This document shows positions 1 through 64,000 of a stretch of DNA of 64,000 nucleotides, piece after piece. The notes below the pieces were generated by a model. That model saw only the letters and a list, made by a program, of their open reading frames with translations, did not search any database and was not told the origin of the DNA. Within the stretch, counting starts at the first letter, position 1. Each line of letters opens with the position of its first letter. The stretch comes from a virus (lineage: Duplodnaviria; Heunggongvirae; Uroviricota; Caudoviricetes). The stretch is taken from the IMG/VR virus record IMGVR_UViG_3300015214_000024, positions 137,787 through 201,786 of that record. One strand, 5' to 3'. The position numbers and the translations under genes are program-made.

Positions 1-2113
1 AAGTAGCGTTGAACCAACAGGACCTGCTGCTGATGGTACATATTGGTTGAATTTGTCTGATACTAAATTTGGCATTTTCCAAGGTAACGGTTCTGCTTGG
101 AATGAAATCACCCCACTATTCGTAGCATTCAATGCTACAACTGATTCAGTAACCAACTCTGCAGGTTCAAATGGTAATTTTGCAATTGATATCGGTTCTT
201 CAGTTAAAAATCTTGGCCTATTCGAAAAAATCTCTGGTACGTGGTATCGTGTTGGTACGGCAACTTGGGTAACTGCTAAAGGCCCACAAGCACTTGTTGG
301 CGGCGGCACCGGAGCCGTCCAGGTAATTTATGCACCACACACTGGTGTACCACCAACAAATACAGTACCAACTTATCACACTGGTCACATTTGGGTCAAA
401 ACTACTGAACCAAATAATGGTGCTGATTATATTATTAGCCGTTACGATGCATTTACTGATCAATGGTCAGAAATATATGCTCCACTTTTCGCAACCGATG
501 CTGATGCTATTGCTTTCTACACAGCAAACAATTCGTTGACTGCTGGTGTATTGTACGTGCAATATACTGCATCAAATTGCAAGCACGTTATCAAGATGTT
601 CAATGGTACATCGTTTGCTAACCTGGACTATGTTGCACAGACTGGTGAACCAGTTGGTCTTCCAGTTGAAGGAACGTTGTGGTACAATGATAACTTCCAA
701 GTTGATATTATGCAAAATGATGGATCAAACTGGATTGGTTACAAGAATGCCCACCCAAACACTGATCCAAATGGTGTAATTTTCTCTGCTACTGCACCAA
801 CTGCACATAGCAATGGTACTGCATTGGTAGATTATGATCTTTGGATTGATACCTCAGATTTGGAACATTATCCAAAATTGTATCGCAGAACAGGCGGCAC
901 TTGGATCCGTGTTGATACCAGTGATCAAACCACCAACCAAGGTATTGTTTTTGCTGATGCTCGTGCAATTGGTGGGACTGCTGGTTTAACATCAAACTTA
1001 GTTGATGCTGATCGTCCAGATCCAAAACTATATCCAGCTGGTACACTTCTATTCAATACCCGTTATTCAACTGGTAATGTTAAATCTTGGACACCAGGAT
1101 ATACCCACGAAGGTGTAACCATTGGTGACCGTTGGGTATCGGTATCTGGCAATGCTGAAGATGGTTCACCATATATGATGAGAAAAGCTCAACGCCGTAT
1201 GGTTGTTAAGGCAATGCAGGAAGTGATTTCTTCAAACGAAGATATCCGTTCCGAGTTCATTTACTTCAACTTAATCGCCGCTCCTGGTTATCCAGAATTG
1301 ATTGATGAAATGATTACACTCAATACTGATATCAAGGAAGTTGCGTTTGTTGTTGGTGATACACCAATACGTTTGAAGCCAGACGCTGCTAGTGTTTCTG
1401 CATATGCAACAAACACTGCCAATGCTGCAATTAATGGTGAAGATGGTCGTACTGGAATTAGTAATGTCTATGTTGGACAATATTACCCTTGGGGCTTGTC
1501 AACCAATGTTGACGGTACTGATATTATGGTGCCGCCAAGTGCTATGGCAATTCGAACAATCGCATACAGTGATAGTGTTGCTTATCCTTGGTTTGCTCCA
1601 GCAGGTACACAGCGCGGTATTGTTACAAATGCACAAAGCGTTGGTTACTTGAGTGATGAGGGTGAATTTGTTCGTGTTATTTTGACACAACGTAATCGTG
1701 ACACACTTTATAGCAACAATATCAATCCAATTTCATTGGAGCCAAATCGCGGTATTTTGATTATGGGTCAAAAGACTTTGAGCCCATCAACAACTGCATT
1801 GGATCGTATTAACGTTGCTCGTTTGGTGAACTACATTCGTTACCACGCAAATGAGTTCTTGAAACCATTATTGTTCCAACCAAATGATGAAGAAACTCGC
1901 AATACTGCTCAAACTATTACTTCACGCTTCTTGGGTGACTTGCTTGGTTTGAGAGCATTGGATGACTTTGCCGTTCGTTGTGATTTAACCAATAATACTC
2001 CTGAGCGCATTGATCGTAATGAACTTTGGATAGACGTTGCTATTATTCCACTCAAGGCAGTTGAATTTATCTACGTTCCAATTCGTATCGCAAATACTGG
2101 TGAAACTTTGTAA
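1..2113 (+). CDS. Contractile tail sheath protein (5' end lies upstream of the window)
   Basis: C-terminal sheath motifs PWFAPAGTQRG, RDTLYSNNINPI, GQKTL, DRINVARL, CDLTNNTPERIDRNELWID..IIPLKAVEFIY; frame is open back to the window edge. Confidence 0.93.
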   Translation, partial: SSVEPTGPAADGTYWLNLSDTKFGIFQGNGSAWNEITPLFVAFNATTDSVTNSAGSNGNFAIDIGSSVKNLGLFEKISGTWYRVGTATWVTAKGPQALVGGGTGAVQVIYAPHTGVPPTNTVPTYHTGHIWVKTTEPNNGADYIISRYDAFTDQWSEIYAPLFATDADAIAFYTANNSLTAGVLYVQYTASNCKHVIKMFNGTSFANLDYVAQTGEPVGLPVEGTLWYNDNFQVDIMQNDGSNWIGYKNAHPNTDPNGVIFSATAPTAHSNGTALVDYDLWIDTSDLEHYPKLYRRTGGTWIRVDTSDQTTNQGIVFADARAIGGTAGLTSNLVDADRPDPKLYPAGTLLFNTRYSTGNVKSWTPGYTHEGVTIGDRWVSVSGNAEDGSPYMMRKAQRRMVVKAMQEVISSNEDIRSEFIYFNLIAAPGYPELIDEMITLNTDIKEVAFVVGDTPIRLKPDAASVSAYATNTANAAINGEDGRTGISNVYVGQYYPWGLSTNVDGTDIMVPPSAMAIRTIAYSDSVAYPWFAPAGTQRGIVTNAQSVGYLSDEGEFVRVILTQRNRDTLYSNNINPISLEPNRGILIMGQKTLSPSTTALDRINVARLVNYIRYHANEFLKPLLFQPNDEETRNTAQTITSRFLGDLLGLRALDDFAVRCDLTNNTPERIDRNELWIDVAIIPLKAVEFIYVPIRIANTGETL

Positions 2114-2132
2114 TAAGTTTGCTAGAAAGATT

Positions 2133-2162
2133 AAAGGGGCGGCTTTGACCGCCCCTTTTTTT
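2133..2162. terminator. Intrinsic terminator, probably bidirectional
   Basis: AAAGGGGCGG-ctttga-CCGCCCCTTT followed by a T tract, between convergent genes. Confidence 0.9.
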
Positions 2163-2171
2163 ATGAGTTAA

Positions 2172-2594
2172 TTACTTAATCTCAATTTTTCGAAGATCTT
2201 CATTTTCCTCTATTTTGTTTAGCGTTATTGCTAAAATGCCATCAGTAAATGTCACTTCACCGACTTCAAGATTTGAATTTAAATCAAATGTTCTCGTAAA
2301 TGATTTTGAAGAAATCCCTTGATGGAGGAAATTTGTTGTCTGGGTTTGTTTTTCGCCAGACACTGTCAAAATTCCGTGAGATACTGTAATTGAAAGATCA
2401 TCTTTTGAGAATCCAGCTAAAGCCAATTCAATCGTATATCCATTCTCATTTTTAATGATGTTATATCGTGGATATGCAGTGTCAAATAGTGAAGATTTGC
2501 GATCCGCTAAAGAACGTGATCCAAAATCATTACCAAACACTCGATCGAAAAGATCATCAAATCCTACAAAGGCTGGTACTAAAGTATTTCTCAT
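2172..2594 (-). CDS. Small heat shock protein (Hsp20/IbpA family)
   Basis: YPRYNIIK..YTIELALAGF..LTVSGEK..LHQGIS..SFTRTF..DGILAITL; AAGGAG SD precedes MRNTL. Confidence 0.92.
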   Translation of the reverse strand: MRNTLVPAFVGFDDLFDRVFGNDFGSRSLADRKSSLFDTAYPRYNIIKNENGYTIELALAGFSKDDLSITVSHGILTVSGEKQTQTTNFLHQGISSKSFTRTFDLNSNLEVGEVTFTDGILAITLNKIEENEDLRKIEIK

Positions 2595-2681
2595 TGTTTT
2601 TTCTCCTTTAAAAGCAAGATAAAAGCGTATGACCCAAATCGGCATCATACGCTTTCAAATATAATAAATTTTATAGAGATG

Positions 2682-3134
2682 TCAAGTAAAAAATAGAATT
2701 AAAGATACCAAACCACCAATTGCGAAGAACACAATATCAAGTGCGGATCCTTTTGATATACCAAAATGATTGTGTTGGTATATTTCTCTACTATATCCCA
2801 ATACGAATCCACCCAAAATGCCAGGTAGTGCGATGGGTAACGAATACACGAATGTAACCGTTAATGCTACCATTAGGAAATTAAATGGTAATACATTAAA
2901 TAGCACTCTGTTAATAATACCATATTCTTTACTAGTTTTAGTTAGGTACAATACTGCCATCCAAATTATTTGTCCAAATAGTACAATTGGTAAAGACAAT
3001 GATTGATGGATGCCAAAAATCATAATAGCAAATAATACAAATGCGATCAAAAAATGACCAGATTGATCAATTATTTGCTTCTTTATACTACTTTGAGGTA
3101 AATCATTTGTATTAAACCACGAAAAAAAGCTCAT
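2682..3134 (-). CDS. Hypothetical membrane protein
   Basis: 150-aa ORF with several hydrophobic segments. Confidence 0.6.
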   Translation of the reverse strand: MSFFSWFNTNDLPQSSIKKQIIDQSGHFLIAFVLFAIMIFGIHQSLSLPIVLFGQIIWMAVLYLTKTSKEYGIINRVLFNVLPFNFLMVALTVTFVYSLPIALPGILGGFVLGYSREIYQHNHFGISKGSALDIVFFAIGGLVSLILFFT

Positions 3135-3137
3135 TTT

Positions 3138-3917
3138 TCACCCCTCCGGTACATATGATGGATCAATTGCACCATAAACTATGAGCTTTTCTGCCGTTGT
3201 TGATGGTACATTCTTAAATTTCATAATTTTTTTACGTATAACTGGTCCATTAGGAGTATTGACATTAACCCCTTTGCGGATGAACCAAGTACCGTTTCTC
3301 CGCCAGCTTGGTAAAGATTCGAAATCAATTCCTTTATCTTTCAAAAGCTTTTTAACCTCAACATTAGGTAAACCTTGCATAACTTTATGGCCAATGTTGT
3401 ATCGGGCTAGAAGTTGAACGTTATTCTTCAAGGCATCGTGCTCACGCCAAACAAACGCATTCATAAGCTCAACATTAGAAGGCACATTGAAAACTCGAGC
3501 ATCTAAATGTGGAAGCATTTTCATCGCTCTATCTTTGTAAACTCCGCCCAATCTTATCAAATTTTGATATAAAACTACTGATGCAAATGACGCAATAACA
3601 CTAGTAAGTTTAAAAATCTTATAATCAAAAAGTGGTGAGGCTTCTTCGCTAAGAGGAAACCATCCCAGGCTGATTTCATCCGATTGACAATATCCTATGT
3701 CAGCGTGAAATTCAGCCATAGTTCGTTTCGCAGTATCAGCCATAGCCCAAGCAAATTTCGGATCGTGTGGACGATCAAAGGGTTTAGTTAATTTTGAGAA
3801 AGATCGCCCATCTAGCCTTAAGTAGACTGGTAAATTGCGATCAAGCTTGTTGGAGGTACAAGTCGACTCGTGAGCCTTGATACGATCTCCAAATTCATCT
3901 TTACTTTTAGTTGCCAC
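3138..3917 (-). CDS. tRNA-His guanylyltransferase (Thg1/TLP family)
   Basis: LRLDGRSFSKLT, YCQSDEISL, DARVF, WRE.DA..N, WRRNGT motifs. Confidence 0.92.
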   Translation of the reverse strand: MATKSKDEFGDRIKAHESTCTSNKLDRNLPVYLRLDGRSFSKLTKPFDRPHDPKFAWAMADTAKRTMAEFHADIGYCQSDEISLGWFPLSEEASPLFDYKIFKLTSVIASFASVVLYQNLIRLGGVYKDRAMKMLPHLDARVFNVPSNVELMNAFVWREHDALKNNVQLLARYNIGHKVMQGLPNVEVKKLLKDKGIDFESLPSWRRNGTWFIRKGVNVNTPNGPVIRKKIMKFKNVPSTTAEKLIVYGAIDPSYVPEG

Positions 3918-4512
3918 TGTAAGTTGTCCATATCTCTAAATCTAAATCAGCCAATGTTTTGTTGATGGCTTTGGCGTGATTTAAGAATAATTGTTCAGTT
4001 TGTCTATAAACGTTTCCACCTGGCGTGACCTTCAAACTAGTCAATCCGTTATCACGCATATAATGCAGAATATGGGTATCCAACACTGCATAATTTTGAT
4101 TTTCTCGAGAATGTAATAAAAAGAATCTTGAAGTTTTCGGACCAACGCCAGGAATCGTTTCTAATTCATCGATAGTAATAGTCTTTAGTTTGCCAATAAA
4201 GTCGTGAGTTTTTCTGAATGATTTTTCTAGTCGATTATATTGACCTAATCGACTTTTTTCAATTTCAGACCTTAAGCATCCAACGTTATCAGCATTCCAA
4301 ATTAGCTGAAATGGTGATGTTTTTTCACTTCCATAATTAGATCGCAAAGACACTAAGAAATTATCTAAAAGCCTGGCCTGTGTTTTCGCAGTTTTTCCTG
4401 CCACAACTATGCAAAACAGAAGAAAAAGTTCTAATTCACACTCAGATCGATTAAAGTCTGTGACTTTATTAGGATCTACGTAAAAAGAGTTATTCATATT
4501 TGGTAGGGTCAT
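3907..4512 (-). CDS. HhH-GPD DNA glycosylase-like protein
   Basis: LETIPGVGPKTSRFFLLHS helix-hairpin-helix, AVLDTHIL catalytic Asp motif, LDLEIW. Confidence 0.8.
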   Translation of the reverse strand: MTLPNMNNSFYVDPNKVTDFNRSECELELFLLFCIVVAGKTAKTQARLLDNFLVSLRSNYGSEKTSPFQLIWNADNVGCLRSEIEKSRLGQYNRLEKSFRKTHDFIGKLKTITIDELETIPGVGPKTSRFFLLHSRENQNYAVLDTHILHYMRDNGLTSLKVTPGGNVYRQTEQLFLNHAKAINKTLADLDLEIWTTYSGN

Positions 4513-5332
4513 AATTTTTAATCAAGCCTTTCTTTAATCGAGTTTCCATCATTTTTTTAATTGATTCAGGGTTTCTTTTTCTACCTTTAAGTTTAATTTT
4601 ATTTTTTTCACCGATACTTTTTTTATGTTCTTCTGAAATAGGTCTGCCTTTAGTTGGACATTCTCTCCCCATCAAAGCTTTACTTTTTCTTTCCTTAACC
4701 ACTGGATCATTTTGAACCAATTTTTGAATTTGACTCATTTTTTCTTTTGTCTCATTAGATCGTTTTTGGCCAATTCGTTTTTCAACACCCGCTCTGACTC
4801 GCTCGTCAGTTTCAGCAGTTAGCCCTTTAATCCAAGTTGGGCCAACATTTTTACCAAAATTAGGATGTTCTTCACCAGATTTAAATCTTCCTTTGGCCAT
4901 TGATATTTTCATAGCTTCAGTTATAAATCTCGTCCCATTATCCCAGCTTCTTTTATTACCTTCGGATATATTTTTCGACCACTTGAGCTGTTTTTCTTCC
5001 GAAACATCATTATAATTTGGCGGCCTGGCGTCTAAACATATATTAGTTAATATGCCTCCTTTGTCTATCCCAGCCCGACCGTAATGTGTTATTAACAATG
5101 TTTCTAATTCATATGCTTGATCTTCAGATAAATTTTCTTCAATAAGATCAACTCCAACTTCTAAATTTGAATTTAAAATTTGTTGTATAGTATTAAATTT
5201 GTGCTTATTAGCAGTATTTGAAATAGTCTCATAAAAATGTTTCTTGTATCTTTTACCCTTGCCCTTACCAATATAGAAATATTGATTATTTTTTAGCGGA
5301 TTTTTAAAAGCATAAACATAATAATTTTTCAT
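4490..5332 (-). CDS. GIY-YIG homing endonuclease with NUMOD3 repeats
   Basis: YYVY..YFYIGKG...R, GILTN; repeats HPNFGK, KRSNETKEKMS, PISEEHKKSIG. Confidence 0.85.
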   Translation of the reverse strand: MKNYYVYAFKNPLKNNQYFYIGKGKGKRYKKHFYETISNTANKHKFNTIQQILNSNLEVGVDLIEENLSEDQAYELETLLITHYGRAGIDKGGILTNICLDARPPNYNDVSEEKQLKWSKNISEGNKRSWDNGTRFITEAMKISMAKGRFKSGEEHPNFGKNVGPTWIKGLTAETDERVRAGVEKRIGQKRSNETKEKMSQIQKLVQNDPVVKERKSKALMGRECPTKGRPISEEHKKSIGEKNKIKLKGRKRNPESIKKMMETRLKKGLIKNYDPTKYE

Positions 5333-5359
5333 TTGACTTTGGCCTTTTATTTTTATTTA

Positions 5360-5443
5360 TTAAAATAATAGGCATTCTTCTAACTATTCTTCAAGTTCAG
5401 CCTCTGTCCTATTATATTTTGTTACGTCTGTTGGATCAATCAC
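5360..5443 (-). pseudogene. Remnant duplicate N-terminus of the glycosylase gene
   Basis: GTG-IDPTDVTKYNRTEAELEE*LEECLLF* resembles VDPNKVTDFNRSECELELFLLF of 3907..4512. Confidence 0.7.
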
Positions 5444-5771
5444 TACTTAACTCCTTTGTCAAATTATTATAATGATCTATCATAATATTAAGATATTCTG
5501 TTCTCATATTATAGAAATTTTCATCTAATTCCCATTTTTTGATATCAGATAGTATGTCAATGATTTGACTAATTGAATCAGCTACTATACCTTTTGATGC
5601 TAAATCATCTTCTGAAATTTTAAATAATTGCTCAGTAATATTTTCGTACATCTGCGCAAATGTGACTACTGCAATTTCGTTTGGAGTTGATGCTCCCAAA
5701 TGGCCCGGATCAACATTGAAATGAAAATACATACCCATATTTTTATCCAATTGCAGACTTGATAGTGTCAA
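5436..5771 (-). CDS. Hypothetical protein
   Basis: ORF fits the operon packing. Confidence 0.55.
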   Translation of the reverse strand: MTLSSLQLDKNMGMYFHFNVDPGHLGASTPNEIAVVTFAQMYENITEQLFKISEDDLASKGIVADSISQIIDILSDIKKWELDENFYNMRTEYLNIMIDHYNNLTKELSSD

Positions 5772-6219
5772 TGAACTCTTCTAGCGTGTTGTATAGCGGA
5801 ATTTGATATCTTTTGCAAGTGATTTGTACATTACCTTTTCGCCAGTATCCATCTGGACAGCAAACAATTAATTTATTATCCTGAGCGTGTAAACCCATTT
5901 CTAACAAGGTTATCGGTGCTTGTCCTTTAGGGTCATAATACATTAAAATTTTATCAGCCAGATCCATATGGTCCAATTCCCATTCTACTTGATATCGAAA
6001 TTGGTCATTGGAAATATCTTGAACCCAAGATGAATCCCAATCGTCTCTTCTTGGATTGAACACGGTGATCGGTGAATTTGATAAAAGTTCTGATATCTGG
6101 GTTTGCCAATCAACCGCTTTTCCTTGATCAATCGATCCAGCAAGGAAAATTTTAAAACCTAATCCAGGATCTTGATCTTGGTCAGTTGGTTTAATTACTT
6201 TAAAATGTTTATTTTTCAA
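5743..6219 (-). CDS. Nucleoside 2-deoxyribosyltransferase-like protein
   Basis: IFLAGSI, FNPRRDDWD, QVEWE, APITLLEMG, GYWRKGNV. Confidence 0.82.
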   Translation of the reverse strand: MKNKHFKVIKPTDQDQDPGLGFKIFLAGSIDQGKAVDWQTQISELLSNSPITVFNPRRDDWDSSWVQDISNDQFRYQVEWELDHMDLADKILMYYDPKGQAPITLLEMGLHAQDNKLIVCCPDGYWRKGNVQITCKRYQIPLYNTLEEFIDTIKSAIG

Positions 6220-6808
6220 AACGTTTACTCCATTCTTCTAATAAGTTTGGGCCAGAACCGGATCCAGTAACCGTGATACCAGCAGCACTTCTTGTTATAA
6301 ATCGTTCGTTACGTTCTTTCCTATGGAACCACTGTCTCATTGCTTCCCTGTGAATTGGAAAAGCTAAATCTTCTGGCTCCCAAGCCACTCGAAAATCAGA
6401 GTTTTCAGCACATAGCTTGATAGTATTTGGATTATAAGTTAAAATTTGATTTGATTCGCACATAAAAAGAACCTGGCCTCTACCAGTAGCAACGCTATTG
6501 ACAATCGAAGGTTCAATATCTAATTGAATTCCAGTTTCTTCATATAGTTCACGCATCGCGCCCTGCTCAGCATTTTCACCAATATCATCCATAAAACCGC
6601 CTGGTAAACTCCAGCCTCCCAAATGTGGTTCGATGGCTCTTTTTAATATTAGCAGGCCAATGCGATTGCCGTCAGTCATAGGCTGCAAAATGCAAGCTAC
6701 CGGAATTGGATTTTTCCAAACTTGATGCCCGCAATTTTGACATTCTCTTGGCCATTCATTATTATGATATTTTGTGCCACATTGATGGCAGAAAGCGGGT
6801 ATAGTCAT
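6209..6808 (-). CDS. Nudix hydrolase with N-terminal zinc ribbon
   Basis: CxxC..CxxC; LPGGFMD..EQGAMRELYEETG Nudix box. Confidence 0.9.
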   Translation of the reverse strand: MTIPAFCHQCGTKYHNNEWPRECQNCGHQVWKNPIPVACILQPMTDGNRIGLLILKRAIEPHLGGWSLPGGFMDDIGENAEQGAMRELYEETGIQLDIEPSIVNSVATGRGQVLFMCESNQILTYNPNTIKLCAENSDFRVAWEPEDLAFPIHREAMRQWFHRKERNERFITRSAAGITVTGSGSGPNLLEEWSKRFEK

Positions 6809-6925
6809 ATTCTCTCCTGGAATTTTATCATAATCGTAGCATAGTATTTAGAGTAAGTCAAACTTCATAAATTTTCAAAGCATAAATATCACATATAGAA
6901 TTAACGCTTACGAGGAACAACCATA

Positions 6926-7228
6926 ATGGCATCAAATATTGATCCAACCAAACCGCAAACTGGTATAGATCAACCAGTTAAAGTGATCCGAGACAATTTT
7001 GCGGCAGCTAAATCTGAGATTGAAGATCTTCAAAATAAAGCACCATTCAAATCATCAGTTAGTGGAATACCAGTTTTCCCTGAATTTACAACTGCTGAAA
7101 TTTTAGCCGTCGCCCCAAATACAGTCAAAGGCGGAATGTGCTTTTCTTCTAATGCTAATACTTTAGTTTGGAGCAATGGGACTAACTGGATAAGAATAGA
7201 CAATGGGAATGTACTATATAATGTTTAA
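6926..7228 (+). CDS. Hypothetical protein, probably virion-associated
   Basis: MASNID..IRDNFAAAKSEIEDLQ; preceded by ATAAATA late-type motif. Confidence 0.6.
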   Translation: MASNIDPTKPQTGIDQPVKVIRDNFAAAKSEIEDLQNKAPFKSSVSGIPVFPEFTTAEILAVAPNTVKGGMCFSSNANTLVWSNGTNWIRIDNGNVLYNV

Positions 7229-7568
7229 TCCACTTTTAAATGACGATCCGTCATCACTATCTGACCAACAGTTAGAAGATAAAATTGTTAAAATTAACAA
7301 GCAATTGAGTCACGCATACGTAACTCAATCATCTGCCGCAATTGCACAATTTAAAAATTTACTTATGATCTACGTATCTGAACAATCTGAACGAATGGAA
7401 GTTCAAATGTTTAAGGAAATATACGAAACGGATTCAGTTGTCACATTGACGGTTGACGATCCAGTTGAAGAAGAAAAGGTTGAAAGTAAACCAAAGGTTG
7501 AAGAGCGAGAAGGCGGAAAATTGAGCCTATTTAGAAAAATAATGAGCGAGCAACAGGATAAAAAATAA
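7221..7568 (+). CDS. Hypothetical protein
   Basis: ORF overlapping the upstream stop codon. Confidence 0.55.
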   Translation: MFNPLLNDDPSSLSDQQLEDKIVKINKQLSHAYVTQSSAAIAQFKNLLMIYVSEQSERMEVQMFKEIYETDSVVTLTVDDPVEEEKVESKPKVEEREGGKLSLFRKIMSEQQDKK

Positions 7569-7604
7569 GTTGATTTAGCTGGCTGATTATTGTATATTTT
7601 TAAT

Positions 7605-8114
7605 ATGAAACAGCTTAATGGACGATATGTGACTGATACGGGAAAGGTCATCTTAAAAGAAGATGGCATTGAGCGGTTGATTATTGATCAGCAGCTTACG
7701 TCTGATATTACCGTTGAGCGAACATATGAGACAGAATTGTTTCAAGAACATCTAAAAAAAATCTCTACAATTAATGTTGATTTTTATCAAGCTGATACTG
7801 ATAATAGAAATGAATTTGAATGGAATACTCCTGAACCTTTCAAAAGTATGGATGTCGAAGCATACGTATTTGGACTGTGTAAAACTCGCGAGGAAGATGA
7901 GCGAGTAGCACTAGAACTTAGTATGTTTAGTGAACGAAATTTATATCCATTGATTAGGCACATTATTTTTCTAGTAGATCATTTTAGAAAAAATGATATT
8001 TTTTGGGGTGTTGGTCGAGGCTCGAGCGTAAGTTCATATGTTTTATTCCTGATAGGAATTCATAAGATTGATAGTATTAAATATGGTTTATCCATAGAAG
8101 ATTTTTTAAAGTGA
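7605..8114 (+). CDS. DNA polymerase III alpha subunit fragment (split DnaE-like)
   Basis: WGVGRGSSVSSYVLFLIGIHKIDSIKYGL palm motif. Confidence 0.85.
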   Translation: MKQLNGRYVTDTGKVILKEDGIERLIIDQQLTSDITVERTYETELFQEHLKKISTINVDFYQADTDNRNEFEWNTPEPFKSMDVEAYVFGLCKTREEDERVALELSMFSERNLYPLIRHIIFLVDHFRKNDIFWGVGRGSSVSSYVLFLIGIHKIDSIKYGLSIEDFLK

Positions 8115-8124
8115 GGATATTATA

Positions 8125-8502
8125 ATGTTTCATAAAAGCCAAAAAGGTCGAGTCGTCAATTTTGACGAATTGGTGCATAAAAACGCCAAAACTATTGCAG
8201 TTGGTAATGCTAATTTGAATGCAAGAGGTGATTTGGTCGGCCGAGCCGGCCAGGTAGTTGAATCTGCCGAACATCGAGCTGCGGCCACTACCGTTGTAAG
8301 TTCATCATCTAAAGCATCAATTCAAAGCGAAATTGCAGCATTAAAGGCAGCTAGAAGCGGATGGACGAATGAATCTATTCCAGATGCTGTGGATAATGAA
8401 TCATCTGAAACTGATGAAGAGACATCATCTAAATCAGCTGTCGAAGAATCTAAAACTCCCGAAGCACCAAAAAAAGCTCGTAAGATTACGGAGTCTGAAT
8501 AA
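8125..8502 (+). CDS. Hypothetical phage protein
   Basis: ORF with SD; AVGNANLNARGD motif. Confidence 0.6.
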   Translation: MFHKSQKGRVVNFDELVHKNAKTIAVGNANLNARGDLVGRAGQVVESAEHRAAATTVVSSSSKASIQSEIAALKAARSGWTNESIPDAVDNESSETDEETSSKSAVEESKTPEAPKKARKITESE

Positions 8503-8840
8503 TGAGTTCAAATGAATATTCCTATCATACTAATGCTTCTGACATTGAAGCGATATGTGATCACATTTTAATCGATGGACTTGAAACTTTTTCTGAACGT
8601 GTCGTAAATGGGCTAATAATACCCAATGAAGATCAGACAGAACGTGGAATTCGACCAAGATGGGCTCGTATTTTTAAAGTTGGTCCAGATCAAGATTCAG
8701 TAAAGCCTGGTGATTGGGTTATGGTTAAGCACGGTAGCTGGACTAGAGGAACGTTGATCAATGGTAAAATTTATCGACGTATAGACCCTAAGGAGATATA
8801 CTTAGTATCTGATGAACAGCCAGAAGGCGTGACAATTTAA
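8502..8840 (+). CDS. GroES-like co-chaperonin
   Basis: GLIIP..RWARIFKVGP..VKPGDWV. Confidence 0.75.
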   Translation: MSSNEYSYHTNASDIEAICDHILIDGLETFSERVVNGLIIPNEDQTERGIRPRWARIFKVGPDQDSVKPGDWVMVKHGSWTRGTLINGKIYRRIDPKEIYLVSDEQPEGVTI

Positions 8841-8854
8841 GAAAGAAAAAAATA

Positions 8855-9787
8855 ATGGCATTGAATGATCTTTGGGTTGAAGCGTATCGGCCCCGAACTG
8901 TTGATGACTACGTTTGGTGCGATGCTAAACAGAAAGAACAAGTCAAGGAATGGATAAACCGTGGAGCGATCCCGCATATCCTTCTTTCTGGTGCGGCTGG
9001 TACTGGTAAGACCAGCCTAGCAAAAGTAATCTTTAATGAATTAAATGTTGAATCTGCGGACATATTATATGTAAACGCATCAGAAGAAACTGGTGTTGAT
9101 AATATGAGAGACAAGATAATCAACTTTGTAAAGACAATGAGTTTTAGTGGTGAATATCGCTATGTGTTGCTTGACGAAGCTGATTATTTGTCCAAGAATG
9201 CTCAGGCTATTCTTAGAAATGCAATGGAAACTTATTCCAATGTTGCGAGATTCGTCCTGACTTGCAATTATCCACATAAAATCATCGATGCTATTCACAG
9301 TCGCTGTCAAGGATTTAGTATTAAGACCCTTGATAAGGATGATTACAAATATCGAATACTTCAAATCCTTGCTACTGAAGAAATTGCTGGTGATGAAGAA
9401 ACTATTGATACGTATATTTCTGCATATTATCCAGATTTGCGAAAAACTATCAATGCTATTCAGCAAAATTCAACAACTGGGACTTTACTTCCACCATCGT
9501 CATCTGAATCCTCGAATAATGATGTGTATTTGACAATGATTGAGTGTTTTAAGAAAAAATCGCTTAGTGAAGCTCGTAAGTTACTAATTGGAAACTTGCA
9601 GCCAGAAGAGATTGAAAATCTCTACATTTTTATGTATCAGAATTTAGAGATTTTCGGCGGCCCCACTCAGCAAGAAGATGCTATTTTGGTGATCAAACAA
9701 GCCTTAGTAGATCATACAATTGTCGCAGATCCAGAAATTAATTTAGCCGCGGCATTGGTTCGCTTAGGAAGGCTTGGTCAAGAATGA
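8855..9787 (+). CDS. Clamp loader AAA+ subunit (RFC/gp44-like)
   Basis: LWVEAYRP, GAAGTGKT, LLDEAD, TCNY, SRC, DLRK. Confidence 0.93.
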   Translation: MALNDLWVEAYRPRTVDDYVWCDAKQKEQVKEWINRGAIPHILLSGAAGTGKTSLAKVIFNELNVESADILYVNASEETGVDNMRDKIINFVKTMSFSGEYRYVLLDEADYLSKNAQAILRNAMETYSNVARFVLTCNYPHKIIDAIHSRCQGFSIKTLDKDDYKYRILQILATEEIAGDEETIDTYISAYYPDLRKTINAIQQNSTTGTLLPPSSSESSNNDVYLTMIECFKKKSLSEARKLLIGNLQPEEIENLYIFMYQNLEIFGGPTQQEDAILVIKQALVDHTIVADPEINLAAALVRLGRLGQE

Positions 9788-10095
9788 AAGTAGAATTATA
9801 CTTAGTAATTAATCATTTTCTTGAAAATGATTCGGCGGTTGAGAGTAGTGCAGTTATGACAAAATTGTCTAAAAAGCATCAATCAAAAGCTTCGATTATT
9901 ATTGACATTTTAGCACAATCTGTATTAAAGAATGACAGTGGTTATGATGATGAGGAAAAACTTCTTGACCATTATTATTCAAAATATAAAGAGCCAATTG
10001 CTGAATCATTAGCTACGTTGGTTATGCAGGCTGAGCGTTATCCTTATATCGCAAAGCAACTGGAGAAATATAGTGAACAAAATATTACTCACTGA
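9784..10095 (+). CDS. Hypothetical protein
   Basis: ATGA overlap with the upstream gene. Confidence 0.6.
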   Translation: MKVELYLVINHFLENDSAVESSAVMTKLSKKHQSKASIIIDILAQSVLKNDSGYDDEEKLLDHYYSKYKEPIAESLATLVMQAERYPYIAKQLEKYSEQNITH

Positions 10096-10642
10096 CATTG
10101 ACGATGCTGCCGTTGTTTGGTCCAAGCATTTTCGTAAGCATTTTAGAGAGACACACGGTCATAAAGCATCAGCTTATGCAGCCAGTGAGACTACAGCATT
10201 TGGTCATATTCCAATTCCAGAACTTGAAAAATATATTGTAGATTTCAACCAATCTGAACACTTTGAAAATTTAAAGCCTAAAGCAGATGCTTGTAAAATT
10301 TTGCCTAAATTGAAATCTGAAGGGTGGACAATTATAGGCATTACTGCCTGCGGGCGAGATCAAAAAACTGCTGAACTTCGTTGGAATAATTTGAATAAAA
10401 TGTTCGGCGAAGGCACATTTTCTGATGTGCGTTTTATTAATTGGTATGAATGTAAGTCAGAGCATTTAAAAGATTTTAATAATTGCCCATTTGTGGATGA
10501 TAATATAAAACACGCCGAAACAGCTCAAAAGATGGGCCACCAAGCTATGATTATTCATAGAAGCTATAGAAAGATGTTCAAGCATCCTACAATACCGGTA
10601 GTTTCAGATTGGAACGAAATTTACGAGAAGATTACCAAATGA
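10073..10642 (+). CDS. HAD-family phosphatase/nucleotidase
   Basis: LLTDID, ITA, FVDDN motifs. Confidence 0.75.
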   Translation: MNKILLTDIDDAAVVWSKHFRKHFRETHGHKASAYAASETTAFGHIPIPELEKYIVDFNQSEHFENLKPKADACKILPKLKSEGWTIIGITACGRDQKTAELRWNNLNKMFGEGTFSDVRFINWYECKSEHLKDFNNCPFVDDNIKHAETAQKMGHQAMIIHRSYRKMFKHPTIPVVSDWNEIYEKITK

Positions 10643-10839
10643 TAAAAGTCACGTCATCGATATCCTATCCGAGTAAGACAGTCCCTGGCAGAAATCAATC
10701 TACCTACTTGTCAACGCCGATCCCTGATCCAACTCCAAGCAAAGTAATTAAGGTATTGCAAGAACACTTTAATTCATTACAGCATCACTTAAAAATTAGT
10801 GATTTGGATGGGTTAAAATTTTCTGTAGTTATTGAATAA
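10639..10839 (+). CDS. Hypothetical protein
   Basis: ATGA overlap with the upstream gene. Confidence 0.45.
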   Translation: MIKVTSSISYPSKTVPGRNQSTYLSTPIPDPTPSKVIKVLQEHFNSLQHHLKISDLDGLKFSVVIE

Positions 10840-10947
10840 TTTTTTACCTTTATCTACTACATCATATGAGCAAAAACTTATAAATATTGGTGTAGAACGC
10901 TTTTGCTTCCTATTATTTATAGAAAAATAATTTAAGGAGCGAAGCAA

Positions 10948-11700
10948 GTGGCTAAAAGAAGTCAAAAACAACGCGCAAGCGCACAACAAGCTAATAATCG
11001 TGGTTCACGTAAAAATAATATCGTGAATATGAGCGATTATGCCTCTAATCTTCCACAACGCTCACGTAAGAGCAAAGTAGAAGTTGTCCCAAAAAATGTC
11101 CACCAAGAAGATTATCTTTATGCTATTGAGGATTTCCCAGTAGTATTTGGTGTTGGCCCAGCGGGTACAGGTAAAACATTGTTGGCCACATTAAAAGCCA
11201 TAGAAGCATTAAAGAATGGAGAAATTGAACGTATTGTAATAACCCGCCCAGCAGTTTCAGTTGATGAACAACACGGATTCCTTCCAGGTTCATTGATTGA
11301 AAAAATGGCACCTTGGACTCGTCCAATTTTTGACGTGTTTGAAGAATACTATAATCCAAAGCAAATTGAAGCAATGATTGAAGAAAACGTCATTGAAGTT
11401 GCTCCATTAGCTTATATGCGCGGCAGAACTTTCCACAACTGCTTCGTTATTGCTGACGAAATTCAGCTAACTACACCAAACCAAATGAAAATGCTTTTGA
11501 CTCGTTTGGGTCAAAACTCAACGATGGTTTTAACTGGAGACCTCGAGCAGGCTGACCGCACTGATGATAACGGCTTGCGTGACTTTTTGGCCAAAGTTGA
11601 AAGCACAAGACCTGATAATATTGAAGTTATTCGCTTCGATCAGACCGACATTGAACGTTCTGAAGTTGTTGAAGAAGTTTTGAAAATTTACAACAAATAA
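10948..11700 (+). CDS. phoH: PhoH family ATPase
   Basis: GPAGTGKT, ITRP, GFLPG, AYMRGRTF, DE.Q, TRLG, GD..Q.D. Confidence 0.95.
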   Translation: MAKRSQKQRASAQQANNRGSRKNNIVNMSDYASNLPQRSRKSKVEVVPKNVHQEDYLYAIEDFPVVFGVGPAGTGKTLLATLKAIEALKNGEIERIVITRPAVSVDEQHGFLPGSLIEKMAPWTRPIFDVFEEYYNPKQIEAMIEENVIEVAPLAYMRGRTFHNCFVIADEIQLTTPNQMKMLLTRLGQNSTMVLTGDLEQADRTDDNGLRDFLAKVESTRPDNIEVIRFDQTDIERSEVVEEVLKIYNK

Positions 11701-11824
11701 GGTCTTATTGATATGAAAAGAAATCAAGGAGTAGCGAAGCTAAAACTAAAGCACAGCTACTTCTTGATTTTCGACTCATGTTGTGTTATGGTATGTCCAG
11801 CAACAAGGAAAAAGGCCCCTTTAG

Positions 11825-12079
11825 ATGAACAAAGAATCTCTATTAGAACGATTGGAATCAACAGTTTCATTCAGTTTTATCAAAAAAGACGGAACTCTGA
11901 GAGTAGTTGAAAAAGCTACTACTAATTTAGACCTCATTCCTGAATCAGACCGACCTTCAGGAAAGCGAGATCAAACTAAGAAACGTGAAAACAATCCAAA
12001 TTTGATTTCATTTTATGATTTCGGAGTCAAAGCTTGGCGATCTTGCCAAGCTGACCAATTGGTTGAGATTATAGACTGA
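11825..12079 (+). CDS. Small SH3/WYL-like phage protein
   Basis: FIKKDGTLR..ATT, FYDF...AWRS. Confidence 0.65.
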   Translation: MNKESLLERLESTVSFSFIKKDGTLRVVEKATTNLDLIPESDRPSGKRDQTKKRENNPNLISFYDFGVKAWRSCQADQLVEIID

Positions 12080-12082
12080 TTA

Positions 12083-12187
12083 AGTCAATCTGGTGAAATC
12101 ATTCTGGCCATAATTGATTGTGGTTACGAGGGGCATCACGACGCACTGATAACGCGGCATTCTTGGTTCGAATCCAAGGATTGACTT
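12083..12187 (+). tRNA. tRNA-Ile(GAT)-like RNA with a ~30-nt hairpin insertion in the D loop, no CCA
   Basis: AGTCAATC/GATTGACT acceptor, loop CTGATAA, CTTGG-TTCGAAT-CCAAG T arm; anticodon stem imperfect. Confidence 0.6.
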
Positions 12188-12244
12188 ATCACTTTATGAC
12201 GTGCTATAAAGAAATATGAATTAACGGAAAGAGACCTACTTTTT

Positions 12245-14059
12245 ATGACTGAACCTAAGATTACCCACAAAAAGCTTTCAGAGCGCGAACACATTATTAA
12301 GCGCCCAGCAATGTACATTGGTGCGGTCGACCTAACTAAGGTTGATGAATTCTTTCTTGATGGCGATAAGATGGTTTATTCAACAGTGGAATACGTTCCA
12401 GGGTTGATCAAAATTATCAACGAAATTATTGATAACTCAGTTGATGAAGCTATCAAAAATAATTTTAAGTTCAGTAATGAAATTTCAGTTAATATTACTG
12501 ATACTGATGTCACTGTTAAGGATAACGGTACTGGTATTCCAGTGGTCAAAAACGCGGACGGGCATTATATTCCAGAACTTTGTTGGAATCACGCTCGAGC
12601 TGGATCAAACTTTGATGATGACGATAACCGAACTCAGATTGGTATGAACGGCGTTGGGTCGTTTGCCACGGCTTGTTTCTCCAAGGAATTTATTGGCAAG
12701 ACTGACGATGGTAAAAATTCATACACTATCAAGATCAAGAACAATGCTGAATCATTTAAGGAATCAGTAGGTGCGACCAAGGCACAAGGTACTGCTGTTC
12801 AGTTTTATCCAGACCTTGAAAAATTTGGTCTAACAGTTATTGACGAGACACACAAGAATGTAATTAGACAGCGTTTGATTAATTTGTCTATGACCTTCCC
12901 AGATATTAATTTCAAGTTCAACGGGAAGAAAATTAACGTCAGCACATTTAAGAAATATGTCTCGCTTTTTAATGAAAGCTTTGAGCTTTATGAATCTGAC
13001 GATTATCGATTTGCCGTTATCCCAAATTCTGATGACGATTTCAAGCAATTTTCCTATGTTAATGGTTTGAAGATTCCTGATGGTGGTACACACATTGACG
13101 TAATTACCAGCAACTTGGTCAATCGTATTCGCGATAAGCTTGTTAGGAAATATAAGACCATTAAGCCTGGCGATATTCGTAATAAGCTGATGGTGATTGC
13201 ATTTTTAAAGAACGTTAAGAATCCAAAGTTTAATTCTCAAGCGAAGGAAAAAATCACTAACAGTGTTGCTGAAATTAACGCATATTTTGGTGACATTCCT
13301 TATGATTCAATTACTGCTAAGGTTTTGAAAAATTCAGATATTATGGACCCAATTGTTGAGGTTTATAAAATCAAGGAAGAACTCAAACGCCGGCAGGATA
13401 TGAAAGAATTGGGCAAAGCCCCAAAGAAAATCAAGTCTGACAAATATTTGCCTCCTATTGAATCTAAAAACTATCTACTGCTCACCGAGGGGGCATCAGC
13501 AACTGGTGGTTTGATGCCAGCAATTGGGCGTAAGAATTGTGGATATTATGAACTCAAAGGTAAGCCGTTGAATGCTTATTCAGCAGATCAGAAAAAGTTT
13601 ACGTCAAACAAAGAATTGTCAGAGCTTTATATGATTTTGAATAATGAGGATTATGATCAGATTATTTTCGCAACTGACCAGGATCTCGACGGCTTCCACA
13701 TTCGTGGCCTATTGGTTGGCTTCTTTACCAAGTATTTGCCTGATTTTAAGGGCAAGATTGGTATCTTGAATACTCCAGTTATTGGTATTAAAAAAGCTGG
13801 AAAGTTGGTGCGGTGGAATTATTCGTTGCAAGACGAAGTAAAGTTGGCTGCTGGCGAAACTTCGAAATATTATAAGGGTCTGGGAAGCTGGAAAGAAAGT
13901 GATCTAAAACATATTATTCAAACTGATGGACTGAATAAAATGATTGATATCATTGACTTCGATGACGAAACTGTTATTGATGAATGGCTATCCGATGCGA
14001 CTGTCGAGCAGCGCAAGGAATACATTATGAACAACGAATTCAATATTGCGTCTGCGTAA
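12245..14059 (+). CDS. Type IIA DNA topoisomerase, ATPase/TOPRIM subunit (T4 gp39+60-like)
   Basis: EIIDNSVDE, DNGTGIP, GSNF, GMNGVG, TEGASA, TDQDLDG.HI, YYKGLG. Confidence 0.95.
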   Translation: MTEPKITHKKLSEREHIIKRPAMYIGAVDLTKVDEFFLDGDKMVYSTVEYVPGLIKIINEIIDNSVDEAIKNNFKFSNEISVNITDTDVTVKDNGTGIPVVKNADGHYIPELCWNHARAGSNFDDDDNRTQIGMNGVGSFATACFSKEFIGKTDDGKNSYTIKIKNNAESFKESVGATKAQGTAVQFYPDLEKFGLTVIDETHKNVIRQRLINLSMTFPDINFKFNGKKINVSTFKKYVSLFNESFELYESDDYRFAVIPNSDDDFKQFSYVNGLKIPDGGTHIDVITSNLVNRIRDKLVRKYKTIKPGDIRNKLMVIAFLKNVKNPKFNSQAKEKITNSVAEINAYFGDIPYDSITAKVLKNSDIMDPIVEVYKIKEELKRRQDMKELGKAPKKIKSDKYLPPIESKNYLLLTEGASATGGLMPAIGRKNCGYYELKGKPLNAYSADQKKFTSNKELSELYMILNNEDYDQIIFATDQDLDGFHIRGLLVGFFTKYLPDFKGKIGILNTPVIGIKKAGKLVRWNYSLQDEVKLAAGETSKYYKGLGSWKESDLKHIIQTDGLNKMIDIIDFDDETVIDEWLSDATVEQRKEYIMNNEFNIASA

Positions 14060-14071
14060 AGGAAATTTTAA

Positions 14072-15403
14072 ATGACCATTAGTGTTAAACGATTTTTTAA
14101 TGACGAATATGTCAATACTGCGTCATATGACAACCTTCGCAAGATTGCCTCGGTGGTGGATGGCCAAAAAAATGCTGGACGAAAGATTCTCCATACCATT
14201 TTAGAGAAGAACGTTAAGGATGAAATTAAGGTATCACAGCTTGGTTCTAAAGTTGCCGAGTTTACAGAATATCTACACGGTAGCCTTGATAATGTGATTG
14301 TGAACTTGGCCCAAAACTTCGTGGGTACCAACAATATTCCAATGTTGGTTCGAGAAGGCAACTTTGGTACCCGATTCACCCAGGAAGCTTCTGCTTCGCG
14401 TTACATTTACACTCACGGCTCTGCAGAATTCTTCAAATTGTTCAATAAACAAGATGGTGCAATCTTGCAGGATCAGTTTTTTGAGGGTACTAAAATTGAG
14501 CCCCGCTTTTTTGTTCCAGAATTACCGCTACTGTTGGTTAATGGATCAGAAGGCGTGTCATTTGGCTTTGCTCAAAAGATACTCCCAAGGTCGCCAAAGA
14601 CTTTGATTAAGCTCATCAATGACCGCCTGGCTGGTAAAAAGTGGAAAGACAAAAATATTGTCCCATATTATGAAGGTTTTGGTGGCACTATTGAGCAAGG
14701 CGACTCAAACAATCAGTGGCTCATCAAAGGCGCTATTAAGCGTATTAGCATTACTAAAGTTGAAATTACTGAACTGCCGGTAGGATACGATCTTAGGGGT
14801 TATCTTGATGTGCTTGATACTTTGGAGGAAAAGAAACATATTCAGTCTTATACAGACAAGTCTGAAGACGATAAATTTAAATTTGAAGTAGTTTTTCAGT
14901 CTAAGATGCTTAAAGAAATGACCGATGACGAAGTATTGAGTCATTTGAAACTTATTAAGAAAGTTTCAGAAAATTACACCGTAGTTGACGAATTTAACAA
15001 GATACGAGTTTTCAATGACGTTGTAGAAATCCTCAACCATTATATTGATGTAAAGCTTGATTTCTTGAATAAGCGCAAATCATATATGCTTGGTAAACTT
15101 CAGTTAGATATTGATGTTGATCAAAGCAAATATCATTTTATTGAAGCAATTGTTAAGGGTAAACTTGTTGTCAACAATCGCAAAAAAGCTGACGTTGAAG
15201 CTGACTTGTCTAAGATGAAGAACATTATCACTGTTGAAGGTGGGTATGATTATTTGCTCAATATGAACATTATGTCTCTCACAACAGAACGTATGCAGCG
15301 TTTGGCAGATGCATTGAAAGATAAAAAGTCTGAATTGGCTACTTTGCAGAAAACTACAGTTAACGATATTTGGTCAGAGACTTTAGCTGGATTCAAGTTT
15401 TAA
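14072..15403 (+). CDS. Type IIA DNA topoisomerase, breakage-reunion subunit (T4 gp52-like)
   Basis: DGQK..RK, YLHG, GNFGTR, ASASRY catalytic Tyr, LLVNG, ITELP. Confidence 0.95.
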   Translation: MTISVKRFFNDEYVNTASYDNLRKIASVVDGQKNAGRKILHTILEKNVKDEIKVSQLGSKVAEFTEYLHGSLDNVIVNLAQNFVGTNNIPMLVREGNFGTRFTQEASASRYIYTHGSAEFFKLFNKQDGAILQDQFFEGTKIEPRFFVPELPLLLVNGSEGVSFGFAQKILPRSPKTLIKLINDRLAGKKWKDKNIVPYYEGFGGTIEQGDSNNQWLIKGAIKRISITKVEITELPVGYDLRGYLDVLDTLEEKKHIQSYTDKSEDDKFKFEVVFQSKMLKEMTDDEVLSHLKLIKKVSENYTVVDEFNKIRVFNDVVEILNHYIDVKLDFLNKRKSYMLGKLQLDIDVDQSKYHFIEAIVKGKLVVNNRKKADVEADLSKMKNIITVEGGYDYLLNMNIMSLTTERMQRLADALKDKKSELATLQKTTVNDIWSETLAGFKF

Positions 15404-15750
15404 GGAAAACTGTTAAAATGATGACTAAGATACCACTTGACAGAAATAATCGTATGCTCAGGGCTGGCTTCGGAAAGCACGATGGTACGTGGTTCGTCAG
15501 GGTTGACATTTGGTTTTTCGGATTAAGGTTCAAGTTTTAAGGAACGATGGTATTATGCGATCTAATTATGATGTTTGCGAATTAGCTAAAAAGGTTAGAG
15601 CTGCGGCCGCCTCTACTATTCAAAATGAATCTTTGGTGGTTCAAAATAACGAACGCCGCGTCCGAGAAGCGACTGACATTATTAATCTTTGTAATATGAT
15701 ACTACAGGAAGAGCCATCAGCTCAAATAGGGTCACAGTGGGACCGGTAAA

Positions 15751-16005
15751 ATGCCAAAAGCTATAATCCACGTTAATCGCCAACATATAGCGATGAATGC
15801 CAAAGACGGTAAAAACCGCCCAGTTTATACTATTAAGTTTGGCAATAAAACTCGCTATGCTCGTGAAGTTGAAATCCTTGGCCCATCAAGGATGGTCTAC
15901 AACGGTGACCAGCTTTCGTGTGGCGCCCGAGCTTGGATTGAAACTGAATCGGAAATAAAGCTCATTGACGAAATGAGCTTTACTGAGGCGAGATCAAATG
16001 CTTAA
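15751..16005 (+). CDS. Hypothetical phage protein
   Basis: IHVNRQ..LSCGARAWIET. Confidence 0.6.
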   Translation: MPKAIIHVNRQHIAMNAKDGKNRPVYTIKFGNKTRYAREVEILGPSRMVYNGDQLSCGARAWIETESEIKLIDEMSFTEARSNA

Positions 16006-16207
16006 TTTGGTTAAAACTAGTAACCATTTTGGCCAACACGATTTCATAATTGATGAAATTTGTGACAAGACGCAGCTAATGGAGAGGTTGGCTAATATTA
16101 GGTGGCATAAACAGCCATCAATAGTCGATCGAGGTGATACAATTGAAATTCATTGCTTTACAAATTATGATAAAGTAAAATTAGAAGGGGAGTTTGCAAA
16201 TGGGTAA
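15998..16207 (+). CDS. Hypothetical protein
   Basis: Overlaps both neighbours in the operon. Confidence 0.5.
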   Translation: MLNLVKTSNHFGQHDFIIDEICDKTQLMERLANIRWHKQPSIVDRGDTIEIHCFTNYDKVKLEGEFANG

Positions 16208-16646
16208 AATTACAGTTGTCAAGGGTAACATTGTGTTAAGCCCGGAGACACATATTATCCACGGTTGTAATGCCCAAGGTAAGTTTCGTTCTGGCGTTGC
16301 TGGTGCTATCAGGGACCGATACCCAAATTGTTACCAAGCATATATGGATGAATATAATAAAAATGGTTTACAATTGGGTAATATTATAGTATATTCAGAT
16401 CCTAAGACTGAAGTAACAATATACAATGCAATAACCCAAGAATTTTATGGTTACGATGGTAAGCGGTATGTGGATTATGGAGCCATCAAGACGGCTATGA
16501 TACGTGCTGACGATCATTGTACCTCTGGCCGTCTCGCAATGCCAATGATTGGTGCAGGACTTGGCGGTGGAGACTGGAATACCATATCTGAAATTATTGA
16601 AGAGTGTGTCATTAACAATGAACCTGTAGTGTATGTGTTAGATTAA
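16200..16646 (+). CDS. Macro domain protein (ADP-ribose processing)
   Basis: HGCNAQG...GVAGAI, NAITQ, MPMIGAGLGGGDW. Confidence 0.88.
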   Translation: MGKITVVKGNIVLSPETHIIHGCNAQGKFRSGVAGAIRDRYPNCYQAYMDEYNKNGLQLGNIIVYSDPKTEVTIYNAITQEFYGYDGKRYVDYGAIKTAMIRADDHCTSGRLAMPMIGAGLGGGDWNTISEIIEECVINNEPVVYVLD

Positions 16647-16678
16647 GTCTAATAAATAAGAAATTACTAAATACTTTT

Positions 16679-17104
16679 ATGCAGGATTTCATTGAGGGAT
16701 TAATCGTGAGCTCTGAAATATCAAAATTGTTAACTGAATCACATCAGCGATCAGAAGCTTACGAAACTTTGATTGAAGAATCAAACATTAGAAAATTAGG
16801 ACCTGCTAATATGCAAGCTGTCCTCCTGCAAGTAGAAGATTTTTTAGATAACAATCACCTTTACGCTTACACGAATTGGTTTGAAGGTGAAGTTTATGAC
16901 GGACCGGATTTAGAGAAATATTGGGTCAGAATAAAGCTCAAGTATGACTATAATTTAATGCCAGATCCAAAAGCTATTGAGCGTTTGGTTAATTTAGGTG
17001 TCAAAGTTAAGTATGAAGAAATTAAAGAGCAAACTGACGAAAAAGAAGAACATTTTTGGATTATAAGTCTACGTATTCCAAAAGCTTTGATTAATATAGA
17101 CTAA
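16679..17104 (+). CDS. Hypothetical phage protein
   Basis: ORF downstream of ATAAATA motif; YAYTNWFEGE..MPDP. Confidence 0.6.
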   Translation: MQDFIEGLIVSSEISKLLTESHQRSEAYETLIEESNIRKLGPANMQAVLLQVEDFLDNNHLYAYTNWFEGEVYDGPDLEKYWVRIKLKYDYNLMPDPKAIERLVNLGVKVKYEEIKEQTDEKEEHFWIISLRIPKALINID

Positions 17105-17120
17105 AACAAAGGAGTGATAA

Positions 17121-17861
17121 ATGATTTCTGAAGGTCTTCACGAAGATGATCTGGACGGTGTTCTTATACCTGTCATATCAATCGACGAGTACCACGGCAA
17201 GATTGATGACTTGTCAATGGTAATATCATTCTTTTTAACAGATCCAAGTGCTGCTAATGATCTGTCCTCTTTCATAGAAAGTGGCCCATATAATATTATG
17301 GATTCTGACGTTTCAAAATCTATCAATGAAGATGGATATTATCAAGTTTTTGTTGAAATGGAAAGAATTTCACACTTCTTTTATGATTTGCAAGATATCG
17401 TTAATGATTTAAAATCATTAATTGGTAATCAAAAATGGCTCTTTATGTCTCCCAAGACTAAAGGGAACGCAATTCCTTTCACGAAAGAAAATATCAAAAG
17501 ATACGTGCAATATAAGCCTTCAGAAGAAGCCAAATCTGAACACGAGCAGTCTATGGATGAAGAAGTTATGGAATTTCTTTCTCATACTGATGTAAAAAAT
17601 GTAAAATTGGGCAATGGTAAACTAATGGTTGAAGGCAAACATTCGTCCGCCACAACTGGATTTGTAACATTTTCTGATATGAAATTACTTTGCCATATTT
17701 TAGATTTACATCATAAGCCTATTAATGAATCAACAGAAACAAAAATGGCTGTCAAGAAATTGTCAGAAATCCTCGGACCAGATTGCCTAGTGGAAACTGC
17801 TGGACAATTTATTCTAGTCTCCTCATCAATTTATCCATCTAAGGTACTACTTCTAAAATAA
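17121..17861 (+). CDS. Hypothetical phage protein
   Basis: AAGGAG SD; ISIDEY..PSAANDL..FIESG. Confidence 0.6.
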   Translation: MISEGLHEDDLDGVLIPVISIDEYHGKIDDLSMVISFFLTDPSAANDLSSFIESGPYNIMDSDVSKSINEDGYYQVFVEMERISHFFYDLQDIVNDLKSLIGNQKWLFMSPKTKGNAIPFTKENIKRYVQYKPSEEAKSEHEQSMDEEVMEFLSHTDVKNVKLGNGKLMVEGKHSSATTGFVTFSDMKLLCHILDLHHKPINESTETKMAVKKLSEILGPDCLVETAGQFILVSSSIYPSKVLLLK

Positions 17862-17915
17862 TTTGAACTTTCGGCTTGCTTATGCTAACTTGTAAAAGTT
17901 AGAAGGAACTAAGTT

Positions 17916-18314
17916 ATGAATGATCAAGTTATTGTCTACCCACAATCCATACGCGACCTGTGCGGGATCGACACTGTGATCTTCACATATTCACGCGAAG
18001 TCGCCCAAAAACTTCGCTTGTTAATGGATGATGATTATCAAATTATTCATCACAATCTTTTGATTAACGATACTGATGAGCTAGAATGGGTACAAGATGC
18101 TTTGTATCATTCACACATTTTTATCGTAACTGAAAGCAAAATTCCATTCGTGGAGGGATATGCTCTTTGTTATGCAACTGAGCAAAATCCTGAGCTAGTG
18201 ATTGGTATCAATTTAGATACAAGAATTGCAAATTTCCTATCAGCCGTTACGAAAAATGGCGTAGTGATGGTTAGCAATATTAAAGAAGTTGCTGATTTTA
18301 TAGAGGCACAATAA
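17916..18314 (+). CDS. Hypothetical protein
   Basis: ORF with SD. Confidence 0.55.
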   Translation: MNDQVIVYPQSIRDLCGIDTVIFTYSREVAQKLRLLMDDDYQIIHHNLLINDTDELEWVQDALYHSHIFIVTESKIPFVEGYALCYATEQNPELVIGINLDTRIANFLSAVTKNGVVMVSNIKEVADFIEAQ

Positions 18315-18500
18315 ATGAAAATAGACGCAGTTGACGATGAATCAGGCCAAGTTGGTTTTTATATCAAGCAGCTTTCTGATCTTTATGAAAAAATGGACAC
18401 TGAAATTTCTAAATCAATTTCTGAAATTGAGAAGAAATATTCGGATGAAATTAATAATTTAAAACAAATTATTGAAAGTACGAAATCCTTACTATTATGA
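18315..18500 (+). CDS. Hypothetical protein
   Basis: Abuts both neighbours. Confidence 0.5.
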   Translation: MKIDAVDDESGQVGFYIKQLSDLYEKMDTEISKSISEIEKKYSDEINNLKQIIESTKSLLL

Positions 18501-18847
18501 AAATAGAAACTTTATTATCGAGAGGGTCTGTACCAGACAGGATAACGTTGATTTCAACAGTTTCGAGTTGGTCAAAGCAACCATCTTGGAGACTGGCTGA
18601 ATATAGAACTAATGTGGATTCTCCGTATATTGAAAATATTCCATATAGTTTGTTTGAATTATCGTCAAGGGGTGATAATTTAAAAGACGGCCGCGGCTTC
18701 TCACTAAGGTTGACTCAACCAAATTTAAGTATGTTGTTACTCAATGCAAGAATTCGAAATGGCCGAATAGCTGAACCTTGTCAATATTTGAAGCTAAATC
18801 ATACAGCATTTTGGCTATTACCAATTAGGTTATTAAACAATGGTTAA
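18497..18847 (+). CDS. Hypothetical protein
   Basis: ATGA overlap with the upstream gene. Confidence 0.5.
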   Translation: MKIETLLSRGSVPDRITLISTVSSWSKQPSWRLAEYRTNVDSPYIENIPYSLFELSSRGDNLKDGRGFSLRLTQPNLSMLLLNARIRNGRIAEPCQYLKLNHTAFWLLPIRLLNNG

Positions 18848-19817
18848 ATTGTATAATAGAGATAATATTTTTTCCGTTAATAAGATTAAAAATTCATCAT
18901 TGATTGAATTGGATGATATTTGCTATTATCATTCAAAATTGGGGACCGATCCAAGTAATGATAACTATTTTATCACTACAACTGATAATAAACATTTTAG
19001 GTTAACTCAAGACAATTTAAACGTTTTAATAAAAACTGCTACATTTGATCAAGGTTATATTATTGGTCCACTATCTTGGCAAGAATATAAAAGAAAATCA
19101 TTACTTTTACCAAGCGGTACACTGGATGCCAAGCCATTATCATATGGAGATATTGTTGAGCCTATTCTTTCATACCGGATGGAACCTAAAAAAATGATTT
19201 ATCTTGGTATGAAGCATATAGTAGAATATTCTACTATGACGTACAAAAAAGTAAAAAAGGATCAGCATATTTTCATATCTCTCGATCGAGATATGTATAA
19301 AAAAATAGTTACTGAAAATATTATCAATTCAGCTTTTATTATATTAAAGAATGATAAGAAAATGGCTGATGAATTAAGTTCTGAATTGAATACTAATAAT
19401 ATAACTCAACGCCATCCTTGGAATGATCGATATGGCCGGCCATTTTATTTGGATGAATATCGAAAAACAAAGTTATTTTTAAAACTTATTCCAATTGATA
19501 ACTTACAAAATATTATACCATCGACGAACATCAATGATGCCAGAATAGTAATCAAAAGTGGCGATCAATTTTTTGAAACAAAATATACGTCAATTAGAAA
19601 TGGCACCTTAGCGGTCGGTACCATTCTTAGAGGAAATTTATTAAAAAATATAGAAATATTGGACATTGATGATTTTGTAGCAAATTTCAATTACTCGACA
19701 AGAAATACAAAGTATATAGAATCAAAAGAAATTGACTTTACTGTGCCATCAAGCTATCAATGTTATGTAATCGCATATGAAGTACACCAAAATGGAAAAG
19801 TTGTTGGAAGAAAATAA
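18840..19817 (+). CDS. Hypothetical protein
   Basis: 325-aa ORF. Confidence 0.6.
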   Translation: MVKLYNRDNIFSVNKIKNSSLIELDDICYYHSKLGTDPSNDNYFITTTDNKHFRLTQDNLNVLIKTATFDQGYIIGPLSWQEYKRKSLLLPSGTLDAKPLSYGDIVEPILSYRMEPKKMIYLGMKHIVEYSTMTYKKVKKDQHIFISLDRDMYKKIVTENIINSAFIILKNDKKMADELSSELNTNNITQRHPWNDRYGRPFYLDEYRKTKLFLKLIPIDNLQNIIPSTNINDARIVIKSGDQFFETKYTSIRNGTLAVGTILRGNLLKNIEILDIDDFVANFNYSTRNTKYIESKEIDFTVPSSYQCYVIAYEVHQNGKVVGRK

Positions 19818-21081
19818 GCTCGATGTCGGTCACGGTGAGCCCTGGCCAGCAAATCTTTTGAGTAATATGTGGCCCCACCCGTTTGTGATGGGCAATATCC
19901 AATATACTTGTATGGAATCCTTCTTACAGAGTTTGAAATTCGAAAAAGAAGATGATGCTGAGCGAATAAGAAAATTGCCTAATTTTGAAGCCCGGAGAGA
20001 AGGCCAAAAAGGTAATGGATGGAAAAAGACACAAAAGCTTTATTGGGATGGTATAGAAATAGACCGCCAAAGCAGTTTATATTATGACATTGTTTATTGT
20101 GCTTTTGAACATATGTGTGATCAAAATTTTCTATTCCGGGTAGCATTAAAATTAACTGGTGAAAAGCAATTGGATCATTCAATTGGTGTAGACGATCCTA
20201 CTAATACAATTTTAACTCGGCAGGATTTTTCAAACTTTCTGCACAAACTGAGAGAAGGTCAAAAAATGACAACTAATACACAATGGAAAGCTGATTATGA
20301 AAATCTAATACAAGATTGTGTGGCTTTAGATACTGAAACAACAAACATTGATGTCAAGGAAGCGGAAATATTACAGCTGGCATATACTGCTGATTTTCAC
20401 GGTGATCCGGAAAACATATTATATCGTTCAGTTAAACCAATCCCACCAGAAGCATCCGCCGTCCACCACATTTCAAACAGGATGATTAGAGGTCTACCAA
20501 CTTTTGGCCAAAATACCAGTCCGGTAGAAGCTCTTGTGAATAAAAATGCTCGATTCTATATCGCCCACAATGCAGACTATGACAAGCAAGTTTTGATCAA
20601 CAGTTGCAAAAGGGACGGTTTGGATACAGAAGCGGCACATTTCGAGAATACTCAGTGGATTTGCACTTGGCGCTTGGCAAAGGCAATTTTAGGTGTTGAC
20701 TATACTAAATTGCAATACAATTTAAGCTATCTACGTTATGCACTTGATTTAGACGTTCCGGATAATCTTCCAGCGCACGATGGCCGAGCAGATGTTATCG
20801 TGTGTGCGAAGCTTTTTGAGATGTTGGTTGAACTTGCAGTAATGGATAAGAAAATATACCCAGACCAAGATCTTGGTGAGCAGCTTTATAATCTATGCTG
20901 GGCACCCAAGAAGGTTGAAACTTGGCCATTTGGTAAGTATAAAGGTCAAAAACTTGATGCTATACCTACCGACTTTTATATGTGGGCAATTGAAAACCTT
21001 GACAGCTTGAAAGAAGATAATGAACGATATGATTTGGACCTTGCTACTTCCGTTGCAAGAGTCTTAGAAGCTCGTATCTAA
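19777..21081 (+). CDS. NADAR-like domain fused to a DEDDh 3'-5' exonuclease (ExoX-like)
   Basis: N-terminal LSNMWPHPF..ESFLQSLKF; C-terminal LDTETT, AHNADYD, AHDGRAD, WPFGKYKG. Confidence 0.8.
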   Translation: MKYTKMEKLLEENKLDVGHGEPWPANLLSNMWPHPFVMGNIQYTCMESFLQSLKFEKEDDAERIRKLPNFEARREGQKGNGWKKTQKLYWDGIEIDRQSSLYYDIVYCAFEHMCDQNFLFRVALKLTGEKQLDHSIGVDDPTNTILTRQDFSNFLHKLREGQKMTTNTQWKADYENLIQDCVALDTETTNIDVKEAEILQLAYTADFHGDPENILYRSVKPIPPEASAVHHISNRMIRGLPTFGQNTSPVEALVNKNARFYIAHNADYDKQVLINSCKRDGLDTEAAHFENTQWICTWRLAKAILGVDYTKLQYNLSYLRYALDLDVPDNLPAHDGRADVIVCAKLFEMLVELAVMDKKIYPDQDLGEQLYNLCWAPKKVETWPFGKYKGQKLDAIPTDFYMWAIENLDSLKEDNERYDLDLATSVARVLEARI

Positions 21082-21135
21082 AATTAACTACTAAAATAAT
21101 AAATATCCTTGTAATTCGATTACGAGGATATTTTT

Positions 21136-21525
21136 ATGTTTGGCATTCCTTGGTCTTATGTTGGTATTTTTATTGCTTTAGTGGGAGTAATTGCGACAGG
21201 ATATTTTGCAGTTCAGCATTATAATTCAGTAGTTGCTGAAAATGTAAAGTTGGAGTCAGATTTAAAGTCTGAAAAAGCTAAGAATGAGCAGCTTCAAAAA
21301 AATTATGAAGCAATAGTTGATACCGTTAATAAAAATGACCAATCAACCCAGACTATAATTGAGCGTACTAACACGATTGAAAAGCAAATTAGGGCCGCAC
21401 CAGTTACTACAAACTGTGTCTCCAGCCCAGCTTTAACAATAGCTTTGGATAGATTGAAGGAAAATTATCAACCTACTCAAACACCAACTGACACATCTAA
21501 AACTATTCCAGCGGACTCGAAATAA
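21136..21525 (+). CDS. Putative i-spanin
   Basis: N-terminal TM helix plus coiled coil, adjacent to a lipoprotein gene. Confidence 0.7.
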   Translation: MFGIPWSYVGIFIALVGVIATGYFAVQHYNSVVAENVKLESDLKSEKAKNEQLQKNYEAIVDTVNKNDQSTQTIIERTNTIEKQIRAAPVTTNCVSSPALTIALDRLKENYQPTQTPTDTSKTIPADSK

Positions 21526-21537
21526 AGGAGAAAGAAA

Positions 21538-21804
21538 ATGAAAAAAATATTTTTTACTTTAGTTCTTTTACCGTTGGCTGGTTGCGCCGCGATGCAATCG
21601 CATCCACAGACAAGAATTACGTATCCAGATTCTCTATTCAAATGTATGGATAAGCCGGACCCAAACCTAGTTCAAACTGATAATGATTTAGGTGTTTTGA
21701 TTACTAGACAGGACGCAGTTATTGACGACTGTAAAGCTCGATTAGCCAATGTTGGTGAATTAATTAGAGCAAATCAACCAAAAGACGATAAGCAGAAAAA
21801 ATAA
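21538..21804 (+). CDS. Putative o-spanin lipoprotein
   Basis: Lipobox LAGC, Pro-rich segment, two further Cys. Confidence 0.75.
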   Translation: MKKIFFTLVLLPLAGCAAMQSHPQTRITYPDSLFKCMDKPDPNLVQTDNDLGVLITRQDAVIDDCKARLANVGELIRANQPKDDKQKK

Positions 21805-22583
21805 TGAATCCATATGAAATACTTGGCGTATCATCAAATGCGGACCAGAATGAAATAAAATCAGCTTGGAAAAAATTAGCCGTCAAATATCATCCTGACA
21901 GAAACGCTGACCCATCAGCCGTTGGCAAATTGCAAGAGATTAACCAAGCATATGAGCTGATCAAAACGCCAGAAAAAAGACAAATGTATGATCAAGGATC
22001 AAAAAATCAGCAAGGATTTGCTGGTTTTGATAATTCAGATTTCATATATCAACATTTTGCAGATATCTTCAAAAGAGCCCAAGCTACTAAATCATTCAAT
22101 ATAAATGTCGAAGTTACCATTGACGAAGTAGCTACTGGAAAAAGAATATCAAATACTATCAATTTGGATGGTGAAGAAATTGAATTAGATTTTGCCATAC
22201 CAGCAGGTGTGCCAGATGGGGCTAGATTCAATGTTAAACAGCTTAAATCCAAAATGGGCTTCGATGTCACAATTAGCGTGACAGTCATAACTCGGCAGGA
22301 AATGACAAGACAACGCCACGGAAATGATGTATTAATATTACAAAATATATCTGCCTTTGATGCTATCTTGGGCACTGAAGTAGAAATTGAGCCAATTTCT
22401 GGTCATAAACTCAAACTTAAGATTCCAAAAGGAACCCAACCAGATACTAAATTAATTATGCGCGGCGCCGGCCTTCCAGTTTTTAATAGTGACAGAAAAG
22501 GTAATGTGGTCGCAATAATTAAAATATCAATCCCGACCGATTTAGATGAAAATCAGCTTGATCTTTTGGACAAAATGCGTTAA
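21804..22583 (+). CDS. DnaJ/CbpA-type co-chaperone
   Basis: J domain YHPDRN; C-terminal DnaJ_C (IPKGTQPD, GAGLP). Confidence 0.92.
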   Translation: MNPYEILGVSSNADQNEIKSAWKKLAVKYHPDRNADPSAVGKLQEINQAYELIKTPEKRQMYDQGSKNQQGFAGFDNSDFIYQHFADIFKRAQATKSFNINVEVTIDEVATGKRISNTINLDGEEIELDFAIPAGVPDGARFNVKQLKSKMGFDVTISVTVITRQEMTRQRHGNDVLILQNISAFDAILGTEVEIEPISGHKLKLKIPKGTQPDTKLIMRGAGLPVFNSDRKGNVVAIIKISIPTDLDENQLDLLDKMR

Positions 22584-22591
22584 AAGAACTG

Positions 22592-23080
22592 ATGAAGCTT
22601 TTAAATGAGAATGATCCTTTTTTAAAGATTCCAGTGGATGAATTAGACGTGTCTAATTTACCTAATGATTTCAGTGACATTGTTTCTGAAATGTGTCACA
22701 CTATGATAGAGAATGCCGCTATAGGATTAGCAGCAAATCAAGTAGGAATTCCTTGGAGAGTTTTTGTTATACAAACCATATCTGGAATTCAAGTTTGTAT
22801 AAATCCTAAAATAATTGAAAGTTCTAATGTATTGCCAAATCCAGAAGGCTGTTTAAGTTTTCCTGGACTAAAATTAATAGTACATCGTCCTAACATAATC
22901 AAAGTTGAATATTTTGATTCTAACTTAAATCGCGTAACTGATATGTTATATGGCATTGACGCAGTGTGCTTTTGTCACGAATTAGACCATCTAGATGGGA
23001 TCACGTTTGACCAACGTGTTTCAAAATTCCAATTCAAAAATGCTTTGAAAAAAAGAAAATCCAAAACCGTAATTGACTAA
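22592..23080 (+). CDS. def: Peptide deformylase
   Basis: GLAANQVG, EGCLSFP, HELDHLDG. Confidence 0.95.
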   Translation: MKLLNENDPFLKIPVDELDVSNLPNDFSDIVSEMCHTMIENAAIGLAANQVGIPWRVFVIQTISGIQVCINPKIIESSNVLPNPEGCLSFPGLKLIVHRPNIIKVEYFDSNLNRVTDMLYGIDAVCFCHELDHLDGITFDQRVSKFQFKNALKKRKSKTVID

Positions 23081-23135
23081 CCATTCAAACTCATATACTA
23101 TTGAGATAGTTTAAAAATGAAGGGACTTATACCTA

Positions 23136-25457
23136 ATGTCTGAACACAACCAGCCAGTTTTGCAAAATTTAATCAAGGTTGCATTTGAGCTTGCTCGAAC
23201 GAATAAAGACGAATATGTAACAGTTGACCATTTGGCTATTGCCGTTTTGGAAAATGAAACTATTACAAAAGTTATGGAAAGGTTGAATGTCAAAACATCT
23301 GACATTATCGAGGCAATTCAAACACATTGGTCTAATAGCAAGTTGGTTGCAGAATATCGTGAAACTAACCAACCAATCCCAAATCCTACCCCTACTCGAA
23401 ATTTTGACTTGGTAGTCCAGCGAGCCGTGCAGCAGGCAACAATGGCAGATCGCCGAATTGTTGAAGTACACCACGTAATGGCATCTATCCTTCAGGAAAG
23501 TGCTGAAAAGAGTCTAGTTGTTCACGTTTTGGAATCAAATAATATCGATCGAACTGCATTCCTTAATGCCCTGAAGCGCGATGTTGATAAGACTAAGAGT
23601 TATGTTGATCCGGCAACCGGTGCTGTGAAGTCACAAAATAGTTCAGCATTGGCCCAATATGCTGTTAATTTCAACCAGAGAGCCAAGGATGGAAAAATTG
23701 ATCCATTGATTGGTCGAAAGTATGAAATTGAACGTACTATTCAGATCCTCCAGCGCCGCCGCAAGAACAACGTAGTGTATGTTGGTGATGCAGGTACTGG
23801 TAAGACTGTTTTGGCAGAAGGCCTTGCGTTGAAAATCGTCAATGGCGAAGTACCAGAAAAGATCAAATCTGCGGTAATTTATGCGCTTGATATGGGTGCA
23901 TTGATGGCTGGTACCAAATATCGTGGTGATATGGAAGAGCGTCTCAAGGATATTCTCAAGGAACTCAATGAGATTCGTGAAGAAGAAGGCATTCAGCCAA
24001 TCCTGTTTATTGACGAAATTCACACTATTATCGGCGCTGGCCAGGTATCTGGCGGATCAATGGATGTTAGTAATTTGCTCAAGCCTGCTCTGGCGCGCGG
24101 CGAATTGTCTTGTATTGGTTCGACCACTTATGAAGAATATGAAAAGCATTTTGCAAAGGATGTGGCTCTTCGTCGGCGCTTCCAGAAACTTGATGTCAGC
24201 GAACCTTCAATCCAGGAAACTATTGAAATCCTGAACGGGCTGAAAGATTCTTATGAGAAGCATCACGGCGTTACATATACGGATGCAGCAATCCGTGCCG
24301 CAGCAACTTTAAGTGCAAAATATCAAATTGCCCAGCGCTTGCCCGATAAGGCTATTGACTTGATTGACGAATCTGGTGCTCGACTGGCACTGGTGGACGA
24401 CGATCAGTCAAAGGTTGTGGATGAACCACTTATTCGTGAAATCTTATCAGCAATTACTGGTGTTCCTATCAAGGAAACTGATGAAGATGAAGCTGATAAG
24501 CTTCAGAATTTGTCATCCGATATTAAAACGATGGTTTATGGTCAGGATACCGCAGTTGACAGACTTGTGAGATCGATTATGATATCAAGAGCAGGTCTGC
24601 GTGAAGAAGATAAGACTTCTGGATCTTATGTCTTTACTGGCCCAACTGGTACTGGTAAGACTGAAGTCTGCAAGCAATTGGCTAAAATTCTTGGCATCCC
24701 ATTCGTCAAATTTGATATGAGTGAGTATATGGAAAAGCATTCAGTCTCGCAATTGATTGGTGCTCCTCCAGGATACGTTGGCCACGATGATGGTCAGGGC
24801 AAGCTCATTGAAGCAATTGATCGAAATCCACACTGTGTATTGTTGCTTGATGAAATTGAAAAGGCTCATCCAGATCTCTACAATATTTTGCTACAGATTA
24901 TGGATGGCGCCCGCCTGACCAGCACGAAGGGCAAAACAGTAGACTTCAAGAATGTTATCTTGATTATGACTACAAATGCTGGTTCAGCTGCTTCTGAAAA
25001 GCACGGCTTCGGGTTTGGATCTGCCGAATCTAAAGGCCAGGAAGAGATTGATGAAGCAACCAAGAAGCTGTTTACGCCAGAATTACGTAACCGACTTGAT
25101 GGTATTATCCCATTCAGCAAGCTTACACCAGATGTCATTACATCAATTGTTGGCAAGTTTATTTCACAGCTTCAGCTTATGCTTGATACTAAGAACATTG
25201 TCATCAAACTTTCTGATGCAGCGTTAGCTAAATTGGCTAAGGATGGTTATGATGACAAGATGGGTGCTCGACCAATGGCCCGCTTGATTGATGAAGTGAT
25301 TAAAACTCCGCTGGCTCCAGAAATCCTATTCGGATCGTTGAAGAAGGGTGGACACGTTGATGTTGATGTGCTTGACGGTGAATTTAAACTTACATTCACT
25401 GCACCAACTTCAGAAACTGAAGTGCTTCTACTCACCAATGAACAACAAATAGATTGA
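23136..25457 (+). CDS. clpA: ATP-dependent Clp protease ATP-binding subunit ClpA
   Basis: Two AAA+ modules ([14 protein letters not shown]; [17 protein letters not shown]), GAPPGYVG, no middle coiled coil. Confidence 0.92.
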
Positions 25458-25491
25458 TGGTGTTGACACAGTTTAGCTTTTTTGTTAAAAG

Positions 25492-25926
25492 ATGAATATG
25501 GAAAACGAAATGGAGAAGAACGTGACGAGCGAATATGAAATTGGCATTAACGATTCCAATGTTCAGATTATGAAGTCTGGCTATCGGGAATATCTTACGC
25601 CAAAGACAAAAAAGCCAATTTACCAGATTGGTATCATCGCTAAGATTGTAACTTCTTCACGTCGTTATGGTCGCGCGCAGGATTTGTATGTTAGCTTTTG
25701 GGCCACCCTTGGCCCAAATAGCGACAATTTGGTTTTTGAAAAGGTAGGAATTCCTTCCTACAAGGCAAATTCAAAGATGAAATCCTTCAGCAAGAAGTTT
25801 CCAAAGGAAAATATTGGTGAACTTGTTGCTTTGCGTGGAGTGGATATTAATGAATATTTCAGTGCTTATCATTCATATTTGATTATCACTGATTGGTATT
25901 CGGAACAGACGGAGAAACTTTACTAA
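25492..25926 (+). CDS. Hypothetical protein
   Basis: ORF downstream of a TTGACA promoter. Confidence 0.55.
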   Translation: MNMENEMEKNVTSEYEIGINDSNVQIMKSGYREYLTPKTKKPIYQIGIIAKIVTSSRRYGRAQDLYVSFWATLGPNSDNLVFEKVGIPSYKANSKMKSFSKKFPKENIGELVALRGVDINEYFSAYHSYLIITDWYSEQTEKLY

Positions 25927-26411
25927 TGCCGCAGTTTTATATGTTGGTTGGCGCCCCAGGTTCTGGTAAGTCAACTTGGACCAGGAATTTTCTTGCTAAA
26001 ACTGATGATGATTACGTAGTAATTTCGTCAGACGACATTATTGTGGAATGGGGAAAGCTTCTCGATCCGAATATGACATATACTGATGCATTCCGTAAGG
26101 TGGATATGAAAAAAGTTCAAGCTGAACTTAATTCCCGCCTTATGGCTGCAATTGCTGATATGAAAAATATCATTTGGGATCAGACTAATTTGACGGCCAA
26201 ATCTCGTCGAGGTCGAGTTTCACGTATTCCTAAAATTTATCGAAAGACTTGTGTTGTGTTTAATATTGAACACGACGAGTTGTTTCGTCGACTTGAAAAG
26301 CGAGCTAAGGAAGAAGGTAAGTTCATCCCTAAAAAAGTTATTGATGATATGATCAAAACTTTTGAGCCGCCTGTTGAAAGCGAAGGATTTGATAAAATCA
26401 TTCAGGTATGA
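25926..26411 (+). CDS. P-loop kinase (AAA_33, polynucleotide kinase-like)
   Basis: GAPGSGKSTW, ISSDD, WDQTN..R, R...R lid. Confidence 0.85.
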   Translation: MPQFYMLVGAPGSGKSTWTRNFLAKTDDDYVVISSDDIIVEWGKLLDPNMTYTDAFRKVDMKKVQAELNSRLMAAIADMKNIIWDQTNLTAKSRRGRVSRIPKIYRKTCVVFNIEHDELFRRLEKRAKEEGKFIPKKVIDDMIKTFEPPVESEGFDKIIQV

Positions 26412-26698
26412 ATAAGGTTCAAGTAAAAAAAGATTCGTATAGCCTATATCTCAAAGTTGATCAAAAAGTATATAGGCCTATACAAACAGACGAAACTATA
26501 GAAAAATTTGGACACATATTGCCGGCGATAACATTAACTCGATTTCGTGAAGGTAAATATGTTATTGTAAGAGAATTAAGTGATGGCGTAGCTTCTGTTA
26601 GATTGGAAGGTAGCCAGAATAAGGAAAAGTGGTATTTTCATGGCGAAGGAAGAAGCACAAAACAGTGGAAGCCTTGTAGAAGAGAATTTGGCTCTTAA
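26408..26698 (+). CDS. Hypothetical protein
   Basis: ATGA overlap with the upstream gene. Confidence 0.5.
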   Translation: MNKVQVKKDSYSLYLKVDQKVYRPIQTDETIEKFGHILPAITLTRFREGKYVIVRELSDGVASVRLEGSQNKEKWYFHGEGRSTKQWKPCRREFGS

Positions 26699-26999
26699 GG
26701 AATCATTGTATAAAACTATCGCTGTCCTTGAGGACTGCCGTAAATTTATGGCAGTCTCTCGTCACTCTCTGAACACTAATGTTGAAATTTCTGAAGCACT
26801 GTTATCATTTATGATAGCAAGACTTGATCCTATTTTAAATAACCTTTATAGCAATACGCCTGATTATGCTTTTGTTAATGCAGTATTGGCAAAGCTTCAA
26901 AATCCAAATAACTATGACGACAGTGTTATCGATTTCGTTGAAATATTTGATGAAAATGGTAACTTAATAGCGTCATCTTTAGATGAAAGTCCCGAATAA
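26640..26999 (+). CDS. Hypothetical protein
   Basis: ORF in operon. Confidence 0.5.
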   Translation: MAKEEAQNSGSLVEENLALKESLYKTIAVLEDCRKFMAVSRHSLNTNVEISEALLSFMIARLDPILNNLYSNTPDYAFVNAVLAKLQNPNNYDDSVIDFVEIFDENGNLIASSLDESPE

Positions 27000-27718
27000 T
27001 GGCATTTAATTTTGCTCAAATTAAAGAATCATTAGCAAATGGTGATCATAATAGAAGTATAAAAGAACAAGCTTGGATTAAGCTTTTCGGTGACCGAAAA
27101 GCTTTTCAGTCATCAATAATGTCACCCAAGCCCAAAATCCCAAATTCTTGGCTTCCAGAGCAATATTTGGAATACCATAAAGAATATGGATTAACCAAAC
27201 TTCGAGCATTAGATGATTGGGCAAATCCAGATGATGCATATAAACATTATAAGGCAAGATTGACTTCATCATATGGTGCCTCAAATAATGATTCTCCTGA
27301 TGAGGACCAATTAGGACTAATAAATTATGTCGATTTTTGTAATGATATCAATCGTCTAACAAACGAGATGAAAGATGATATGATTGATTTTGGCGTACCA
27401 GCATTGCAAGCATATATTGGTGCCTATACTACAATGTTTTTTGTGTTAAAAAGATTTAGAAAACAGTTTTATTCAACTCTTTACACATTTGAAGAGAATG
27501 TTGAAAATACGATCTATCAAAAATCACCATTGCGTCATTTGTTACTATTTCTAATCGAACGACGTTTGAATAGGCTAATACCAGATTCTAATACATTCAA
27601 GTTTGGTAAGGAATATTTTCAAACATTTGAATATCGAAAAGAATCTGGTGATGCGATTTATGATTATTTGATTGATAATTACACATCTGATATGATTGCT
27701 TGTAAATTTTTGTTCTAA
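26999..27718 (+). CDS. Hypothetical protein
   Basis: TAATG overlap with the upstream gene. Confidence 0.55.
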   Translation: MAFNFAQIKESLANGDHNRSIKEQAWIKLFGDRKAFQSSIMSPKPKIPNSWLPEQYLEYHKEYGLTKLRALDDWANPDDAYKHYKARLTSSYGASNNDSPDEDQLGLINYVDFCNDINRLTNEMKDDMIDFGVPALQAYIGAYTTMFFVLKRFRKQFYSTLYTFEENVENTIYQKSPLRHLLLFLIERRLNRLIPDSNTFKFGKEYFQTFEYRKESGDAIYDYLIDNYTSDMIACKFLF

Positions 27719-27725
27719 GAATTAT

Positions 27726-27800
27726 TCCGATTTGGTCCAGGTGGATGGGCACAGGATTCTAAACCCTAGGAGACCGGTTCGATCCCGGTAATCGGAGCCA
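27726..27800 (+). tRNA. Amber suppressor-type tRNA (anticodon CTA)
   Basis: TCCGATT/AATCGGA-G-CCA acceptor, loop TTCTAAA, ACCGG-TTCGATC-CCGGT T arm; anticodon stem has 2 mismatches. Confidence 0.75.
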
Positions 27801-27898
27801 AAGGCATTTACTGATTGACTTTTCGGTCTTGAAAGTGTAAATAGATATGAATAGCAGCAGATGCTATCAATTCAAAATATACAAGGGAGTCTTGTAAT

Positions 27899-29047
27899 AT
27901 GACATACAAAAAAATTATCGATTTCGAATTCCTTCCTGACGACATTGAAGACCTGTATAATGGCAAAGTCCACGATGGCCAGTATGATGTGCTGGTATTC
28001 ATTGGGCGATTTTCTCCTTTTCACAAAGGTCACAAGGCAGTCGTCGATGTGGCCCTCAAGAAGGCTAAGAAGGTTATTATCCTGGTTGGATCATCCTTCC
28101 GTTCGCGCACTGAACGTAACCCATTTAATTTCCAAGAACGCCAAAAAATGATCAATGCTTCGTTCACTGATCAAGAAAATGAAAAAATTGTGATTCTCCC
28201 TATTCGCGATATGACTTATCGTGACCATAAATGGATTTCACAAGTTCAGGAAGCTGTTAAGGAAGAAATCCTCAACACTGCAAATGAAGGAACTGGATCG
28301 TTTCGTCCTAACGGAACCCAGGATGTTAAAGTTGGGCTCATCGGCTGTGAAAAAGATCACACTTCATATTATCTAAAGAAATTCCCAATGTGGGGCTCGG
28401 TTGGCGTCAAGTTCGTCAACCCACTCAATGCTACTGACATCCGTCGAGCATATTTTGCAGGCGGTGAAGCTTGGGCTAATGTGAAAATTCTCCAGCATCT
28501 ACCTGATGGGGTTGTTAATTTTCTCGACCATTTTGCTCACAGTTTTGATTATGAATATGTTCAAAATGAAATGGCCTTTAATCGAAAAAATAAAGCGGCC
28601 TGGGCAAACGCACCGTATGCACCAACATTTAATGCTGCTGATAGTGTTATCATCCAGAGTGGTCATATTTTGCTCGTTACTCGTCGTAGCCACCCAGGCA
28701 AGGGACTGTTGGCTCTTCCAGGCGGATATTTGAATCAAGAAGAAACTTTGCTTGATTGTGCGCTTCGCGAGCTTCGAGAAGAAACCAAGATCAAGGTTCC
28801 GGAAAAGGTTCTTCGTGGTAGTATGGTTTATGATCGAAATTTCGATGATCCTTATCGTTCAGATCGAGGTCGGATGATCACGCAGGCATTTTTGTTTCAA
28901 CTTGAAGATATGGATGAACTTCCAAAAGTCAAAGGATCTGATGATGCTGAAAAGGCAAAGTGGTATCCAATTGCGTTCCTTAATGAGGAAGACTTCTTTG
29001 AAGATCATTACCACATCATCCAAGTTATGTTGGGGCATATGAAATGA
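27899..29047 (+). CDS. Bifunctional NMN adenylyltransferase/Nudix hydrolase (NadM-Nudix)
   Basis: FIGRFSPFHKGH, RNPF, NATDIR, LALPGGY..RELREET, DDAEKAKW, FEDH. Confidence 0.93.
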   Translation: MTYKKIIDFEFLPDDIEDLYNGKVHDGQYDVLVFIGRFSPFHKGHKAVVDVALKKAKKVIILVGSSFRSRTERNPFNFQERQKMINASFTDQENEKIVILPIRDMTYRDHKWISQVQEAVKEEILNTANEGTGSFRPNGTQDVKVGLIGCEKDHTSYYLKKFPMWGSVGVKFVNPLNATDIRRAYFAGGEAWANVKILQHLPDGVVNFLDHFAHSFDYEYVQNEMAFNRKNKAAWANAPYAPTFNAADSVIIQSGHILLVTRRSHPGKGLLALPGGYLNQEETLLDCALRELREETKIKVPEKVLRGSMVYDRNFDDPYRSDRGRMITQAFLFQLEDMDELPKVKGSDDAEKAKWYPIAFLNEEDFFEDHYHIIQVMLGHMK

Positions 29048-29418
29048 GGGATTATAAAGTAAATTCAGAAATGACTTGGTGCCTTTGGTTGGATGAACAT
29101 TCAGAGCCACCACTTAATACTCCAATTTGGATGCTATGTGAAGAGGATACTTGTGATCCGACCCTATATCCATCTATTTTTCGAGTAATGATACACGAAT
29201 ATGACGATACTAGCGGAATGACACTGCGCTCGATTGAAAAGGGTAAAATGTGGAAGTTTCGCTTATTGGATTTTGATCCAGAGCACGAAGATGAGTTCTT
29301 AAATCCAAATATGTGGACGTTTATCGCTTGGCGCGAAATGACAGATCACGCCGGAACGTATGATAACTTTATGAAAGAACATAACAGAGAATTTCATCAA
29401 AATTGGAGTATTGATTGA
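29044..29418 (+). CDS. Hypothetical protein
   Basis: ATGA overlap with the upstream gene. Confidence 0.55.
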   Translation: MRDYKVNSEMTWCLWLDEHSEPPLNTPIWMLCEEDTCDPTLYPSIFRVMIHEYDDTSGMTLRSIEKGKMWKFRLLDFDPEHEDEFLNPNMWTFIAWREMTDHAGTYDNFMKEHNREFHQNWSID

Positions 29419-29762
29419 TGGATATTTTACAGCAAATTTTTGAAGTAGTTAATAAGCGTCAACCGCTTTACCAAGAGCGTTACACGCACCGCCGAGTAAC
29501 TAAGCTTAGTGAAGAAACTGGCGAGGTTAGTGAAGCGTTTCTTAGTGTAACGAGTGAGTCAAATGGTAAAAATAAAACCTTCGAGGACGTTCGTGAAGAA
29601 GCAGTGGACTCTGCAATTGTGGCACTTGATATTGCTCTTACTAAATTCCCAGGCGAAGAAGATTGGGATGATGAGCAGCTTTATACAGCAGTTGAAGATA
29701 TGATTGCTAAAAAGCTTAAAAAATGGAAGAAAAAACTGAAAGATAAAACCGATATTATGTAA
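29415..29762 (+). CDS. MazG-like nucleotide pyrophosphohydrolase
   Basis: KLSEETGEVSEA..EEAVD motif. Confidence 0.8.
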   Translation: MMDILQQIFEVVNKRQPLYQERYTHRRVTKLSEETGEVSEAFLSVTSESNGKNKTFEDVREEAVDSAIVALDIALTKFPGEEDWDDEQLYTAVEDMIAKKLKKWKKKLKDKTDIM

Positions 29763-29857
29763 TATCGGTTGACTTCTCTCAACCAACATAGTATATATGA
29801 CAACATAAGGCAGCTAAAAAGATTAGCAGCTAAAATATTGATAAGGAGTTTATCAAA

Positions 29858-31309
29858 ATGAATATTAAAGATTATTTTGCACCTAAGAGCACTGACGTTG
29901 AATACGTCCAGGAAGATCAGCTCAAAATTTCCCTCATTTGCCGAATTGATAGTTACAAATTCAGTCACCCGTTTGCTTACCCTAAAGGTATTCAGGCAAT
30001 GACTTCATATGGTGAAGCCCGAATTAAGGGTTCTGAAATTGTTGTTCCTTTTGGTATGCAGCTTCTTGTCAAGCGCTACCTTAGCGAAACTATTACTGCT
30101 GAAGATGTTGAAGCAGCCGAAGCTTTCGCACTCGCACACTTTGGACGCCCACTCTTCCATAAAGAAGGTTGGATGAAGGTTGTTAATGTTTACAATGGTA
30201 AACTTCCCCTTATTATTCGAGCAGTCAAGGAAGGCACTGTAATGCACGGTAGCCAGCCCATCTACACTGTCACGGTGTTTGATGAAGATCTTTACTGGAT
30301 GAGTGCTGGTTTTGAAACTATGATCCAGCGCGGCATTTGGTATCCTACTACTATTGCTACTTTTGATTATGTCACTAAGCAAGAAATCATCAAGCGATAC
30401 AAAGCAACTGGTGCAAATCTTGACTTAGTACCGTTTGCACTTCACGACTTCGGTGGCCGCGGTGTTTCGAGTGGTGAAACTGCTGAAATCGGCGGCGCTG
30501 CCCACTTGGTTAATTTTATGGGCTCGGACACAGTTGAAGGTATTCTTACTGCCAATTTCTACTACAAATGCGATATGGCCGGCTTCTCGGTTTATGCAAC
30601 TGAGCATAGCATTCAGTGTTCGTTTGGCCCAACTCGAGATAATGCAATTGATTATCTTCGCACACAGATCCGCAATGCAACTCCTGGCTCAATTTTCAGC
30701 GTTGTTATTGATGGATATGATGTCTTCCGAGAAGCTGAAATCCTTTGCACTGAATTGAAGGACGAAATCATCGCATCAGGAGCCAAGGTTGTGTTCCGCC
30801 CAGATAGTGGTGATATGATGGAGATTGTTCCTGCACTTCTCAAAATGCAGGAAGACCATTTTGGTGTTACGCTCACCGAAACTGGACACAAGCGTATTAA
30901 TTACGTTGGTATGATTCAAGGTGATGGTATCTCACATACTACACTTATTGAGCTCCTTGATAAGGTAATTGAGCTTGGCTACAGCGCCGACGTTATTATA
31001 TTCGGTTCAGGTGGAGCATTGCTCCAAAAAGTTAACCGTGATACACTCAAGTTTGCACAAAAGGCTTGTTCAATTCTTATTGACGGCGAATGGAAAGGTA
31101 TTGCTAAGGATCCTATCACTGATCAGGGTAAGAAGTCAAAAGAAGGTATTTTGACCCTCGCCCGCAACCTTGCCACTGGAGAACTCGAAACCCTCCGCAT
31201 TGATGATGGTTTCCCTGAAGGTTACGAGGACGCGCATTTCCTTGTTTACTACCTCGGTAAGCTCTTTAATGAAATCACACTTGCAGAAGTTCGTGAAAAC
31301 GCTGCATAA
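29858..31309 (+). CDS. Nicotinamide phosphoribosyltransferase (Nampt/NadV)
   Basis: DSYKFSH, WYPTT.AT, LHDFGGRG, ATEHS, RPDSGD, QGDG, FGSGGALLQ..NRD. Confidence 0.95.
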   Translation: MNIKDYFAPKSTDVEYVQEDQLKISLICRIDSYKFSHPFAYPKGIQAMTSYGEARIKGSEIVVPFGMQLLVKRYLSETITAEDVEAAEAFALAHFGRPLFHKEGWMKVVNVYNGKLPLIIRAVKEGTVMHGSQPIYTVTVFDEDLYWMSAGFETMIQRGIWYPTTIATFDYVTKQEIIKRYKATGANLDLVPFALHDFGGRGVSSGETAEIGGAAHLVNFMGSDTVEGILTANFYYKCDMAGFSVYATEHSIQCSFGPTRDNAIDYLRTQIRNATPGSIFSVVIDGYDVFREAEILCTELKDEIIASGAKVVFRPDSGDMMEIVPALLKMQEDHFGVTLTETGHKRINYVGMIQGDGISHTTLIELLDKVIELGYSADVIIFGSGGALLQKVNRDTLKFAQKACSILIDGEWKGIAKDPITDQGKKSKEGILTLARNLATGELETLRIDDGFPEGYEDAHFLVYYLGKLFNEITLAEVRENAA

Positions 31310-31327
31310 TATGAAATAAACGGTGAA

Positions 31328-31353
31328 ATGAAAGCGACCTTTGGTCGCTTTCA
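31328..31353 (+). terminator. Hairpin terminator after Nampt
   Basis: ATGAAAGCGACC-ttt-GGTCGCTTTCAT. Confidence 0.75.
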
Positions 31354-31405
31354 TCATTTCTATAATAAATATAACATAATAAAGATATCTTTAGGACCTT
31401 TGAAT

Positions 31406-31936
31406 ATGCTTCAATATAATGTAACAATTACTGGCGCTGTGGATCCAGATCGTGACGAAAAGTTAGCTGGAACATTAGGTATGCCAACAACATATGCTGG
31501 ATCAAAAGATATTGCCCGCTCTAATATGCGCTTTCACGCAATTATCGATCAACTTGGTTATTGGGGTCCAGTATTTAAAATTACAGACATAGTAGTTACT
31601 GGTCGAACTCAAAACTCAGCCGCTACATCAATCTCCTTTTCATTAGAATATTATCGTGACCGTCCTTCATATTTGAAGATTGAAGACTCATCAAATCCAG
31701 GCACCTATCTTGAAGGTGCTGATGCCGTGAAGCGTATGATAGCTTTAGCAATTTCCAAAGACTACAACCAAAATTATTCATTCTGGGATCCAACAGTTAG
31801 AGTTACACGCACCAACACTAACACAACTAGTGAAACAACCCCACCGCGCGGATGGGCATACGAACAAGTAGATGCTACTAAACTTTATGCAAATATTGCA
31901 GCAGCGGAAGCGGCTATCACGGTTACTGAAAATTAA
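31406..31936 (+). CDS. Hypothetical late protein, possibly virion-associated
   Basis: ORF downstream of ATAAATA motif. Confidence 0.55.
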   Translation: MLQYNVTITGAVDPDRDEKLAGTLGMPTTYAGSKDIARSNMRFHAIIDQLGYWGPVFKITDIVVTGRTQNSAATSISFSLEYYRDRPSYLKIEDSSNPGTYLEGADAVKRMIALAISKDYNQNYSFWDPTVRVTRTNTNTTSETTPPRGWAYEQVDATKLYANIAAAEAAITVTEN

Positions 31937-31998
31937 AAATTGACATAAAACTCTCCTTAGCATAATATCCTGGTATAACCCAATACCAGGATATTTTA

Positions 31999-33066
31999 AT
32001 GAAAATCGAAGACTCAATCAAATTAGATTTTTCAGACGTACTAATCAAGCCAAAAAGATCTACACTCACAAGCCGCAAAGAAGCGATTCTATCAAGGCCC
32101 TTCACTTTTAAATATTCATCCAGACCTTGGTCAGGTATTCCAATTGTATCAGCAAATATGGATACGACTGGTACTTTCGATATGGCATCTGTGCTTTCAT
32201 ATTATAATATGGTCACAGCTCTGCACAAGCACTATACAATTGATGAAATGTATGAATACATTTCAAATCAAAAATTGCTTACAGTTCAGAATAACTTATT
32301 TGTATCTGTTGGAATCGGCCAGGAAGATTGGGGCAAGTATTTACTTTTAAGAGAAAAACTAGGATATTTCCCTAATGTTTGTATAGACGTCGCTAACGGG
32401 TATATGGAAAAATTTGTTCAATTTTGTACCAATGCAAGAGATACTATTGGTGATAGTGCAATCATTATGGCTGGTAATGTTGTTTCTTCTGAAATGACTG
32501 AACAGCTTATCTTAAAGGGTGTTGATATTGTAAAAGTTGGTATTGGTTCCGGTGCTCATTGTACTACTCGTGTGGTGGCAGGCGTTGGATATCCGCAGCT
32601 ATCAGCCATTATAGAATGTGCCGATGCTGCTCACGGCCTGGGAGGTCATATTTGCAGCGATGGTGGCATTACTAATCCTGGTGATATGGTCAAAGCTTTC
32701 GGTGCCGGCGCCGACTTTGTTATGATCGGAAGTGAATTTGCTGGTCACGATGAAAGTGGTGGTGATGAAGTCTACAATGATGGTGAAATTGTAGGTAAAG
32801 TTACTTACGGTATGAGTTCATCAACTGCTATGAAAAAACATTATGGAAAAGTAGATGAATACCGTTCCAGTGAAGGAAGAACGTCAGTAGTACCATATCG
32901 TGGACCTTTGTTGAATACCATACAATATTATTGTGGAGGATTGCGCTCAGGTATGACATATGTTGGGGCCAAATCTTTAAAAGAGCTAAGTAAGCGAACT
33001 ACATTTATCAGGGTTAACCGAGTTTTGAATGAAAAATATGAAAAAGAAACTTTGACAAAACGGTAA
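31999..33066 (+). CDS. guaC: GMP reductase
   Basis: KLDFSDVLIKPKRSTL.SR, ANMDTTGTF, IDVANGY, KVGIG.G..CTTR, GYPQLSAIIECADAAHG, YR.SEGR. Confidence 0.93.
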   Translation: MKIEDSIKLDFSDVLIKPKRSTLTSRKEAILSRPFTFKYSSRPWSGIPIVSANMDTTGTFDMASVLSYYNMVTALHKHYTIDEMYEYISNQKLLTVQNNLFVSVGIGQEDWGKYLLLREKLGYFPNVCIDVANGYMEKFVQFCTNARDTIGDSAIIMAGNVVSSEMTEQLILKGVDIVKVGIGSGAHCTTRVVAGVGYPQLSAIIECADAAHGLGGHICSDGGITNPGDMVKAFGAGADFVMIGSEFAGHDESGGDEVYNDGEIVGKVTYGMSSSTAMKKHYGKVDEYRSSEGRTSVVPYRGPLLNTIQYYCGGLRSGMTYVGAKSLKELSKRTTFIRVNRVLNEKYEKETLTKR

Positions 33067-33131
33067 TAAAACATTTGACATCGTTCTTCGATATGTTATA
33101 TGTCGTTAGTCAGCAATAAAAGGGCACTTGT

Positions 33132-33503
33132 ATGAAGAAGGTAATTTTGGCAGCGGCGTTGATGCTCGGCGTAACATCGCCCGTGATGGCGACGGTAACG
33201 AATCCGGCATTGCCTCCAGAGACAGTTAATTTAATGATAGTCTCTGTTGGAACACTTTATAATGACAATATGGTCAAGATGACAAATGGTGATGGTAAAT
33301 CAATTACCGTTCATCTTTCAGACTGTGATATTGATTGGAATACTGGTGATTCGTTTTATCTAGTTGTATCACAATCTGGCGCTGCTTATACGGTACCAGT
33401 TGTTGACTTCCAAGTTGCATATCGAATGACTGGGAAGAATTGGAATGATACGGTCAATTTGCTGGCGCGAGCCGGTAAAATGTGCAAAGTACGTGCAGAT
33501 TGA
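33132..33503 (+). CDS. Exported hypothetical protein
   Basis: Signal peptide MKKVILAAALMLG..VMA; upstream TTGACA promoter. Confidence 0.65.
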   Translation: MKKVILAAALMLGVTSPVMATVTNPALPPETVNLMIVSVGTLYNDNMVKMTNGDGKSITVHLSDCDIDWNTGDSFYLVVSQSGAAYTVPVVDFQVAYRMTGKNWNDTVNLLARAGKMCKVRAD

Positions 33504-33548
33504 TAATCTTACATTAAATTAATAAATAATTGTAAGAAATTAAAAACC

Positions 33549-33607
33549 AAAGCCCCTCAAAGGCAGCGGACTCTTAAGTGGGTGGCTTAGCCTTTGGGGG
33601 GTTTTTT
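33549..33607 (+). terminator. Large-loop terminator-like hairpin upstream of the SAM decarboxylase-like gene
   Basis: CCCCTCAAAGGC ... GCCTTTGGGGGG followed by a T tract. Confidence 0.65.
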
Positions 33608-33633
33608 ATGTTCTGTGAAGGGAGAACAAATTA

Positions 33634-34044
33634 ATGGGCATCAGGTTGGAATTTAAGCATATTATGGTTCGTGCTATTGTTAAAAATCCAGTTAAAACCG
33701 TTGATGAGCTTAAAGCTTGGTCTTTGGGGGTAATTGATGCAGTTAATATGAAGGTTGCTGAAATTCCAGGTGAGAAAAATCCTATTGCGTGGAAGTGTGA
33801 AATTCCAGGAAATGAAGGAATGACGCTCGTCGCAGTTATTGAGACTTCTAATTTGGCATACCACGATTGGATTGTTGAAGGCGGCACTATGGTTGAACTT
33901 GATCTTTTTAGTTGCGGCCCGTTCACAAAAGAACAAGTTATTGGTGAAATAATGAAACTTGATCCTATTAGTTTAGAATACAAATTTTTTGATAGAGAGC
34001 ATTCATTGGATTTGCTAGATGAAGGATCGTTCATTTTTGATTGA
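33634..34044 (+). CDS. S-adenosylmethionine decarboxylase-like proenzyme
   Basis: GNEGMT..VIETSNLAYHDW..LDLFSC.PF. Confidence 0.7.
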   Translation: MGIRLEFKHIMVRAIVKNPVKTVDELKAWSLGVIDAVNMKVAEIPGEKNPIAWKCEIPGNEGMTLVAVIETSNLAYHDWIVEGGTMVELDLFSCGPFTKEQVIGEIMKLDPISLEYKFFDREHSLDLLDEGSFIFD

Positions 34045-34046
34045 AT

Positions 34047-34076
34047 GAAAATGCCCTTGGCACCAAGGGCATTTTC
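34047..34076. terminator. Bidirectional terminator
   Basis: GAAAATGCCCTTGG-ca-CCAAGGGCATTTTC between convergent genes. Confidence 0.85.
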
Positions 34077-34089
34077 GTATTTGCCTATA

Positions 34090-34704
34090 TTAAACTAACC
34101 AAGAATAGTATTTCTTAGTCATATCACGTCGATGTGCTAATCCGTTTGTTCCGCCGTTTATACGCTTTGTTACCGCTACAATATTTGATTCTGAAATTGA
34201 TGTGCATAATGACCATAGACTATTATGGTCAAAAAACCACTTAGCTGATTGGAATGCATATTTGGTAAGTACAATATCAGGATTGGAAACTATTTCGTTA
34301 TCGTGCATCGCTTGTGCAAAAAGAGAATAGTTGCTTGAACCAGTAAGTTGGATAGGACCACGGCCGCGGTATTTCCAACCATCACCAGACGCTTCTGACC
34401 CATTTCCCATTCTATTAGAATAAACTTTATTTGCAATCTTAATAGGTTGGCGAGCATATTGGGTAGCCATTGAAATATTTGGAAAATATTTACCAAAAAC
34501 TTTAACTAGTGATTGTGCTGAATAATTTAAATTTTCAGTAAAAATGGTAAAACCGGCCGATTCGTGCGAACATTGGCCAAAAAAATGAGCGCCTTGCGAC
34601 GCAGTCAGCTTAAAAAAAGCAGTTCCTTTTTTTAAAGTTTCAGGACCAAACCCACCATCAGGGACGGCACCAATTTGTTTTTGGAATTCAATAAGTGGAT
34701 TCAT
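34090..34704 (-). CDS. Glycoside hydrolase family 19 endolysin with a short peptidoglycan-binding segment
   Basis: DGGFGPET, Q..HESAG, ENLNYS, DGWKYRGRG.IQLTG..NY, TKRINGGTNG. Confidence 0.92.
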   Translation of the reverse strand: MNPLIEFQKQIGAVPDGGFGPETLKKGTAFFKLTASQGAHFFGQCSHESAGFTIFTENLNYSAQSLVKVFGKYFPNISMATQYARQPIKIANKVYSNRMGNGSEASGDGWKYRGRGPIQLTGSSNYSLFAQAMHDNEIVSNPDIVLTKYAFQSAKWFFDHNSLWSLCTSISESNIVAVTKRINGGTNGLAHRRDMTKKYYSWLV

Positions 34705-34829
34705 TTCAGATCCCCCCTTTTAATTATCTTATAGGTTATTTATTTTGTTAGGATGGCCAGCCCAATAAATAGATTGAGTTTTTGATTTCTATCAATTATA
34801 GTGACTTATAAAAATATGGATTTATTATA

Positions 34830-35975
34830 ATGAAAATTTCAATACCAATTTACTTTTTCACAGGCCTGGCGGCCATTTCAATGGCTTGTGTTGCAGCTTT
34901 TTTTAGTATTACTGGTTTGGCCGCACTGTATGCAGCCGCCGCCGTACCTGTTATTGTAATGGGATCTTGTATTGAATTTAGCAAAATAGTATCAACAGTT
35001 TGGTTGCATCATTTTTGGAAAAAGTCTAATTTCTTGATGGTCGGCACACTGATGTTAATGGTAGTTGCCAGTATGGCTGTCACTAGTGGCGGTGTTTATG
35101 GATATTTGACTGGATCACACGCCAGCCAAGAAGCACCAAATCAACAAAAACAATTAGTAGCTGATAGAATTGACCAACAACTTGCTGTAGAGCAGGATAA
35201 AATCACACGATATCAAGATCGATTAAAATCATTAGATGAAATAGTATCAACTTCGTTAACTCAAGGCAGATATAGTAGCTCAGCAGCGGATAGAATTAAT
35301 CGACGCCAAGCATCAGAACGAAGCCAAATTCAAGAAGAGATAGATGCGACGTATAAACGTATTGACGCCCTTTCAGCACAAAAACTTGACGTAAATCAAG
35401 AACAAAGTATGAGCGAAGCAAAGCTTGGTGCTGTAAAATATCTTGCAGCGTTATTTGGTGCCGACACTTCGAATGCAGTTATGTACTTCACTTTGATTAT
35501 GGTTTTGTTACTTGATCCGTTTGCTATTATTTTAGTCATCGCAACCCAAGTAGCATATGATAATCGTAAAAAGGTAAATGAACCAGTAAAGAAAAGAAAA
35601 TTAATTGCGCCTGAAATACCTGACGAGATTGTTGAAAAATTAGATAATGGCGACGAGTTACCGCCATTTGTTCCCACATTGGACAACGGACCAGAATCTG
35701 CAGACACGTTGGAAGGTCCAACCGATTATGTAATGCATCCAAATAGTGACGAAACAATAGAAGATAAAAAAGAAAAAATAGTTGATTTCTTTAATGATGA
35801 TGAAATTAAAAATGGCATTAATAATGCCGAAGATGAGACTATAATTAAAATTGATGAAGTGGTTAATTCATCCAACATTAGTGATGACGAAAAGGTTGCA
35901 CAAGTATTAAATGCCTTGGGTTCAACTTTATCTCCTGATCGAATGGAAGAAGTTAAGAAACGCTGGTTAGATTGA
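34830..35975 (+). CDS. Membrane protein with coiled coil
   Basis: N-terminal TM helices (AAFFSITGL..GVYGYL), coiled coil, C-terminal TM (LLDPFAI). Confidence 0.7.
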   Translation: MKISIPIYFFTGLAAISMACVAAFFSITGLAALYAAAAVPVIVMGSCIEFSKIVSTVWLHHFWKKSNFLMVGTLMLMVVASMAVTSGGVYGYLTGSHASQEAPNQQKQLVADRIDQQLAVEQDKITRYQDRLKSLDEIVSTSLTQGRYSSSAADRINRRQASERSQIQEEIDATYKRIDALSAQKLDVNQEQSMSEAKLGAVKYLAALFGADTSNAVMYFTLIMVLLLDPFAIILVIATQVAYDNRKKVNEPVKKRKLIAPEIPDEIVEKLDNGDELPPFVPTLDNGPESADTLEGPTDYVMHPNSDETIEDKKEKIVDFFNDDEIKNGINNAEDETIIKIDEVVNSSNISDDEKVAQVLNALGSTLSPDRMEEVKKRWLD

Positions 35976-35985
35976 GGTATTTGTT

Positions 35986-36507
35986 ATGAAAAATTATGGT
36001 TGGTCGTCTCTGATGATAAAATTCAATGAGACAATTAATAATCAAATTATATCGTTTGCTAATCAGGTAATTCCAATCGAATATCAGAGCGATCCAGAAA
36101 ATGGATCAGGTATTGTAACTGATCCACATATCAGTCTTATTACTGATTTGGAAATAACCTATCCAGAACATAAAATACGTGAAATAATAAAAAATATTCC
36201 ATCGTTTAAAGTTGAATTTGGGACCATTTCTTTTTTTAGAAATGACACAGTTGATGTGGCTAAAATTGATATTGAAAGCGATCAATTAAACGAGATTCAT
36301 TATCACCTGAAAGAGTTAATCCCCAATCATTACAAATTTGATGAATATCATCCACATTGTACGTTAGCCTTTGTTAAACCTGGAACGTGTGACTTTATAC
36401 TACAGCAATCAAATTATTTTCGTGGTATAAATTTTCAAGTTGATTGGATTAATTATAATTCAGCCAAAGGCGTGACATATCCTATAAAAATTAATCAAAA
36501 AAGTTAA
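35986..36507 (+). CDS. 2H phosphoesterase (T4 gp57B/Acb1-like)
   Basis: Two HxT/S motifs: PHISL and YHPHCTLAF. Confidence 0.82.
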   Translation: MKNYGWSSLMIKFNETINNQIISFANQVIPIEYQSDPENGSGIVTDPHISLITDLEITYPEHKIREIIKNIPSFKVEFGTISFFRNDTVDVAKIDIESDQLNEIHYHLKELIPNHYKFDEYHPHCTLAFVKPGTCDFILQQSNYFRGINFQVDWINYNSAKGVTYPIKINQKS

Positions 36508-36559
36508 AAAACACGCCAAAAGTGGTTGACTTTTAAGTTATCTGTATATATATTAATAG

Positions 36560-36870
36560 AACATAGACGCTGATGCGTAGTATTCAGTTACTTCGATAGA
36601 ACGCTCAAAACGAATGGCCCTGGCCATTTATTGCACCAGGAGGTGAAAATCCTTCAATTCAAATCGATGGCGGGTAACTCCTAACCTGGTATTTGAAATG
36701 CTAACAGATAAAGGCTAGTTAGCAGGACGGTATTCCTTATTACCAAAGCTTCTGGATACGATATTAACACAGTGTTATGGTCAATTTATTGAGCCCTAAA
36801 GTTAAGGAGGTCACCTTTGAAGGACCGTCCCTGGCTTTAGGGACAATCTAGATCATATCGCTGTCCGATG
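36560..36870 (+). ncRNA. Candidate Y RNA-like structured RNA upstream of the Ro60/TROVE gene
   Basis: ~320-nt non-coding gap after a TTGACT promoter; GTATTCAG(36580)/CTGGATAC(36752) and GGACGGT/ACCGTCC pairings. Confidence 0.55.
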
Positions 36871-36892
36871 AAGAAAAGAAGAGGAAAGAGAT

Positions 36893-38452
36893 ATGAAGTT
36901 CAATACACCAGGTCAAGCACCAATTCAATCACAAACGTCACCAAATACCGTTACTCACGAAGGCGCACCATCATATAAGTTTGATTCCATTATGGAACTT
37001 TATATGGCAGTTGCGACCACACTTATGGGTGAACCAAAGTTTTATGAATCAGGTGATGAACGCGCTAAGCGCATTCGCCGTTTGATTTCCAAAGCAGTCC
37101 AATCTGGTGAAATTGAAACTGTAGCAAAGTTGGCAGTTTACTGCCGTGAAACTTTGAACCTACGTTCAGTCCCAATCTTTATCACTGTATCTTTGGCGAA
37201 GGAAATTCGTGATCAAAAGATCGCCTGGGACGGCCTCCGCCGCCTCGCTAACCGGGTTATTCAACGTGCTGACGAAGTTCGCGAAATGTTCGCTGCTGCT
37301 GAGCAAATTTTCGGTGATAACCAGAACAACAAAGTGTTTAAGCGCATTGTTCCAAAGGCTCTCTTAAAGGGCATCGGTGATTCTTTGAACAAGTTTGATG
37401 AATACCAGATTGCCAAGTACAAGGGTGGTTCAGGCGCAGTGTCGTTCAAGGACGTTCTTCGAGTCATTCACCCAAAGCCAGCTAACGAATCAAAGGGAAT
37501 TCTTTTCGCTAAGATTATGAATGATTCTTTGGCCCCAGCTGACACTTGGGAAAATAAGATCTCAAACGAAGGCTCAACGTCTGAAAATTGGCAAGAAATT
37601 GCCAATGACTCAAAGGTTGGTATTATGGCAAAGCTTCGCAATTTGCGCAACTTTGTCAAGCACAAGGTTGATTTGACAAATGTCATCGCACATTTGACCA
37701 ACCCAGTCGCAGTAGCCAACAGCAAGCAATTGCCATTCCGTTGGTACACTGCGTATCGTGAACTTGGCGGTGAAAGTATGAAGCGCAATTGGTATTACCG
37801 CGCACCAACTCCAGAAGTAGTTGCTCCAGCAAACCTTTTGGGTGCTTTGGAAGATGCTTTTGATTTGTCAATTGCAAACTTGCCAGATTTGGGTGATGAT
37901 GTTTTGATTATCGCTGACCAGAGCGGTTCAATGCAGAGCCCAATCAGTCAAAAGAGCACAGTAACTTGTGCGGAAATCGCCGCTGTTTTGGCAGCCGGTG
38001 TTTGGTTCAACCAAACACGCTTAGGTAAGCGCGCTTTTGTGGCCGGCTTTGCTGATCGCGGTAAGGTCTACTCGTGGAGCAATCGTACATCAGCTTTGGC
38101 TGCGGCTAAAGAAATGATGAATACTGAGCTTGGCGGTTCTACTCGAATTGACACGGCTTGGCAGGCTGCTAAAGCTGCTGGTTTGAAACCATCAACTATT
38201 ATCGTCTTGAGCGATATGCAGATGACGGGCTCACATTATGAGCGTTTGATGGATCCAGAAGCTTATGGCTTGGCCAATGTCAACACTCTTAAATTGTCAG
38301 TTAACCTTCAAGGTTATGACAACACGCCATTGGCTGTTAATAACGGCTGGTACCAGCTAACTGGTTGGAGTGAAAAGATCTTCAGCTTCGTTGAAGCTAT
38401 GCGCAATCCAAGCGATGCGATAAATCAGATCAAGAATTCAATCCAACTTTAA
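36893..38452 (+). CDS. Ro60/TROVE domain ribonucleoprotein with vWA domain
   Basis: KFYESG, LRSVP, RADE, FDEYQIAKY, DVLRVIHPKP, TWE, LRNLRN, SKQLPFR, DQSGSM. Confidence 0.93.
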   Translation: MKFNTPGQAPIQSQTSPNTVTHEGAPSYKFDSIMELYMAVATTLMGEPKFYESGDERAKRIRRLISKAVQSGEIETVAKLAVYCRETLNLRSVPIFITVSLAKEIRDQKIAWDGLRRLANRVIQRADEVREMFAAAEQIFGDNQNNKVFKRIVPKALLKGIGDSLNKFDEYQIAKYKGGSGAVSFKDVLRVIHPKPANESKGILFAKIMNDSLAPADTWENKISNEGSTSENWQEIANDSKVGIMAKLRNLRNFVKHKVDLTNVIAHLTNPVAVANSKQLPFRWYTAYRELGGESMKRNWYYRAPTPEVVAPANLLGALEDAFDLSIANLPDLGDDVLIIADQSGSMQSPISQKSTVTCAEIAAVLAAGVWFNQTRLGKRAFVAGFADRGKVYSWSNRTSALAAAKEMMNTELGGSTRIDTAWQAAKAAGLKPSTIIVLSDMQMTGSHYERLMDPEAYGLANVNTLKLSVNLQGYDNTPLAVNNGWYQLTGWSEKIFSFVEAMRNPSDAINQIKNSIQL

Positions 38453-39159
38453 TGAGAAGGAAAAAGGGCGGGATGCTCAAAAATTGGTATATTCAGAAAG
38501 TTAAAAAGCCCGGCGCTGAAACATTGGATGGCTGGGAGAATTGGACTGAAAAAACCAAAAATGAGCATCCTGCCCTTTATTTTCTGTTTGAAACGTTACC
38601 GAGATTTTTTTCAGTAAAAAAACGCCGAATTTGGGATTTGAAATACCACCTCAAACAAAAATATTTTCACGGATATCACAATTTACGCCTTGATGTAAAA
38701 CGGTTTAAAGCACCGTATAACAAAGAAAGATTGCACAAATATTCGTGGATGGATGCAGATAGTCAAATGGAATTGTTTATGTTCCAAATCTTAGTCAACT
38801 TTATTGAAAAAGAAGTTGGATATAATCAATTTGTCGAAATTGCATATGATGACGAAAAAAACAATACTTCTGATCGATACAAAGAATTACTTGAGCTGTA
38901 TCATTGGTTTATTGACGACTATTGCGATCAATCATTTTCAGATTTGCTACACAAAGAATTGTACGATCAATTTCCAGATTTCAAATCATTACGGAAAACA
39001 TCGCTTTTTTCAAAACCAAAAACCCAGCGTGAACGTGACTATCATCAGGCAAATGCAATAATGATGTCTAAAATATCAGATCGTGATGAAATTCTTGAAG
39101 AACAAATGGGAAACAATTTAATTAAATTGATTAAATTGCGTGGCTGTATGTGGACATAA
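38452..39159 (+). CDS. Hypothetical phage protein
   Basis: TAATG overlap; ends LIKLRGCMWT. Confidence 0.6.
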   Translation: MRRKKGGMLKNWYIQKVKKPGAETLDGWENWTEKTKNEHPALYFLFETLPRFFSVKKRRIWDLKYHLKQKYFHGYHNLRLDVKRFKAPYNKERLHKYSWMDADSQMELFMFQILVNFIEKEVGYNQFVEIAYDDEKNNTSDRYKELLELYHWFIDDYCDQSFSDLLHKELYDQFPDFKSLRKTSLFSKPKTQRERDYHQANAIMMSKISDRDEILEEQMGNNLIKLIKLRGCMWT

Positions 39160-39220
39160 TTTGTTTGACAAAGAAAATAAACCAGTATAATATGCAATAT
39201 CAACCCAAATAGGAGATTAA

Positions 39221-39736
39221 ATGAAAACTCAAACTGTTAAAATGAATAGGGATATTAGGGAACAATCGGTTCGTCTTATTGACGAAAACGGTAACCAATT
39301 AGGAATTATGCCTACCAACACTGCTCTGAATCTTGCCGCCGAGCGAGAACTAGATTTGGTAGAAATTAATCCCGGTGAAATTCCAGTTTGTAAAATTATG
39401 GATTGGGGCAAAGAGCAGTATCGAAAGAAAAAGCTCAAGCACCAGCAGCAAATTAACAGCAAGAAACAAGAAACAAAAGAGCTGTATCTCCGACCAGTAA
39501 CTGGTGAACACGACATTCAGATTAAAGTGCGCCAGGCAATGAAGTTCTTAGAGCAAGGACACAAGGTTAAAATTGGTATGAAATTCCAAGGCCGAGAAAT
39601 GGCCCACCGCGATGTTGGCCAATCAGTTATGGAATCGATTATTGATCAATTTTCCAATCGGTCTATTGAACATATGCCATTCCGTAATAATCAAATCCAG
39701 ATCATCATTTCGCCCACACCAAGTAAGGCGAAATGA
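39221..39736 (+). CDS. infC: Translation initiation factor IF-3
   Basis: VRLIDENG.QLG, LDLVEI, PVCKIMD.GK, HDIQIK, FQGREMAH. Confidence 0.93.
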   Translation: MKTQTVKMNRDIREQSVRLIDENGNQLGIMPTNTALNLAAERELDLVEINPGEIPVCKIMDWGKEQYRKKKLKHQQQINSKKQETKELYLRPVTGEHDIQIKVRQAMKFLEQGHKVKIGMKFQGREMAHRDVGQSVMESIIDQFSNRSIEHMPFRNNQIQIIISPTPSKAK

Positions 39737-39951
39737 ATAAAGATTATTCTATAAATTATAGGGATAAATCTTGCCGTATCCCACATTCAGGATATATGAT
39801 ATTAGTGGATCAATTGATGCTAAAGCCGGACGACATTATTGAGAAGACAATTGATCTTTTTATTTCGTCCGGTGTTGATTTTAGACAGATCCATCTCTAT
39901 GTTTCATACAGTAATGATGGAAATCATATTATTAATCTAATGGCATTATAA
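39733..39951 (+). CDS. Hypothetical protein
   Basis: ATGA overlap with the upstream gene. Confidence 0.5.
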   Translation: MNKDYSINYRDKSCRIPHSGYMILVDQLMLKPDDIIEKTIDLFISSGVDFRQIHLYVSYSNDGNHIINLMAL

Positions 39952-39953
39952 CA

Positions 39954-40652
39954 ATGACTAATTTTGCATTTGATGTTGATGGTACTTTAACTGACAGCCG
40001 CCGGATAATTGATCCAGCATTCAAAGAATTCTTTTTAAATTTCACTAAAGAGAATACCGTATATCTAGTAACTGGTAGTGATTATCCAAAAACACTTGAA
40101 CAAGTTGGTGACGAAATACTTAATAGTGTTGAAGCTGTTTTTTGCTGTTGCGGTAATGCAGAATATCGAAAAGGCCAACTAATATCGCAAAGCGATTTTA
40201 AAGTCAATGACCAACTTCGATCGTTCTTCCTTGAAATGATGAACGAGAGCCAATTTTATCCCAAAACTGGAAACCATATTGAAGAACGAATCGGTATGGT
40301 TAATTTCAGTATTGTGGGTCGTAATGCAACTTTAGAGGACCGACAGGATTATATCATTTGGGATAAAATGACTTATGAGCGGGAAATAATTAAAAGCTGC
40401 ATTGAAGATCGGTTTGATGAACTTGAAGTTACCCTGGGTGGCGAAACTGGACTTGATATCTACCCAAAAGGAAAAGACAAGTCACAAGTTGCAGATTTGA
40501 TCAGTCCATTCATATTTTTCGGTGACCGTATTGAAGAAGGCGGTAATGATTTGACAATTGCCCAAAAAGCTACTATACACTATAATGTAAGCGGGTGGAA
40601 AGACACTTATTCTATTTTGAAAGAAAAATATACCAATGGCAAGTGTGAGTAA
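39954..40652 (+). CDS. HAD-family phosphomannomutase-like protein
   Basis: FDVDGTLT, LVTGSD, IEER.GM.NFS..GRNA, GKDK, FFGD...GGND. Confidence 0.88.
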   Translation: MTNFAFDVDGTLTDSRRIIDPAFKEFFLNFTKENTVYLVTGSDYPKTLEQVGDEILNSVEAVFCCCGNAEYRKGQLISQSDFKVNDQLRSFFLEMMNESQFYPKTGNHIEERIGMVNFSIVGRNATLEDRQDYIIWDKMTYEREIIKSCIEDRFDELEVTLGGETGLDIYPKGKDKSQVADLISPFIFFGDRIEEGGNDLTIAQKATIHYNVSGWKDTYSILKEKYTNGKCE

Positions 40653-40911
40653 AAAATTTAAAGTCAGTGGTGGAAGATACACTGGACAGGTTCATCCAGG
40701 TACTAATTCACCAGTGGTTGAATGGTTTGCGACTAATTTAGAAATGCCATCTAAGAGAGCAGCCATAAAGTGGATGAATGATAAACGCAAAGCGTATCAA
40801 GCCAGCGGTATAATGACGACTTTTTCGTATCACGAATCAATATCAAAATCATATGATATTGTAGAAGACGAAAAAGGTAAAATTAAATTATGGTGTTTCG
40901 GCCGCGGATAA
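40636..40911 (+). CDS. Hypothetical protein
   Basis: ORF in operon. Confidence 0.5.
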   Translation: MASVSKKFKVSGGRYTGQVHPGTNSPVVEWFATNLEMPSKRAAIKWMNDKRKAYQASGIMTTFSYHESISKSYDIVEDEKGKIKLWCFGRG

Positions 40912-40965
40912 TATTATATCTAGCCACATTATAAATATTTGAGTATCATTTAAAGGAGTGAAAAG

Positions 40966-41020
40966 ATGACACGAACTACTAGCTGACCATCCAGCAAATC
41001 ACTAGGATTGTTGGATGGTC
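40966..41020 (+). promoter_or_regulatory. Thr-rich leader peptide MTRTTS (40966..40986) and overlapping hairpin upstream of ThrRS
   Basis: AAGGAG SD, ATG ACA CGA ACT ACT AGC TGA; GACCATCCAGCAAATC/GATTGTTGGATGGTC stem. Confidence 0.7.
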
Positions 41021-41058
41021 GTATTCAACATTTTCTAACGTGATTTAATAGGAGATCA

Positions 41059-42243
41059 GTGATGTTATACGATCATCGTAAAATTGGCCGAGAAATGGGC
41101 CTATTTCATATTCAAGAAGACGCCGCAGGCTCAGTATTTTGGCACCCACGCGGCTATGCACTTTACCGTAATATTGAAAATTATATTCGAATGAAACAAC
41201 TTCAGTATGGCTATGACGAAGTCAAAAGTCCACAACTGTATGATGTTTCACTTTGGAAAAAGAGTGGTCATTGGGATCACTTCAAGGAAAATATGTATTC
41301 TATTGAGGATTCAAATTTCTCCTTGAAACCTATGAATTGTCCAGGCCACATTCAAATCTTCAATTCTGACCTAATTTCTTATAAACAACTACCTTTGCGG
41401 CTGGCTGAATTTGGTTGTTGCCATCGTAATGAGCCATCTGGTGCATTACACGGTATAATGCGTGTCCGACAGTTTGTCCAAGATGACGCTCATATTTTTT
41501 GTATGGAAAACCAGATTCAATCAGAAGCATTAGCATTTTGTAAAATGCTTCAGGAAGTTTATGATGATTTTGGATTTAAAAATATCAAAGTAGCCTTAAG
41601 TCTGAGACCGGATGACCGTGCTGGCAATGACGCTGATTGGGATTTGGCCGAACAGGCATTAGAGGAAGCCATCAAGCAGGCCGGGTTTGAATACATTCTC
41701 CAGCCAGGTGAAGGTGCATTTTACGGTCCTAAATTGGAATTTGCACTAATCGACCAAGGCGGCCGTGAATGGCAATGTGGTACCATACAATTAGACTTTG
41801 TTTTGGCTGGACGACTTGGGGCAAAATATGTTGCTCAAGATGGTAGCCAAAAAGTGCCAGTTATTTTACACCGTGCAGTATTGGGTTCATTAGAACGATT
41901 TATTGGTATTCTTTTAGAGCATTATGGTAAGGATTTACCAGTATGGCTATTAAAAGACCAATTTGCTGTTTTGCCAATCAAGCCATCAGTCAATGATTAC
42001 GCTTGCAATGTGAAAGAAGCTGTGCTACAATTTGGCTTTAATGCAGAATTGGATTCTGATGATATTTCTCTTGGTGACAAGATTAAAAAATATTATCATA
42101 TTCCCAATCTCATTATTATCGGAGACCGTGAGGCTAAAAACGGCCAAGTTGTTTGGCGAAAACTTGATGGTTCACAGGAAGTTATTGATTTACATATTTT
42201 TTATGAAAAAGTGAAAAATGTGAAAAATCCGTTGAAAAAGTAA
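41059..42243 (+). CDS. thrS: Threonyl-tRNA synthetase, minimal (lacks N-terminal TGS/editing domains)
   Basis: Starts at DHRKIG; KPMNCPGH, HRNE.SG.L.G..RVR.F.QDDAH, FYGPK, WQCGT.QLDF, HRA..GS.ERF. Confidence 0.95.
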   Translation: MMLYDHRKIGREMGLFHIQEDAAGSVFWHPRGYALYRNIENYIRMKQLQYGYDEVKSPQLYDVSLWKKSGHWDHFKENMYSIEDSNFSLKPMNCPGHIQIFNSDLISYKQLPLRLAEFGCCHRNEPSGALHGIMRVRQFVQDDAHIFCMENQIQSEALAFCKMLQEVYDDFGFKNIKVALSLRPDDRAGNDADWDLAEQALEEAIKQAGFEYILQPGEGAFYGPKLEFALIDQGGREWQCGTIQLDFVLAGRLGAKYVAQDGSQKVPVILHRAVLGSLERFIGILLEHYGKDLPVWLLKDQFAVLPIKPSVNDYACNVKEAVLQFGFNAELDSDDISLGDKIKKYYHIPNLIIIGDREAKNGQVVWRKLDGSQEVIDLHIFYEKVKNVKNPLKK

Positions 42244-42272
42244 TTGACACGGACTAAATAGTGTAGTAAGTT
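42244..42272 (+). promoter_or_regulatory. Sigma70-like promoter of tRNA cluster 1
   Basis: TTGACA-17 nt-TAAGTT; spacer CGGACTAAATA is shared with the promoter at 53335. Confidence 0.7.
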
Positions 42273-42316
42273 TAGAACATAAGTTGAAACAAATTTTAAG
42301 GAAAGCAGTTACCATT

Positions 42317-42382
42317 ATGTCACATTCAGTTTATCATTATGAATATGAGCGTGAATATCTCCGTCCAGGGGAGAGTTGGTAA
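42317..42382 (+). CDS. Attenuator leader peptide MSHSVYHYEYEREYLRPGESW (His/Tyr/Glu-rich)
   Basis: AGGAAAG upstream; 10 of 21 residues are H/Y/E; followed by a terminator and His/Tyr/Glu tRNAs. Confidence 0.8.
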   Translation: MSHSVYHYEYEREYLRPGESW

Positions 42383-42415
42383 CGAGTATTTAAAATACTT
42401 CGACTGAACCGATTC

Positions 42416-42445
42416 AACCCTGGGACTGAAATCCCAGGGTTTTTT
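42416..42445 (+). terminator. Attenuator terminator of cluster 1
   Basis: AACCCTGGGA-ctgaaa-TCCCAGGGTT-TTTT; TCCAGGG (42364) in the leader can sequester the 5' arm. Confidence 0.88.
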
Positions 42446-42455
42446 CGTTTTTGTG

Positions 42456-42531
42456 GTGGCATAACGCAAACAGGTGAGCGGACTGACTGTGAATCAGTTG
42501 TTAGAGGGTTCAAGTCCCTTGTGTCACACCA
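42456..42531 (+). tRNA. tRNA-His(GTG), A73 type
   Basis: ACTGA-CTGTGAA-TCAGT; acceptor GTGGCAT/GTGTCAC-A-CCA. Confidence 0.9.
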
Positions 42532-42550
42532 AACATTATTGGAGTGAAAA

Positions 42551-42739
42551 ATGGAAGTATTTGTAATCAAAACTGAAGAAGTTGAACGAACGCTTAAATT
42601 TTTTACCCAATTGGGTTTAAATTTTGTTCAAGAACAACACGGTAATGGACCAATCCATTACGCTTGTGAACAAAATGGAGCAGTTTTTGAAATTTACCCT
42701 AAGGGTAAAACTGAAGGTTTTAAATTTATAGATATGTAA
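42551..42739 (+). CDS. Small VOC/glyoxalase-like protein
   Basis: FF..LGL.F..EQHG.GP.HYA, FEIYP. Confidence 0.7.
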   Translation: MEVFVIKTEEVERTLKFFTQLGLNFVQEQHGNGPIHYACEQNGAVFEIYPKGKTEGFKFIDM

Positions 42740-42744
42740 TTTTT

Positions 42745-42831
42745 GGGTGGTAAAAGTCAGTGGTTCTGATAGGCAGTCTGTAAAACTGCGCCTTTTCGGA
42801 GGGAGTAGTTCGATTCTACTACCACCCACCA
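42745..42831 (+). tRNA. tRNA-Tyr(GTA)
   Basis: GCAGT-CTGTAAA-ACTGC, long variable arm, GGGTGGT/ACCACCC-A-CCA. Confidence 0.9.
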
Positions 42832-42840
42832 AGAAATTAT

Positions 42841-42916
42841 GGTGACTGAAGTGTTGACGGATACACGCTTGGTTGTGAACCAGGAGTAACGGGCTCGATA
42901 CCCGTTGGTCACCCCA
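42841..42916 (+). tRNA. tRNA-His(GTG), G-1:C73 type
   Basis: CTTGG-TTGTGAA-CCAGG; G-GTGACTG/TGGTCAC-C-CCA. Confidence 0.88.
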
Positions 42917-42922
42917 AATTAT

Positions 42923-42998
42923 GCAACGGTCTTCTAATGGTTAGGAACCCTGACTTTCAATCAGGCCAATGCGAGTTCAAGTCTCGTCCGTTGCACCA
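42923..42998 (+). tRNA. tRNA-Glu(TTC)
   Basis: CCTGA-CTTTCAA-TCAGG; GCAACGG/CCGTTGC-A-CCA. Confidence 0.9.
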
Positions 42999-43157
42999 AA
43001 GCTTGTGCTTTGTGACCCTTCATACGCCCGAGGGTCAGAAAAATATCAGGATGCTGATACGGTATTATATACTAAAGGCATTGGGACCGCGCAGTACGCA
43101 CTACGGCTGAGTCATAAGGACTGAATAGTAGATGCTCGGTAGCGGCGAGCAAAATAT

Positions 43158-43229
43158 GGCGCGGAACGCTAGAGGCGGGCGGCTTGCCTTTCAAGCAAGT
43201 GTAAGCGGGTTCGATACCCGTCCGCGCTA
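43158..43229 (+). tRNA. tRNA-Glu(TTC), no encoded CCA
   Basis: CTTGC-CTTTCAA-GCAAG; GGCGCGG/CCGCGCT. Confidence 0.8.
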
Positions 43230-43234
43230 CTACT

Positions 43235-43307
43235 GGCCCGGTAGTTTAGAGGTTAGAACGCGAGGTTTTCACCCTCGAGAGCGGGGTTCGATGTCCCCGT
43301 CGGGTCA
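43235..43307 (+). tRNA. tRNA-Glu(TTC), 8-nt T loop
   Basis: CGAGG-TTTTCAC-CCTCG; GGCCCGG/TCGGGTC. Confidence 0.8.
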
Positions 43308-43322
43308 CAAAAAGGAGTTTAT

Positions 43323-43550
43323 ATGAGTAACACTTTTAAGATTGAACGTGCTAGAAAACTTTACAAAAGCGATAAACCGAGTAAAGATATGAAGTTGACA
43401 GGCACTGGGGAAACTTGTATGAATGGTGATCCATTGTTTGTTAATAATGGTGGCCAACGTTGGGGCAACCAACGTAAAATGAGGGCAAAGATGAAAGTTG
43501 ATGCTCGTAAGTCAGAGAGAATGAAGAACAAGAAGATTGATTTGGAATAA
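43323..43550 (+). CDS. Small basic hypothetical protein
   Basis: AAGGAG SD. Confidence 0.6.
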   Translation: MSNTFKIERARKLYKSDKPSKDMKLTGTGETCMNGDPLFVNNGGQRWGNQRKMRAKMKVDARKSERMKNKKIDLE

Positions 43551-43558
43551 AAGAATAT

Positions 43559-43647
43559 GGGTGAGCTGCTCAGATGGCGGATGGGCACCGGACTGTAAAT
43601 CCGGCACATAAGAAACATAGTAGGTTCGAATCCTACCTCACCCACCA
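43559..43647 (+). tRNA. tRNA-Tyr(GTA)
   Basis: CCGGA-CTGTAAA-TCCGG; GGGTGAG/CTCACCC-A-CCA. Confidence 0.9.
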
Positions 43648-43665
43648 AAATGATGGAGATAATGC

Positions 43666-44055
43666 TTGTTTAAAAATTCTAGAAAACAAGGTGATGCTGG
43701 CTTGGGTCAAGCAATAGCTTGGTTGACTATGAAAGGATATGCTATTAGTATTCCACTAACTGACAATCAAGATTATGATCTAGTTGCTGAAATTGACGGT
43801 GATTTAAAGAAAATTCAAGTCAAGACCGGAACTAGAATTAGTGATAATGGTATTGGGATGATCTATCTTAATGTTGATGGGGGAAATCGAAGCGGAACCG
43901 GTAAATTTAAAAATTTAGACGACCAACATTGGGATTATTTATTTGGTTATCATTTGGATACAAAAGAGATTATTTTTATACCTAAAAATGAAATATGCTC
44001 AAAAAGCCAAATCAATTTAGGTGAAAAATATAGAGACTGGATTTCAAAAATCTAG
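43666..44055 (+). CDS. PD-(D/E)xK homing-type endonuclease
   Basis: QGDAG, ISIPL.D..DYDLV, KIQVKT. Confidence 0.8.
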   Translation: MFKNSRKQGDAGLGQAIAWLTMKGYAISIPLTDNQDYDLVAEIDGDLKKIQVKTGTRISDNGIGMIYLNVDGGNRSGTGKFKNLDDQHWDYLFGYHLDTKEIIFIPKNEICSKSQINLGEKYRDWISKI

Positions 44056-44276
44056 TCTTGAAACTAACTTGTAGAGGATCTGGTGAAAGGTATTTTATAC
44101 CGAAGGGACCAGCTATTCTACCGCGAGATGCGAGATCCGACCCCAAGTAAGTGGGAGTCAAACCGGGTAAGATGGCGTAATGGAAACATAAGCGTAGACT
44201 TACTTTGGGGAGATTGGAGGTTGTGCTACCGGCTAAGTTATGTTTGAAACAAGTTCTTACTAAGCTTGTTTCGTTT

Positions 44277-44361
44277 GGGTGATATGACACAGTGGAGGGT
44301 CACCAGTCTGTAAAACTGGCGCCGAAAGGCACGGTAGGTTCGAACCCTACATCACCCACCA
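44277..44361 (+). tRNA. tRNA-Tyr(GTA)
   Basis: CCAGT-CTGTAAA-ACTGG; GGGTGAT/ATCACCC-A-CCA. Confidence 0.9.
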
Positions 44362-44378
44362 AATTTGAAAGGCTATGA

Positions 44379-44624
44379 ATGATTTTTACTATTGGTAAAA
44401 AAGAATGGTATGATCAATGGATAGTTGAACAAGGCCCGCTTTTTAAAAAACGTGGCAAAGATGATGAATACAGTGGTGGGTCTGCATTTTTATGCATTGG
44501 TAAAGCAATAAAAAATTGTCCGCCTGGATATGCAATTTACATACTTGACACTAATATTGATAATTTGTATGAAGTAAATGGTAATTTGCATATTATAGAA
44601 AGTTGTAGGATTTGTTTAATATGA
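44379..44624 (+). CDS. Hypothetical protein (paralog of 45990..46241)
   Basis: TIG...WY..WI.EQG..FKK.G....Y.GGSA..HI.ESCRI shared. Confidence 0.65.
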   Translation: MIFTIGKKEWYDQWIVEQGPLFKKRGKDDEYSGGSAFLCIGKAIKNCPPGYAIYILDTNIDNLYEVNGNLHIIESCRICLI

Positions 44625-44812
44625 AAGCAAGTGTTTGTCAAATGTATGTCAATCCAGACGGTGTTATTCTCCGACGTTGTCCAGATATGGGCGAGCATCA
44701 GCAGATGGTTGACCAATGGATTAAAGATGCTAAGATAGAAGGTGAATATTTTGACGACGTTTTCTTCTTTAGTAATAAAGATGATTACAATACTTTAAAG
44801 TTTTTCAAATGA
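44621..44812 (+). CDS. Hypothetical protein
   Basis: Overlaps both neighbours. Confidence 0.5.
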   Translation: MKASVCQMYVNPDGVILRRCPDMGEHQQMVDQWIKDAKIEGEYFDDVFFFSNKDDYNTLKFFK

Positions 44813-45018
44813 TTTGTCCTTATACTTTTGAAGCTTTTAACTTTAAAATAATGGTTAATACTAGGCAAATAATGAAAGATACAGCCTTCTTTGAAGGACT
44901 TGATAGTCAGAATATTGATTTTCGGTTAGGGTGGAATAGTTGGCCACCAGATATGGCAGTTGGTCCTATTTGGTTTAAGACTGAAGAAGACTTAAACATT
45001 GCTAAATTATTATTATAA
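44809..45018 (+). CDS. Hypothetical protein
   Basis: ATGA overlap; C-terminal WFKT.ED motif also seen in neighbouring small ORFs. Confidence 0.5.
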   Translation: MICPYTFEAFNFKIMVNTRQIMKDTAFFEGLDSQNIDFRLGWNSWPPDMAVGPIWFKTEEDLNIAKLLL

Positions 45019-45022
45019 TAAT

Positions 45023-45099
45023 GGCCCCAGCGTCTGACACGGATAGGACACTAGCCTCTCAAGCTGGAGAACCGGGTTCGAGCCCCGGTGGGGCTACCA
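45023..45099 (+). tRNA. tRNA-Glu(CTC)
   Basis: CTAGC-CTCTCAA-GCTGG; GGCCCCA/TGGGGCT-A-CCA. Confidence 0.88.
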
Positions 45100-45111
45100 A
45101 AGGAACAAATT

Positions 45112-45306
45112 ATGTTTGATACCTTTACTGCACCAAACGGTGAAGAATATGAATTTAGGTTAACTGAACAATTGAGGCCATTAGACCAACGCCAATGGCA
45201 AATAATGGACTTGTGCAAAAATACCAATATACCTTACGTCTATTGGAATGGATGGTTTTATTTTAAAACTATTGAAGATTACACTACTATAATTTTAATA
45301 TTTTAA
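45112..45306 (+). CDS. Hypothetical protein
   Basis: AAGGA SD; YFKT.ED motif. Confidence 0.5.
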   Translation: MFDTFTAPNGEEYEFRLTEQLRPLDQRQWQIMDLCKNTNIPYVYWNGWFYFKTIEDYTTIILIF

Positions 45307-45309
45307 ATT

Positions 45310-45380
45310 GCTGCTATCGTATAAAGGTATAATACACCACGATTAATCAGGAGATGCAGTTTCAAAGGCTGCTGGCGGCA
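45310..45380 (+). ncRNA. tRNA-like RNA with a shortened anticodon arm
   Basis: GCTGCTA/TGGCGGC acceptor and D arm present; anticodon arm 15 nt; degenerate T loop. Confidence 0.55.
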
Positions 45381-45387
45381 CCTATGA

Positions 45388-45472
45388 GTCAAAACTACTA
45401 AAGACGAATGGTAGAGTCAGCCCGCTCTTATACGGGATAATAGCTGGTTCGATTCCAGTTAGTAGTTTTGGC
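45388..45472 (+). ncRNA. tRNA-like RNA with extended acceptor stem and 8-nt anticodon loop
   Basis: GTCAAAACTACTA/TAGTAGTTTTGGC; CCCG-CTCTTATA-CGGG; GCTGG-TTCGATT-CCAGT. Confidence 0.6.
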
Positions 45473-45480
45473 CATACAAT

Positions 45481-45581
45481 GGGCCAATAGTGTATGACGA
45501 AACGCTAATTAATTAGTAAAGTAGGCGGTGAGCACGGGCTTCATACAGGGTCTAGGATGGGTTCGATCCCCATTTGGTCCA
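45481..45581 (+). ncRNA. tRNA-like RNA with D-loop insertion, anticodon unclear
   Basis: GGGCCAA/TTGGTCC; ATGGG-TTCGATC-CCCAT. Confidence 0.55.
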
Positions 45582-45619
45582 CACGTTGACAAACTTAATC
45601 AAATTCGCTATGTTGCATC

Positions 45620-45717
45620 TATGAGCCAGGCGGCGGGAGTAGAACAGTGGTACTTCACCTCCATCCCAGGAGGAGATTGTAGGTTCGATTCCTACCTTGC
45701 CGCCCGTCCTGGCCATA
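45620..45717 (+). ncRNA. tRNA-like RNA with 6-nt anticodon loop and paired flanks
   Basis: CGGCGGG/CTTGCCG; CCTCC-ATCCCA-GGAGG; GTAGG-TTCGATT-CCTAC; flanks GCCAGG/CCTGGC. Confidence 0.6.
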
Positions 45718-45733
45718 CACTGAAAGGATAGCT

Positions 45734-45988
45734 GTGGGTTTTGAAGAGACATTGAGGCGAGCAGAAATTGCTATGATGGGAGTTGATGCTTTTAAACGCC
45801 AATTTAATATCTCTGACTCTTTATCATTGGATAAGGAAGCCAGTAAACGTGTAATGATTTATTATGCTGCTCCAAAACCACACCGATATGGATTTTTCAC
45901 ATCCACAAATCCTTCAGCAAGGGAGGCTTATTTTACTGATATAGTCTCCAATTACTCAAAACAAACTAAAAATTTAATTTGGTGCTAA
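45734..45988 (+). CDS. Hypothetical protein
   Basis: AAGGA SD, GTG start. Confidence 0.5.
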   Translation: MGFEETLRRAEIAMMGVDAFKRQFNISDSLSLDKEASKRVMIYYAAPKPHRYGFFTSTNPSAREAYFTDIVSNYSKQTKNLIWC

Positions 45989-45989
45989 A

Positions 45990-46241
45990 ATGTTTTATAC
46001 AATTGGGCGAAGCGATTGGTACAACAAATGGATAATTGAACAAGGGTCCTCTTTTAAAAAGCTAGGCTGTTCAAGTGACTATGTTGGCGGATCAGCATAT
46101 TTCAGCTATGAGGATGCTGAAAGGGCCTGTCCATTAGGATATTCCGTTTATGGATTGATTACAACCATTGATAACATATATCAAATTGGTCATAATTATC
46201 ATATTAAAGAAAGTTGTAGGATAGTGTTGTGCAACCAATAA
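45990..46241 (+). CDS. Hypothetical protein (paralog of 44379..44624)
   Basis: Clear similarity to 44379..44624. Confidence 0.65.
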   Translation: MFYTIGRSDWYNKWIIEQGSSFKKLGCSSDYVGGSAYFSYEDAERACPLGYSVYGLITTIDNIYQIGHNYHIKESCRIVLCNQ

Positions 46242-46561
46242 TGAATGGCTTCTTCACTTCAAAAATGGGCGTCCCGGAATTTGCCCAGGACATACTTCGT
46301 CTTAGAAGAGAATATGAAGATGAAATCGATAGTTTGGTTAATTATAAGCAAAATGGTATTATAAGTACCCAAACATTGATGGAAAGAACAAGTTCAGCGG
46401 TTGAGAAATATGATCAGCTTTTCATCAATGCGTTCAATAGTCTAAGTATTGCAAACCGAATTGATCTAATATCTAAATGGGTAGAATTTAATAATTTTGC
46501 TGAACAGGGAATTTTTGAAGACAGTGAAATTTTATTAGCGGCAGCAAGGATTGTTCGATGA
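46241..46561 (+). CDS. Hypothetical protein
   Basis: TAATG overlap with the upstream gene. Confidence 0.5.
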   Translation: MNGFFTSKMGVPEFAQDILRLRREYEDEIDSLVNYKQNGIISTQTLMERTSSAVEKYDQLFINAFNSLSIANRIDLISKWVEFNNFAEQGIFEDSEILLAAARIVR

Positions 46562-46869
46562 ATGTGAAAGAATTTGAAGAACAATTTCATAAATTGCACG
46601 AAGTCTACAGTCATAAAAGTAATGAAATGGGCGTTCGCCTTAAAGCAAAATACGAAAAAGAGGTCAAAGAGCTCTCAGAGCAAATAGATAATGAATTATT
46701 TGACGAAATTGGCAAATTATTTAAGAGTATGGATTTTGAGGACAAGGTTTATTTCTTAGAAATTTATGTAGCCAGACACAAATTGGCCAAATATATAGAA
46801 CCACACGAATTGACAGCTTTGCGAATTATGGAATGGCCATATTTAAAATATTTAGAAACGAGGGAATAA
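46558..46869 (+). CDS. Hypothetical protein
   Basis: ATGA overlap with the upstream gene. Confidence 0.5.
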   Translation: MNVKEFEEQFHKLHEVYSHKSNEMGVRLKAKYEKEVKELSEQIDNELFDEIGKLFKSMDFEDKVYFLEIYVARHKLAKYIEPHELTALRIMEWPYLKYLETRE

Positions 46870-46871
46870 AA

Positions 46872-47681
46872 ATGGTAGTACATTGGGTAATTGATCGAGC
46901 ATTAGGTAGAGCAGAGGGTGGTTATGAGCACCTTGTAAATTGCCTTGAACGTACTGGTACGCCATATACTCTTGTCCGCAAGCCACCGTTTGCTGATTAT
47001 CTAATCGGATTGGGTGACGATCATACGCCCATTACTATCGACGTTCCAAATCCAGTATTTGTTACTGGAACGACTTCAATGCGTCTTGTCTGTGAAAAAA
47101 TGGATTGGAATCCAGGATATATTGATGCGCCAGGTCAGGAAGAGCTTAAAGCTCATTGGGGTGATGAACTCTTAAACTATGATTCAATTGTAGGTACTTT
47201 TAGAGATATACAGCCACCTCCTGGAGCATTCTTCATCCGTCCTGTTGAAGATACAAAATCTTTCTCTGGTCAAATTATGGATGAAGCAACTCAATTTGAA
47301 TATTGGCGAAAGAGTTTGATTGATATTGAAAATTCAGTCACTACATTGAAGCCGGATGATTTAATTATGATGGCTCCGTTGAAACGTATCTATGCAGAGT
47401 ATAGACTTTATGTAGTTGATGGTGAAATTATCACAGGATCGAGATACAAACTTGGCAACAAAGTTTTTTATACCACCGATCTTGACCCTGGTATGATAGA
47501 ATACGCCAAGGAGCGAATTAAGGAATATTGTCCACGTAGAGCATTGTGTCTTGATATTGCTGAAATTGAAGGTGAAAAGGTAACCTATAAGGTTATTGAA
47601 ACTAACGCTATATCAAGTTCAGGATTTTATGCTTGTGATATGGCAAAGTTTGCAGATGCAATCAATGGCGCATTCAGTTAA
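46872..47681 (+). CDS. ATP-grasp domain protein
   Basis: FIRP.EDTKSFSG, EYRLYVVDG.I.TGS.Y, LDIA, VIE.N..SSGFY. Confidence 0.8.
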   Translation: MVVHWVIDRALGRAEGGYEHLVNCLERTGTPYTLVRKPPFADYLIGLGDDHTPITIDVPNPVFVTGTTSMRLVCEKMDWNPGYIDAPGQEELKAHWGDELLNYDSIVGTFRDIQPPPGAFFIRPVEDTKSFSGQIMDEATQFEYWRKSLIDIENSVTTLKPDDLIMMAPLKRIYAEYRLYVVDGEIITGSRYKLGNKVFYTTDLDPGMIEYAKERIKEYCPRRALCLDIAEIEGEKVTYKVIETNAISSSGFYACDMAKFADAINGAFS

Positions 47682-47745
47682 TGGTGCGCCATTGACTTCC
47701 CCTTTGTGTGATTGTATAAACACATAAATTTATAGGAGATTTTTA

Positions 47746-48117
47746 ATGACTGGTCTGATTTATGTCGCTTCACCTTATAGTGATCCTGACAAACAAGTAG
47801 TTCAACTTAGAATGAACAAATTTGCCGGAATTATGGCGAAGCTTATTGAGCACAAATTCCACCCAGTTAGCCCATTACTCAATCACTATTTGGCCGATGT
47901 AGTTACTGTCAATTTCCCACTAACTTGGGACTGGTGGCAGGATTATTCCCGTTTACTCCTTTCAAAGTGTGATCATATGATTGTGATTGGTCCTGATTGG
48001 GAAAAATCAACAGGGACAATGGCAGAAATTGAAATAGCCACTGAATTGAGCATTCCAATCAGCTATTTGACAACTTATAAAGATATTGAAAATTTCATCA
48101 ATCCTGTAGTAGACTGA
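47746..48117 (+). CDS. DUF1937 / deoxyribosyltransferase-fold protein
   Basis: IYVASPYS, SPL..H, WEKSTG..AEIE.A. Confidence 0.75.
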   Translation: MTGLIYVASPYSDPDKQVVQLRMNKFAGIMAKLIEHKFHPVSPLLNHYLADVVTVNFPLTWDWWQDYSRLLLSKCDHMIVIGPDWEKSTGTMAEIEIATELSIPISYLTTYKDIENFINPVVD

Positions 48118-48140
48118 AAGAAAAGCTATGCAGGTAATTT

Positions 48141-48551
48141 ATGATAAAAATCGAAAAGCCGTGGGGAAATTATATCTCTTTATATGAGGGAGATTTACCT
48201 TATGATAAAATACAAATCAAAACATTGACAGTTTTGTCAGGCCAACGACTTTCACTACAATCGCATAAACATAGAAAAGAATATTGGTTAGTAGTTTCAG
48301 GAAATCCTACTATTGAGGTAGAGCAATCAGAAAGAGACTATTTTATTGGTGATTTAATTAAAATCCTTCCCAATCAAAGACATAGATTGTCTAATCAATA
48401 TACTGACCCAGTTGTAGTAGTCGAAGTTCAGACTGGTCCATATTTGGGCGAAGATGACATCATTCGCTATGAGGATGACTATAATCGTGATGATGTTGAG
48501 GAAATGCAAAATATAATAAGGCAAACAAAAGAGCAGTCTGGTGAAGAATAA
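48141..48551 (+). CDS. Cupin, mannose-6-phosphate isomerase type II C-terminal-like
   Basis: KPWG, LSLQSH.HR.E.W, HRLSN, EVQTG.YLGEDDIIRYEDDY. Confidence 0.88.
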   Translation: MIKIEKPWGNYISLYEGDLPYDKIQIKTLTVLSGQRLSLQSHKHRKEYWLVVSGNPTIEVEQSERDYFIGDLIKILPNQRHRLSNQYTDPVVVVEVQTGPYLGEDDIIRYEDDYNRDDVEEMQNIIRQTKEQSGEE

Positions 48552-48741
48552 AAAACTTAGTACAGTTTACTTGCCTAAAGAACTGGACGACTGCCTTAAA
48601 GAGATGGCGCTTATGTTTTCATCAAGTGGTGAAACAATATCAGTCAACCAATTAATTGGTGCAATTTTATGTTTCCAATTTGGTGATTTGGAAGCTATTG
48701 ACAATGATCTTTTAAGAACATATTATACGCTCCTTAGTTGA
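48541..48741 (+). CDS. Small ribbon-helix-helix-like hypothetical protein
   Basis: TVYLPKEL...LKEMA..SVNQLI. Confidence 0.5.
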   Translation: MKNKKLSTVYLPKELDDCLKEMALMFSSSGETISVNQLIGAILCFQFGDLEAIDNDLLRTYYTLLS

Positions 48742-48763
48742 GAGTTATTTGGAGGAAAATATA

Positions 48764-49385
48764 ATGCTACGTGGTACACGTTTGATTGAGGGCAAGGAAG
48801 CTCAAACATTTAATGAAGTAATTGATACCTTTCGGAGGTTAGTTCATCCAGTCTGATTTCGAAGAAATCATTGTTCCCAGTATTTGGGAACAAGAAACCT
48901 TTTTGGCCAAAACTGGCCCAGAACTATCTAAACAAATGTGGACCTTTAAGGATAAAGGTGATCGAGACGTTTGTTTGATTCCTGAAGTTACCGGTATTTT
49001 TCAAGAAACTTGGCGTGAAAAATGGTCCAAGTCAATGAAATTCCGTAAAGTGTTTTACGTACAACGCTGTTATAGGTATGAAAGGCCGCAAGCTGGCCGT
49101 TATCGTGAATTTACGCAATTGGGTATTGAAATCCTTGGTAACTATGATAATGGTGATCAAGAGGCTCAAGATTTGTTGAAAGCTGGTCTTGACGCAATTG
49201 GTGTAGAGTATGAATTTGATTCAACCGCGACACGTGGTCTCGGATACTACACTGAGCTTGGTTTTGAAGCTCGTTGCGAATCACTTGGTGCGCAAAAGCA
49301 AGTAGCAGGCGGCGGCCGTTATGCTGAAGGTGTTGGATGGGCTATTGGTGTTGACCGACTGGTTTTAGCTAAAATGAATAAATGA
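48764..49385 (+). CDS. hisS: Minimal histidyl-tRNA synthetase catalytic domain, needs a +1 frameshift near 48842-48856
   Basis: GGAGG SD + MLRGTR in frame 0 (TGA at 48854); +1 frame FEEIIVP, LIPEVT, YRYERPQAGRYREFTQLG.E, RGLGYYT, GGGRY, GWAIGVDRL. Confidence 0.85.
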
Positions 49386-49414
49386 TTATTTTAATTGTAA
49401 TTCTTTTACATATT

Positions 49415-49452
49415 ATAATACCAGTGCCTTATTGGATAAGCACTGGTATTAT
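49415..49452. terminator. Bidirectional hairpin terminator
   Basis: ATAATACCAGTGC...GCACTGGTATTAT between convergent genes. Confidence 0.8.
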
Positions 49453-49477
49453 TAGTTTTTTCCTATCAAAAATTTTA

Positions 49478-50062
49478 TTAGGCATCCTGTTTGACTTTTT
49501 CAATAGTAAAGGTAGAACCAGTTTTTCTACCGTGAATGGTGCCGATGTCTGATATTTTTACACTATATCCTATCGCATTTAAATCTGATTTAAATCTATT
49601 AATCAATTTGGTATAAAGATCAATTCTATTTTCATCCTTATCGGCAGTAAATTCAATTTTATTCGGATGTTCTCGATTGATAAAATCTTTAGCAATTTGA
49701 ATGACTGTACCAAATACCTGAATACTTGATTGACCCATCATTCCGCTGTTTGAAAATCTTGGTCCGTGGACAGCGCTAAATTCTAAATTATAGTCATCGT
49801 CGTCTCCACCATTCATTGGCAGAAAATCTACATTATAGTCCATATTTCCTACTTTAAATTTAGCAGAAGTGTCATAAGTCCATTTGTAATCTACAGCTTC
49901 GTGGAGATCAATCTTCCCACCTGGATTGATTGGCGGATTGCCATTCTTATCAACCTTATTTCCGAATTTTTTTGATTGTTTAGATATTTCGTCAACACCT
50001 ACATCAACGGTTGTATTGACACCTTTCACTATCTTTCCTACTCCAAATTCATATAATCTCAT
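49478..50062 (-). CDS. Hypothetical late protein
   Basis: MRLYE start; ATAAATA motif upstream on the minus strand. Confidence 0.6.
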   Translation of the reverse strand: MRLYEFGVGKIVKGVNTTVDVGVDEISKQSKKFGNKVDKNGNPPINPGGKIDLHEAVDYKWTYDTSAKFKVGNMDYNVDFLPMNGGDDDDYNLEFSAVHGPRFSNSGMMGQSSIQVFGTVIQIAKDFINREHPNKIEFTADKDENRIDLYTKLINRFKSDLNAIGYSVKISDIGTIHGRKTGSTFTIEKVKQDA

Positions 50063-50689
50063 AATTTTAATCCAACGGTAAGGGCGAAAAATTTCGGGTT
50101 GATTTATATGTGATATTTATTGATAACTGATTGATGATGAAGAAATATTATTGAACTTTTCGTTAGATCAGAAGCCTATTTCCCCCTCGAATTTCTTCGA
50201 AAGGGAGAAAAACTTTTCGTTGAGTCGTCAGTTAGCAAATTCAATACCTGCTTTCGCAGTAAGGTGGGAAGCATTTACCTTTAATTTCAATTGGTTTCCG
50301 TGTAGTCAGAGTACACCTTCCGGGATAAAGCACAAAATCATTTGCCAAATTTGTGCTTCATTGTAAGTTGATAAGGTTAGATCAGAGCTTACATCTTGCG
50401 CGCCAGCGTAGCATTTAATACGCCTTATTTTTAACGTGTGCTACCCCCGTAAATCAAGAACAGACAGATCCCCACGTACCTTGCCAACCCAAGGGTGTTC
50501 TGTTGCCAGAACTTACTCATCCCGTCTATGTCCGAGCCAGAGTCTTGCAGAATGTTGGATGTAATTTTTCGAGGATGGGTATTAGTATGGTGTTAGTAAT
50601 ATGTTAGTAGTTCAACCAATATATTATTCATCAATGTTGATGGTCAATTTCTTTTTCAAACACCATAAATATCTTCAAGAGGACAAAAT

Positions 50690-51313
50690 ATGGTCAAACT
50701 TGAAATAAACCAACTACCAAATTATCCAACTCGTAAAATGATACCACTTATGCTTGATGAGGATGGAAAAGAAATCGATCCACCAAAAGCATATCCAATA
50801 CCTGATTTTGAAATAGTTGAAGAAGAGCGTATTACTATTTTGGATCAATCCTATCAACAACTAAATCACAAATTAGCATTGAAGTTAATTCATTTTCTTT
50901 ATGGTCCTGTGGAAATTACCTCAAGATTTACTAAAGGTATGCCAAGTCCTAGGTTGTTTTTTAAAGAATTTCAAAAGAACAATTGGATTGGATATAACCA
51001 ATATGGCAACCCGCTGACACTTTTTACCAGTGATATACAAGGACTCAATAGCACGATTTCAAATCAAATGATTCTGTCAAATTCGTATGTCGTTGATATG
51101 CAGCATCCTTATTGTGAGCAGATAATGCAAGTTAGTAAGGAATATGAAATTTTAAATTGGCCTTGGGCTACTTTGGAAATATCACTCGATTGCGTAAGAA
51201 AAGGTGATCTAATTTTAGGACAGATACAATTGTACGAAATTGATCTTTCTGTGAAATATTATATTGAAATTGACGATATTACACCGTTTACTGCGTACCA
51301 TTTGACACGATAA
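50690..51313 (+). CDS. Hypothetical protein
   Basis: ATAAATA motif and GAGG SD. Confidence 0.6.
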   Translation: MVKLEINQLPNYPTRKMIPLMLDEDGKEIDPPKAYPIPDFEIVEEERITILDQSYQQLNHKLALKLIHFLYGPVEITSRFTKGMPSPRLFFKEFQKNNWIGYNQYGNPLTLFTSDIQGLNSTISNQMILSNSYVVDMQHPYCEQIMQVSKEYEILNWPWATLEISLDCVRKGDLILGQIQLYEIDLSVKYYIEIDDITPFTAYHLTR

Positions 51314-51353
51314 CTTCTATATGTTAGGCTAAAAGCCAATATGGGAGGTTTTT

Positions 51354-52280
51354 ATGTTATTGGAAATGGCGATTGGTGATGCATATGGTATTGGCTTTGA
51401 ATTCTGCAAAACCAATAGTGTAAACGATTTGTCGCGATTTTATCAGCACCCAAAATATTCAAACCTAATACCTGGCCAATATACAGATGATACCCAGCGT
51501 TCTTTAGCTAATGTTATGGTCATCACACGCAAAGATTATCTAAATCAATTTGACTATGCCCAGGCTTATATTGATGAATTTAAGGCCAGCCCTAGGGATG
51601 GTTATTCAAGAAGATTTCAAGCTTTAATTGAATCCTGTAACAATGGATTGGATCTATTAAGCAATGTCCGCCCTACTAAAGATTCCAATGGCTCGATTAT
51701 GGGAGTTGCTCCTGTTGGATATTTGGAGAAAATCAGTGACGTAAAACGTGCCGCAGCGATTCAAGCTATGGTTACTCACAGTTATTCCACAGTACCGTAT
51801 GCTCAAATGATTGCCCTCGCTGCCCATTATTTTCTTTATGATCTTGGATCTAAGGATGATCTTCTTGAATTCATCAACGATCAATTAGATGAACAATATT
51901 TTATAGTTGATGGCCGCCATCCTCTAAAAAATACCTTTTCTGATATTTTCAAAGAATCAGAATATGAGGATATTATCGAAGCTTGTGATATGACTGCACA
52001 AAAGACAGCTTATCATTCCTTATATGCAGTATTGTCATATGACAATTTGGCAGATATGTTGAAACATTGTATTGATGTTGGCGGCGATACTGATTCACTC
52101 GCGGCCTTGTCTATGGCCATAGGATCAAGTTCTAAAGAGATTGAAAACAACTTGCCCAAGCATTTATACGATACCTTGGAAAATGGAACCCGTGGTAGAG
52201 ATTATATTGACAGTCTTGACAATGTCTTGAATAACGTATATTTCCCTAATACGTGGAAAGCTCGCCAAACGAAAAAATAA
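51354..52280 (+). CDS. ADP-ribosylglycohydrolase (DraG/ARH family)
   Basis: AIGDAYG..FEF, YTDDTQ, NGSIM...P, VTH, GGDTDS.AA. Confidence 0.92.
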   Translation: MLLEMAIGDAYGIGFEFCKTNSVNDLSRFYQHPKYSNLIPGQYTDDTQRSLANVMVITRKDYLNQFDYAQAYIDEFKASPRDGYSRRFQALIESCNNGLDLLSNVRPTKDSNGSIMGVAPVGYLEKISDVKRAAAIQAMVTHSYSTVPYAQMIALAAHYFLYDLGSKDDLLEFINDQLDEQYFIVDGRHPLKNTFSDIFKESEYEDIIEACDMTAQKTAYHSLYAVLSYDNLADMLKHCIDVGGDTDSLAALSMAIGSSSKEIENNLPKHLYDTLENGTRGRDYIDSLDNVLNNVYFPNTWKARQTKK

Positions 52281-52292
52281 TTGGAGAATAAT

Positions 52293-52913
52293 ATGACACC
52301 TTTCGAGAAAAAACTTCTTACTCTCCGCCAACAGCTTATTGGTGCCCGATATTACAATGCTCTTACGGCATTGGATTTTGCAATGGCTTACCACACTGGT
52401 ACTCGAAAGGATGGCGTCACTCCTGAATTTCAACATCAGGTCGAAATTGCACTATATGCGCTAACGCTTGCTGATGTAAAATATCGTGAAGAAGTGATCG
52501 CTACTATTATGCTTCACGATGTTCGCGAAGACTATAGTATTACTGATTATGAAATTGCTCATCTTTTTGACAGCAATGAATTTACTCTTCGAGTAAACCA
52601 AGCTGTGGAAAATATGACCAAAGAATGGCGCGGCATTAAAAAGGATGAAGCTCAGCTTTTTGAAGCAATGGCCATTGATCCTATTGCCAGTATTGCCAAA
52701 GGCTGTGACCGAATTCATAATTTGGGATCAATGGTCGGAGTTTTTAAAATTGAGAAACAGAAGGCTTATTTGGAAGAAGTTGACCGGTTATTCATACCGA
52801 TGCTAAAAACAGCTCGAAAGAAATTTGCATATCAGCATAATGCATATATGAATATTCTTCATATGATGCGTAGCCAATGTGATCTCATTAGAGCGATTCA
52901 TGAAGCCACCTAA
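52293..52913 (+). CDS. HD-domain hydrolase (RelA/SpoT hydrolase/Mesh1-like)
   Basis: A..YHTG.RKDG.TP...H, LHDVRED, K..DRIHN. Confidence 0.85.
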   Translation: MTPFEKKLLTLRQQLIGARYYNALTALDFAMAYHTGTRKDGVTPEFQHQVEIALYALTLADVKYREEVIATIMLHDVREDYSITDYEIAHLFDSNEFTLRVNQAVENMTKEWRGIKKDEAQLFEAMAIDPIASIAKGCDRIHNLGSMVGVFKIEKQKAYLEEVDRLFIPMLKTARKKFAYQHNAYMNILHMMRSQCDLIRAIHEAT

Positions 52914-53142
52914 ATCAGTAGTTTTTATCTGGAAAAAGTACGGCGTCCTGCGCAATAAAAATTGTGGTGATTCGTGGTTTGCTCGATTTGAGTTTGGAAG
53001 TAAAACTTACCCCTATGTTGAAGAACTTCGATTCTTTAAAGACAGATCAGAACGTGATGCTTTTATAAAGGAACAAAATCGATTGATCAAGATTTATGGT
53101 CACGATGAATATTACAATCTGTATCGGAATTTAATCAAATGA
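52900..53142 (+). CDS. Hypothetical protein
   Basis: Overlaps the upstream stop region. Confidence 0.45.
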   Translation: MKPPKSVVFIWKKYGVLRNKNCGDSWFARFEFGSKTYPYVEELRFFKDRSERDAFIKEQNRLIKIYGHDEYYNLYRNLIK

Positions 53143-53334
53143 ATGCTATAATATGTCTAGGATTATATAGCTTGATTATGGTCACATTGGCGGACTTTGT
53201 TGAATTTGAGCTCACGTTGATAGATATACTTTGGCCAATATCGATACCATACCGCTTGATAAATTATTATTTCGGCAAGCCTATCAATATGGAAAATTTT
53301 TTTCTAAGAAAGTGAAAAAAGTTTAAAAAAGTGG

Positions 53335-53363
53335 TTGACTCCGGACTAAATACATTATATAAA
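53335..53363 (+). promoter_or_regulatory. Sigma70-like promoter of tRNA cluster 2
   Basis: TTGACT-17 nt-TATAAA with A tracts upstream; spacer CGGACTAAATA as at 42244. Confidence 0.72.
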
Positions 53364-53408
53364 GTATAAATAACTTTGTAGAAACTTTTATAGGAAAGTG
53401 AATTTAAA

Positions 53409-53495
53409 ATGTTAAACCTAGTACTCAATCCAGTTAATTTGTTAGGACTCAATCCTAATCAATTGCCTGTGGGTGACTCGGGGACAGCATTTTAA
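53409..53495 (+). CDS. Attenuator leader peptide MLNLVLNPVNLLGLNPNQLPVGDSGTAF (Leu/Asn/Pro-rich)
   Basis: AGGAAAG upstream; 15 of codons 2-20 are L/N/P; followed by a terminator and Leu/Asn/Pro tRNAs. Confidence 0.82.
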   Translation: MLNLVLNPVNLLGLNPNQLPVGDSGTAF

Positions 53496-53524
53496 AATCT
53501 AAATAAAAGATTTAAATGAAGGTT

Positions 53525-53557
53525 ACCCCGGGAAACGCAAGTTTACCCGGGTTTTTT
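53525..53557 (+). terminator. Attenuator terminator of cluster 2
   Basis: CCCGGGAAAC-gcaa-GTTTACCCGGG-TTTTTT; GGGTGACTCGGGG (53471) in the leader can pair with GTTACCCCGGG. Confidence 0.85.
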
Positions 53558-53567
53558 ATTGCTTACA

Positions 53568-53690
53568 AGAGTTTAGTTTAGAGTGTGGTGAAATGGTAAA
53601 CACGGGCGGCTAATAACCGCCCCCCACAGAGGAAACGAGCATTTAAATGAACGTTGCTGGTTCGAGTCCAGCCACTCAAAACTAAACTTT
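53568..53690 (+). ncRNA. tRNA-like RNA: loop CTAATAA (AAT), oversized variable region, extended acceptor, no CCA
   Basis: AGAGTTTAGTTT/AAACTAAACTTT flanks; GGCGG-CTAATAA-CCGCC; GCTGG-TTCGAGT-CCAGC. Confidence 0.65.
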
Positions 53691-53707
53691 TTGATTTGGA
53701 TTGAACA

Positions 53708-54238
53708 ATGATTGATATTGAACAATATATTCGTTTACCGTTAAATGAGCGCCAAGCACATTTGAAATTGGAAGAAAATTGTATTGTTCGTGGCGGCCCT
53801 AAAGATGGTGGTTTATCATCGTATTGTAAGGGTTTGATGGCTCATATATTGGATACGACAATACCATCTGGTATGAAGATACATATTTGTCACGCTTGCC
53901 ATAATAAACATTGTTCAAATCCAAAACATTTATATTGGGGTACTGCTAAAGAAAATGCTATTGACAACTATAATAACGGTGCTAAAACAGCCCGTGAACG
54001 TACAATAGAAAAATATGGCATTGAAAAGGCAAATGAAATTTTTAAATTAAATTCAACCTTGGCAGCGGCTAAAGGAGGAAGAAAAGGAAAAGGAAAACCA
54101 AAAAGTGATCATCATCGGTTAGCTTTATCAAATGCTGGTAAAGGAACTGTATGGTTTAACAACGGTTTTAAAAATTTAAAAATTAAGATAGGTGGTCAAA
54201 TTCCGGAAGGGTTTGTTCAAGGAATGATTAAAAAATAA
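53708..54238 (+). CDS. HNH-type homing endonuclease
   Basis: ICHACHNKHCSNPKHLYWGT.KEN..D; NUMOD-like tail. Confidence 0.82.
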   Translation: MIDIEQYIRLPLNERQAHLKLEENCIVRGGPKDGGLSSYCKGLMAHILDTTIPSGMKIHICHACHNKHCSNPKHLYWGTAKENAIDNYNNGAKTARERTIEKYGIEKANEIFKLNSTLAAAKGGRKGKGKPKSDHHRLALSNAGKGTVWFNNGFKNLKIKIGGQIPEGFVQGMIKK

Positions 54239-54243
54239 TATAT

Positions 54244-54325
54244 GGGGCTGTGGCTAATGCGAATGGTACAGCTAATAGTTTTAGAAACTATGCTTTTGAG
54301 AGTTCGAGTCTCTCCAGCCCTACCA
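54244..54325 (+). tRNA. tRNA-Leu(TAG), short variable region
   Basis: ATAGT-TTTAGAA-ACTAT; GGGGCTG/CAGCCCT-A-CCA. Confidence 0.82.
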
Positions 54326-54439
54326 GTTTAATTACTGATGCTATTTGACATTGTTGATTGATTTATGTTACTGGTAGGACCTAAAAGATCCTATCAGTGC
54401 CAGGAAGGTAACGGGTAGTGCTGACTACTTCCTGGATTT

Positions 54440-54513
54440 GCTCCTGTAGCCCAAATGGAAGAGGCGGCAGTTTCAAACACTGTACAGTGTGAGTTCGAGT
54501 CTCACCAGGAGCA
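54440..54513 (+). tRNA. tRNA-Leu(CAA), short variable region
   Basis: GCAGT-TTCAAAC-ACTGT; GCTCCTG/CAGGAGC-A. Confidence 0.82.
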
Positions 54514-54517
54514 CAAG

Positions 54518-54615
54518 ATGATGGTTTAGTCAGGGGTTAGCTCAATTGGTAGAGCACCTGGTCTGGAGCCAGGGGGTTGGGAGTTCAAGTCTCCTGCTCC
54601 TGACTAAACCATCAT
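54518..54615 (+). ncRNA. tRNA-Pro(TGG)-like RNA with a 13-bp acceptor extension, C33, no CCA
   Basis: ATGATGGTTTAGT/ACTAAACCATCAT; CCTGG-TCTGGAG-CCAGG. Confidence 0.7.
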
Positions 54616-54623
54616 ACTTAAAT

Positions 54624-54699
54624 GCGGTTGTGGGCAAAAGGTAAAGTCGGCAAACTTAAAATTTGTGTCATATTGTGGGTTCGAGTCCCACCTACCGCA
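54624..54699 (+). tRNA. tRNA-Leu(TAA), short variable region
   Basis: GCAAA-CTTAAAA-TTTGT; GTGGG-TTCGAGT-CCCAC. Confidence 0.8.
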
Positions 54700-54952
54700 C
54701 AAAAAGATGAAAAAGGCGTTGACAACGTTTTAACATCAAGTTAATATGCGAAACAAGAAACGTACTTAACAGTAAGTTTTTCGTTTAGTGGTATTTCTTT
54801 AATAGCCCTAATAGGCTGGGATTACGGAACGCTATGTTGAAGGACATAACTCGGAAATCCCCGTGTGAGGCGGTCATCCAAAGTGGTAGTCGAATTATGG
54901 TTGGAAGAAACGGAATGTAAGGACCACCGAAATGGTGCAAGGCCATTATAAC

Positions 54953-55027
54953 CGGGGATTAGCTCAGCCGGGTCAGAGCGCCTGCTTTGGGAGCAGGAAG
55001 TCGTAGGTTCGAATCCTACATTCCCGA
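54953..55027 (+). tRNA. tRNA-Pro(TGG)
   Basis: CCTGC-TTTGGGA-GCAGG; CGGGGAT/ATTCCCG-A. Confidence 0.9.
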
Positions 55028-55184
55028 CAATATTAAGCAATGCTGTCATTAAGTAGTAATATTTTTTGATAGGAAAGGCAGCCATTATGGCGGTAAGCTG
55101 GATATATCCATTAACTCAATCATTTGGGTGTGGAATAGCCCGAGCAGAAGTTGGGATCAGGTCCAACCGTTGTTTAATATTAAT

Positions 55185-55268
55185 GCCCTAGTGGTGAAAT
55201 TGGTAGACACACTAGATTTAGGTTCTAGCGCCAAAAGCGTGGGGGTTCGAGTCCCTCCTAGGGCACCA
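55185..55268 (+). tRNA. tRNA-Leu(TAG)
   Basis: CTAGA-TTTAGGT-TCTAG, long variable arm, CCA. Confidence 0.93.
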
Positions 55269-55272
55269 AAAG

Positions 55273-55935
55273 ATGGAGACGAGAATGGAAATTCTTAAAT
55301 TGAAGAATCCTTATCTAAATGGATTTAGTGATGAAAACGATCCAGTTGCTCTGCAATATTTAGATAAGCTGAAAGCGATTAAGGAAGCATTATCATCAGG
55401 CCGCCTCTATTGCCAATATATAGATGGCGATAGAAAAGGATCAATTGCAAAATTGATCCCAGATCCTGCCTATTCTCATATTGAGGATCGCGCGCCATCT
55501 ATTCGATATTCAAGTTCGCACTTTCAAAAAGGTCCTTGGTATCGATTTGAGAATGATATGTTTTTTATGATTGCGACTTGGAATGGCCGCAAGAATAAAG
55601 TTAAAGAAACTTGGTCATATTATAGTCAATTTGAATTTATTATTGGCGATGATATAGAAACTGTATGGCAAAAGTTTGATGCACAAACGGCTAAAGAAGA
55701 AGTACTCAAGAACCCCAATCAAAAGGATATTGATGGTAATGTTCTCAATGTCGGTGATGCAGTAATGTTTGTTAATGCACGTTATGGCTCACGAATGGTA
55801 CTTGAACGTGGCAGAATTAAAGAATTTAAAGTAGTGGTTGATTCGAAGAAAACTTCTATTTCAACTGTTATTGAGAATAGCGAAGGTGCTTTAAGTACAT
55901 TATCATATCCAGAAGATATGGTTTGTAAAATTTAA
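55273..55935 (+). CDS. Hypothetical phage protein
   Basis: 220-aa ORF between tRNAs; DIDGNVLNVGD.V motif. Confidence 0.65.
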   Translation: METRMEILKLKNPYLNGFSDENDPVALQYLDKLKAIKEALSSGRLYCQYIDGDRKGSIAKLIPDPAYSHIEDRAPSIRYSSSHFQKGPWYRFENDMFFMIATWNGRKNKVKETWSYYSQFEFIIGDDIETVWQKFDAQTAKEEVLKNPNQKDIDGNVLNVGDAVMFVNARYGSRMVLERGRIKEFKVVVDSKKTSISTVIENSEGALSTLSYPEDMVCKI

Positions 55936-55938
55936 AAT

Positions 55939-56024
55939 GCGGTTATGGTGGAATGGCAGACACACTATCTTGAGGGGGTAGCGAGAGAAATCTCATAAGG
56001 GTTCAAGTCCCTTTAACCGCACCA
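55939..56024 (+). tRNA. tRNA-Leu(GAG)
   Basis: CTATC-TTGAGGG-GGTAG, long variable arm, CCA. Confidence 0.92.
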
Positions 56025-56255
56025 AAAAGAACGTTGCGAGTAGCTATCGCATAGTTAGGCTGATATCCTGATGAAGAATCCAGTTAGCCCTGGAAAAACT
56101 ATCCCTGACTTGGAAAGCTGGTTGACATAACATATAATGTCACGTATTGGGATTTATACGATAAATTGAGCCGTGGAGGTGAGCGTTGATCTAGCTGATC
56201 TAAAGTAGGCTAGGGAGTGATCGGACCCGTGAAGCGGACAATTAAATCCCAACAT

Positions 56256-56332
56256 CTGGAAGTAGCGCAGCCTGGTAGCGTACCTCATTTGGAGTGAGGG
56301 GGTCGGAGGTTCAAATCCTCTCTTCCAGACCA
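56256..56332 (+). tRNA. tRNA-Pro(TGG)
   Basis: CCTCA-TTTGGAG-TGAGG; CTGGAAG/CTTCCAG-A-CCA. Confidence 0.92.
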
Positions 56333-56340
56333 ATTATTGT

Positions 56341-56455
56341 GCGGATGTAGCTTAATGGGTTGGTCGAGCTAGATAAGACCAAACTTAGTGGCCACTAAGT
56401 AAAGCGGCAGGTAGTTAACCTGGAGAAGGTGGTTCGATTCCATCCATCCGAGCCA
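56341..56455 (+). tRNA. tRNA-Asn(GTT)-like RNA with a ~40-nt two-hairpin D-loop insertion
   Basis: CGGATG/CATCCG, GCTT...AAGC D stem, CAGG-TAGTTAA-CCTG, ends GCCA. Confidence 0.7.
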
Positions 56456-56495
56456 AAAAGAAATTGAACATATTTTGTTTGTGTGGGTAAAAGCA

Positions 56496-56523
56496 TTGAC
56501 AACGTTAGTATTGCCTCTATAAT
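56496..56523 (+). promoter_or_regulatory. Consensus sigma70-like promoter inside cluster 2
   Basis: TTGACA-16 nt-TATAAT, embedded in a hairpin ACAACGT/ACGTTGT. Confidence 0.55.
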
Positions 56524-56590
56524 CTAGACGTTGTGTGGGTTCAAGTCCCTGAGGAGGCTTCAGCTTTTTAACAGCAAATATGTCAATCAT

Positions 56591-56667
56591 TCCCCTGGGG
56601 TCCTATCGGTAGGGACGCCTGACTGTTAATCAGGTTGCTGTAGGTTCGAATCCTACCAGGGGAGCCA
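56591..56667 (+). tRNA. tRNA-Asn(GTT)
   Basis: CCTGA-CTGTTAA-TCAGG; TCCCCTG/CAGGGGA-G-CCA. Confidence 0.93.
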
Positions 56668-56896
56668 ATTAGAAATTCAAACTAATGATTAATTAGGAAA
56701 CTTGCCAATGGGTCGACACAGACGCAAGGATAATTTTTAAAAATTAGGGAGATAGGAGAAGTCCTGGGCGGGCGCCAACCTTTATGGCTAGCCGGCGCGA
56801 ATATAGGGTTCAATTCCTTATAGTGGAAAACAAAGTCGTGTTTTTCATCCTTGGGCAGGGTAGGTTCAATTCCTCGCTTCTCTGAACGCAACATAT

Positions 56897-56973
56897 TCCC
56901 AATGGGCCCTATTGGCAGGGGCACGACGCTGTTAACGTCGACGCTGTAGGTTCGAATCCTACATTGGGAGCCA
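56897..56973 (+). tRNA. tRNA-Asn(GTT)
   Basis: CGACG-CTGTTAA-CGTCG; TCCCAAT/ATTGGGA-G-CCA. Confidence 0.93.
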
Positions 56974-56987
56974 ATTTGAGGTATGAT

Positions 56988-57410
56988 ATGAATTACAAAG
57001 GACATAAAGATAAAATTTATATTTGTGAAAATTGTTTTTCTGAAATAGCCTTCAAAGGCTATTCAAACAAGCACCGATTTTGTGATATGAAATGTGCTGG
57101 TGAATTTAAAGTTAAGGAAACTAAAGATAAAAATTTAAAATTATTCCTTCAAGGTAAATTAACGCGCAGGGATAGAATTTATGAAATATTAGTTGAACGC
57201 GATGGTAATTGCTGTTCTGTTTGTAAAATTACCGAATGGAATGGTAAAGAAATTCGTTTATGGGTTGACCATATTGACGGAAATGCTACCAATAATTCAC
57301 CGAATAATTTTAGACTGATTTGTCCAAATTGTGATTCACAAAGTGAAACTTTTGGAGCCAAGAATCGAGGCAATGGAAGAAAATCAAAAGGATTACCGCA
57401 ATATGGGTAA
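56988..57410 (+). CDS. HNH endonuclease
   Basis: CSVC..W, VDHIDGNATNN...NFRLICPNCDSQ. Confidence 0.88.
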   Translation: MNYKGHKDKIYICENCFSEIAFKGYSNKHRFCDMKCAGEFKVKETKDKNLKLFLQGKLTRRDRIYEILVERDGNCCSVCKITEWNGKEIRLWVDHIDGNATNNSPNNFRLICPNCDSQSETFGAKNRGNGRKSKGLPQYG

Positions 57411-57413
57411 TAT

Positions 57414-57488
57414 TCCGGAGTAACTCAATGGTAGAGTAACTGGCTGTTAACCAGTAAGTTGGGGGTTCGAGTCCCTCCTCCGGAGCCA
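57414..57488 (+). tRNA. tRNA-Asn(GTT)
   Basis: ACTGG-CTGTTAA-CCAGT; TCCGGAG/CTCCGGA-G-CCA. Confidence 0.93.
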
Positions 57489-57610
57489 TTAAAGTTTAGG
57501 CAAAAAGAGAAGGCGGTTAAATTCCGTCTAGGCGAGAGATCAAGGGCCCATTTATGGAGGTCTTGGCGAGAGAATATAGCATAATGTTAATGTGCTTTTT
57601 GTCTTACCAT

Positions 57611-57882
57611 TTTGGTATAGTGTAAAGGAAAAGTTCAGTAAGTTGCTGAAAAGTTTCTAATAAGCTTATCGGAGAATAGTGAAAGTATTAACAGTAGCAA
57701 ACGCAAAGGCTATAAAAACCGTGAGCTTGGGAAGGGCAAGACAGGCTGTTAATATGGAAACTGGGATTTGATAAGTGGATGATTAACTTAGTAAGTAGGT
57801 GAAAGGCTTAGTACGTGGTAGCACGCCGGCATAGCACTTGCGTTTTGGAGCCGGAAGTGAGGTTCGAGCCCTCTTACCAGAG
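57611..57882 (+). ncRNA. tRNA-Gln-like scaffold with a ~190-nt D-loop insertion and expanded anticodon loop
   Basis: TTTGGTA-TAGTGTAA ... GGTAGCAC-G-CCGGC-(19 nt ending TTTTGGA)-GCCGG, GAGG-TTCGAGC-CCTC, TACCAGA-G. Confidence 0.55.
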
Positions 57883-57892
57883 CTAATAGAAA

Positions 57893-58071
57893 TTATCCAT
57901 CGTCTAAACGTGGTACTAACGATAGGGAGTGATCACCTGACAATAGGTCGATTGAAAATTAGTATTGAAATCTACCAATCACGTGTAAGGTAGAAAGTAA
58001 AGAAATGTTTCTTTCAGTTAGGACGCCGCCCGTGGAGGGCGGAAATATCAGCACACTGATTGGATAAACCA
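57893..58071 (+). ncRNA. tRNA-like RNA with a ~110-nt D-loop insertion, loop CGTGGAG, reduced T loop, CCA end
   Basis: TTATCCA/TGGATAA-A-CCA; GTCT...GGAC; CCGCC-CGTGGAG-GGCGG. Confidence 0.55.
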
Positions 58072-58185
58072 ATGTGTAGCTTAATTGTTGAGGATTTATT
58101 TTCAACAATTAGTTCGTAAGAATGTTCACCGTATGGTGTAGGACGTTCGGGATATAATTGCGGGGAGGGGCATTATATCATTCAT

Positions 58186-58261
58186 CTAGATGTGGGAAAG
58201 TTGGTAATCCGCCTGTTTCGGGAACAGGAGACCGCCGGTTCGAGCCCGGCCCTCTAGACCA
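58186..58261 (+). tRNA. tRNA-Pro(CGG)
   Basis: CCTGT-TTCGGGA-ACAGG; GCCGG-TTCGAGC-CCGGC; CCA. Confidence 0.88.
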
Positions 58262-58325
58262 ATTCTTGACATAGCATTGAACTAATGCTATTAGATTTCT
58301 ATTAACAATTTAGCTCAGAAAGGAT

Positions 58326-59591
58326 ATGGCGATGTATGATCAGTATGTATGCGTAATGTTCCCGTATCCTAGTGGCGCTGGCCTGCATTTGGGTCATTAT
58401 TACAACTATGCTGTAATTGACTCATATGCTAGGTGGCAGCGTTTTAAAGGTCAGACGGTTTTTCAACCTTTTGGTTATGATGCTTTTGGCTTGCCTGCAG
58501 AAAACTATGCTCGCCAAATTGGCGGTGATCCTAGAACAATAACTAATCAAAATATTCAAAATTTCCGTAAACAAATGCGAAATATGAATACTTTGTATGA
58601 CGAACAGTTGGTTACTTGTGAAACTGATTACGTTAAGTGGACCCAATGGATCTTTAATGCTTTGAAAGATCGTGGATTAGCATACAAAGCTTGGGGTGAA
58701 GTAAATTGGTGTGAACAGTGCGGGACCGTGTTGGCTAATGAACAAGCGCAAAATGGCATTTGTGAACGCCACGGAACTCCTGTTGAAAAACGTCAAATGA
58801 ATCAGTGGTATTTCAAGATTACTGATTATACTGATCGATTGATTAAGAATTTGGACTGGATTGATTATCCGGAAGGGACTAAGAAGCAACAGCGCAAATG
58901 GTTGGAGGATCAGCAAGATTGGTGTGTCAGTCGTCAGCGTTCTTGGGGCTGTCCTATACCAATTGAAGGTGAAACTGACACCTTGGACACTTTTGTTGAC
59001 TCTTCATTTTATTTCTTGCGCTATTTGACTAAAAGTGAAGATGAGTTTTTGCCAGCTGATCAATACAAGCAAGTCGATCTGTATGTTGGTGGCCCAGAAC
59101 ACGCTTGTATGCATTTGATATATGCTCGTTTTATTCATATGGTTTTGTTTGATATGGGAATTGTTCCTGAAGAAGAGCCATTTAAGAAAGTTATTCATCA
59201 GGGTATGATTACCAAGGATGGGAACAAGATGAGCAAAAGTAAAGGTAATGCCGTTAGTCCTGATGACTATGATCCTGACGAATTGAGAATGTATTTGATG
59301 TTCTTGGGGCCATATTTTGAAGGTGGGGATTGGAGTGACCAGCATATTGTTGGTGTTCGCCGCTTCTTCAATAGGATGAAAACTTGGTTGGGAGAAGCTG
59401 GCACTGAAAATATTGACACTTCTCAGTTGGAAAATCAAATTGATCATTATGTTTCTACTTTCAAATTTAATAAAGTAGTTTCAAGTTTTATGGAATTTAT
59501 GAACAAAAATAAATCCAAAAAAGTTGATAATGAAACTCGAAATAAAATTGTCAGAATGTTGACTAATTTTGCCCCAGGGTTTCGAATTTAA
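58326..59591 (+). CDS. leuS: Minimal leucyl-tRNA synthetase (no CP1 editing or C-terminal domain)
   Basis: MFPYPSG.GLHLGH, GYDAFGLPAEN, TVLANEQ, DWCVSRQR.WG.PIP, DTLDTFVDSS.YF, GG.EHA..HL.YARF, KMSKSKGN. Confidence 0.93.
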   Translation: MAMYDQYVCVMFPYPSGAGLHLGHYYNYAVIDSYARWQRFKGQTVFQPFGYDAFGLPAENYARQIGGDPRTITNQNIQNFRKQMRNMNTLYDEQLVTCETDYVKWTQWIFNALKDRGLAYKAWGEVNWCEQCGTVLANEQAQNGICERHGTPVEKRQMNQWYFKITDYTDRLIKNLDWIDYPEGTKKQQRKWLEDQQDWCVSRQRSWGCPIPIEGETDTLDTFVDSSFYFLRYLTKSEDEFLPADQYKQVDLYVGGPEHACMHLIYARFIHMVLFDMGIVPEEEPFKKVIHQGMITKDGNKMSKSKGNAVSPDDYDPDELRMYLMFLGPYFEGGDWSDQHIVGVRRFFNRMKTWLGEAGTENIDTSQLENQIDHYVSTFKFNKVVSSFMEFMNKNKSKKVDNETRNKIVRMLTNFAPGFRI

Positions 59592-59770
59592 GTAGTTGAC
59601 AGTGAATAGATTGTTTGCTACTATGAATACATAAGCAGTTAAGCAGTTTTGGTCCACGGTGGTTCCAGCAAATGTTGGAGGGTAGATGGTTCGAATCCAT
59701 TTAAGAAAACCTGGGTTAGGTTTAAACCAAAAGAGCGTTCAAATCGCTCCGCCAAAAACCGTTTAATTAT

Positions 59771-59789
59771 TATGCCCACTTGGCGGAAT
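59771..59789 (+). repeat. 19-bp direct repeat of the 5' end of tRNA-Leu (second copy 60706..60724)
   Basis: TATGCCCACTTGGCGGAAT occurs twice, flanking an ORF and the HNH gene. Confidence 0.85.
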
Positions 59790-59795
59790 TTGAAT

Positions 59796-60035
59796 ATGAT
59801 AAACCTTGAAAATATTGTTGAATCTCTCAAAAGGCAATATCCTGAATATGATTATGAGATATTGAATAATAAGATTGGAATCTGGGATCCTCCTGGAAAC
59901 CATTATAAAGGAAGATACCATATACAAATTGCAGAATGTGAAATAACTGAAGACAAAAATTATGATCATAATTTTTGGATAGATTTTTTAGAAAAATGTA
60001 TCTTTATTCATAGAATGAATAAGTATAATTTTTAA
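59796..60035 (+). CDS. Hypothetical protein
   Basis: MINLEN start chosen because the upstream part of the ORF overlaps RNA-like sequence. Confidence 0.5.
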   Translation: MINLENIVESLKRQYPEYDYEILNNKIGIWDPPGNHYKGRYHIQIAECEITEDKNYDHNFWIDFLEKCIFIHRMNKYNF

Positions 60036-60078
60036 TTAAAATTTGCGTCAACTATAAATAAAGCTAAAAGGTAACTTT

Positions 60079-60705
60079 ATGCTTTGTGATTATGGTTGCG
60101 AACAGGAATCAAATTTTGTTCTTAAAAATGGTAAAAATTGTTGCGCAAAGAGTCAAAATTCATGTCCTGCAATAAGGGCTAAGACTGGGGCAACTGTTAA
60201 GCATCAATTTAAATCTGGCAGTAGAAAACGTCAACCATATGTTTATGCTGATTTGCCTGATGAAACAAAAGAGAGAATGAAATGGAACAAAGGAAAAGAA
60301 ATTGTTCCAAACGAAATTGTGTTTGCTGAAAATAGCAAATATGATAATGATGTGGTTAAAAAAAGAATTTTACAAAACAATCTTTTAGATTATAAATGTG
60401 CCGAATGTGAGTTGACAGAATGGCAAGGCAAAAGTATAGTGTTGGAGTTAGAACACTGCAACGGCGTTCGAAACGATCATAGGATTGAAAACTTAAAGTT
60501 TTTGTGTCCAAATTGCCACTCACAAACGGAAACGTTTAGAGGAAGAAACAAAAACACTGGAAAAGTTATTGTTACTGATGAAGAGTTGTTGACAGCGTTA
60601 AAGTCGACTGCTAATATAAGACAAGCTTTACAGAGTGTAGGACTTGCTGCTAAAGGCGGAAATTATGCTCGAGTTAAAGCTTTAAAATTAAAGTTTAATG
60701 TTTAA
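60079..60705 (+). CDS. HNH homing endonuclease
   Basis: CAEC..W, LELEHCNG..ND.R.ENL..LCPNCHSQT; TATAAATA upstream. Confidence 0.88.
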   Translation: MLCDYGCEQESNFVLKNGKNCCAKSQNSCPAIRAKTGATVKHQFKSGSRKRQPYVYADLPDETKERMKWNKGKEIVPNEIVFAENSKYDNDVVKKRILQNNLLDYKCAECELTEWQGKSIVLELEHCNGVRNDHRIENLKFLCPNCHSQTETFRGRNKNTGKVIVTDEELLTALKSTANIRQALQSVGLAAKGGNYARVKALKLKFNV

Positions 60706-60708
60706 TAT

Positions 60709-60864
60709 GCCCACTTGGCGGAATGGTAGACGCCAGGGACTTGTCGGAAAGAAACCTTAGGGTTTAGAACGCCACTTAGTATGGCGACGGTGCGAATCCG
60801 GAATCCGAAAGCTAAAATCCCTTGCCCTTTGGGCGTACCGGTTCGAGTCCGGTAGTGGGTACCA
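60709..60864 (+). tRNA. tRNA-Leu(TAA) interrupted by a 71-nt structured insert in the anticodon loop
   Basis: GCCCACT/AGTGGGT-A-CCA; AGGGA-CT[60742..60812]TAAAA-TCCCT; long variable arm. Confidence 0.82.
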
Positions 60865-61021
60865 AATGAGAAGTCGTATGGTTGGTTTCATACTACTTGA
60901 ATGATATAAATTGGGTTAACACAGTTTATATCAAACAAGCTGTCCCTGATAAGCCATATGTGGGAAGATAAGCTGCCCATTTGACTATGTAGCTTGAGTT
61001 ATTGTAAACGGAGATATAGTA

Positions 61022-61213
61022 ATGACTGCTGCTACTTTTGCTGGACTACTTGTTATTATGTATGTCCTTTTTGTAATTGGTAAAGTTCTTGAAAACTACT
61101 TGCCTCAGAAGCAGCCAAGTTATGTTAGTGGCGCTGGCGCACCGGAACCTTCAGCAGAGGCTAAGGAAGCTGCCCGTCGTTATAGAGAGCAGAACCTAAA
61201 TCCGTTTTATTGA
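61022..61213 (+). CDS. Small membrane protein
   Basis: GGAG SD, N-terminal TM helix. Confidence 0.6.
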   Translation: MTAATFAGLLVIMYVLFVIGKVLENYLPQKQPSYVSGAGAPEPSAEAKEAARRYREQNLNPFY

Positions 61214-61214
61214 T

Positions 61215-61379
61215 ATGAAAAATCAAGAACCAACGGATGAACAAATAAATGATTACTTGGTTGGTAATCCGCATGAAAGTTGGTTTACAGCCAGAGAGAA
61301 ATTAAGAGATAAAGCTTATTCAGAAGATCACAAGAAACCGGAAGGTATGACTTGGGGTGAATATTGGAAAAGCTTTTAA
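61215..61379 (+). CDS. Small hypothetical protein
   Basis: MKNQEPTDEQINDYL...WGEYWKSF* read directly from the sequence. Confidence 0.5.
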   Translation: MKNQEPTDEQINDYLVGNPHESWFTAREKLRDKAYSEDHKKPEGMTWGEYWKSF

Positions 61380-61495
61380 AAGTTCGCACTGCCCGATATG
61401 AGTAACACTGAAAAGTGAAAAACTCGGAATTACTTAGCCCAAACACTTTGGGATGCAAAGACGGTAAGGAAAAAGGAAGTGACGGTGCGAAACTT

Positions 61496-61582
61496 GCGGG
61501 TATGGCGGAATTGGTAGACGCGACTGACTCAAAATCAGTTTCCCGAAAGGGAGTGGGGGTTCGAGTCCCTCTACCCGCACCA
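61496..61582 (+). tRNA. tRNA-Leu(CAA)
   Basis: ACTGA-CTCAAAA-TCAGT, long variable arm, CCA. Confidence 0.93.
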
Positions 61583-61762
61583 AACTGGAAGGATTTAAAT
61601 CTTAGCAGTTTGACCTATTTGAATGCTATGTTAGATTAAACTGGCCTAAAGCTGCCAATCCTAACGGATCGTGGCATAGCAAACAAGTGGGACTGCTAAA
61701 CGTACTAAGCGGGATTGGAACATGTGCGTGACTTTGCTAAGTTTCAGAGTAAATTTAGCTAT

Positions 61763-61800
61763 TCTTCAGTGGTGGAACTGGTAAACACATTAGACTAAAT
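61763..61800 (+). pseudogene. Orphan 5' half of a Leu-type tRNA, truncated by the endonuclease gene
   Basis: TCTTCAG-TG-GTGGAACTGGTAAACAC-A-TTAGA-CT; no matching 3' half seen. Confidence 0.55.
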
Positions 61801-61805
61801 ACATT

Positions 61806-62384
61806 ATGAAGAATAATTGGAAAGAAATTCAGGAATATTACGACAAAGGTTTTAGTATTCGAGAATTGGTTGCACATTTTAAAATTTCGACTAAGTCAAT
61901 ACATCTCGCTAAAAAGCGTGGCGAGTTTGTGACCAGATCAAAATCAGAGAGTGCTTTATTAGTAAAGAAAAAATTTGGCCAGAAGGTATTGTCAAAATCC
62001 CATAAAGATAATATATCTAATGGTATGAGGGCGGCCCATAAAAATGGTAATGCTTGGAATATTGGCCAAAGTAGATGGAATAATGAACCAAGTTGGCCAG
62101 AACAATTTTTTATGAATGTGGTCGCAAATGAATTTGACGACAAGAATTATGAATATGAAAAACCATTTCATAAATTTAGTTTAGATTTTGTTTGGGAGCA
62201 TAAAAAGAAAGTAATAGAAATTGATGGTGAACAGCACGATCGCTGCTTTGAGCAACGTAGACGTGATGAGGAAAAAGATTCGTTACTCCATCAATATGGA
62301 TATGAAATTTTACGTATCAGGTGGAAAGATATGTTTAATGATCCAAAAGTTTATATTAAACTTGCAAAAGATTTTATAAACTAA
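61806..62384 (+). CDS. DUF559/Vsr-like homing endonuclease with NUMOD3-like segment
   Basis: PSWPE, FSLDF, IEIDGEQH, RD..KD..L...G..ILRI.W. Confidence 0.85.
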   Translation: MKNNWKEIQEYYDKGFSIRELVAHFKISTKSIHLAKKRGEFVTRSKSESALLVKKKFGQKVLSKSHKDNISNGMRAAHKNGNAWNIGQSRWNNEPSWPEQFFMNVVANEFDDKNYEYEKPFHKFSLDFVWEHKKKVIEIDGEQHDRCFEQRRRDEEKDSLLHQYGYEILRIRWKDMFNDPKVYIKLAKDFIN

Positions 62385-62387
62385 TAT

Positions 62388-62459
62388 TCCGATGTAGCTC
62401 AGCGGTAGAGTCGGTGACTGTTAATCACTTTGTCGGAGGTTCGAATCCTTCCATCGGAG
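62388..62459 (+). tRNA. tRNA-Asn(GTT)
   Basis: GGTGA-CTGTTAA-TCACT; TCCGATG/CATCGGA-G. Confidence 0.92.
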
Positions 62460-62475
62460 CAAAAAGGAAAATGGT

Positions 62476-62733
62476 ATGACTTGGATGATTTATCCAGATA
62501 ATATTCCAACAGAATCAGGTTATTATATGACTTTATATTATAATCCTGAACGTAATGAAGAGCTTTACAAAGCTCTTTGGTTTAGTGTTGATATTGGTAA
62601 ATGGACTGGACCTTGGCCTTGGAATTATGAATATGGGAAAGAATTTACGACCACTGATGGTCATAAAGCTCGTCCTATAATTTGGAAGGGTATTGATGTA
62701 AAGAAATATCAACCATTATCAAAAGCTCGATAA
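62476..62733 (+). CDS. Hypothetical protein
   Basis: AAGGA SD; W....P.ESGYY motif. Confidence 0.6.
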   Translation: MTWMIYPDNIPTESGYYMTLYYNPERNEELYKALWFSVDIGKWTGPWPWNYEYGKEFTTTDGHKARPIIWKGIDVKKYQPLSKAR

Positions 62734-62930
62734 TATACCCAATGTGTGTATATTGAAGGATAAAAGAAAAGATATCGGCACCTAGTTGGTCGCCGGCGTA
62801 CTATGTGAGCACAAAACCAAATAGGTATCAGATATTTGGCACAAAAGCGTCACACATAAGCGGTTTGGGAGGAGGTCCGCGGTCTTTTCAATTTTTCCAT
62901 AAATATCTAAAAGATTTGTGGAGATCAAAA

Positions 62931-63380
62931 ATGAAATTATTTGAAATAGATCAAATGAAACTTGCTGCTAAAATGCAAGCCATTATTGATGATCCGAACA
63001 CTAATGAAAATGTTAGAGCAGTAGCTAAATCAAAACTTCAACAGCTTATTGATAGTAAAGCTGGCCAAAACGTAACTTATGCTTATACTGATTTTGGTGC
63101 TACTCAAAAGATTAAAGATTACAATAAGGTTTTTATGGTAATTGATCGAACCGTAATAACTTTTAGAGATATGGTTGATTCCATTAGAAAAGTTAATACA
63201 ACTTTTGTTGATTTTGACAATGGGACAACTGATAGTAAATCACCATCAATTATACTTAAAGTCAAAGACGATGGCAATGATGTGAGTGATATAATAAAAA
63301 ATTCTATTAAATCATCTAAATTTACAGTGTCAACAGTTGACAAAATAGATGATAATATGTATAAAGCATATATACAGTGA
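62931..63380 (+). CDS. Hypothetical late protein
   Basis: ATAAATA motif, GGAG SD, MKLFE start. Confidence 0.6.
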   Translation: MKLFEIDQMKLAAKMQAIIDDPNTNENVRAVAKSKLQQLIDSKAGQNVTYAYTDFGATQKIKDYNKVFMVIDRTVITFRDMVDSIRKVNTTFVDFDNGTTDSKSPSIILKVKDDGNDVSDIIKNSIKSSKFTVSTVDKIDDNMYKAYIQ

Positions 63381-63464
63381 ATAGAAAATGTGGATTGAAC
63401 AATTTATTGCGTCCGTTTTAAAGTTAAGTGAACTTGAAGCGAAGATCATTTCTTATCCATAAAT

Positions 63465-63541
63465 CGGGGATTGGCCTAGTCTGGTAAGGCGCTTGCTTTG
63501 GGTGCAAGAGATCGCGAGTTCGAATCCCGCATCCCCGACCA
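63465..63541 (+). tRNA. tRNA-Pro(TGG)
   Basis: CTTGC-TTTGGGT-GCAAG; CGGGGAT/ATCCCCG-A-CCA. Confidence 0.93.
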
Positions 63542-63561
63542 ATCTTTAAGAAAGATGGCTT

Positions 63562-63756
63562 ATGAATGTTTATGTAGTTGTACTGCATACTAACAGTGTA
63601 GATTATGATTCTGGTTTGGTTGATGAATTCACTGACATCGTAAAGGTCTTTTCAACCCCCAATAAAGCAAATGATTTTCTAGAGGGGAAGCCTAAATCAT
63701 CCTCGGGCCCATTCAGCAAATGGTTTACTATTGAATCATATGAGGTAATTGAATAA
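63562..63756 (+). CDS. Hypothetical protein
   Basis: MNVYVVV..IVKVFST..KA motif. Confidence 0.6.
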   Translation: MNVYVVVLHTNSVDYDSGLVDEFTDIVKVFSTPNKANDFLEGKPKSSSGPFSKWFTIESYEVIE

Positions 63757-64000
63757 TGGCCTTTGAATGTAACAAGTGTTGGCTCGTTCCCTGTGAATGT
63801 GGTGAACAATACAAAAATATGACAGTGTATCAACTTGAAAAACTTAGAAAGATCCTGAACGACGTTATTAGAAATAGGGTTTATGAGGATTATAAACGTG
63901 ATCAATCGTGGGAAGGGCCGGGGAACAGATAAATGAAAAATGGTAAAGTAGCAGCAATAATTTCAGTAATGAAGAAGCACGGGTTTGTCGTTAGTTCAGA

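Follow-up and report, generated by a model that had tools for sequence, protein, structure and literature searches.

Leader-peptide transcription attenuators control amino-acid operons through leaders such as trpL, hisL, leuL and pheL and the multivalent thrL and ilvL, and they also control E. coli pheST. In translational attenuators (ermC, cat), a ribosome stalled on a micro-leader frees a downstream Shine-Dalgarno (SD) sequence and the signal is a drug. T-box riboswitches, which need no ribosome, bind the tRNA itself, respond to its uncharged form and regulate synthetase genes through antitermination, and in the case of E. coli thrS the enzyme binds its own mRNA for autoregulation with no leader involved. 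Amino-acid biosynthetic enzymes that are needed in a shortage avoid that amino acid, a tendency known as cognate bias. The prfB gene (RF2) is controlled by an autoregulatory +1 frameshift with a slow A-site codon as the sensor, and 'hungry codon' shifts are also described in passages of the same frameshifting review (PMC5009743); the searched passages hold no case of a HisRS frameshift. Why phages carry tRNAs has remained a question for more than 50 years (PMC10264068). According to parts of three reports (PMC10264068, PMC11464382, PMC11555353), tRNAs of viruses take the place of host tRNAs that have been depleted, and mimivirus translation genes are induced by host starvation (PMC4450173); a codon-specific sensor is not described in the portions of these four papers that were covered. 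Our literature search found no published account of attenuator-controlled phage tRNA blocks.

Here, we report a computational analysis of an uncultured phage with a 455-kb genome, in which tRNA genes are sorted in four blocks, each behind a short leader ORF that is written in the amino acids of its own block and coupled to a predicted switchable transcription stop. Two of the units lie in the window, the stretch of 64,000 nucleotides that was analysed, and a search for further leaders in the rest of the genome, as suggested in the preliminary description, yielded a Ser unit and a unit for a block of 12 amino acids. The four leaders together cover 19 amino acids and would sense them block by block, in groups of 1 to 12; the tRNAs for Cys (two), Arg(TCT) (two) and one Val have no leader. 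The arrangement suggests that the phage probably produces its spare parts for translation only upon shortage of a particular charged tRNA. The preliminary description had read the locus as a set of ribosome-based sensors of cognate aminoacyl-tRNA shortage, and every computational test that it proposed came out positive: very probably, the phage gauges the reading speed of the ribosome per codon family, and slow reading switches on the translation parts that match. The window also encodes an ADP-ribosylglycohydrolase-like gene, a SpoT-like HD gene and NadV.

All features located below are on the forward (+) strand. The His/Tyr/Glu unit begins with a candidate promoter at 42244..42272 (TTGACA-17-TAAGTT with a TAAATA motif inside; consensus match only), followed by the SD sequence AGGAAAG at 42299 and a leader of 21 codons at 42317..42382. 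Its sensor codons lie at codons 3-14, and His, Tyr and Glu take up 10 of 20 codons (p=3e-5), in line with the enrichment claimed earlier. The distal leader can pair with the 5' arm of the intrinsic terminator (42418..42445; z -3.5) in a predicted antiterminator (42360..42429; -28.3 kcal/mol, z -4.2) that, in the folding model, is lost after the ribosome passes Tyr14. The block behind it (42456..45099) contains His(GTG) twice, Tyr(GTA) three times, Glu(TTC) three times and Glu(CTC) once, thus two His, three Tyr and four Glu tRNAs and no others.

The Leu/Asn/Pro unit has the same layout. A candidate promoter at 53335..53372 (TTGACT-17-TATAAA plus TAAATA motifs; again a consensus match only) and AGGAAAG at 53392 precede a leader of 28 codons (53409..53495) with sensor codons at positions 2-20 and Leu, Asn or Pro in 15 of 27 codons (p=1.2e-5); its Leu codons TTA, CTA, CTC and TTG correspond to the four Leu anticodons downstream. 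The complementarity of terminator arm and distal leader noted earlier is found here as well, with a predicted antiterminator at 53470..53538 (-21.5 kcal/mol, z -2.6), lost after Pro20 in the folding model, and an intrinsic terminator at 53527..53557 (z -3.5). The sorting of tRNAs by amino acid behind a leader, terminator and antiterminator is thus borne out for both units of the window. The second block was confirmed as Leu/Asn/Pro up to 63541, but it begins at 53579 and not, as first described, at 54244; its first gene is long-armed and tRNA-like with a loop reading AAT, the sole anticodon exception. At 54244, the ARAGORN call of Ile(AAT) was rejected as the stem-loop gives Leu(TAG). The block (53579..63541) holds Leu tRNAs with TAG (two), CAA (two), TAA and GAG and a TAA-like gene with an insert at 60709, four Asn(GTT), four Pro(TGG) and one Pro(CGG), interspersed with endonuclease-like ORFs and with promoter-like sites at 54719, 56496, 59596 and 61610. 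A short LeuRS of 421 aa (58326..59591; TIGR00396 396.5 bits, below the cut-off) sits 4.8 kb inside the block and is mildly Leu-poor (24 Leu, 33 expected).

The SD sequence AGGAAAG precedes both leaders as first described. The shared promoter spacer, CGGACTAAATA, occurs at 42250 and 53342, and as a full 11-mer it is found at these two promoters only, but its TAAATA part is a phage-wide motif: [AC]TAAATA lies upstream of 66/418 genes against 0/418 control stretches inside genes. TAAATA is therefore a general phage promoter motif, and its genome-wide occurrence rules it out as a regulon box of the tRNA units. Four of the 30 strong terminators in the genome stand directly 5' of a tRNA block, each with an SD-led leader that ends 29-34 nt before the hairpin. 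Each of the four leaders matches its own block only (p 1e-5 to 3e-5), the correct pairing of leaders and blocks ranks best of 24, and among 416 SD-led short ORFs in the genome leaders 1 and 2 alone reach their own enrichment score.

We infer translation of the leaders and read-through of the terminators, as follows. RNA polymerase would begin at the sigma70-type promoter and a ribosome would load onto the leader. With ample charged tRNA, the ribosome would reach the leader end and cover the antiterminator strand, so that the terminator folds and the transcript ends ahead of the first tRNA. Were a tRNA of the group absent or uncharged, the ribosome would wait in the sensor codons and the distal leader would pair with the 5' arm of the terminator; the block would then be transcribed and the new tRNAs would close the feedback loop. 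In the folding model, an exclusive antiterminator is free with a ribosome on the sensor codons and covered with a ribosome at the stop, and it breaks down directly 3' of the last sensor codon. The switch boundary was found to follow the sensor codons: with a switch point that rests on an assumed ribosome footprint of 12 nt from the first A-site base, sensor codons fill 31/42 positions before it and 1/19 after it in the three narrow leaders (Fisher 4e-7). The figures for 18 units in other phages are 228/329 and 21/118. At equilibrium, the terminator wins in leader 1 and in the Ser leader regardless of ribosome position, so the switch would require co-transcriptional kinetics.

The leaders also change with their blocks. 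Relatives partition their tRNA blocks differently (the partition in G001 is unlike that of the studied phage), and leader composition follows the partition; the region behind thrS carries a His/Tyr/Glu unit in three relatives and a Ser unit in three, each with its own leader. For 17 automatically collected units of other genomes, the expected co-variation was obtained with a score of 56.9 against a permutation maximum of 44.2 (0/20,000 reached the observed value), counts across phages not being independent since related phages share ancestry. Six of the 17 have no leader/block match and appear to be ends of upstream genes, and the genome G002 and phage Phosso have unsorted tRNA arrays with no such leader. 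Leader 1 is kept in relatives L114 and L117. The leaders could instead be chance or untranslated ORFs, with constitutive tRNAs and with terminators that close off upstream transcripts or give way to a phage antiterminator; the promoter-like sites inside the blocks would fit such an account, as would the relative L115, whose copy of leader 1 is broken by a stop at codon 4. We regard it as highly improbable in the face of the composition match, the fixed spacing, the switch boundary and the leaders that change with the block across phages. The sequence layout, composition match, co-variation, conservation and predicted folds are direct observations of this analysis.

The Thr-rich leader noted before the ThrRS gene is present as a micro-leader of six codons with its own SD (40966..40986; Thr at three of the five codons that follow Met), and its Thr codons are kept in 6/6 close relatives; among the more distant phage ThrRS genes, most lack a Thr leader. 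The switch region that follows (40983..41058) contains a hairpin (40985-41021) that lacks a U-tract, and a terminator-type attenuator was therefore rejected. The micro-leader probably acts at translation initiation. The leader-stop segment is predicted to pair with the thrS SD, which a long alternative hairpin would free, and the pairing is conserved with matching letter changes in six sequences; the calculated SD opening energy drops by only ~2-5 kcal/mol upon a stall and varies with footprint length, the switch requiring the longer footprint. For ThrRS, and probably IleRS and LysRS too, a ribosome held on the micro-leader would cover the anti-SD strand and the start would stay open. The ThrRS itself (41062..42243; 393 aa; TIGR00418 470.8 bits) is without N-terminal TGS/editing domains and has a single Thr; the same stretch in 72 full-length ThrRS homologues has a median of 12 Thr and a minimum of 9. 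IleRS has 1 Ile in 851 residues and HisRS no His in 206, and across 326 ORFs no single-residue depletion is stronger than those of IleRS and ThrRS. This avoidance by synthetases of their own amino acid is new here, and such enzymes could consequently be made during that very shortage.

The frame break reported at a His codon of hisS is present at 48845-48847 and is conserved in split homologues. A frame-0 part of 30 codons (48764..48856) with an internal SD, GGAGG, at 48834-48838 leads to the P-site codon GTT (48842-48844) and the His codon; a +1-frame TAG at 48840 closes that frame upstream and confines the shift, and the +1-frame body follows at 48846..49385. The joined product of 206 aa is a putative synthetase by its sequence, with the bacterial class IIa catalytic core motifs; it consists of the catalytic core only, the insertion and anticodon-binding domains being absent, and contains no His. 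Among 54 distinct HisRS homologues, 44 are split and 10 in-frame. All 44 break at [CG]TT-CA[TC] (P site CTT in 25 and GTT in 19; CAT in 31 and CAC in 13), as in GGG TAT CTT CAT A of L005; the split homologues have 2 His in 6,938 residues, and the 10 in-frame homologues have no His at the break position. An SD-like element in prfB geometry precedes the site in 27/28 homologues; 4/28, Phosso included, have an upstream ATG in an open +1 frame as a possible start. With a slow His codon occupying the A site and the internal SD pulling on the P-site GUU, the ribosome could slip by +1 into the catalytic frame; both the rate of this shift and the activity of the enzyme are what we infer. A fixed expression throttle without histidyl-tRNA sensing could be imagined, as P-site slippage driven by an SD takes place at a basal rate and 10/54 homologues lack the break and manage without a frameshift, but it would require neither His in 44/44 with both synonymous codons in use nor a His-free product, and appears improbable.

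The preliminary description further stated that induction is limited to the tRNAs and synthetase that match. The match of leader and block stands, but the claim is too strong given group sensing, promoter-like sites in the blocks and before hisS, thrS lying far from the Thr tRNA genes, and searches of the phage for TyrRS, AsnRS and ProRS that found none. The promoter-like sites may bypass the leaders, so distal tRNAs, LeuRS and HisRS may escape gating.

The most likely trigger would be that host tRNAs are lost or fail to be charged during infection, because an extra tRNA or synthetase cannot mend a lack of free amino acid. The same switches may match supply to demand as a routine feedback in each infection and not answer a specific attack, an option that we rate close to an even prospect and that conflicts with the trigger only, not with the mechanism. 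Possible drivers are heavy late translation, general host tRNA decay and nutrient-poor hosts. Coverage of 19 amino acids with phage-specific grouping is consistent with accounting for the entire pool, in mimivirus the expression of tRNA and synthetase goes up when the host starves (PMC4450173), and RNA-library contigs from straw samples, possibly DNA and without strand, ends or level, span leader 2, its terminator and the first tRNA. The near-total loss of the cognate residue in ThrRS, IleRS and HisRS, however, suggests selection under severe failure of a single amino acid. Somewhat more doubtfully, counter-defence may be the main purpose, with the system induced against anticodon nucleases of the host, toxins that modify tRNA or inhibitors of synthetases: infected hosts deplete tRNAs and tRNAs of the phage can make up for it, as parts of PMC10264068, PMC11464382 and PMC11555353 describe, more tRNA or synthetase helps only where tRNA or charging limits, and the ADP-ribosylglycohydrolase-like, SpoT-like HD and NadV genes of the window would be in keeping. 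Against this, no defence system was matched to any block, and 19 amino acids are a broader range than known nuclease targets. We tentatively propose a near-complete three-tier readout of the host charged-tRNA pool, comprising code-tiling attenuators, a sense-codon prfB-like frameshift and synthetase micro-leaders with enzymes lacking their own amino acid, as an inducible repair kit against tRNA-targeting defences. A sensor ahead of each block would record the condition under which its tRNAs were selected, and the purpose of phage tRNAs would become directly testable by finding out whether tRNA cleavage, blocked charging or starvation opens a given switch. The leaders predict tRNA identity and would be ready-made biosensors for single charged-tRNA pools.

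Compared with known systems, the units resemble amino-acid-operon attenuators in having a promoter, a short ORF rich in sensor codons and an antiterminator overlapping an intrinsic terminator, in predicted termination by default without translation, and in multivalent sensing as in thrL and ilvL. Unlike them, they would control phage tRNA genes and not biosynthesis or synthetase genes, the first gene 3' of the terminator being a tRNA; a single leader would sense as many as 12 amino acids and the four would tile 19, and the output would feed back on the tRNA side and not on amino-acid synthesis. No earlier case of tRNA genes controlled by attenuation emerged from our literature search, which would make this one the first. 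The Rfam leader families (His, Trp, Leu, Thr) gave no match at E up to 0.5, nor was there a match to the T-box (RF00230; Stem I with specifier loop, T-box bulge), from which the phage switches would differ by sensing through the ribosome. As in ermC and cat, a stall on the thrS micro-leader would free an SD, but the signal would be Thr-tRNA shortage and not a drug; unlike in E. coli thrS, control would run via the leader and not via the enzyme binding its own mRNA. The hisS gene shares with prfB, as far as passages of PMC5009743 describe it, a short frame-0 ORF (about 26-28 codons in the prfB type), an obligatory +1 shift and an internal SD three bases 5' of a CUU/GUU P-site codon, and differs in that the A-site codon is His and not UGA (44/44), the product is HisRS and not RF2, and the base after the sensor codon is free; it would be a natural amino-acid-sensing +1 frameshift. 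Finally, unlike the cognate bias of biosynthetic enzymes, the avoidance seen here concerns phage synthetases and is nearly complete (1/851, 1/393, 0/206), and would constitute a case of near-complete cognate avoidance in synthetases.

The window covers positions 137787-201786 of a 455,147 bp virus record (rated complete, 39% G+C) from an uncultured jumbo phage, whose closest cultured relative by HisRS is the Sinorhizobium phage Phosso (66%). About 70 tRNA genes and eight synthetase-like genes were identified in the genome; those for Thr, His and Leu lie inside the window, and the Ser, Ile, class I Lys, Glu-type and short Gly-like genes lie outside it. Genes for TyrRS/TrpRS, AspRS/AsnRS/class II LysRS, AlaRS, PheRS, CysRS and ArgRS were sought in the genome and none was found, and for Tyr, Asn and Pro the tRNAs are present with no matching synthetase found in the genome. 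A search of the genome for a sigma70 region-2 gene was likewise negative. TAG is the stop codon of just 17 of the 325 long ORFs, and a tRNA with an amber anticodon (CTA) is located at 27726-27800, as well as in Phosso and another phage genome (G002).

The preliminary description had the tRNAs sorted by amino acid into a His/Tyr/Glu and a Leu/Asn/Pro block, each behind the same layout. Both blocks and the layout (TTGAC-17-TAnnnT promoter, AGGAAAG, leader ORF, intrinsic terminator) were recovered. Block 1 (42456-45099) carries two His, three Tyr and four Glu tRNAs and no other tRNA. Block 2 (53579-63541) carries Leu, Asn and Pro tRNAs, and its start had to be corrected to 53579, where the first gene is a long-armed tRNA-like gene with the loop AAT. 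Against the phage proteome, leader 1 (42317-42382) is enriched in His/Tyr/Glu (10 of 20 residues, p 3e-5) and leader 2 (53409-53495) in Leu/Asn/Pro (15 of 27, p 1.2e-5); leader 2 spells Leu with four different codons, and these correspond to the four Leu anticodons present in its block. The terminators and antiterminators fold better than shuffled sequences, and no match to a T-box or a known Rfam leader was obtained. The sequence CGGACTAAATA, common to the promoters, was rejected as a dedicated regulator box: its core TAAATA is a genome-wide motif found upstream of 66 of 418 genes, and in the other two units of this genome the CGG varies.

Leu-like tRNA bodies with a long arm and an Ile-type anticodon occur at 53579-53680 (AAT) and in two relatives (L007:5846-5934 and L013:4008-4100, both TAT); two of the three sit amid Leu tRNAs, and they could place Leu at Ile codons. 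Block 1 is followed by three odd tRNA-like genes (45393-45468, 45481-45582 and 45631-45705), one with a possible TCA loop. A Leu(TAA)-like gene at 60709-60864 has about 70 extra bases in its anticodon loop, and a second copy of its 5' end lies 940 bases upstream (59772-59790); between the two is an HNH-like ORF (60079-60705) that is absent from a related strain. Structured non-coding stretches without an Rfam match lie between the tRNAs at 43000-43160, 44060-44270, 54780-54950, 55990-56250 and 57490-58180.

A genome scan for strong terminators, made blind to tRNA positions, returned 30, four of them directly upstream of a tRNA block, and all four are preceded by an SD-led leader ending 29-34 nt before the terminator. 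Two of the four leaders are new and lie outside the window. The Ser leader (record position 300358, minus strand) has 15 codons with seven consecutive Ser and is followed by five tRNA-Ser genes. The mixed leader (209726) has 34 codons; the large mixed block behind it serves 12 amino acids, to which 31 of the leader's 33 residues belong, and His, Tyr, Leu, Asn, Pro, Ser and Cys do not occur in the leader. Jointly the four leaders cover 19 amino acids, and every leader matches its own block only. Of 416 SD-led short ORFs scored, no other reaches the score of leader 1, leader 2 or the mixed leader; the score of the Ser leader is attained by three, itself included. The tRNAs outside any unit are two Cys, two Arg(TCT) and one Val.

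The geometry of the switch was analysed by masking the RNA under the ribosome codon by codon, with an assumed footprint length, and by computing the pairing of the terminator 5' arm before the 3' arm exists. In the masked folding the 5' arm is pre-paired in the four units with P 0.94, 1.0, 0.8 and 0.6 until the ribosome passes the last sensor codons (leader codons for the amino acids of the leader's own block), and is free afterwards; the release points are Tyr14, Pro20, Ser11 and Trp26/Ala27. In the three narrow leaders, sensor codons occupy 31 of 42 positions before the switch point against 1 of 19 after it, and both Glu codons of the mixed leader fall after it. Under equilibrium folding the terminator wins in leader 1 and the Ser leader, for which this test is uninformative; the switch must therefore be kinetic, the usual case in attenuators.

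Leaders and blocks were also expected to co-vary in other phages, and leader composition indeed follows differing partitions. In the phage genome G001 the amino acids are divided differently among four units (Ser/Tyr/Cys/His; Arg/Leu/Lys/Trp; Ile/Val/Gln/Met/Pro/Asn/Ala/Thr/Phe; Asp/Gly/Glu), the last of them without a U-tract. Of 17 units collected automatically, 11 show a clear match, and the total match score of the 17 was unreached in 20,000 label permutations, even with the Ser/Tyr/Cys/His family merged. Behind thrS in six close-relative contigs lies either a His/Tyr/Glu or a Ser unit, with the leader matching each, the exception being a leader 1 with a stop at codon 4 (L115). Sensor codons are again concentrated ahead of the switch point in 18 units of other phages. 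The tRNA arrays of G002 and Phosso are unsorted and have no leaders (no leader-gated blocks were found in the Phosso regions read); sorting and leaders therefore occur together. A tandem pair of terminators follows the Ser/Tyr/Cys/His leader of G001 (L003:8416-8480), and at L051:7950-8160 a Gln-run ORF and a strong terminator lie upstream of a Gln/Leu/Pro/Ser/His block, matching it for Gln only.

The Thr-rich leader reported before ThrRS is kept in all six close relatives, where its Thr codons number 3 or 4. It has neither a U-tract nor a terminator, which rules out a terminator-type attenuator. The strand over its stop is able to pair with the thrS SD, the paired letters co-change among relatives, and in folding calculations covering this strand cuts the cost of opening the thrS start region by ~2-5 kcal/mol; on this model the micro-leader probably acts by translational attenuation. 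Of the distant phage ThrRS genes examined, most have no Thr leader; one has a run of Thr where the ORF upstream of it ends, and another belongs to a block that follows a Thr/Ile/Arg/Met/Asn leader and a terminator. A 16-codon ORF, in which 4 codons are for Ile and 3 for Lys, precedes ileS-lysS (record positions 297634-297584, minus strand) and pairs with the ileS SD; it recurs in one relative (L119) and is absent from another (L116). No leaders were seen upstream of the SerRS, GluRS, GlyRS-like and LeuRS genes.

In hisS, frame 0 runs from a start at 48764 to a stop at 48854, and the catalytic body lies in frame +1, which is closed upstream by a TAG at 48840; the junction reads GGAGG-TTA-GTT-CAT-C. 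The frame break at a His codon, site of the proposed frameshift, recurs outside this phage: 44 of 54 distinct homologues are split, in every case where a CAT or CAC codon comes directly after CTT or GTT, and an SD-like element lies upstream of the shift site in 27 of 28. The ten unsplit homologues lack His at the site, and their alignment to the shifted product stays in register. A sequencing error or pseudogene is ruled out by the 44 homologues split at one site; an RNA-library contig from a related strain spans 48768-49039 without a gap. The joined product is a predicted enzyme of 206 aa with a catalytic core and no anticodon-binding domain. Phosso keeps the frameshift. Its hisS (L001:4045-4686) is annotated in GenBank from the frame +1 ATG (4096), which leaves out both the frameshift and, at 4045, the conserved N-terminus. 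Both tRNA-His genes (42456-42531 and 42842-42916) have G at -1, with C73 in one and A73 in the other, features that may matter to a HisRS lacking the anticodon domain.

The synthetases also avoid their own amino acid, an addition to what the preliminary description contained. Thr occurs once in the 393 aa of ThrRS (26 expected) and Ile once in the 851 of IleRS (60 expected), and the 206 aa of HisRS contain no His; SerRS has 8 Ser (31 expected), GluRS 11 Glu (25) and the Gly-like protein 7 Gly (17), and LeuRS and LysRS show no more than a mild shortage of their own residue. The five closest ThrRS relatives likewise have 1 Thr, against 9-21 over the same stretch in full-length homologues, and the split HisRS homologues have 2 His among 6,938 residues. 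Judged from the predicted proteins, this avoidance is independent evidence for probable selection of the enzymes to be made while their own charged tRNA is scarce.

Promoter-like sites lie within block 2 (54719, 56496, 59596 and 61610), before hisS (48698 and 48738) and inside the mixed block, which suggests that the predicted leader gating is firm for the proximal tRNAs only. Assembled RNA-library contigs from two straw metatranscriptome samples cover most bins and cross terminator 2; they carry neither ends nor levels and are possibly of DNA origin, and hence no inference on regulation was drawn. The deepest contigs fall on some of the structured non-coding stretches (57611-57831). Amino-acid starvation would be a less logical trigger than the loss of tRNA or a block in charging, but defence and routine homeostasis are equally likely. 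NadV-like, ADP-ribosylglycohydrolase-like and SpoT-like HD-domain genes (29858-31309, 51354-52280 and 52281-52913) near the tRNA blocks are possible counter-defence or stringent-response tools.

A short RF1-like release-factor gene (record positions 303030-302377, minus strand; L122:16378-17031) also occurs in three relatives (L114:7043, L116:2281 and L119:7276). In all four genomes codon 32 of the gene is an in-frame TGA, the PrfA match continues across this stop, and the arrangement resembles a sensor that would gauge release-factor activity by read-through. According to section 29 of PMC5009743, an in-frame stop of that sort was not known in bacterial RF2 or RF1 genes. Our literature search, with most subscription journals beyond its reach, found no account of attenuated phage tRNA arrays, the HisRS frameshift or phage Phosso. 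The parts of the tRNA units work like those of the trp, his and thr attenuators, the difference being in the genes controlled. Similarly, hisS shares the layout of prfB, as described in PMC5009743, and its parts work alike; the difference is the A-site codon, which is His here and UGA in prfB.

Follow-up and report, generated by a model that had tools for sequence, protein, structure and literature searches.

The locus raises the question whether a very short open reading frame rich in threonine codons, situated upstream of a phage threonyl-tRNA synthetase gene (thrS), could control the expression of that gene and, if so, at which level. We considered translational attenuation, transcription attenuation, a general unfolding function of the reading frame and an operator recognised by a factor acting in trans. 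We give translational attenuation of thrS by ribosomes pausing at threonine codons a probability of roughly 0.55. The phage would then probably make threonyl-tRNA synthetase (ThrRS) mainly when ribosomes wait for charged tRNA-Thr.

The window, i.e. the whole analysed stretch of 64,000 nucleotides, corresponds to bases 137787-201786 of a virus record of 455,147 bp with 39% G+C and a CheckV completeness of 100%; two landfill metagenome runs contain the same DNA in full. The leader elements and thrS lie on the plus strand of the window. ARAGORN found 69 tRNA genes in the genome, among them tRNA-Thr genes with the anticodons TGT (two copies), GGT, and CGT, and several genes resembling aminoacyl-tRNA synthetase (aaRS) genes are present as well. 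Because of these 69 tRNA genes and the several aaRS-like genes the phage is one of the huge phages that carry tRNA and synthetase genes (PMC7162821). In the survey of these phages the tRNA and synthetase genes were catalogued only (PMC7162821), and the thrS leader bears on their control. A megablast search of positions 40000-43000 against phage records gave no matches.

The gene thrS (41062-42243) encodes a ThrRS of 393 amino acids, as judged from its Pfam domains, the alignment to E. coli ThrRS, and five close protein clusters. The start codon is ATG 41062, the GTG at 41059 being unconserved among the homologues, and the protein begins with M-L-Y-D-H-R-K. Only the Pfam domains tRNA-synt_2b and HGTP_anticodon were matched, TGS and tRNA_SAD being absent, and the protein aligned with residues 243-615 of E. 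coli ThrRS (1qf6). A tRNA_SAD editing domain was not found across the entire 455-kb genome. Judged by its sequence, the phage enzyme is an editing-less form that comprises the class II core and the anticodon-binding domain only, as the first-pass annotation had concluded when it described an enzyme without the N1/N2 editing domains. The motifs KPMNCPGH, QDDAH, and LHRA, which in E. coli ThrRS hold the zinc ligands, are present in the alignment. A protein search returned five close clusters of 393-394 amino acids and 76-89% identity, followed by many matches at about 60%; the phage protein is nearest to bacterial ThrRS, with 57-59% identity. Short ThrRS forms were common among huge phages and bins of giant viruses, where they accounted for 24 of the 82 loci checked.

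The same reduction to catalytic core and anticodon-binding domain is known from yeast mitochondrial MST1 (PMC4267643) and from the delta-N construct of the E. coli enzyme made for crystallisation (PDB 1evk). Unlike these two, the phage enzyme is encoded by a natural phage gene and is closest to bacterial ThrRS. By its domain content it is a natural equivalent both of MST1 (PMC4267643) and of the shortened E. coli protein. An enzyme of this kind raises the separate question of serine misacylation during infection.

The micro-ORF upstream of thrS (40966-40986; ATG ACA CGA ACT ACT AGC TGA) encodes MTRTTS and is open in all nine distinct leaders that we compared. It is preceded by the Shine-Dalgarno (SD) sequence GGAG (40955-40958), located 7 nt before the ATG at 40966 and found at a distance of 7-10 nt in each of the nine leaders. 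Three of its codons specify threonine (ACA 40969-71, ACT 40975-77, and ACT 40978-80), and the frame ends, with the stop codon TGA (40984-86), inside the 5' arm of a hairpin of 15 bp, as the first-pass annotation had described. The distance from the hairpin to thrS is 41 nt, and the putative switch as a whole measures about 110 nt. ACT (47%) and ACA (27%) are the two commonest threonine codons of the phage, and its own tRNA-Thr genes can read them. At the threonine frequency of the phage the chance of finding at least three threonine codons among five is 2.9e-3.

Upstream of the micro-ORF lies an AT-rich, promoter-like element, TATAAATAT (40930-40938), about 17 nt before the SD sequence of the micro-ORF. 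In the homologues its core TAAATAT does not vary, and the corresponding columns of the leader alignment are constant despite differing upstream genes. The element resembles the -10 element of T4 late promoters and may function as a promoter. It is not enriched genome-wide: TATAAATA, considered as a frequent late promoter, was rejected, since it occurs in 17 and 14 copies on the two strands versus about 33 expected. Contigs of a straw metatranscriptome span positions 40778-41124 and 40912-41108 at a depth of 2.5-3.6; they carry information neither on the strand nor on transcript ends, and DNA carry-over is possible, so that we do not take them as a sign of transcription.

Conservation of the leader, which had been suggested as a check of the proposed control, was indeed found. 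The micro-ORF and the hairpin recur in homologous loci from other metagenomes, which together with the window give nine distinct leaders, with ThrRS proteins of 76-100% identity. All close homologues were obtained via protein look-ups; exact-pattern scans for the leader in viral and metagenome contigs gave no matches, and locus L106 yielded no additional leader variant. The gene upstream of the leader varies between the loci (ORFs of 91, 74, 59, and 83 amino acids, ORFs of 209/211 amino acids, or IF3). The retained unit of 130-160 nt contains TAAATAT, GGAG, the micro-ORF, the hairpin, a spacer with CAAC and ATGA, and the SD sequence of thrS.

Among the nine leaders the micro-ORF encodes MTRTTS, MTRTTI, MTRTRTTS, or MTRTRTTT, always with three to five threonine codons and without a single frameshift. 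The longer variants arise from an in-frame duplication of 6 nt that adds a Thr-Arg pair. Codon 6 specifies serine, isoleucine or threonine, and the stop codon is TGA or TAA. Threonine thus accounts for 3/5, 4/7, or 5/7 of the codons after the start, for which the chance probability ranges from 2.9e-3 to 2.8e-5. Taken together, the recurrence of the leader sequence and its threonine enrichment point to more than chance. A stretch of 13 nt, ACACGAACTACTA, is invariant among the leaders, third codon positions included, and coding alone does not account for such invariance.

The leader can be folded in several mutually exclusive ways. The hairpin itself, helix A (40985-41020; 40985-41000 paired with 41006-41020), is the RNAalifold consensus. 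It comprises 15 bp with one bulged A and the loop ACTAG, has a predicted energy of -22 kcal/mol on its own and starts inside the stop codon of the micro-ORF. In the alignment 94.9% of the cells of helix A are paired, with one double change from C-G to U-A and four wobble changes. According to the first-pass annotation the top of this hairpin could alternatively pair with CTAGCTGA. That pairing did not hold up: it depends on CTAG, a palindrome in the loop of the window, and the loop sequence is not conserved across the homologues. Instead, three other helices are predicted to compete, namely helix B, helix 1:4, and the anti-start helix E.

Helix B (40997-41045) would be formed by the loop and the upper 3' arm of helix A (40997-41017) with the spacer (41022-41045). 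As helices A and B share positions 41006-41017, they exclude each other. The inner 8 bp of helix B (41009-41016 paired with 41023-41030) are followed by TTTTCT. Helix B was predicted independently in all nine leaders with energies of -13.6 to -19.1 kcal/mol, and when the 5' arm of helix A was blocked every leader refolded into helix B. The variable loop of helix A co-varies with the downstream spacer (AATCAC/GTGATT versus TCATAT/ATATGA).

Helix 1:4 would join the last codons of the micro-ORF, its stop codon and the following CCATCC (40975-40992) to the region of the thrS SD sequence (41050-41060, comprising AGGAG at 41050-54 and the spacer). The unconstrained minimum-energy fold of eight of the nine leaders contains helix B together with this outer helix. 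Where the stop codon changes from TGA to TAA, a change from C to T follows after the thrS SD sequence. Helix E, finally, would pair an anti-start segment (41014-41032) with the start codon and codons 2-6 of thrS (41061-41077; M L Y D H R). In each of the nine leaders it comprises 15-17 bp, and its predicted energies lie between -14.5 and -18.8 kcal/mol versus -5.5 +/- 2.2 kcal/mol for shuffled partners; a synonymous TAC/TAT exchange in codon 3 of thrS is accompanied by a G/A change in the leader. By helices 1:4 and E both the SD sequence and the start of thrS would be sequestered in silico.

RNAalifold on MAFFT alignments recovered helix A and the core of helix B only, because indels misalign the outer stem of helix B. 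Therefore, we relied on folds of the individual sequences and on arm swaps, in which the 3' strands were exchanged among eight non-redundant leaders in 20000 permutations that ignore relatedness. The native partners were better than the swapped ones for all four helices. For helix B the native energy was -15.9 versus -12.1 for swapped partners, and 7 of the 20000 permutations were as good as the native arrangement; for helix 1:4 the values were -10.6 and -8.7, with 56 permutations as good. The corresponding counts were 25 for helix E and 275 for helix A. As the nine leaders split into two sub-groups, these tests overstate the independent events, the number of which is small. A further pairing, of UUUUCUA with the thrS SD sequence, was discarded since the strand occurs in the window only and is missing from the homologues.

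The effect that a ribosome on the micro-ORF would have on the ribosome binding site of thrS was modelled as the cost of opening the region from SD-2 to AUG+13. For the free RNA of the nine leaders the predicted cost amounts to 8.5-14.3 kcal/mol; once a ribosome footprint is placed over the micro-ORF, it falls to 3.4-6.7 kcal/mol in all nine. In the leaders with eight codons the cost decreases at almost every ribosome position from codon 3 on. In the group to which the window belongs, opening needs a ribosome edge that reaches about 8-10 nt into helix A, and the positions depend on the edge that is assumed. For the window the A site that leads to opening is the stop codon with an edge at P+13, AGC at P+15, and the second ACT at P+17, and stalls at the first two threonine codons give no predicted opening. 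Because the edge has to lie 8-10 nt inside helix A, the window's own sequence is in these models the weakest case for an opening that is specific for threonine.

A second group of leaders is more telling. Phage contigs that reach 436 kb in length (L018/L005, L021, L102, L104, and L105) encode editing-less ThrRS proteins with 58-62% identity to the one of the window, and the genes of these proteins are preceded by a conserved ORF of 62-75 codons, the last 12 codons of which form a threonine run, e.g. ITTETSTTTARD. An 8-bp hairpin holds the stop codon in its loop. For the threonine codons themselves, ATCACCACA, the predicted partner is TGTGGTGAT, the SD region that precedes the ATG of thrS by 6-8 nt, with pairing energies of -13.6 to -21 kcal/mol. 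In the models the free RNA requires 9.7-12.4 kcal/mol for opening, and the cost falls to 4.5-7.9 kcal/mol only with the A site on or just before the threonine run; at the last codons or the stop codon it is back at about 10-12 kcal/mol in four of the five leaders. The arm-swap test gave no signal here, 65 of 120 permutations equalling the native arrangement, since the strands that pair do not co-vary but are conserved. As modelled, this family, in which the threonine codons would be the anti-SD strand, argues most clearly that thrS could be opened by pausing at threonine codons. Most of the other loci checked that encode editing-less or short phage ThrRS had no threonine leader.

A leader of related character may stand next to thrS. 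An ORF of 21 codons (42318-42383; MSHSVYHYEYEREYLRPGESW), rich in histidine, tyrosine, and glutamate, begins 75 nt after thrS and is followed by a canonical terminator (42416-42441) and then by genes for tRNA-His, Tyr, His, and Glu. Because this leader is rich in the amino acids of the downstream tRNA genes, the sequence shows leaders with cognate codons as an apparent habit of this genome. No cognate micro-leader was evident upstream of the six remaining aaRS-like genes. An ORF of 16 codons with four isoleucine and two leucine codons ends in a hairpin before the gene of a class I enzyme of 869 amino acids.

If threonine pausing is not what opens thrS, the most serious alternative is a general role of the micro-ORF in unfolding or loading. 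Threonine would not be sensed, the output would follow the translation capacity or the speed of termination at UGA-C, and the threonine codons would be incidental or would serve RNA pairing. The models lend themselves to such a reading in so far as a ribosome that has reached the last part of the micro-ORF opens the structure irrespective of the codon in the A site, with the largest drop of the cost at the stop codon in the window group. The invariant nucleotides likewise suggest a constraint at the RNA level, and codon 6 is not always a threonine codon. It would be left unexplained, though, why threonine is enriched in every variant, why the duplication adds threonine, and why one variant turns codon 6 into threonine. 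Moreover, genes of this kind have a second, unrelated family of leaders, which also ends in a threonine run with anti-SD character, and the amino acids that abound in the neighbouring leader are precisely those of its own downstream tRNA genes. We therefore regard an unfolding device without threonine sensing as unlikely.

The next alternative concerns the level of the output. A ribosome at the stop codon could melt helix A so that the inner part of helix B (41009-41030) together with TTTTCT terminates transcription, while a ribosome stalled at threonine codons would leave helix A in place as anti-terminator and permit read-through. Such a logic would be that of pheM-pheST and of the attenuators predicted for Streptomyces trpS and leuS (PMC1262725), and a terminator-based leader is used nearby by the same phage. 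In the window, L010, and L013 a hairpin of 8-9 bp is directly followed by four to five T. The remaining leaders speak against it: in six of the nine no T tract follows any form of helix B. In addition, the stem is AU-rich with two G-C pairs, and the terminator scan that calls the site at 42416-42441, 1.4 kb downstream, called no intrinsic terminator in the leader. Lastly, transcription attenuation, which we consider improbable, does not account for the conserved pairings onto the SD sequence and the start codon of thrS. The first-pass annotation had already noted that no U tract directly follows the hairpin, as we can confirm, and had left a Rho-dependent or a translational mechanism to choose from. 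The translational option is now better supported, as there is no conserved terminator and the helices converge on the ribosome binding site of thrS; no observation suggests Rho dependence.

A micro-ORF that is untranslated, in a leader that is an operator for a factor acting in trans (ThrRS, uncharged tRNA-Thr, or another phage protein or RNA) which would choose between the folds, is the least probable alternative and, to our mind, a distant one. The SD sequence, the in-frame indel and the retention of the stop codon all point to translation. E. coli ThrRS needs its N-terminal domain to compete with the ribosome at the thrS operator, and the phage enzyme lacks this domain. Rfam gave no matches in the leader, the T-box and the Thr leader included, at the gathering score or with E values up to 10. 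Loops of the type of the E. coli anticodon-arm mimics were not matched either: the loops of helices A and B are unconserved, and only in the window, L010, and L013 does helix B carry CGT or TGT, triplets that correspond to threonine anticodons, in its apical loop, whereas the other six leaders lack them. Apart from these three loops, the operator could claim the strict conservation of the 13-nt block at the nucleotide level and the fact that control by the gene product itself or by tRNA is classical for aaRS genes (PMC2965389; PMC1262725).

Translational attenuation in response to threonine remains the reading that we prefer. The control of thrS by a threonine-rich micro-leader, put forward in the first-pass annotation, is thus retained as a prediction, which the conservation of the leader, its in-frame variation, the arm swaps and the second family with a threonine run all favour. 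We infer that the micro-ORF is translated, that ribosomes pause at its threonine codons and that pausing increases the expression of thrS. The leader would be a ribosome-operated RNA switch that sets the frequency of thrS translation and senses charged tRNA-Thr through the threonine codons. Two closed folds may be envisaged. In the first, helix A would be combined with a spacer paired to the thrS start (partial helix E); in the second, helix B would be combined with helix 1:4, by which the end of the micro-ORF and CCATCC lie on the thrS SD sequence. A ribosome on the last codons of the micro-ORF would cover the strand required for helices A and 1:4, so that neither could form. Helix B could then absorb the anti-start segment, and the SD sequence and the AUG of thrS would be free. 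With fast decoding this opening would be brief only; waiting for Thr-tRNA at ACA or ACT, and possibly slow termination at UGA-C, would prolong it and lead to more ThrRS. Since the four helices differ little in energy, the order of these events is not fixed by thermodynamic modelling. Further points against this reading are the poor fit of the window's own sequence, the invariance of the 13-nt block, the division of the leaders into two sub-groups with a single double compensatory change in helix A, and the lack of comparable leaders before the other aaRS genes of the phage and before most other editing-less phage thrS genes.

If this is true, the phage measures charged tRNA-Thr during infection and tunes its own synthetase, combining a sensing of the bacterial style with a translational output. 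Going further, and more tentatively, at somewhat below even odds, huge phages may gauge the charging of individual tRNAs by means of leader-peptide switches before translation genes. For thrS such switches would have two separate origins in phage lineages, one as a micro-ORF of 6-8 codons with a four-helix switch, the other as an ORF of 62-75 codons in which the threonine run is the anti-SD strand, and thrS would be the first aaRS gene with translational attenuation by cognate codons. The regulation of thrS would thereby gain a further mode, in addition to the T-box and the ThrRS operator. With its size and its natural compensatory helix variants the compact switch is also suited to mechanistic study.

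In the literature that was searched, neither a leader-peptide control of thrS nor a regulation of phage synthetase genes was found; the component parts, however, are all of known kinds. Control of the same gene is known from the thrS operator of E. coli, where the output likewise lies at translation initiation, and from the T-box of Firmicute thrS; the anticodon-arm mimic loops of the former and the T-box elements of the latter are absent from the phage leader. Mycobacterial short ORFs with polycysteine tracts share the richness in a single amino acid and a control that responds to it (bioRxiv 10.1101/834739). These ORFs, described as cysteine-responsive attenuators, are leaderless and precede bacterial operons of cysteine metabolism, whereas the phage micro-ORF is led by an SD sequence and precedes a synthetase gene.

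Closer parallels are offered by pheM-pheST and by Streptomyces trpS and leuS (PMC1262725). They share with the phage locus a short leader rich in cognate codons before a synthetase gene, exclusive helices that overlap the end of the leader, and, presumably, pausing that reports on charged tRNA. In those systems an intrinsic terminator acts on transcription, whereas in the phage leader, which has only 6-8 codons and precedes a phage thrS, the helices would mask the SD sequence and the start of thrS. The arrangement of ermC, cat, and ermB would correspond in the other respect: four segments sequester the ribosome binding site, and a ribosome stalled on segment 1 allows helix 2:3 to form and the ribosome binding site to be freed. 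There the trigger is a drug-bound ribosome together with a specific nascent peptide, whereas for the phage leader the presumed trigger is the wait for Thr-tRNA; unlike the ermC type, the phage switch would also have the extra helices 1:4 and E, and both of its resting folds would be closed. By analogy, the sensing logic of the phage leader would be that of pheM-pheST, trpS, and leuS, and its output that of ermC.

Downstream of thrS, the gene for the editing-less ThrRS, we found an arrangement that looks like a leader-peptide attenuator ahead of tRNA genes. The leader region (window 42318-42445) contains a 21-codon open reading frame, MSHSVYHYEYEREYLRPGESW, which is rich in His, Tyr and Glu codons and is followed on its 3' side by a canonical terminator (window 42416-42441). 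After the terminator come the genes for tRNA-His(GTG), tRNA-Tyr(GTA), tRNA-His(GTG) and tRNA-Glu(TTC), in that order (window 42456-42998).

Another candidate leader may be present outside the window, on the minus strand at genome position 297,5xx, where a 16-codon open reading frame, MKTLNLIKNIRIIKAR, is situated upstream of the gene for an 869-aa class I aminoacyl-tRNA synthetase (aaRS). The start of this reading frame overlaps the stop codon of the preceding gene, and its own stop codon lies within a hairpin about 55 nt upstream of the synthetase start. Within the window there are, in addition, two shortened aaRS-like open reading frames. One is a class II core roughly 160-180 aa long (window 48903-49385); the other encodes a class I enzyme of 421 aa (window 58326-59591) and is immediately preceded by a tRNA-like sequence.

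Two further tRNA-like genes were identified by ARAGORN at window 45393-45468 and 45631-45705, and both are also scored as tRNA by Rfam. Their anticodon loops are abnormal, consisting of four bases ('ctta') and two bases ('cc'), respectively. In other huge phages tRNA-like sequences adjoin the start codon of the editing-less thrS (contig L037, about 1430-1500; contig L093, upstream of thrS). A gene of the phosphomannomutase family (PMM/HAD) is found two genes 5' of thrS (window 39954-40652); on L101, another contig with a ThrRS homologue, a PMM gene is located immediately 3' of thrS.

The phage also carries two tRNA genes with the anticodon CTA, which would decode TAG (window 27726-27800 and genome 15281-15358). 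Since TAG is moreover the rarest stop codon of the long open reading frames (17 of 325, with 205 TAA and 103 TGA), amber suppression or partial recoding is suggested as a possibility. In relatives of the phage a gene for a 152-aa protein whose sole domain is RF-1 (GGQ) is placed immediately before the SerRS gene and close to thrS (contigs L007, 238-696; L014, 471-929; L009, 1-474). This protein may be relevant, provided that the speed of termination at the stop codon of the MTRTTS micro-ORF upstream of thrS has a role.

Follow-up and report, generated by a model that had tools for sequence, protein, structure and literature searches.

A conserved, probable +1 frameshift site with a proposed histidine sensor codon in a half-size histidyl-tRNA synthetase gene of phages and bacteria

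A gene encoding a half-size histidyl-tRNA synthetase (mini-HisRS) was found in a 64,000-nucleotide stretch of phage DNA (hereafter the window), where its catalytic core can be read only by way of a +1 change of frame at a site resembling that of prfB but with a histidine codon in place of the stop codon; the same +1-broken gene is carried by dozens of other phages and bacteria. We observed an obligatory frame change, a motif and register that are conserved, intact active-site residues and fold, avoidance of histidine, and genes for tRNA-His. That the frame change is real, programmed, and strongly conserved is close to certain on comparative grounds. A first-pass annotation of the window had interpreted the site as a +1 shift that senses histidine, and our results support this interpretation, in which the shifting, its dependence on His-tRNA, and the charging of tRNA-His are inferred. 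The best explanation, which we consider likely in spite of the absence of expression, proteomic, or enzymatic data, is a histidine-gated +1 feedback cassette.

The split gene and its genome

The virus record that holds the window comprises 455,147 bases with a GC content of 39%, is rated complete, and contains approximately 75 tRNA-like genes together with several translation genes; it is a jumbo phage, found in landfill and groundwater metagenomes. The mini-HisRS gene (hisS) lies on the plus strand and may have its own transcript, based on a sigma-70-like promoter match (TTGACA-17-TATTAT, 11/12, 48698–48726) that is a consensus match only. An initiation Shine-Dalgarno (SD) sequence, GGAGG (48751–48755), lies 8 nt 5′ of the ATG at 48764, which opens ORF1 (frame 0, 48764–48856), identified as the HisRS N-terminus and motif-1 helix through an intact homologue, P0026, that aligns with the N-terminus of T. 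thermophilus HisRS. ORF1 runs for 27 codons up to the shift, followed by a His codon, two further codons, and a TGA at 48854, leaving an unshifted product of 30 aa. The +1 frame has a TAG at 48840, is open from 48843 onward, and carries the HisRS motifs: ORF2 (48843–49385, plus strand; 180 aa, stop at 49383–49385) encodes the rest of the class II catalytic core, i.e., motif 2, HisA, HisB, and motif 3, and has a Pfam match to tRNA-synt_His (E = 4.5e-19). The frame change is confined to the interval after base 48842 and before the TGA at 48854.

Within the cassette, an internal SD-like stimulator, CGGAGG(T) (48833–48839, the hexamer occupying 48833–48838), ends with its hexamer 3 nt (TTA) 5′ of the P-site shift codon GTT (Val 27, 48842–48844), which is followed by the A-site sensor codon CAT (His, codon 28, 48845–48847) and a C. 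The base predicted to be skipped is the C of the sensor codon, with re-pairing on TTC and decoding in the +1 frame predicted to resume at ATC 48846. Both the coordinates and the prfB-like geometry given in the first-pass annotation were correct throughout. The frameshift motif has a single match in the whole 455-kb genome, and a scan of the genome for SD-3nt-NTT sites in broken frames returned four matches, of which only the mini-HisRS site was convincing. The other synthetases found in this genome have no broken frames, each being contained in a single open frame. Past the site, folding did not exceed that seen in intact homologues or in other parts of the gene (z −0.5 vs −0.3), giving no sign of a 3′ structural stimulator; a hairpin at 48871–48893 is peculiar to this window, and 3′ structure is not conserved across homologues. 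An alternative genetic code was rejected, as translation through the TGA at 48854 gives no HisRS sequence and table 11 already provides a long-ORF coverage of 87%. Upstream, between a cupin gene and hisS, a 66-aa ORF (48541–48741) looks ribbon-helix-helix-like by eye and has no Pfam match; it is missing at that place in a 92%-identical relative (L003).

Conservation of the broken frame among homologues

A protein search returned 1,862 relatives, the top matches of which mostly had junk or absent N-termini ending in Phe-Ile or Phe-Thr, with a minority being intact at 205–213 aa. Loci were drawn from viral, genome, and metagenome contigs and kept if the mini-HisRS N-terminus was recognisable, resulting in 133 loci (101 +1-broken and 32 in frame) that formed 94 clusters at 90% core identity, 67 of them +1-broken and 27 intact. 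The broken clusters span GC contents of 36–71% and core identities from 33% (median 56%). Exactly one frame-0 (C/G)TT-CA(T/C) precedes the ORF1 stop in every broken cluster; the P-site codon is CTT in 49 and GTT in 18, with no others, and the A-site codon is CAT in 53 and CAC in 14, such that the P-site amino acid varies (Leu or Val) and the His codon is invariant. The comparison that the first-pass annotation had proposed, SD-NNN-NTT-CAY in broken frames of homologues, was borne out in 67/67 clusters and in all seven held-out broken loci that were fetched later (CTT-CAT behind an SD-like hexamer), versus none of the 27 intact clusters at the homologous column. These counts overstate independence because the sequences share descent.

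Other later look-ups yielded one intact locus and one (L298) with an in-frame TGA and without the motif. In L298, an in-frame mini-HisRS, the TGA (~55–70) falls at the column where others carry the SD and could be a recoded stop, readthrough, or a pseudogene. Among full-length HisRS genes, no frameshift was found in 143 assessable loci. Cultured carriers of the broken gene include Pseudomonas, Chromobacterium, Paraburkholderia, Azospirillum, Thalassospira, and phage Phosso, in which the gene (L214, PV764938.1, 1474–2064) is annotated with a wrong start and lies 300 nt after a G-1:C73 tRNA-His.

The first-pass annotation had left room for a sequencing indel, which can now be excluded. While the evidence for the break, including the probable source contig that spans the site in the same register at a depth of 57, comes from contigs and not raw reads, contigs of two other studies cross the site in the same register with 7 and 11 substitutions and no gaps, the same break and motif recur in all 67 broken clusters, including those of cultured bacteria and the cultured phage Phosso, and both frames are conserved across 33–90% identity. 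Sequencing error or a pseudogene is thereby refuted by the comparative data, and we give it virtually no weight.

Codon usage locates the change of frame precisely. Wobble positions follow a frame-0 pattern before the site and a frame +1 pattern after it, with the switch exactly at the site, and the overlapping third positions inside the site are frozen (T in 66/66, C in 66/66). Elsewhere in the broken genes one third of Phe codons are TTT, which never occurs at the site (TTC test: log10 P −7.3 in 35 clusters below 70% identity and −2.1 in 11 clusters below 60%). The residue after this Phe in the +1 frame is Ile or Thr in all broken clusters, versus ten different residues at that column in intact homologues (Ile or Thr in 8/27). 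We attribute the restriction to CAY, which forces Ile or Thr codons; given that the C of CAY also serves re-pairing, the next two bases are the stronger argument for His.

An internal Shine-Dalgarno signal

Anti-SD pairing upstream of the site has a mean of −8.5 kcal/mol in broken homologues versus −1.6 in intact ones, and the best hexamer register in the broken set is exactly −9..−4, i.e., the 3-nt spacing that is established for +1 shifts (PMC5009743). The sites use CGG or AGG in 59/67 cases, as do 27% of Arg codons elsewhere, and the codon following the SD Arg encodes R, S, G, E, and others, a combination that identifies the hexamer as a signal at the RNA level. The hexamer lies 3 nt upstream in most but not all broken loci; it is weak in a few and almost lacking at L030 and L031. 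The SD at the gene's own start averages −4.0 kcal/mol in intact and −6.2 in broken genes, and some of the losses of the shift may reflect hosts that do not rely on SD pairing. Intact minis with little or no start SD were seen at L035, L037, L038, L039–L044, L048, L050, and L051.

The internal SD could instead initiate ORF2 at the ATC or ATT 7 nt downstream, with no frameshift and with ORF1 as a separate peptide. GGAGG stands at a favourable distance from ATC 48846 for initiation and ATH occupies the start position in 52/66 sites, but the remaining 14 have ACN, which is non-initiating, and ATG is never seen, although C-ATG would preserve the His codon. Internal initiation would also leave the invariant NTT unexplained, would detach the motif-1 helix, which ORF1 encodes and which is continuous in intact homologues, and in L034 would lose 70 residues; we regard it as very improbable.

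A further group of alternatives places the change of frame in slippage during transcription, or has the ribosome shift by −2, shift at the stop codon, or respond to tandem rare Arg codons or to a shortage of Leu-tRNA. Against these, no A/T run longer than 3 occurs near any site, and the −2 codon is variable, with 18 kinds. A stop does directly follow the His codon in 28/66 sites, and CGG-AGG, as expected of rare-Arg shifting, is present in 29/66; however, the stop lies 2–14 codons away (4 in this window), and the codon after the Arg and the P-site codon both vary in amino acid, with only His being constant. These explanations, even taken together, retain scarcely any plausibility beside ribosomal +1 slippage at the His codon.

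Movement and origin of the site

Counted from the conserved N-terminal Arg, the site occupies five positions: codon 24 in 58 clusters, codons 15–16 in 7, codon 20 in 1, and codon 68 in 1. The last of these is L034 (IMGVR_UViG_3300036766_000988, ~2630–2640), in which the site is placed inside a C-L-I-P-E motif with invariant Leu, Pro, and Glu; a frame-0 Leu, a skipped C, and a +1 Ile rebuild C-L-I-P-E exactly, which fixes the L034 junction as Leu then +1 Ile, without His or Phe. The nearest kin of L034 are intact (tree support 99/96), suggesting a fresh origin through a one-base insertion, although the locus is a single contig in which an error is not excluded. In the tree, which was built from 139 columns with L190 and L160 excluded, broken and intact forms are interleaved, with 9–10 changes, at least 3–5 of them forced. 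Given the short alignment, the unsettled bootstrap, and the lack of a root, gain and loss of the cassette cannot be distinguished.

The predicted product is a HisRS catalytic core

The first-pass annotation had expected the shift to yield a full-length HisRS. The shift would yield a HisRS, but only its catalytic core: the joined product has 27 + 179 = 206 residues, none of them histidine, and is half the size of a normal HisRS (~420 residues). It lacks the insertion domain and the C-terminal anticodon-binding domain, with approximately 80 residues missing between motif 2 and HisA and a stop 8 residues past motif 3. The intact homologue P0026, which is 66% identical to ORF2, has the same layout, aligning from its residue 2 with the N-terminus of Thermus thermophilus HisRS in two blocks that skip the insertion domain and end just past motif 3. 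Its structure model (pLDDT 93) has E. coli HisRS as the best match (TM 0.87–0.92), and the class II catalytic fold with motifs 1, 2, and 3 is present in both the model and the alignment; the ORF1 part corresponds to the motif-1 helix (model residues 10–29), which is continuous in intact homologues.

HisA (RGLxYY), HisB (GGGRY), and the active-site Glu, Thr, Arg, and Gln are found in the window product at 73, 104, 157, 166, 182, and 191. Catalytic residues are invariant in 61 aligned rows, including the equivalents of T. thermophilus Arg259, Tyr263, Tyr264, Glu270, and Arg311 and the motif-2 set, and the motif-2-loop arginines that read G-1 (T. thermophilus Arg115 and Arg122; PMC4357726) are kept at the same alignment positions. 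HisRS depends mainly on G-1 and can charge microhelices, the insertion domain helps clamp the acceptor stem, and the E. coli catalytic domain alone has ~0.6% of the aminoacylation efficiency (PMC4357726). Given the reliance on G-1 and the charging of microhelices, yet only 0.6% residual efficiency, activity of the product is plausible but not shown.

A half-size protein without two domains, which some databases label ATP phosphoribosyltransferase regulatory subunit and which on bacterial chromosomes stands alone with no tRNA-His nearby, might also be something other than a synthetase, either a HisZ-like regulator or a histidine ligase to another acceptor, in which case the His-gated shift would be real but without feedback. 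However, the residues that bind histidine and ATP and the arginines that bind G-1 are all kept, HisRS structures outrank HisZ in both sequence and fold searches (sequence E 1e-22 for HisRS vs 1e-4 for HisZ), and the hallmarks of HisZ, which are loss of the synthetase active-site residues and a length of about 320–400 aa, are absent from this protein of 206 aa. In five cultured bacteria, the broken gene coexists with two longer family members that fit HisZ and HisS, which makes the mini-HisRS an accessory copy; the strong linkage to tRNA-His in phages also speaks for a synthetase. We find a non-synthetase product unlikely, though it cannot be set aside.

Histidine in the surroundings of the gene

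Histidine makes up 0.05% of the shifted products; the figure is 0.63% in intact minis, 1.0% in full HisRS, and 1.76% in the long ORFs of this phage. Leader ORFs with His runs lie 128–225 nt upstream in 20 broken loci versus 1/27 intact; these are mostly bacterial, belong to few clades, and were recognised by ORF only, without terminator data. The commonest tRNA within a few kb of mini-HisRS is tRNA-His (45, versus 19 for the next), mostly with an encoded G-1. The His-free products, the His-run leaders, and the tRNA-His linkage each independently point toward histidine sensing.

These data bear on the possibility that the shift merely occurs at a set ratio, keeping expression low and constant, with His being no more than a slowish codon that starts with C. 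Set-ratio frameshifts are the common class (PMC5009743), and a C after NTT aids re-pairing regardless of the amino acid; nevertheless, only the two His codons of the 16 C-starting codons occur, in 74/74 cases and at five positions, CAT is used as well as CAC, neither of them a rare codon for this phage (9.2 and 8.4 per thousand), histidine is avoided in the products, and His-run leaders accompany many loci. A set-ratio shift therefore seems improbable to us, and a histidine-gated shift remains the preferred reading.

In this phage, two tRNA-His(GUG) genes lie 6 kb upstream of mini-HisRS on the plus strand, one at 42455–42531 (encoded G-1, discriminator A73, CCA; Rfam RF00005, 44.8 bits) and one at 42841–42916 (encoded G-1:C73, CCA; 38.1 bits), the latter being the likely substrate of mini-HisRS. 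ARAGORN missed both, and its result of no tRNA-His was discarded as wrong. Several other tRNA-like genes were likewise detected only by Rfam. A leader with a terminator (42317–42447, plus strand), consisting of a 21-codon His/Tyr/Glu-rich ORF (42317–42382) and a terminator stem (42416–42441) with an alternative antiterminator pairing, heads the His/Tyr/Glu tRNA block; it is supporting context that lies outside the frameshift cassette. With a promoter-like site of its own, hisS may rely on the frameshift as its sole sensor in this phage.

Four tRNA blocks in the genome are headed by leader ORFs that match their amino acids (His/Tyr/Glu; Leu/Asn/Pro; a mixed set; and a run of seven Ser), located at 42317–42447 and 53409–53557 of the window and, in coordinates of the genome (C1), at ~209726–209895 (+) and ~300250–300360 (−). 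Each leader ORF is followed by a hairpin and a T run directly before the first tRNA, the predicted arrangement of codon-matched attenuators on phage tRNA arrays, on which a literature search found nothing. Synthetases and a release factor are encoded at 41059–42243 of the window and at C1 196145–197092, 247492–247980, 295712–297418, 301212–301736, and 302455–302757; they include a ThrRS-like ORF of 394 aa, two class I enzymes (a short one of 425 aa in the Leu block and one of 869 aa), two class II enzymes (258 aa, and 418 aa beside the Ser block), and a protein of 185 aa with an RF-1 domain. Four tRNA features (27726–27800, 45393–45468, and 45631–45705 of the window and C1 15281–15358) comprise two with CUA anticodons, which might act as amber suppressors, and two in which the anticodon loop is irregular.

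Seven other loci (L001, L009, L010, L012, L015, L060, and L138) have tRNA-His without G-1, several ending in U72-A73, besides or instead of a G-1:C73 tRNA-His. These resemble the Caulobacter type of tRNA-His without G-1 (PMC3064791) and suggest phages that serve two tRNA-His identity systems.

Proposed mechanism and significance

We propose that the ribosome would translate 27 codons and arrive with Val- or Leu-peptidyl-tRNA on (G/C)UU, where anti-SD pairing 3 nt upstream would put the complex under strain with the A-site His codon still unread. With plentiful His-tRNA, His would be decoded and translation would stop within a few codons, giving a dead product of 30 aa; with scarce His-tRNA, the P-site tRNA would slip from NUU to UUC, its third-position G:U wobble becoming G:C, and the shifted ribosome would make the 206-aa histidine-free HisRS catalytic core. 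This core would most likely charge G-1 tRNA-His via the acceptor stem alone, and the restored His-tRNA would then shut off the shift. The enzyme would be an accessory made on demand, in phages beside their own tRNA-His and in bacteria beside a normal HisS. The natural trigger may be histidine starvation, or an attack on or inhibition of HisRS or tRNA-His, which sequence cannot distinguish.

Our confidence in this scheme decreases along its steps: ribosomal slippage at the site is inferred with near certainty, dependence of the shift on His-tRNA is very probable, and aminoacylation with feedback is probable. The phage encodes a tRNA-Val(GAC), a potential reader of GUU, for which slipping from GUU to UUC leaves a first-position mismatch; the window site may therefore be less efficient than the CUU form. 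Standing against the best explanation, 27 of the 94 clusters manage without a shift. More broadly, and with a confidence only somewhat better than even, we hypothesize a class of amino-acid sensors in which a cognate sense codon sits in a prfB-like cassette and the loop is closed on a 206-aa HisRS that charges via the acceptor stem alone, the cassette having arisen or moved several times by one-base insertion; in jumbo phages, it would belong to a broader system that detects when particular charged tRNAs run short, possibly after host attack on them, and supplies the missing tRNA and synthetase.

If the scheme is true, the cassette would amount to a minimal sensor, genetically encoded, for a single charged tRNA, and would gauge how much histidine tRNA is charged. 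At 15 nt, and available in cultured bacteria and a cultured phage, it offers a candidate for purposeful hungry-codon frameshifting that can be tested directly. Annotation also stands to be corrected, as most database entries of the mini-HisRS family are truncated or have wrong N-termini, and a natural half-size synthetase bears on ideas of early acceptor-stem recognition and on orthogonal pairs.

Comparison with known systems

We found no description of this site or family in the literature, most subscription journals having been outside the search. In the GeneTack survey, a +1 cluster of tRNA synthetases appears solely under phase variation, with no mention of histidine, the members of that cluster being unchecked. 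Curran and Yarus in 1989 and Sipley and Goldman in 1993 are said to have put sense codons into the RF2 site, and such constructs reportedly respond to starvation.

Attenuators with leaders of the hisL type, pheST attenuation, and the T-box raise the expression of a synthetase or pathway when the cognate aminoacyl-tRNA is short, and act on transcription or initiation through upstream RNA structure; the mini-HisRS sensor, by contrast, is one codon inside the coding sequence, without conserved 3′ structure. Class IIa HisRS (E. coli 1KMM and 1HTT, T. thermophilus 1ADJ and 4RDX) shares with mini-HisRS its fold (TM up to 0.92), motifs 1–3, HisA, HisB, and the G-1 arginines, but is a housekeeping enzyme of ~420 aa with two extra domains and an unbroken gene, whereas mini-HisRS is accessory and has 206 aa. 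Hungry-codon frameshifting (Gallant) and the CUU-AGG/AGU sites of yeast Ty1, ABP140, and EST3 likewise involve a +1 slip of P-site tRNA-Leu on CUU at a slow A-site aminoacyl-tRNA; those sites, however, are starvation artefacts or operate at a set ratio with a rare tRNA, while the codon in mini-HisRS is not a rare one and is the one that the encoded synthetase itself would serve. A 2016 review knew of no example of hungry-codon shifting that yields a starvation-specific protein (PMC5009743).

A regulatory role has been proven for few bacterial frameshifts, the textbook case being the autoregulatory one of prfB (release factor 2), which in E. coli has a +1 frameshift at CUU-UGA-C with an SD 3 nt upstream and the sensor at codon 26 (PMC5009743). 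Mini-HisRS resembles it in its short ORF1 (sensor codon 28), obligatory +1 shift, functional part in the +1 frame, internal SD at 3 nt, and NUU P-site codon (mostly CUU), and in a product predicted to remove its own signal. The genes are unrelated, re-pairing is on UUC in mini-HisRS and on UUU in prfB, and a quarter of mini-HisRS cases have GUU. The A-site codon in mini-HisRS is a sense codon for His (67/67) with aminoacyl-tRNA as the ligand, whereas in prfB it is a UGA sensing RF2; since the UGA stop that defines prfB is absent, the cassette is best described as working like prfB without being a member of that family.

Follow-up and report, generated by a model that had tools for sequence, protein, structure and literature searches.

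A jumbo phage of 455 kb carries, ahead of a block of tRNA genes, a short open reading frame (ORF) and an intrinsic terminator, and this arrangement raises the question of how expression of the downstream genes is controlled. The locus lies in a 64,000 nt stretch of DNA (the window). We consider the element to be, with a probability of roughly 0.85, a ribosome-coupled attenuator governing the transcription of tRNA genes in this phage. This reading, which had been put forward in the original prediction, is strongly supported by haplotype conservation, compensatory pairings, the geometry of the modelled switch, three sister leaders in the same genome and leaders in other phages. The parts of the proposed attenuator are the following.

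53335–53363, plus strand: sigma70-like leader promoter, putative and assigned from sequence
53392–53398, plus strand: Shine–Dalgarno-like AGGAAAG, with the start codon 10 nt downstream
53403–53496, plus strand: leader hairpin 1:2 (anti-antiterminator), from the predicted fold and the consensus fold of haplotypes
53409–53495, plus strand: leader ORF of 28 sense codons, with codons 2–20 as control tract
53477–53532, plus strand: antiterminator 2:3, with 53477–53485 predicted to pair with 53522–53532
53527–53557, plus strand: intrinsic terminator 3:4, with a 10 bp stem, a GNRA loop and six T residues

A short ORF with a candidate ribosome binding site is found between the putative promoter and the first gene proposed to be regulated. 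The promoter comprises a −35 box at 53335–53340, a 17 nt spacer and a −10 box at 53358–53363 that lacks the final T, and it is overlapped by two T4-late-like TAAATA boxes (53347 and 53367). It was not among the sites returned by the promoter scanner. The same layout is repeated upstream of the sister leaders and in relatives; AGGAAAG recurs at identical spacing upstream of the His/Tyr/Glu and Ser leaders, and GGAAAG is unchanged in all seven haplotypes compared. The imperfect −10 box and the 10 nt separating the Shine–Dalgarno-like element from the start codon were counted against an attenuator. A metatranscriptome contig extends from 53385 through the terminator, and because of possible DNA carry-over it was not counted as evidence.

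Codon counting bore out the predicted content of the control tract, which holds seven Leu, five Asn and three Pro codons, the Leu codons being TTA (two), TTG (two), CTC (two) and CTA (one). These three amino acids occupy 15 of the 19 tract codons, where codon usage in the genome would predict 3.4 (binomial P = 1e-8), and 15 of 27 codons when the whole leader is taken and no tract is chosen (P = 1e-5). Nine of the 3449 short ORFs in the genome have any three residues filling at least 15 of codons 2–20, so the composition is not unique, and the decisive features are the match to the downstream tRNAs and the terminator. That same count is what speaks for the view that the ORF arose by chance in a spacer rich in A+T, ahead of an ordinary terminator. 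Against this stand four matched units in the genome, the orthologues, covariation and the switch geometry; the orthologue data largely refute it, and we regard it as scarcely credible.

All the classical parts of an attenuator are predicted in the RNA: leader hairpin, antiterminator and terminator. The leader hairpin has an inner stem-loop at 53442–53458 and, if untranslated, is predicted to hold the antiterminator strand in a duplex with the 5′ codons. The antiterminator is predicted to enclose an A/U hairpin and to sequester the 5′ arm of the terminator, and only 1% of 500 shuffled sequences gave a pairing as good. The terminator consists of a stem-loop at 53527–53551 and six T residues at 53552–53557. 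Pairing of 53471–53483 with the terminator 5′ arm had been proposed originally; an antiterminator is indeed predicted, but the 53471–53477 portion is broken in the related haplotypes L183–L188. We therefore rejected this register as the main antiterminator, as relatives keep the pairing of 53477–53485 with 53522–53532.

The consequences of translation were modelled by placing a ribosome with a 13 nt footprint along the leader. Modelled sequestration of the terminator arm is 1.0 up to codon 19 and approximately 0.2 from codon 21, so that the changeover comes at codon 20/21, as the control tract runs out. Thus, in the model, a ribosome on the control codons allows the antiterminator and one past them blocks it. 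In each of the seven units modelled, the changeover coincides with the last of the control codons, and its position is codon 20/21 in the haplotypes except L183, where it lies at 22/23. The untranslated full transcript has a modelled terminator probability of 0.95–1.0 in all seven haplotypes. At equilibrium, the terminator still forms with a probability of 0.3–0.6 for most stall positions on the window leader, and of 0.6–1.0 in L186 and L188, which implies that read-through would require kinetic control.

On this basis we propose the following mechanism. RNA polymerase would start upstream of the leader, with a ribosome following it. When charged Leu, Asn and Pro tRNAs are plentiful, the ribosome would pass beyond codon 20 and cover 53477–53485, the terminator would form, and transcription would end before the first tRNA gene. 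When these tRNAs are lacking or carry no amino acid, the ribosome would lag within codons 2–20 and block the leader hairpin, leaving 53477–53485 free to pair with the terminator 5′ arm. The resulting antitermination would permit read-through into the Leu/Asn/Pro block and refill the sensed pool, a negative feedback. An untranslated leader would fold on itself and terminate. The tRNAs would thus probably be made chiefly at times when their supply to the ribosomes is low; we infer translation of the leader, termination and the response to shortage from the sequence and the modelled folds.

Comparison of the window with six orthologous haplotypes, all related to one another, shows that reading frame, composition and alternative pairings are preserved in the further six. 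One haplotype carries an in-frame duplication of 6 nt in the leader ORF, and indels of 1 nt are confined to positions outside it. Among the seven related sequences, four pairs of the leader hairpin consensus fold are changed on both sides, and both strands of the antiterminator are altered jointly; the terminator stem is invariant and its loop is always GNRA. Conservation of an ORF with a start signal might also be expected if the peptide itself were the product, as a small protein or a nascent-chain arrest peptide, with the terminator merely ending its transcript. However, Leu, Asn, Pro and Val replace one another in the peptide without loss of the RNA pairings, and the sister leaders have no peptide motif in common, making this explanation very improbable. 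With regard to arrest of the TnaC, SecM or ErmCL type in particular, the tail residues vary, in a comparison of few and close sequences.

The region beyond the terminator was annotated as follows.

53579–53680, plus strand: Leu-like tRNA-like RNA with AAT in the loop (Rfam tRNA, 44.5 bits)
53708–54238, plus strand: ORF of HNH type within the block, missing from L192 and L195
54244–54700, plus strand: tRNA-Leu(TAG), Leu(CAA), Pro(TGG) and Leu(TAA), upstream of the first internal promoter
54719–63541, plus strand: remaining block, with further Pro, Leu(TAG, GAG, TAA, CAA) and Asn tRNAs
58326–59591, plus strand: short LeuRS-like protein of 421 aa (Pfam tRNA-synt_1)

As had been claimed, the canonical tRNAs serve Leu (TAG, CAA, TAA, GAG), Asn (GTT) and Pro (TGG, CGG) and no other amino acid. 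The tRNA-like element at 53579–53680 is the first gene past the terminator, and as its loop differs among relatives it is probably not a decoding tRNA. An ‘Ile(aat)’ call by ARAGORN at 54244 was rejected in favour of Leu(TAG), by its loop and the homologous call in L192 and L195. The small LeuRS noted earlier inside the cluster corresponds to the ORF at 58326–59591, whose best NCBIfam match is leuS_bact (E = 2.5e-118), below the cut-off because the ORF is short. In relatives, an aspartate–tRNA(Asn) ligase has been added within the orthologous block.

The original prediction cautioned that internal promoter-like sites may act independently of the leader, and this caution was well placed. Sites at 54719, 56496 and 59596 were found by the scanner and one at 58266 by pattern; three of the four are conserved in relatives, and 56496 has lost its −35 box in L192. 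The tRNAs at 54244–54700 precede the first of these sites and would be gated by the leader alone, which, given the conserved internal promoters, would be the sole gate for the first 1.2 kb only. Leu(GAG), LeuRS and all the Asn tRNAs could be expressed from the internal promoters independently of the leader. It is thus possible, although we think it unlikely, that a real attenuator gates only this 1.2 kb, with its one Pro and three Leu tRNAs, and that the Asn tRNAs, Leu(GAG) and LeuRS come mainly from internal promoters; a weak terminator-like hairpin at 56549–56563 fits such a division, as does conservation of the sites at 54719, 58266 and 59596. Every haplotype nevertheless keeps four to five Asn and two to four CTC codons in its leader, which is sensible only if read-through reaches the corresponding tRNAs behind those promoters.

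How finely the leader discriminates among tRNAs was considered separately. Conservation of the leader at the codon level, a point raised with the original prediction, is seen for the Leu codons: TTA, TTG, CTA and CTC are all present and CTG is absent in 7/7 haplotypes, with CTA and TTA shifting position. The chance of this is 6–9% per independent draw, and the haplotypes are related. CTT is additionally present in three of them. The predicted one-for-one match with isoacceptors is supported for Leu only. It fails for Pro, as CCG occurs in no haplotype even though every orthologous block that extends far enough encodes tRNA-Pro(CGG), and Asn is read mostly by wobble, four of its five codons being AAT. 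With amino acids fixed, isoacceptor coverage does not exceed chance for this leader (P = 0.60) and does so only slightly, at 90 versus 83.5 (P = 0.017), for ten leaders that are not fully independent, and we rejected strict Watson–Crick matching as a general rule on this measure. Sensing appears well matched at the amino-acid level and the leader probably samples all four Leu isoacceptors, while selection at the isoacceptor level seems statistically weak.

Three sister leaders in the genome, with His/Tyr/Glu, Ser and a set of 12 amino acids, each head a tRNA block of their own. The first of them lies in the window.

42317–42445, plus strand: His/Tyr/Glu sister unit (leader 42317–42382, terminator 42418–42445, then the His/Tyr/Glu tRNA block)

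Together the four leaders cover 19 amino acids, and the Leu/Asn/Pro unit would be one of four channels dividing these between them. Codons cognate to the leader’s own block number 15/19, 9/13, 27/27 and 7/10 (each P ≤ 3e-6), and the matrix of leaders by blocks is diagonal, with no off-diagonal excess. Leader content also tracks block content elsewhere, with Arg/Leu/Ile/Lys/Trp in L057, Leu/Val/Cys in L004 and Ile/Thr/Val in L001 and L060. Two phages in culture, Phosso and Atu_ph07, share this leader design, annotated only as hypothetical proteins, and the Phosso leader contains 19 amino acids upstream of an array for those same 19. In the stretches inspected, neither of two distant LeuRS loci (L002, L006) and neither of the phages Paride and RaK2 showed a leader-plus-terminator; a DNA search of cultured phages gave tRNA matches only, and pattern scans for promoter plus terminator gave unrelated loci only. 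A general sensor of translation speed or timing, in which termination is coupled to translation and codon content is not sensed, could draw on the mixed and Phosso leaders, which sample most amino acids, and on RNA pairing inside the leader, which explains part of the codon conservation. The strictly diagonal match, and the fact that in unrelated phages the content follows different blocks, render such a sensor improbable.

The purpose of phage tRNA genes has long been open, and the two leading candidates are compensation for codon usage and protection from tRNA depletion (PMC10264068). Phage tRNAs have been described as a counter-defence against tRNA depletion by the host (PMC10264068; also PMC11464382 and PMC11555353), and this would explain selection for refilling a depleted pool. 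PMC10264068 mentions neither attenuation nor leaders, and searches of the openly available full-text literature yielded no attenuation, leader control or demand-driven control of phage tRNA genes; neither ‘attenuat’ nor ‘leader’ occurs in the papers on Atu_ph07, XacN1 and AP-J-162 or in jumbo-phage reviews. Leader-peptide attenuation is known for amino-acid genes, and for tRNA genes we found no paper. A shortage-triggered switch would favour on-demand replacement as the role of phage tRNAs, would render that question testable and would explain why the genes are sorted by amino acid, each leader being a ready-made reporter of the tRNAs that fail during infection. Because Atu_ph07 and Phosso are in culture, such tests could be made now. 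The natural trigger may be tRNA loss through host defence. Tentatively, and with the odds somewhat against it, the four units might form a four-channel sensor of nearly the whole tRNA pool, resolving Leu to single isoacceptors and switching on exactly the block whose tRNAs the host has depleted, by an anticodon nuclease or another defence, and hence an inducible, self-limiting counter-defence across several giant-phage lineages.

T-box riboswitches also sense tRNA charging and switch between terminator and antiterminator (PMC11404447). They work by direct binding of tRNA, independently of translation, whereas the phage leader is predicted to be ribosome-coupled, and it matched no T-box family at gathering or E ≤ 5 thresholds. 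Another related system is E. coli pheM, the attenuator of pheST, which encodes Phe-tRNA synthetase. There too a leader peptide controls a gene of the translation machinery, as with LeuRS in the phage block, but the phage unit consists mainly of tRNA genes and concerns three amino acids.

Among the closest known parallels are the multivalent attenuators with leader peptides that precede operons for amino-acid biosynthesis, such as E. coli ilvL of ilvGMEDA, thrL, leuL, hisL and trpL. The pheL leader is likewise an attenuator of an amino-acid operon (PMC3082878). Like ilvL, thrL, leuL, hisL and trpL, the phage unit has a short leader of control codons, a leader hairpin, an antiterminator and an intrinsic terminator, and in it ribosome position would set the switch, with several amino acids sensed together. 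Unlike them, it is encoded by a virus, is one of four parallel units that split the tRNA set, has internal promoters downstream, and would regulate tRNAs, the sensed molecules themselves, together with a synthetase.

The window spans C1:137787-201786 of one virus record (C1) of 455,147 bases, whose tail sheath shares 50-54% identity with its counterparts in Sinorhizobium phage Phosso, Agrobacterium phage Atu_ph07 and PA5oct-like Pseudomonas phages. The sequencing runs containing the window in full come from landfill metagenomes, a possible source of it. Re-reading of the sequence together with the tRNA calls bore out the predicted leader of 28 codons, its codon counts, its terminator and the restriction of the downstream tRNAs to Leu, Asn and Pro. 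An Ile assignment for the tRNA at 54244 was rejected in favour of Leu(TAG). Codons for Leu, Asn and Pro occupy 15 of positions 2-20 (the control tract), compared with 3.4 expected (P=1e-8), and they are also in excess over the entire leader, with no tract chosen (P=1e-5). A blind genome scan for a short ORF with a terminator recovered this unit and three others, each immediately 5′ of a tRNA block.

Leader units and the first element of the Leu/Asn/Pro block
Window 53409-53495, Leu/Asn/Pro leader
Window 53579-53680, Leu-like tRNA-like RNA, first element 3′ of the terminator, with a loop that varies between relatives
Window 42317, His/Tyr/Glu leader unit (blind scan)
C1:209726, 12-amino-acid (mixed) leader unit (blind scan)
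C1:300358, minus strand, Ser leader unit (blind scan)

These arrangements point to classical ribosome-coupled attenuation whose output is tRNA genes, closing a feedback loop (probability roughly 0.85). When each leader is compared with each block, cognate codons lie on the diagonal (15/19, 9/13, 27/27 and 7/10) with no off-diagonal excess. The mixed leader has codons for each of the 12 amino acids that its block serves and lacks Leu, Asn, Pro, His, Tyr, Ser and Cys; its orthologue in a relative (L184) has undergone heavy turnover with the 12-amino-acid set unchanged. The four leaders jointly cover 19 amino acids, and the two Cys tRNAs are located apart, with no leader evident.

Leader content also tracks block content in other phage loci, namely Arg/Leu/Ile/Lys/Trp (L057), Leu/Val/Cys (L004) and Ile/Thr/Val (L001 and L060). 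Phosso carries a single 54-codon leader representing 19 amino acids without Cys, and the tRNA array behind it likewise lacks Cys. The match is looser in Atu_ph07, where 24 of 29 tract codons in a 42-codon leader are cognate to the tRNAs counted; both leaders are annotated as 'hypothetical proteins'. Phage XacN1 (L199, AP018399) has two matching short ORFs (30428 and 46104), each starting just after a TAAATA box: in one, Lys and Tyr make up 7 of 12 codons before Lys and Tyr tRNAs, and in the other 34 of 40 codons match the eight tRNAs behind. No U-tract terminator was seen at either ORF, so the output there is possibly different. The stretches of Paride and RaK2 that were inspected revealed no matching leaders.

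Three folds are predicted for the Leu/Asn/Pro leader RNA: a long hairpin over the entire leader (53403-53496), an antiterminator pairing 53477-53485 with 53522-53532, and the terminator (53527-53557). With a ribosome footprint extending 13 nt beyond the A-site, modelled sequestration of the terminator 5′ arm is complete (P=1.0) through codon 19 and falls to ~0.2 from codon 21 on, and the final Leu and Pro of the control tract are codons 19 and 20. Among 500 shuffles, 1% match the native sequestration and 11% attain 0.9. In the three sister units, and in Phosso, Atu_ph07 and L057, the modelled switch boundary likewise lies where the control tract ends. As the terminator is still partly or largely formed in the modelled stalled state at equilibrium, which limits this evidence, switching would have to be under kinetic control.

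The arrangement of the promoter, the start signal, the reading frame and the terminator are all retained in six other haplotypes (L183-L192, L195; 80-90% identity across 290-380 nt), as is tRNA order over the extent of the contigs. In the alignment, one 6-nt duplication is the sole indel within the ORF, and all 1-nt indels lie outside it. An inner stem pair changes from U-A to C-G, the antiterminator strands change jointly with pairing retained, and four pairs of the consensus fold are altered on both sides. Seven related sequences make too small a set to test covariation formally. Two relatives (L056 and L192) have an additional synthetase within the block, that of L056 exceeding the score cut-off set for aspartate--tRNA(Asn) ligase. 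Directly upstream of the leader, L184 (3722-8628) and L192 (831-2135) carry extra ValRS-like, CysRS and MetRS genes that the window lacks there.

The original prediction held that the leader's Leu codons match the Leu anticodons of the block one for one, which suggested sensing of isoacceptors, and this stands in part. TTA, TTG, CTA and CTC are present and CTG absent in 7/7 haplotypes, although the lineages are non-independent and some changes are linked to RNA pairing. Leu codons shift position (CTA from codon 4 to 8, TTA from 12 to 19). Of draws by genome usage, 6-9% contain all four Leu codons without CTG, and 2.4% give exactly this set. Against one-for-one matching, CCG is used in no haplotype despite a tRNA-Pro(CGG) in the orthologous blocks that extend that far, Asn codons are mostly AAT, and isoacceptor coverage by this leader with amino acids fixed (6/7 classes, P=0.60) is at chance level; CTT is additionally used in three haplotypes. 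Across ten leaders such coverage is slightly above chance (90 versus 83.5, P=0.017). Sensing at the amino-acid level is thus well supported, and sensing of isoacceptors is plausible for Leu only.

Internal promoter-like sites had been proposed to drive parts of the block independently. Those at 54719, 58266 and 59596 are conserved, whereas that at 56496 loses its -35 element in one relative. The leader by itself would therefore gate 53560-54700, and its read-through may top up the rest of the block; because Asn and CTC codons are retained in the leader, read-through presumably reaches their tRNAs. In the leuS promoter-like site, an inverted repeat (58273-58289) lies between the two boxes, -35 and -10; in L056 it differs but remains mostly self-complementary, and it is a possible operator.

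The mini-LeuRS noted earlier is a 421-aa ORF (58326-59591) nearest to bacterial LeuRS but far shorter. Its family is large: 1182 proteins with lengths of 231-737 aa match at E<=1e-100, and the nearest have ~420 aa. Two Leu-anticodon tRNAs (54440-54514, CAA; 54624-54700, TAA), whose lengths are also kept by position in relatives, have short variable arms unlike those of ordinary bacterial tRNA-Leu, and are possibly its substrates. A tRNA-Leu(TAA) at 60708-60864 is split in the anticodon loop by a 71-nt insert absent from the L056 copy. A 16-nt repeat of the tRNA's 5′ end, at ~59774, flanks two ORFs, one HNH-like, which suggests a mobile insertion. Enlarged or nested tRNA-like RNAs undetected by ARAGORN and Rfam lie at 56341-56456, 56690-56895, 57500-57895 and 59630-59765, the last three 74-96% conserved in relatives. 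Noncoding stretches at 54770-54950, 57900-58185, 61380-61495 and 61590-61800 (~74-97% conserved in relatives, no Rfam match) are candidate new structured RNAs.

Elsewhere in the window, the His/Tyr/Glu block ends in degenerate tRNA-like elements with anticodon loops of 6 or 8 nt (45310-45705), and a partial HisRS-like ORF (48903-49385; 160-186 aa) also occurs in relatives. Upstream of a ThrRS gene (41059-42243), a stretch combining a strong hairpin and a six-codon ORF, three of whose codons are for Thr (40966-41065), has an alternative fold spanning the ThrRS start region and is a candidate Thr-sensing translational attenuator. CTA-anticodon tRNAs (window 27726-27800 and C1:15281), of a kind also found in Phosso and XacN1, are possible amber suppressors.

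In the proposed loop, a tRNA shortage sensed by the leader would lead to expression of the tRNA genes. Since extra tRNA would cure tRNA loss and not amino-acid starvation, host tRNA depletion (discussed in PMC10264068) is the likelier trigger. We found no description in the searchable literature of attenuation targeting tRNA genes or of their partition into regulons. Ribosome-coupled attenuation itself is a textbook mechanism; what would be new here is that the predicted attenuator acts on tRNA genes and that the tRNAs are partitioned into regulons.
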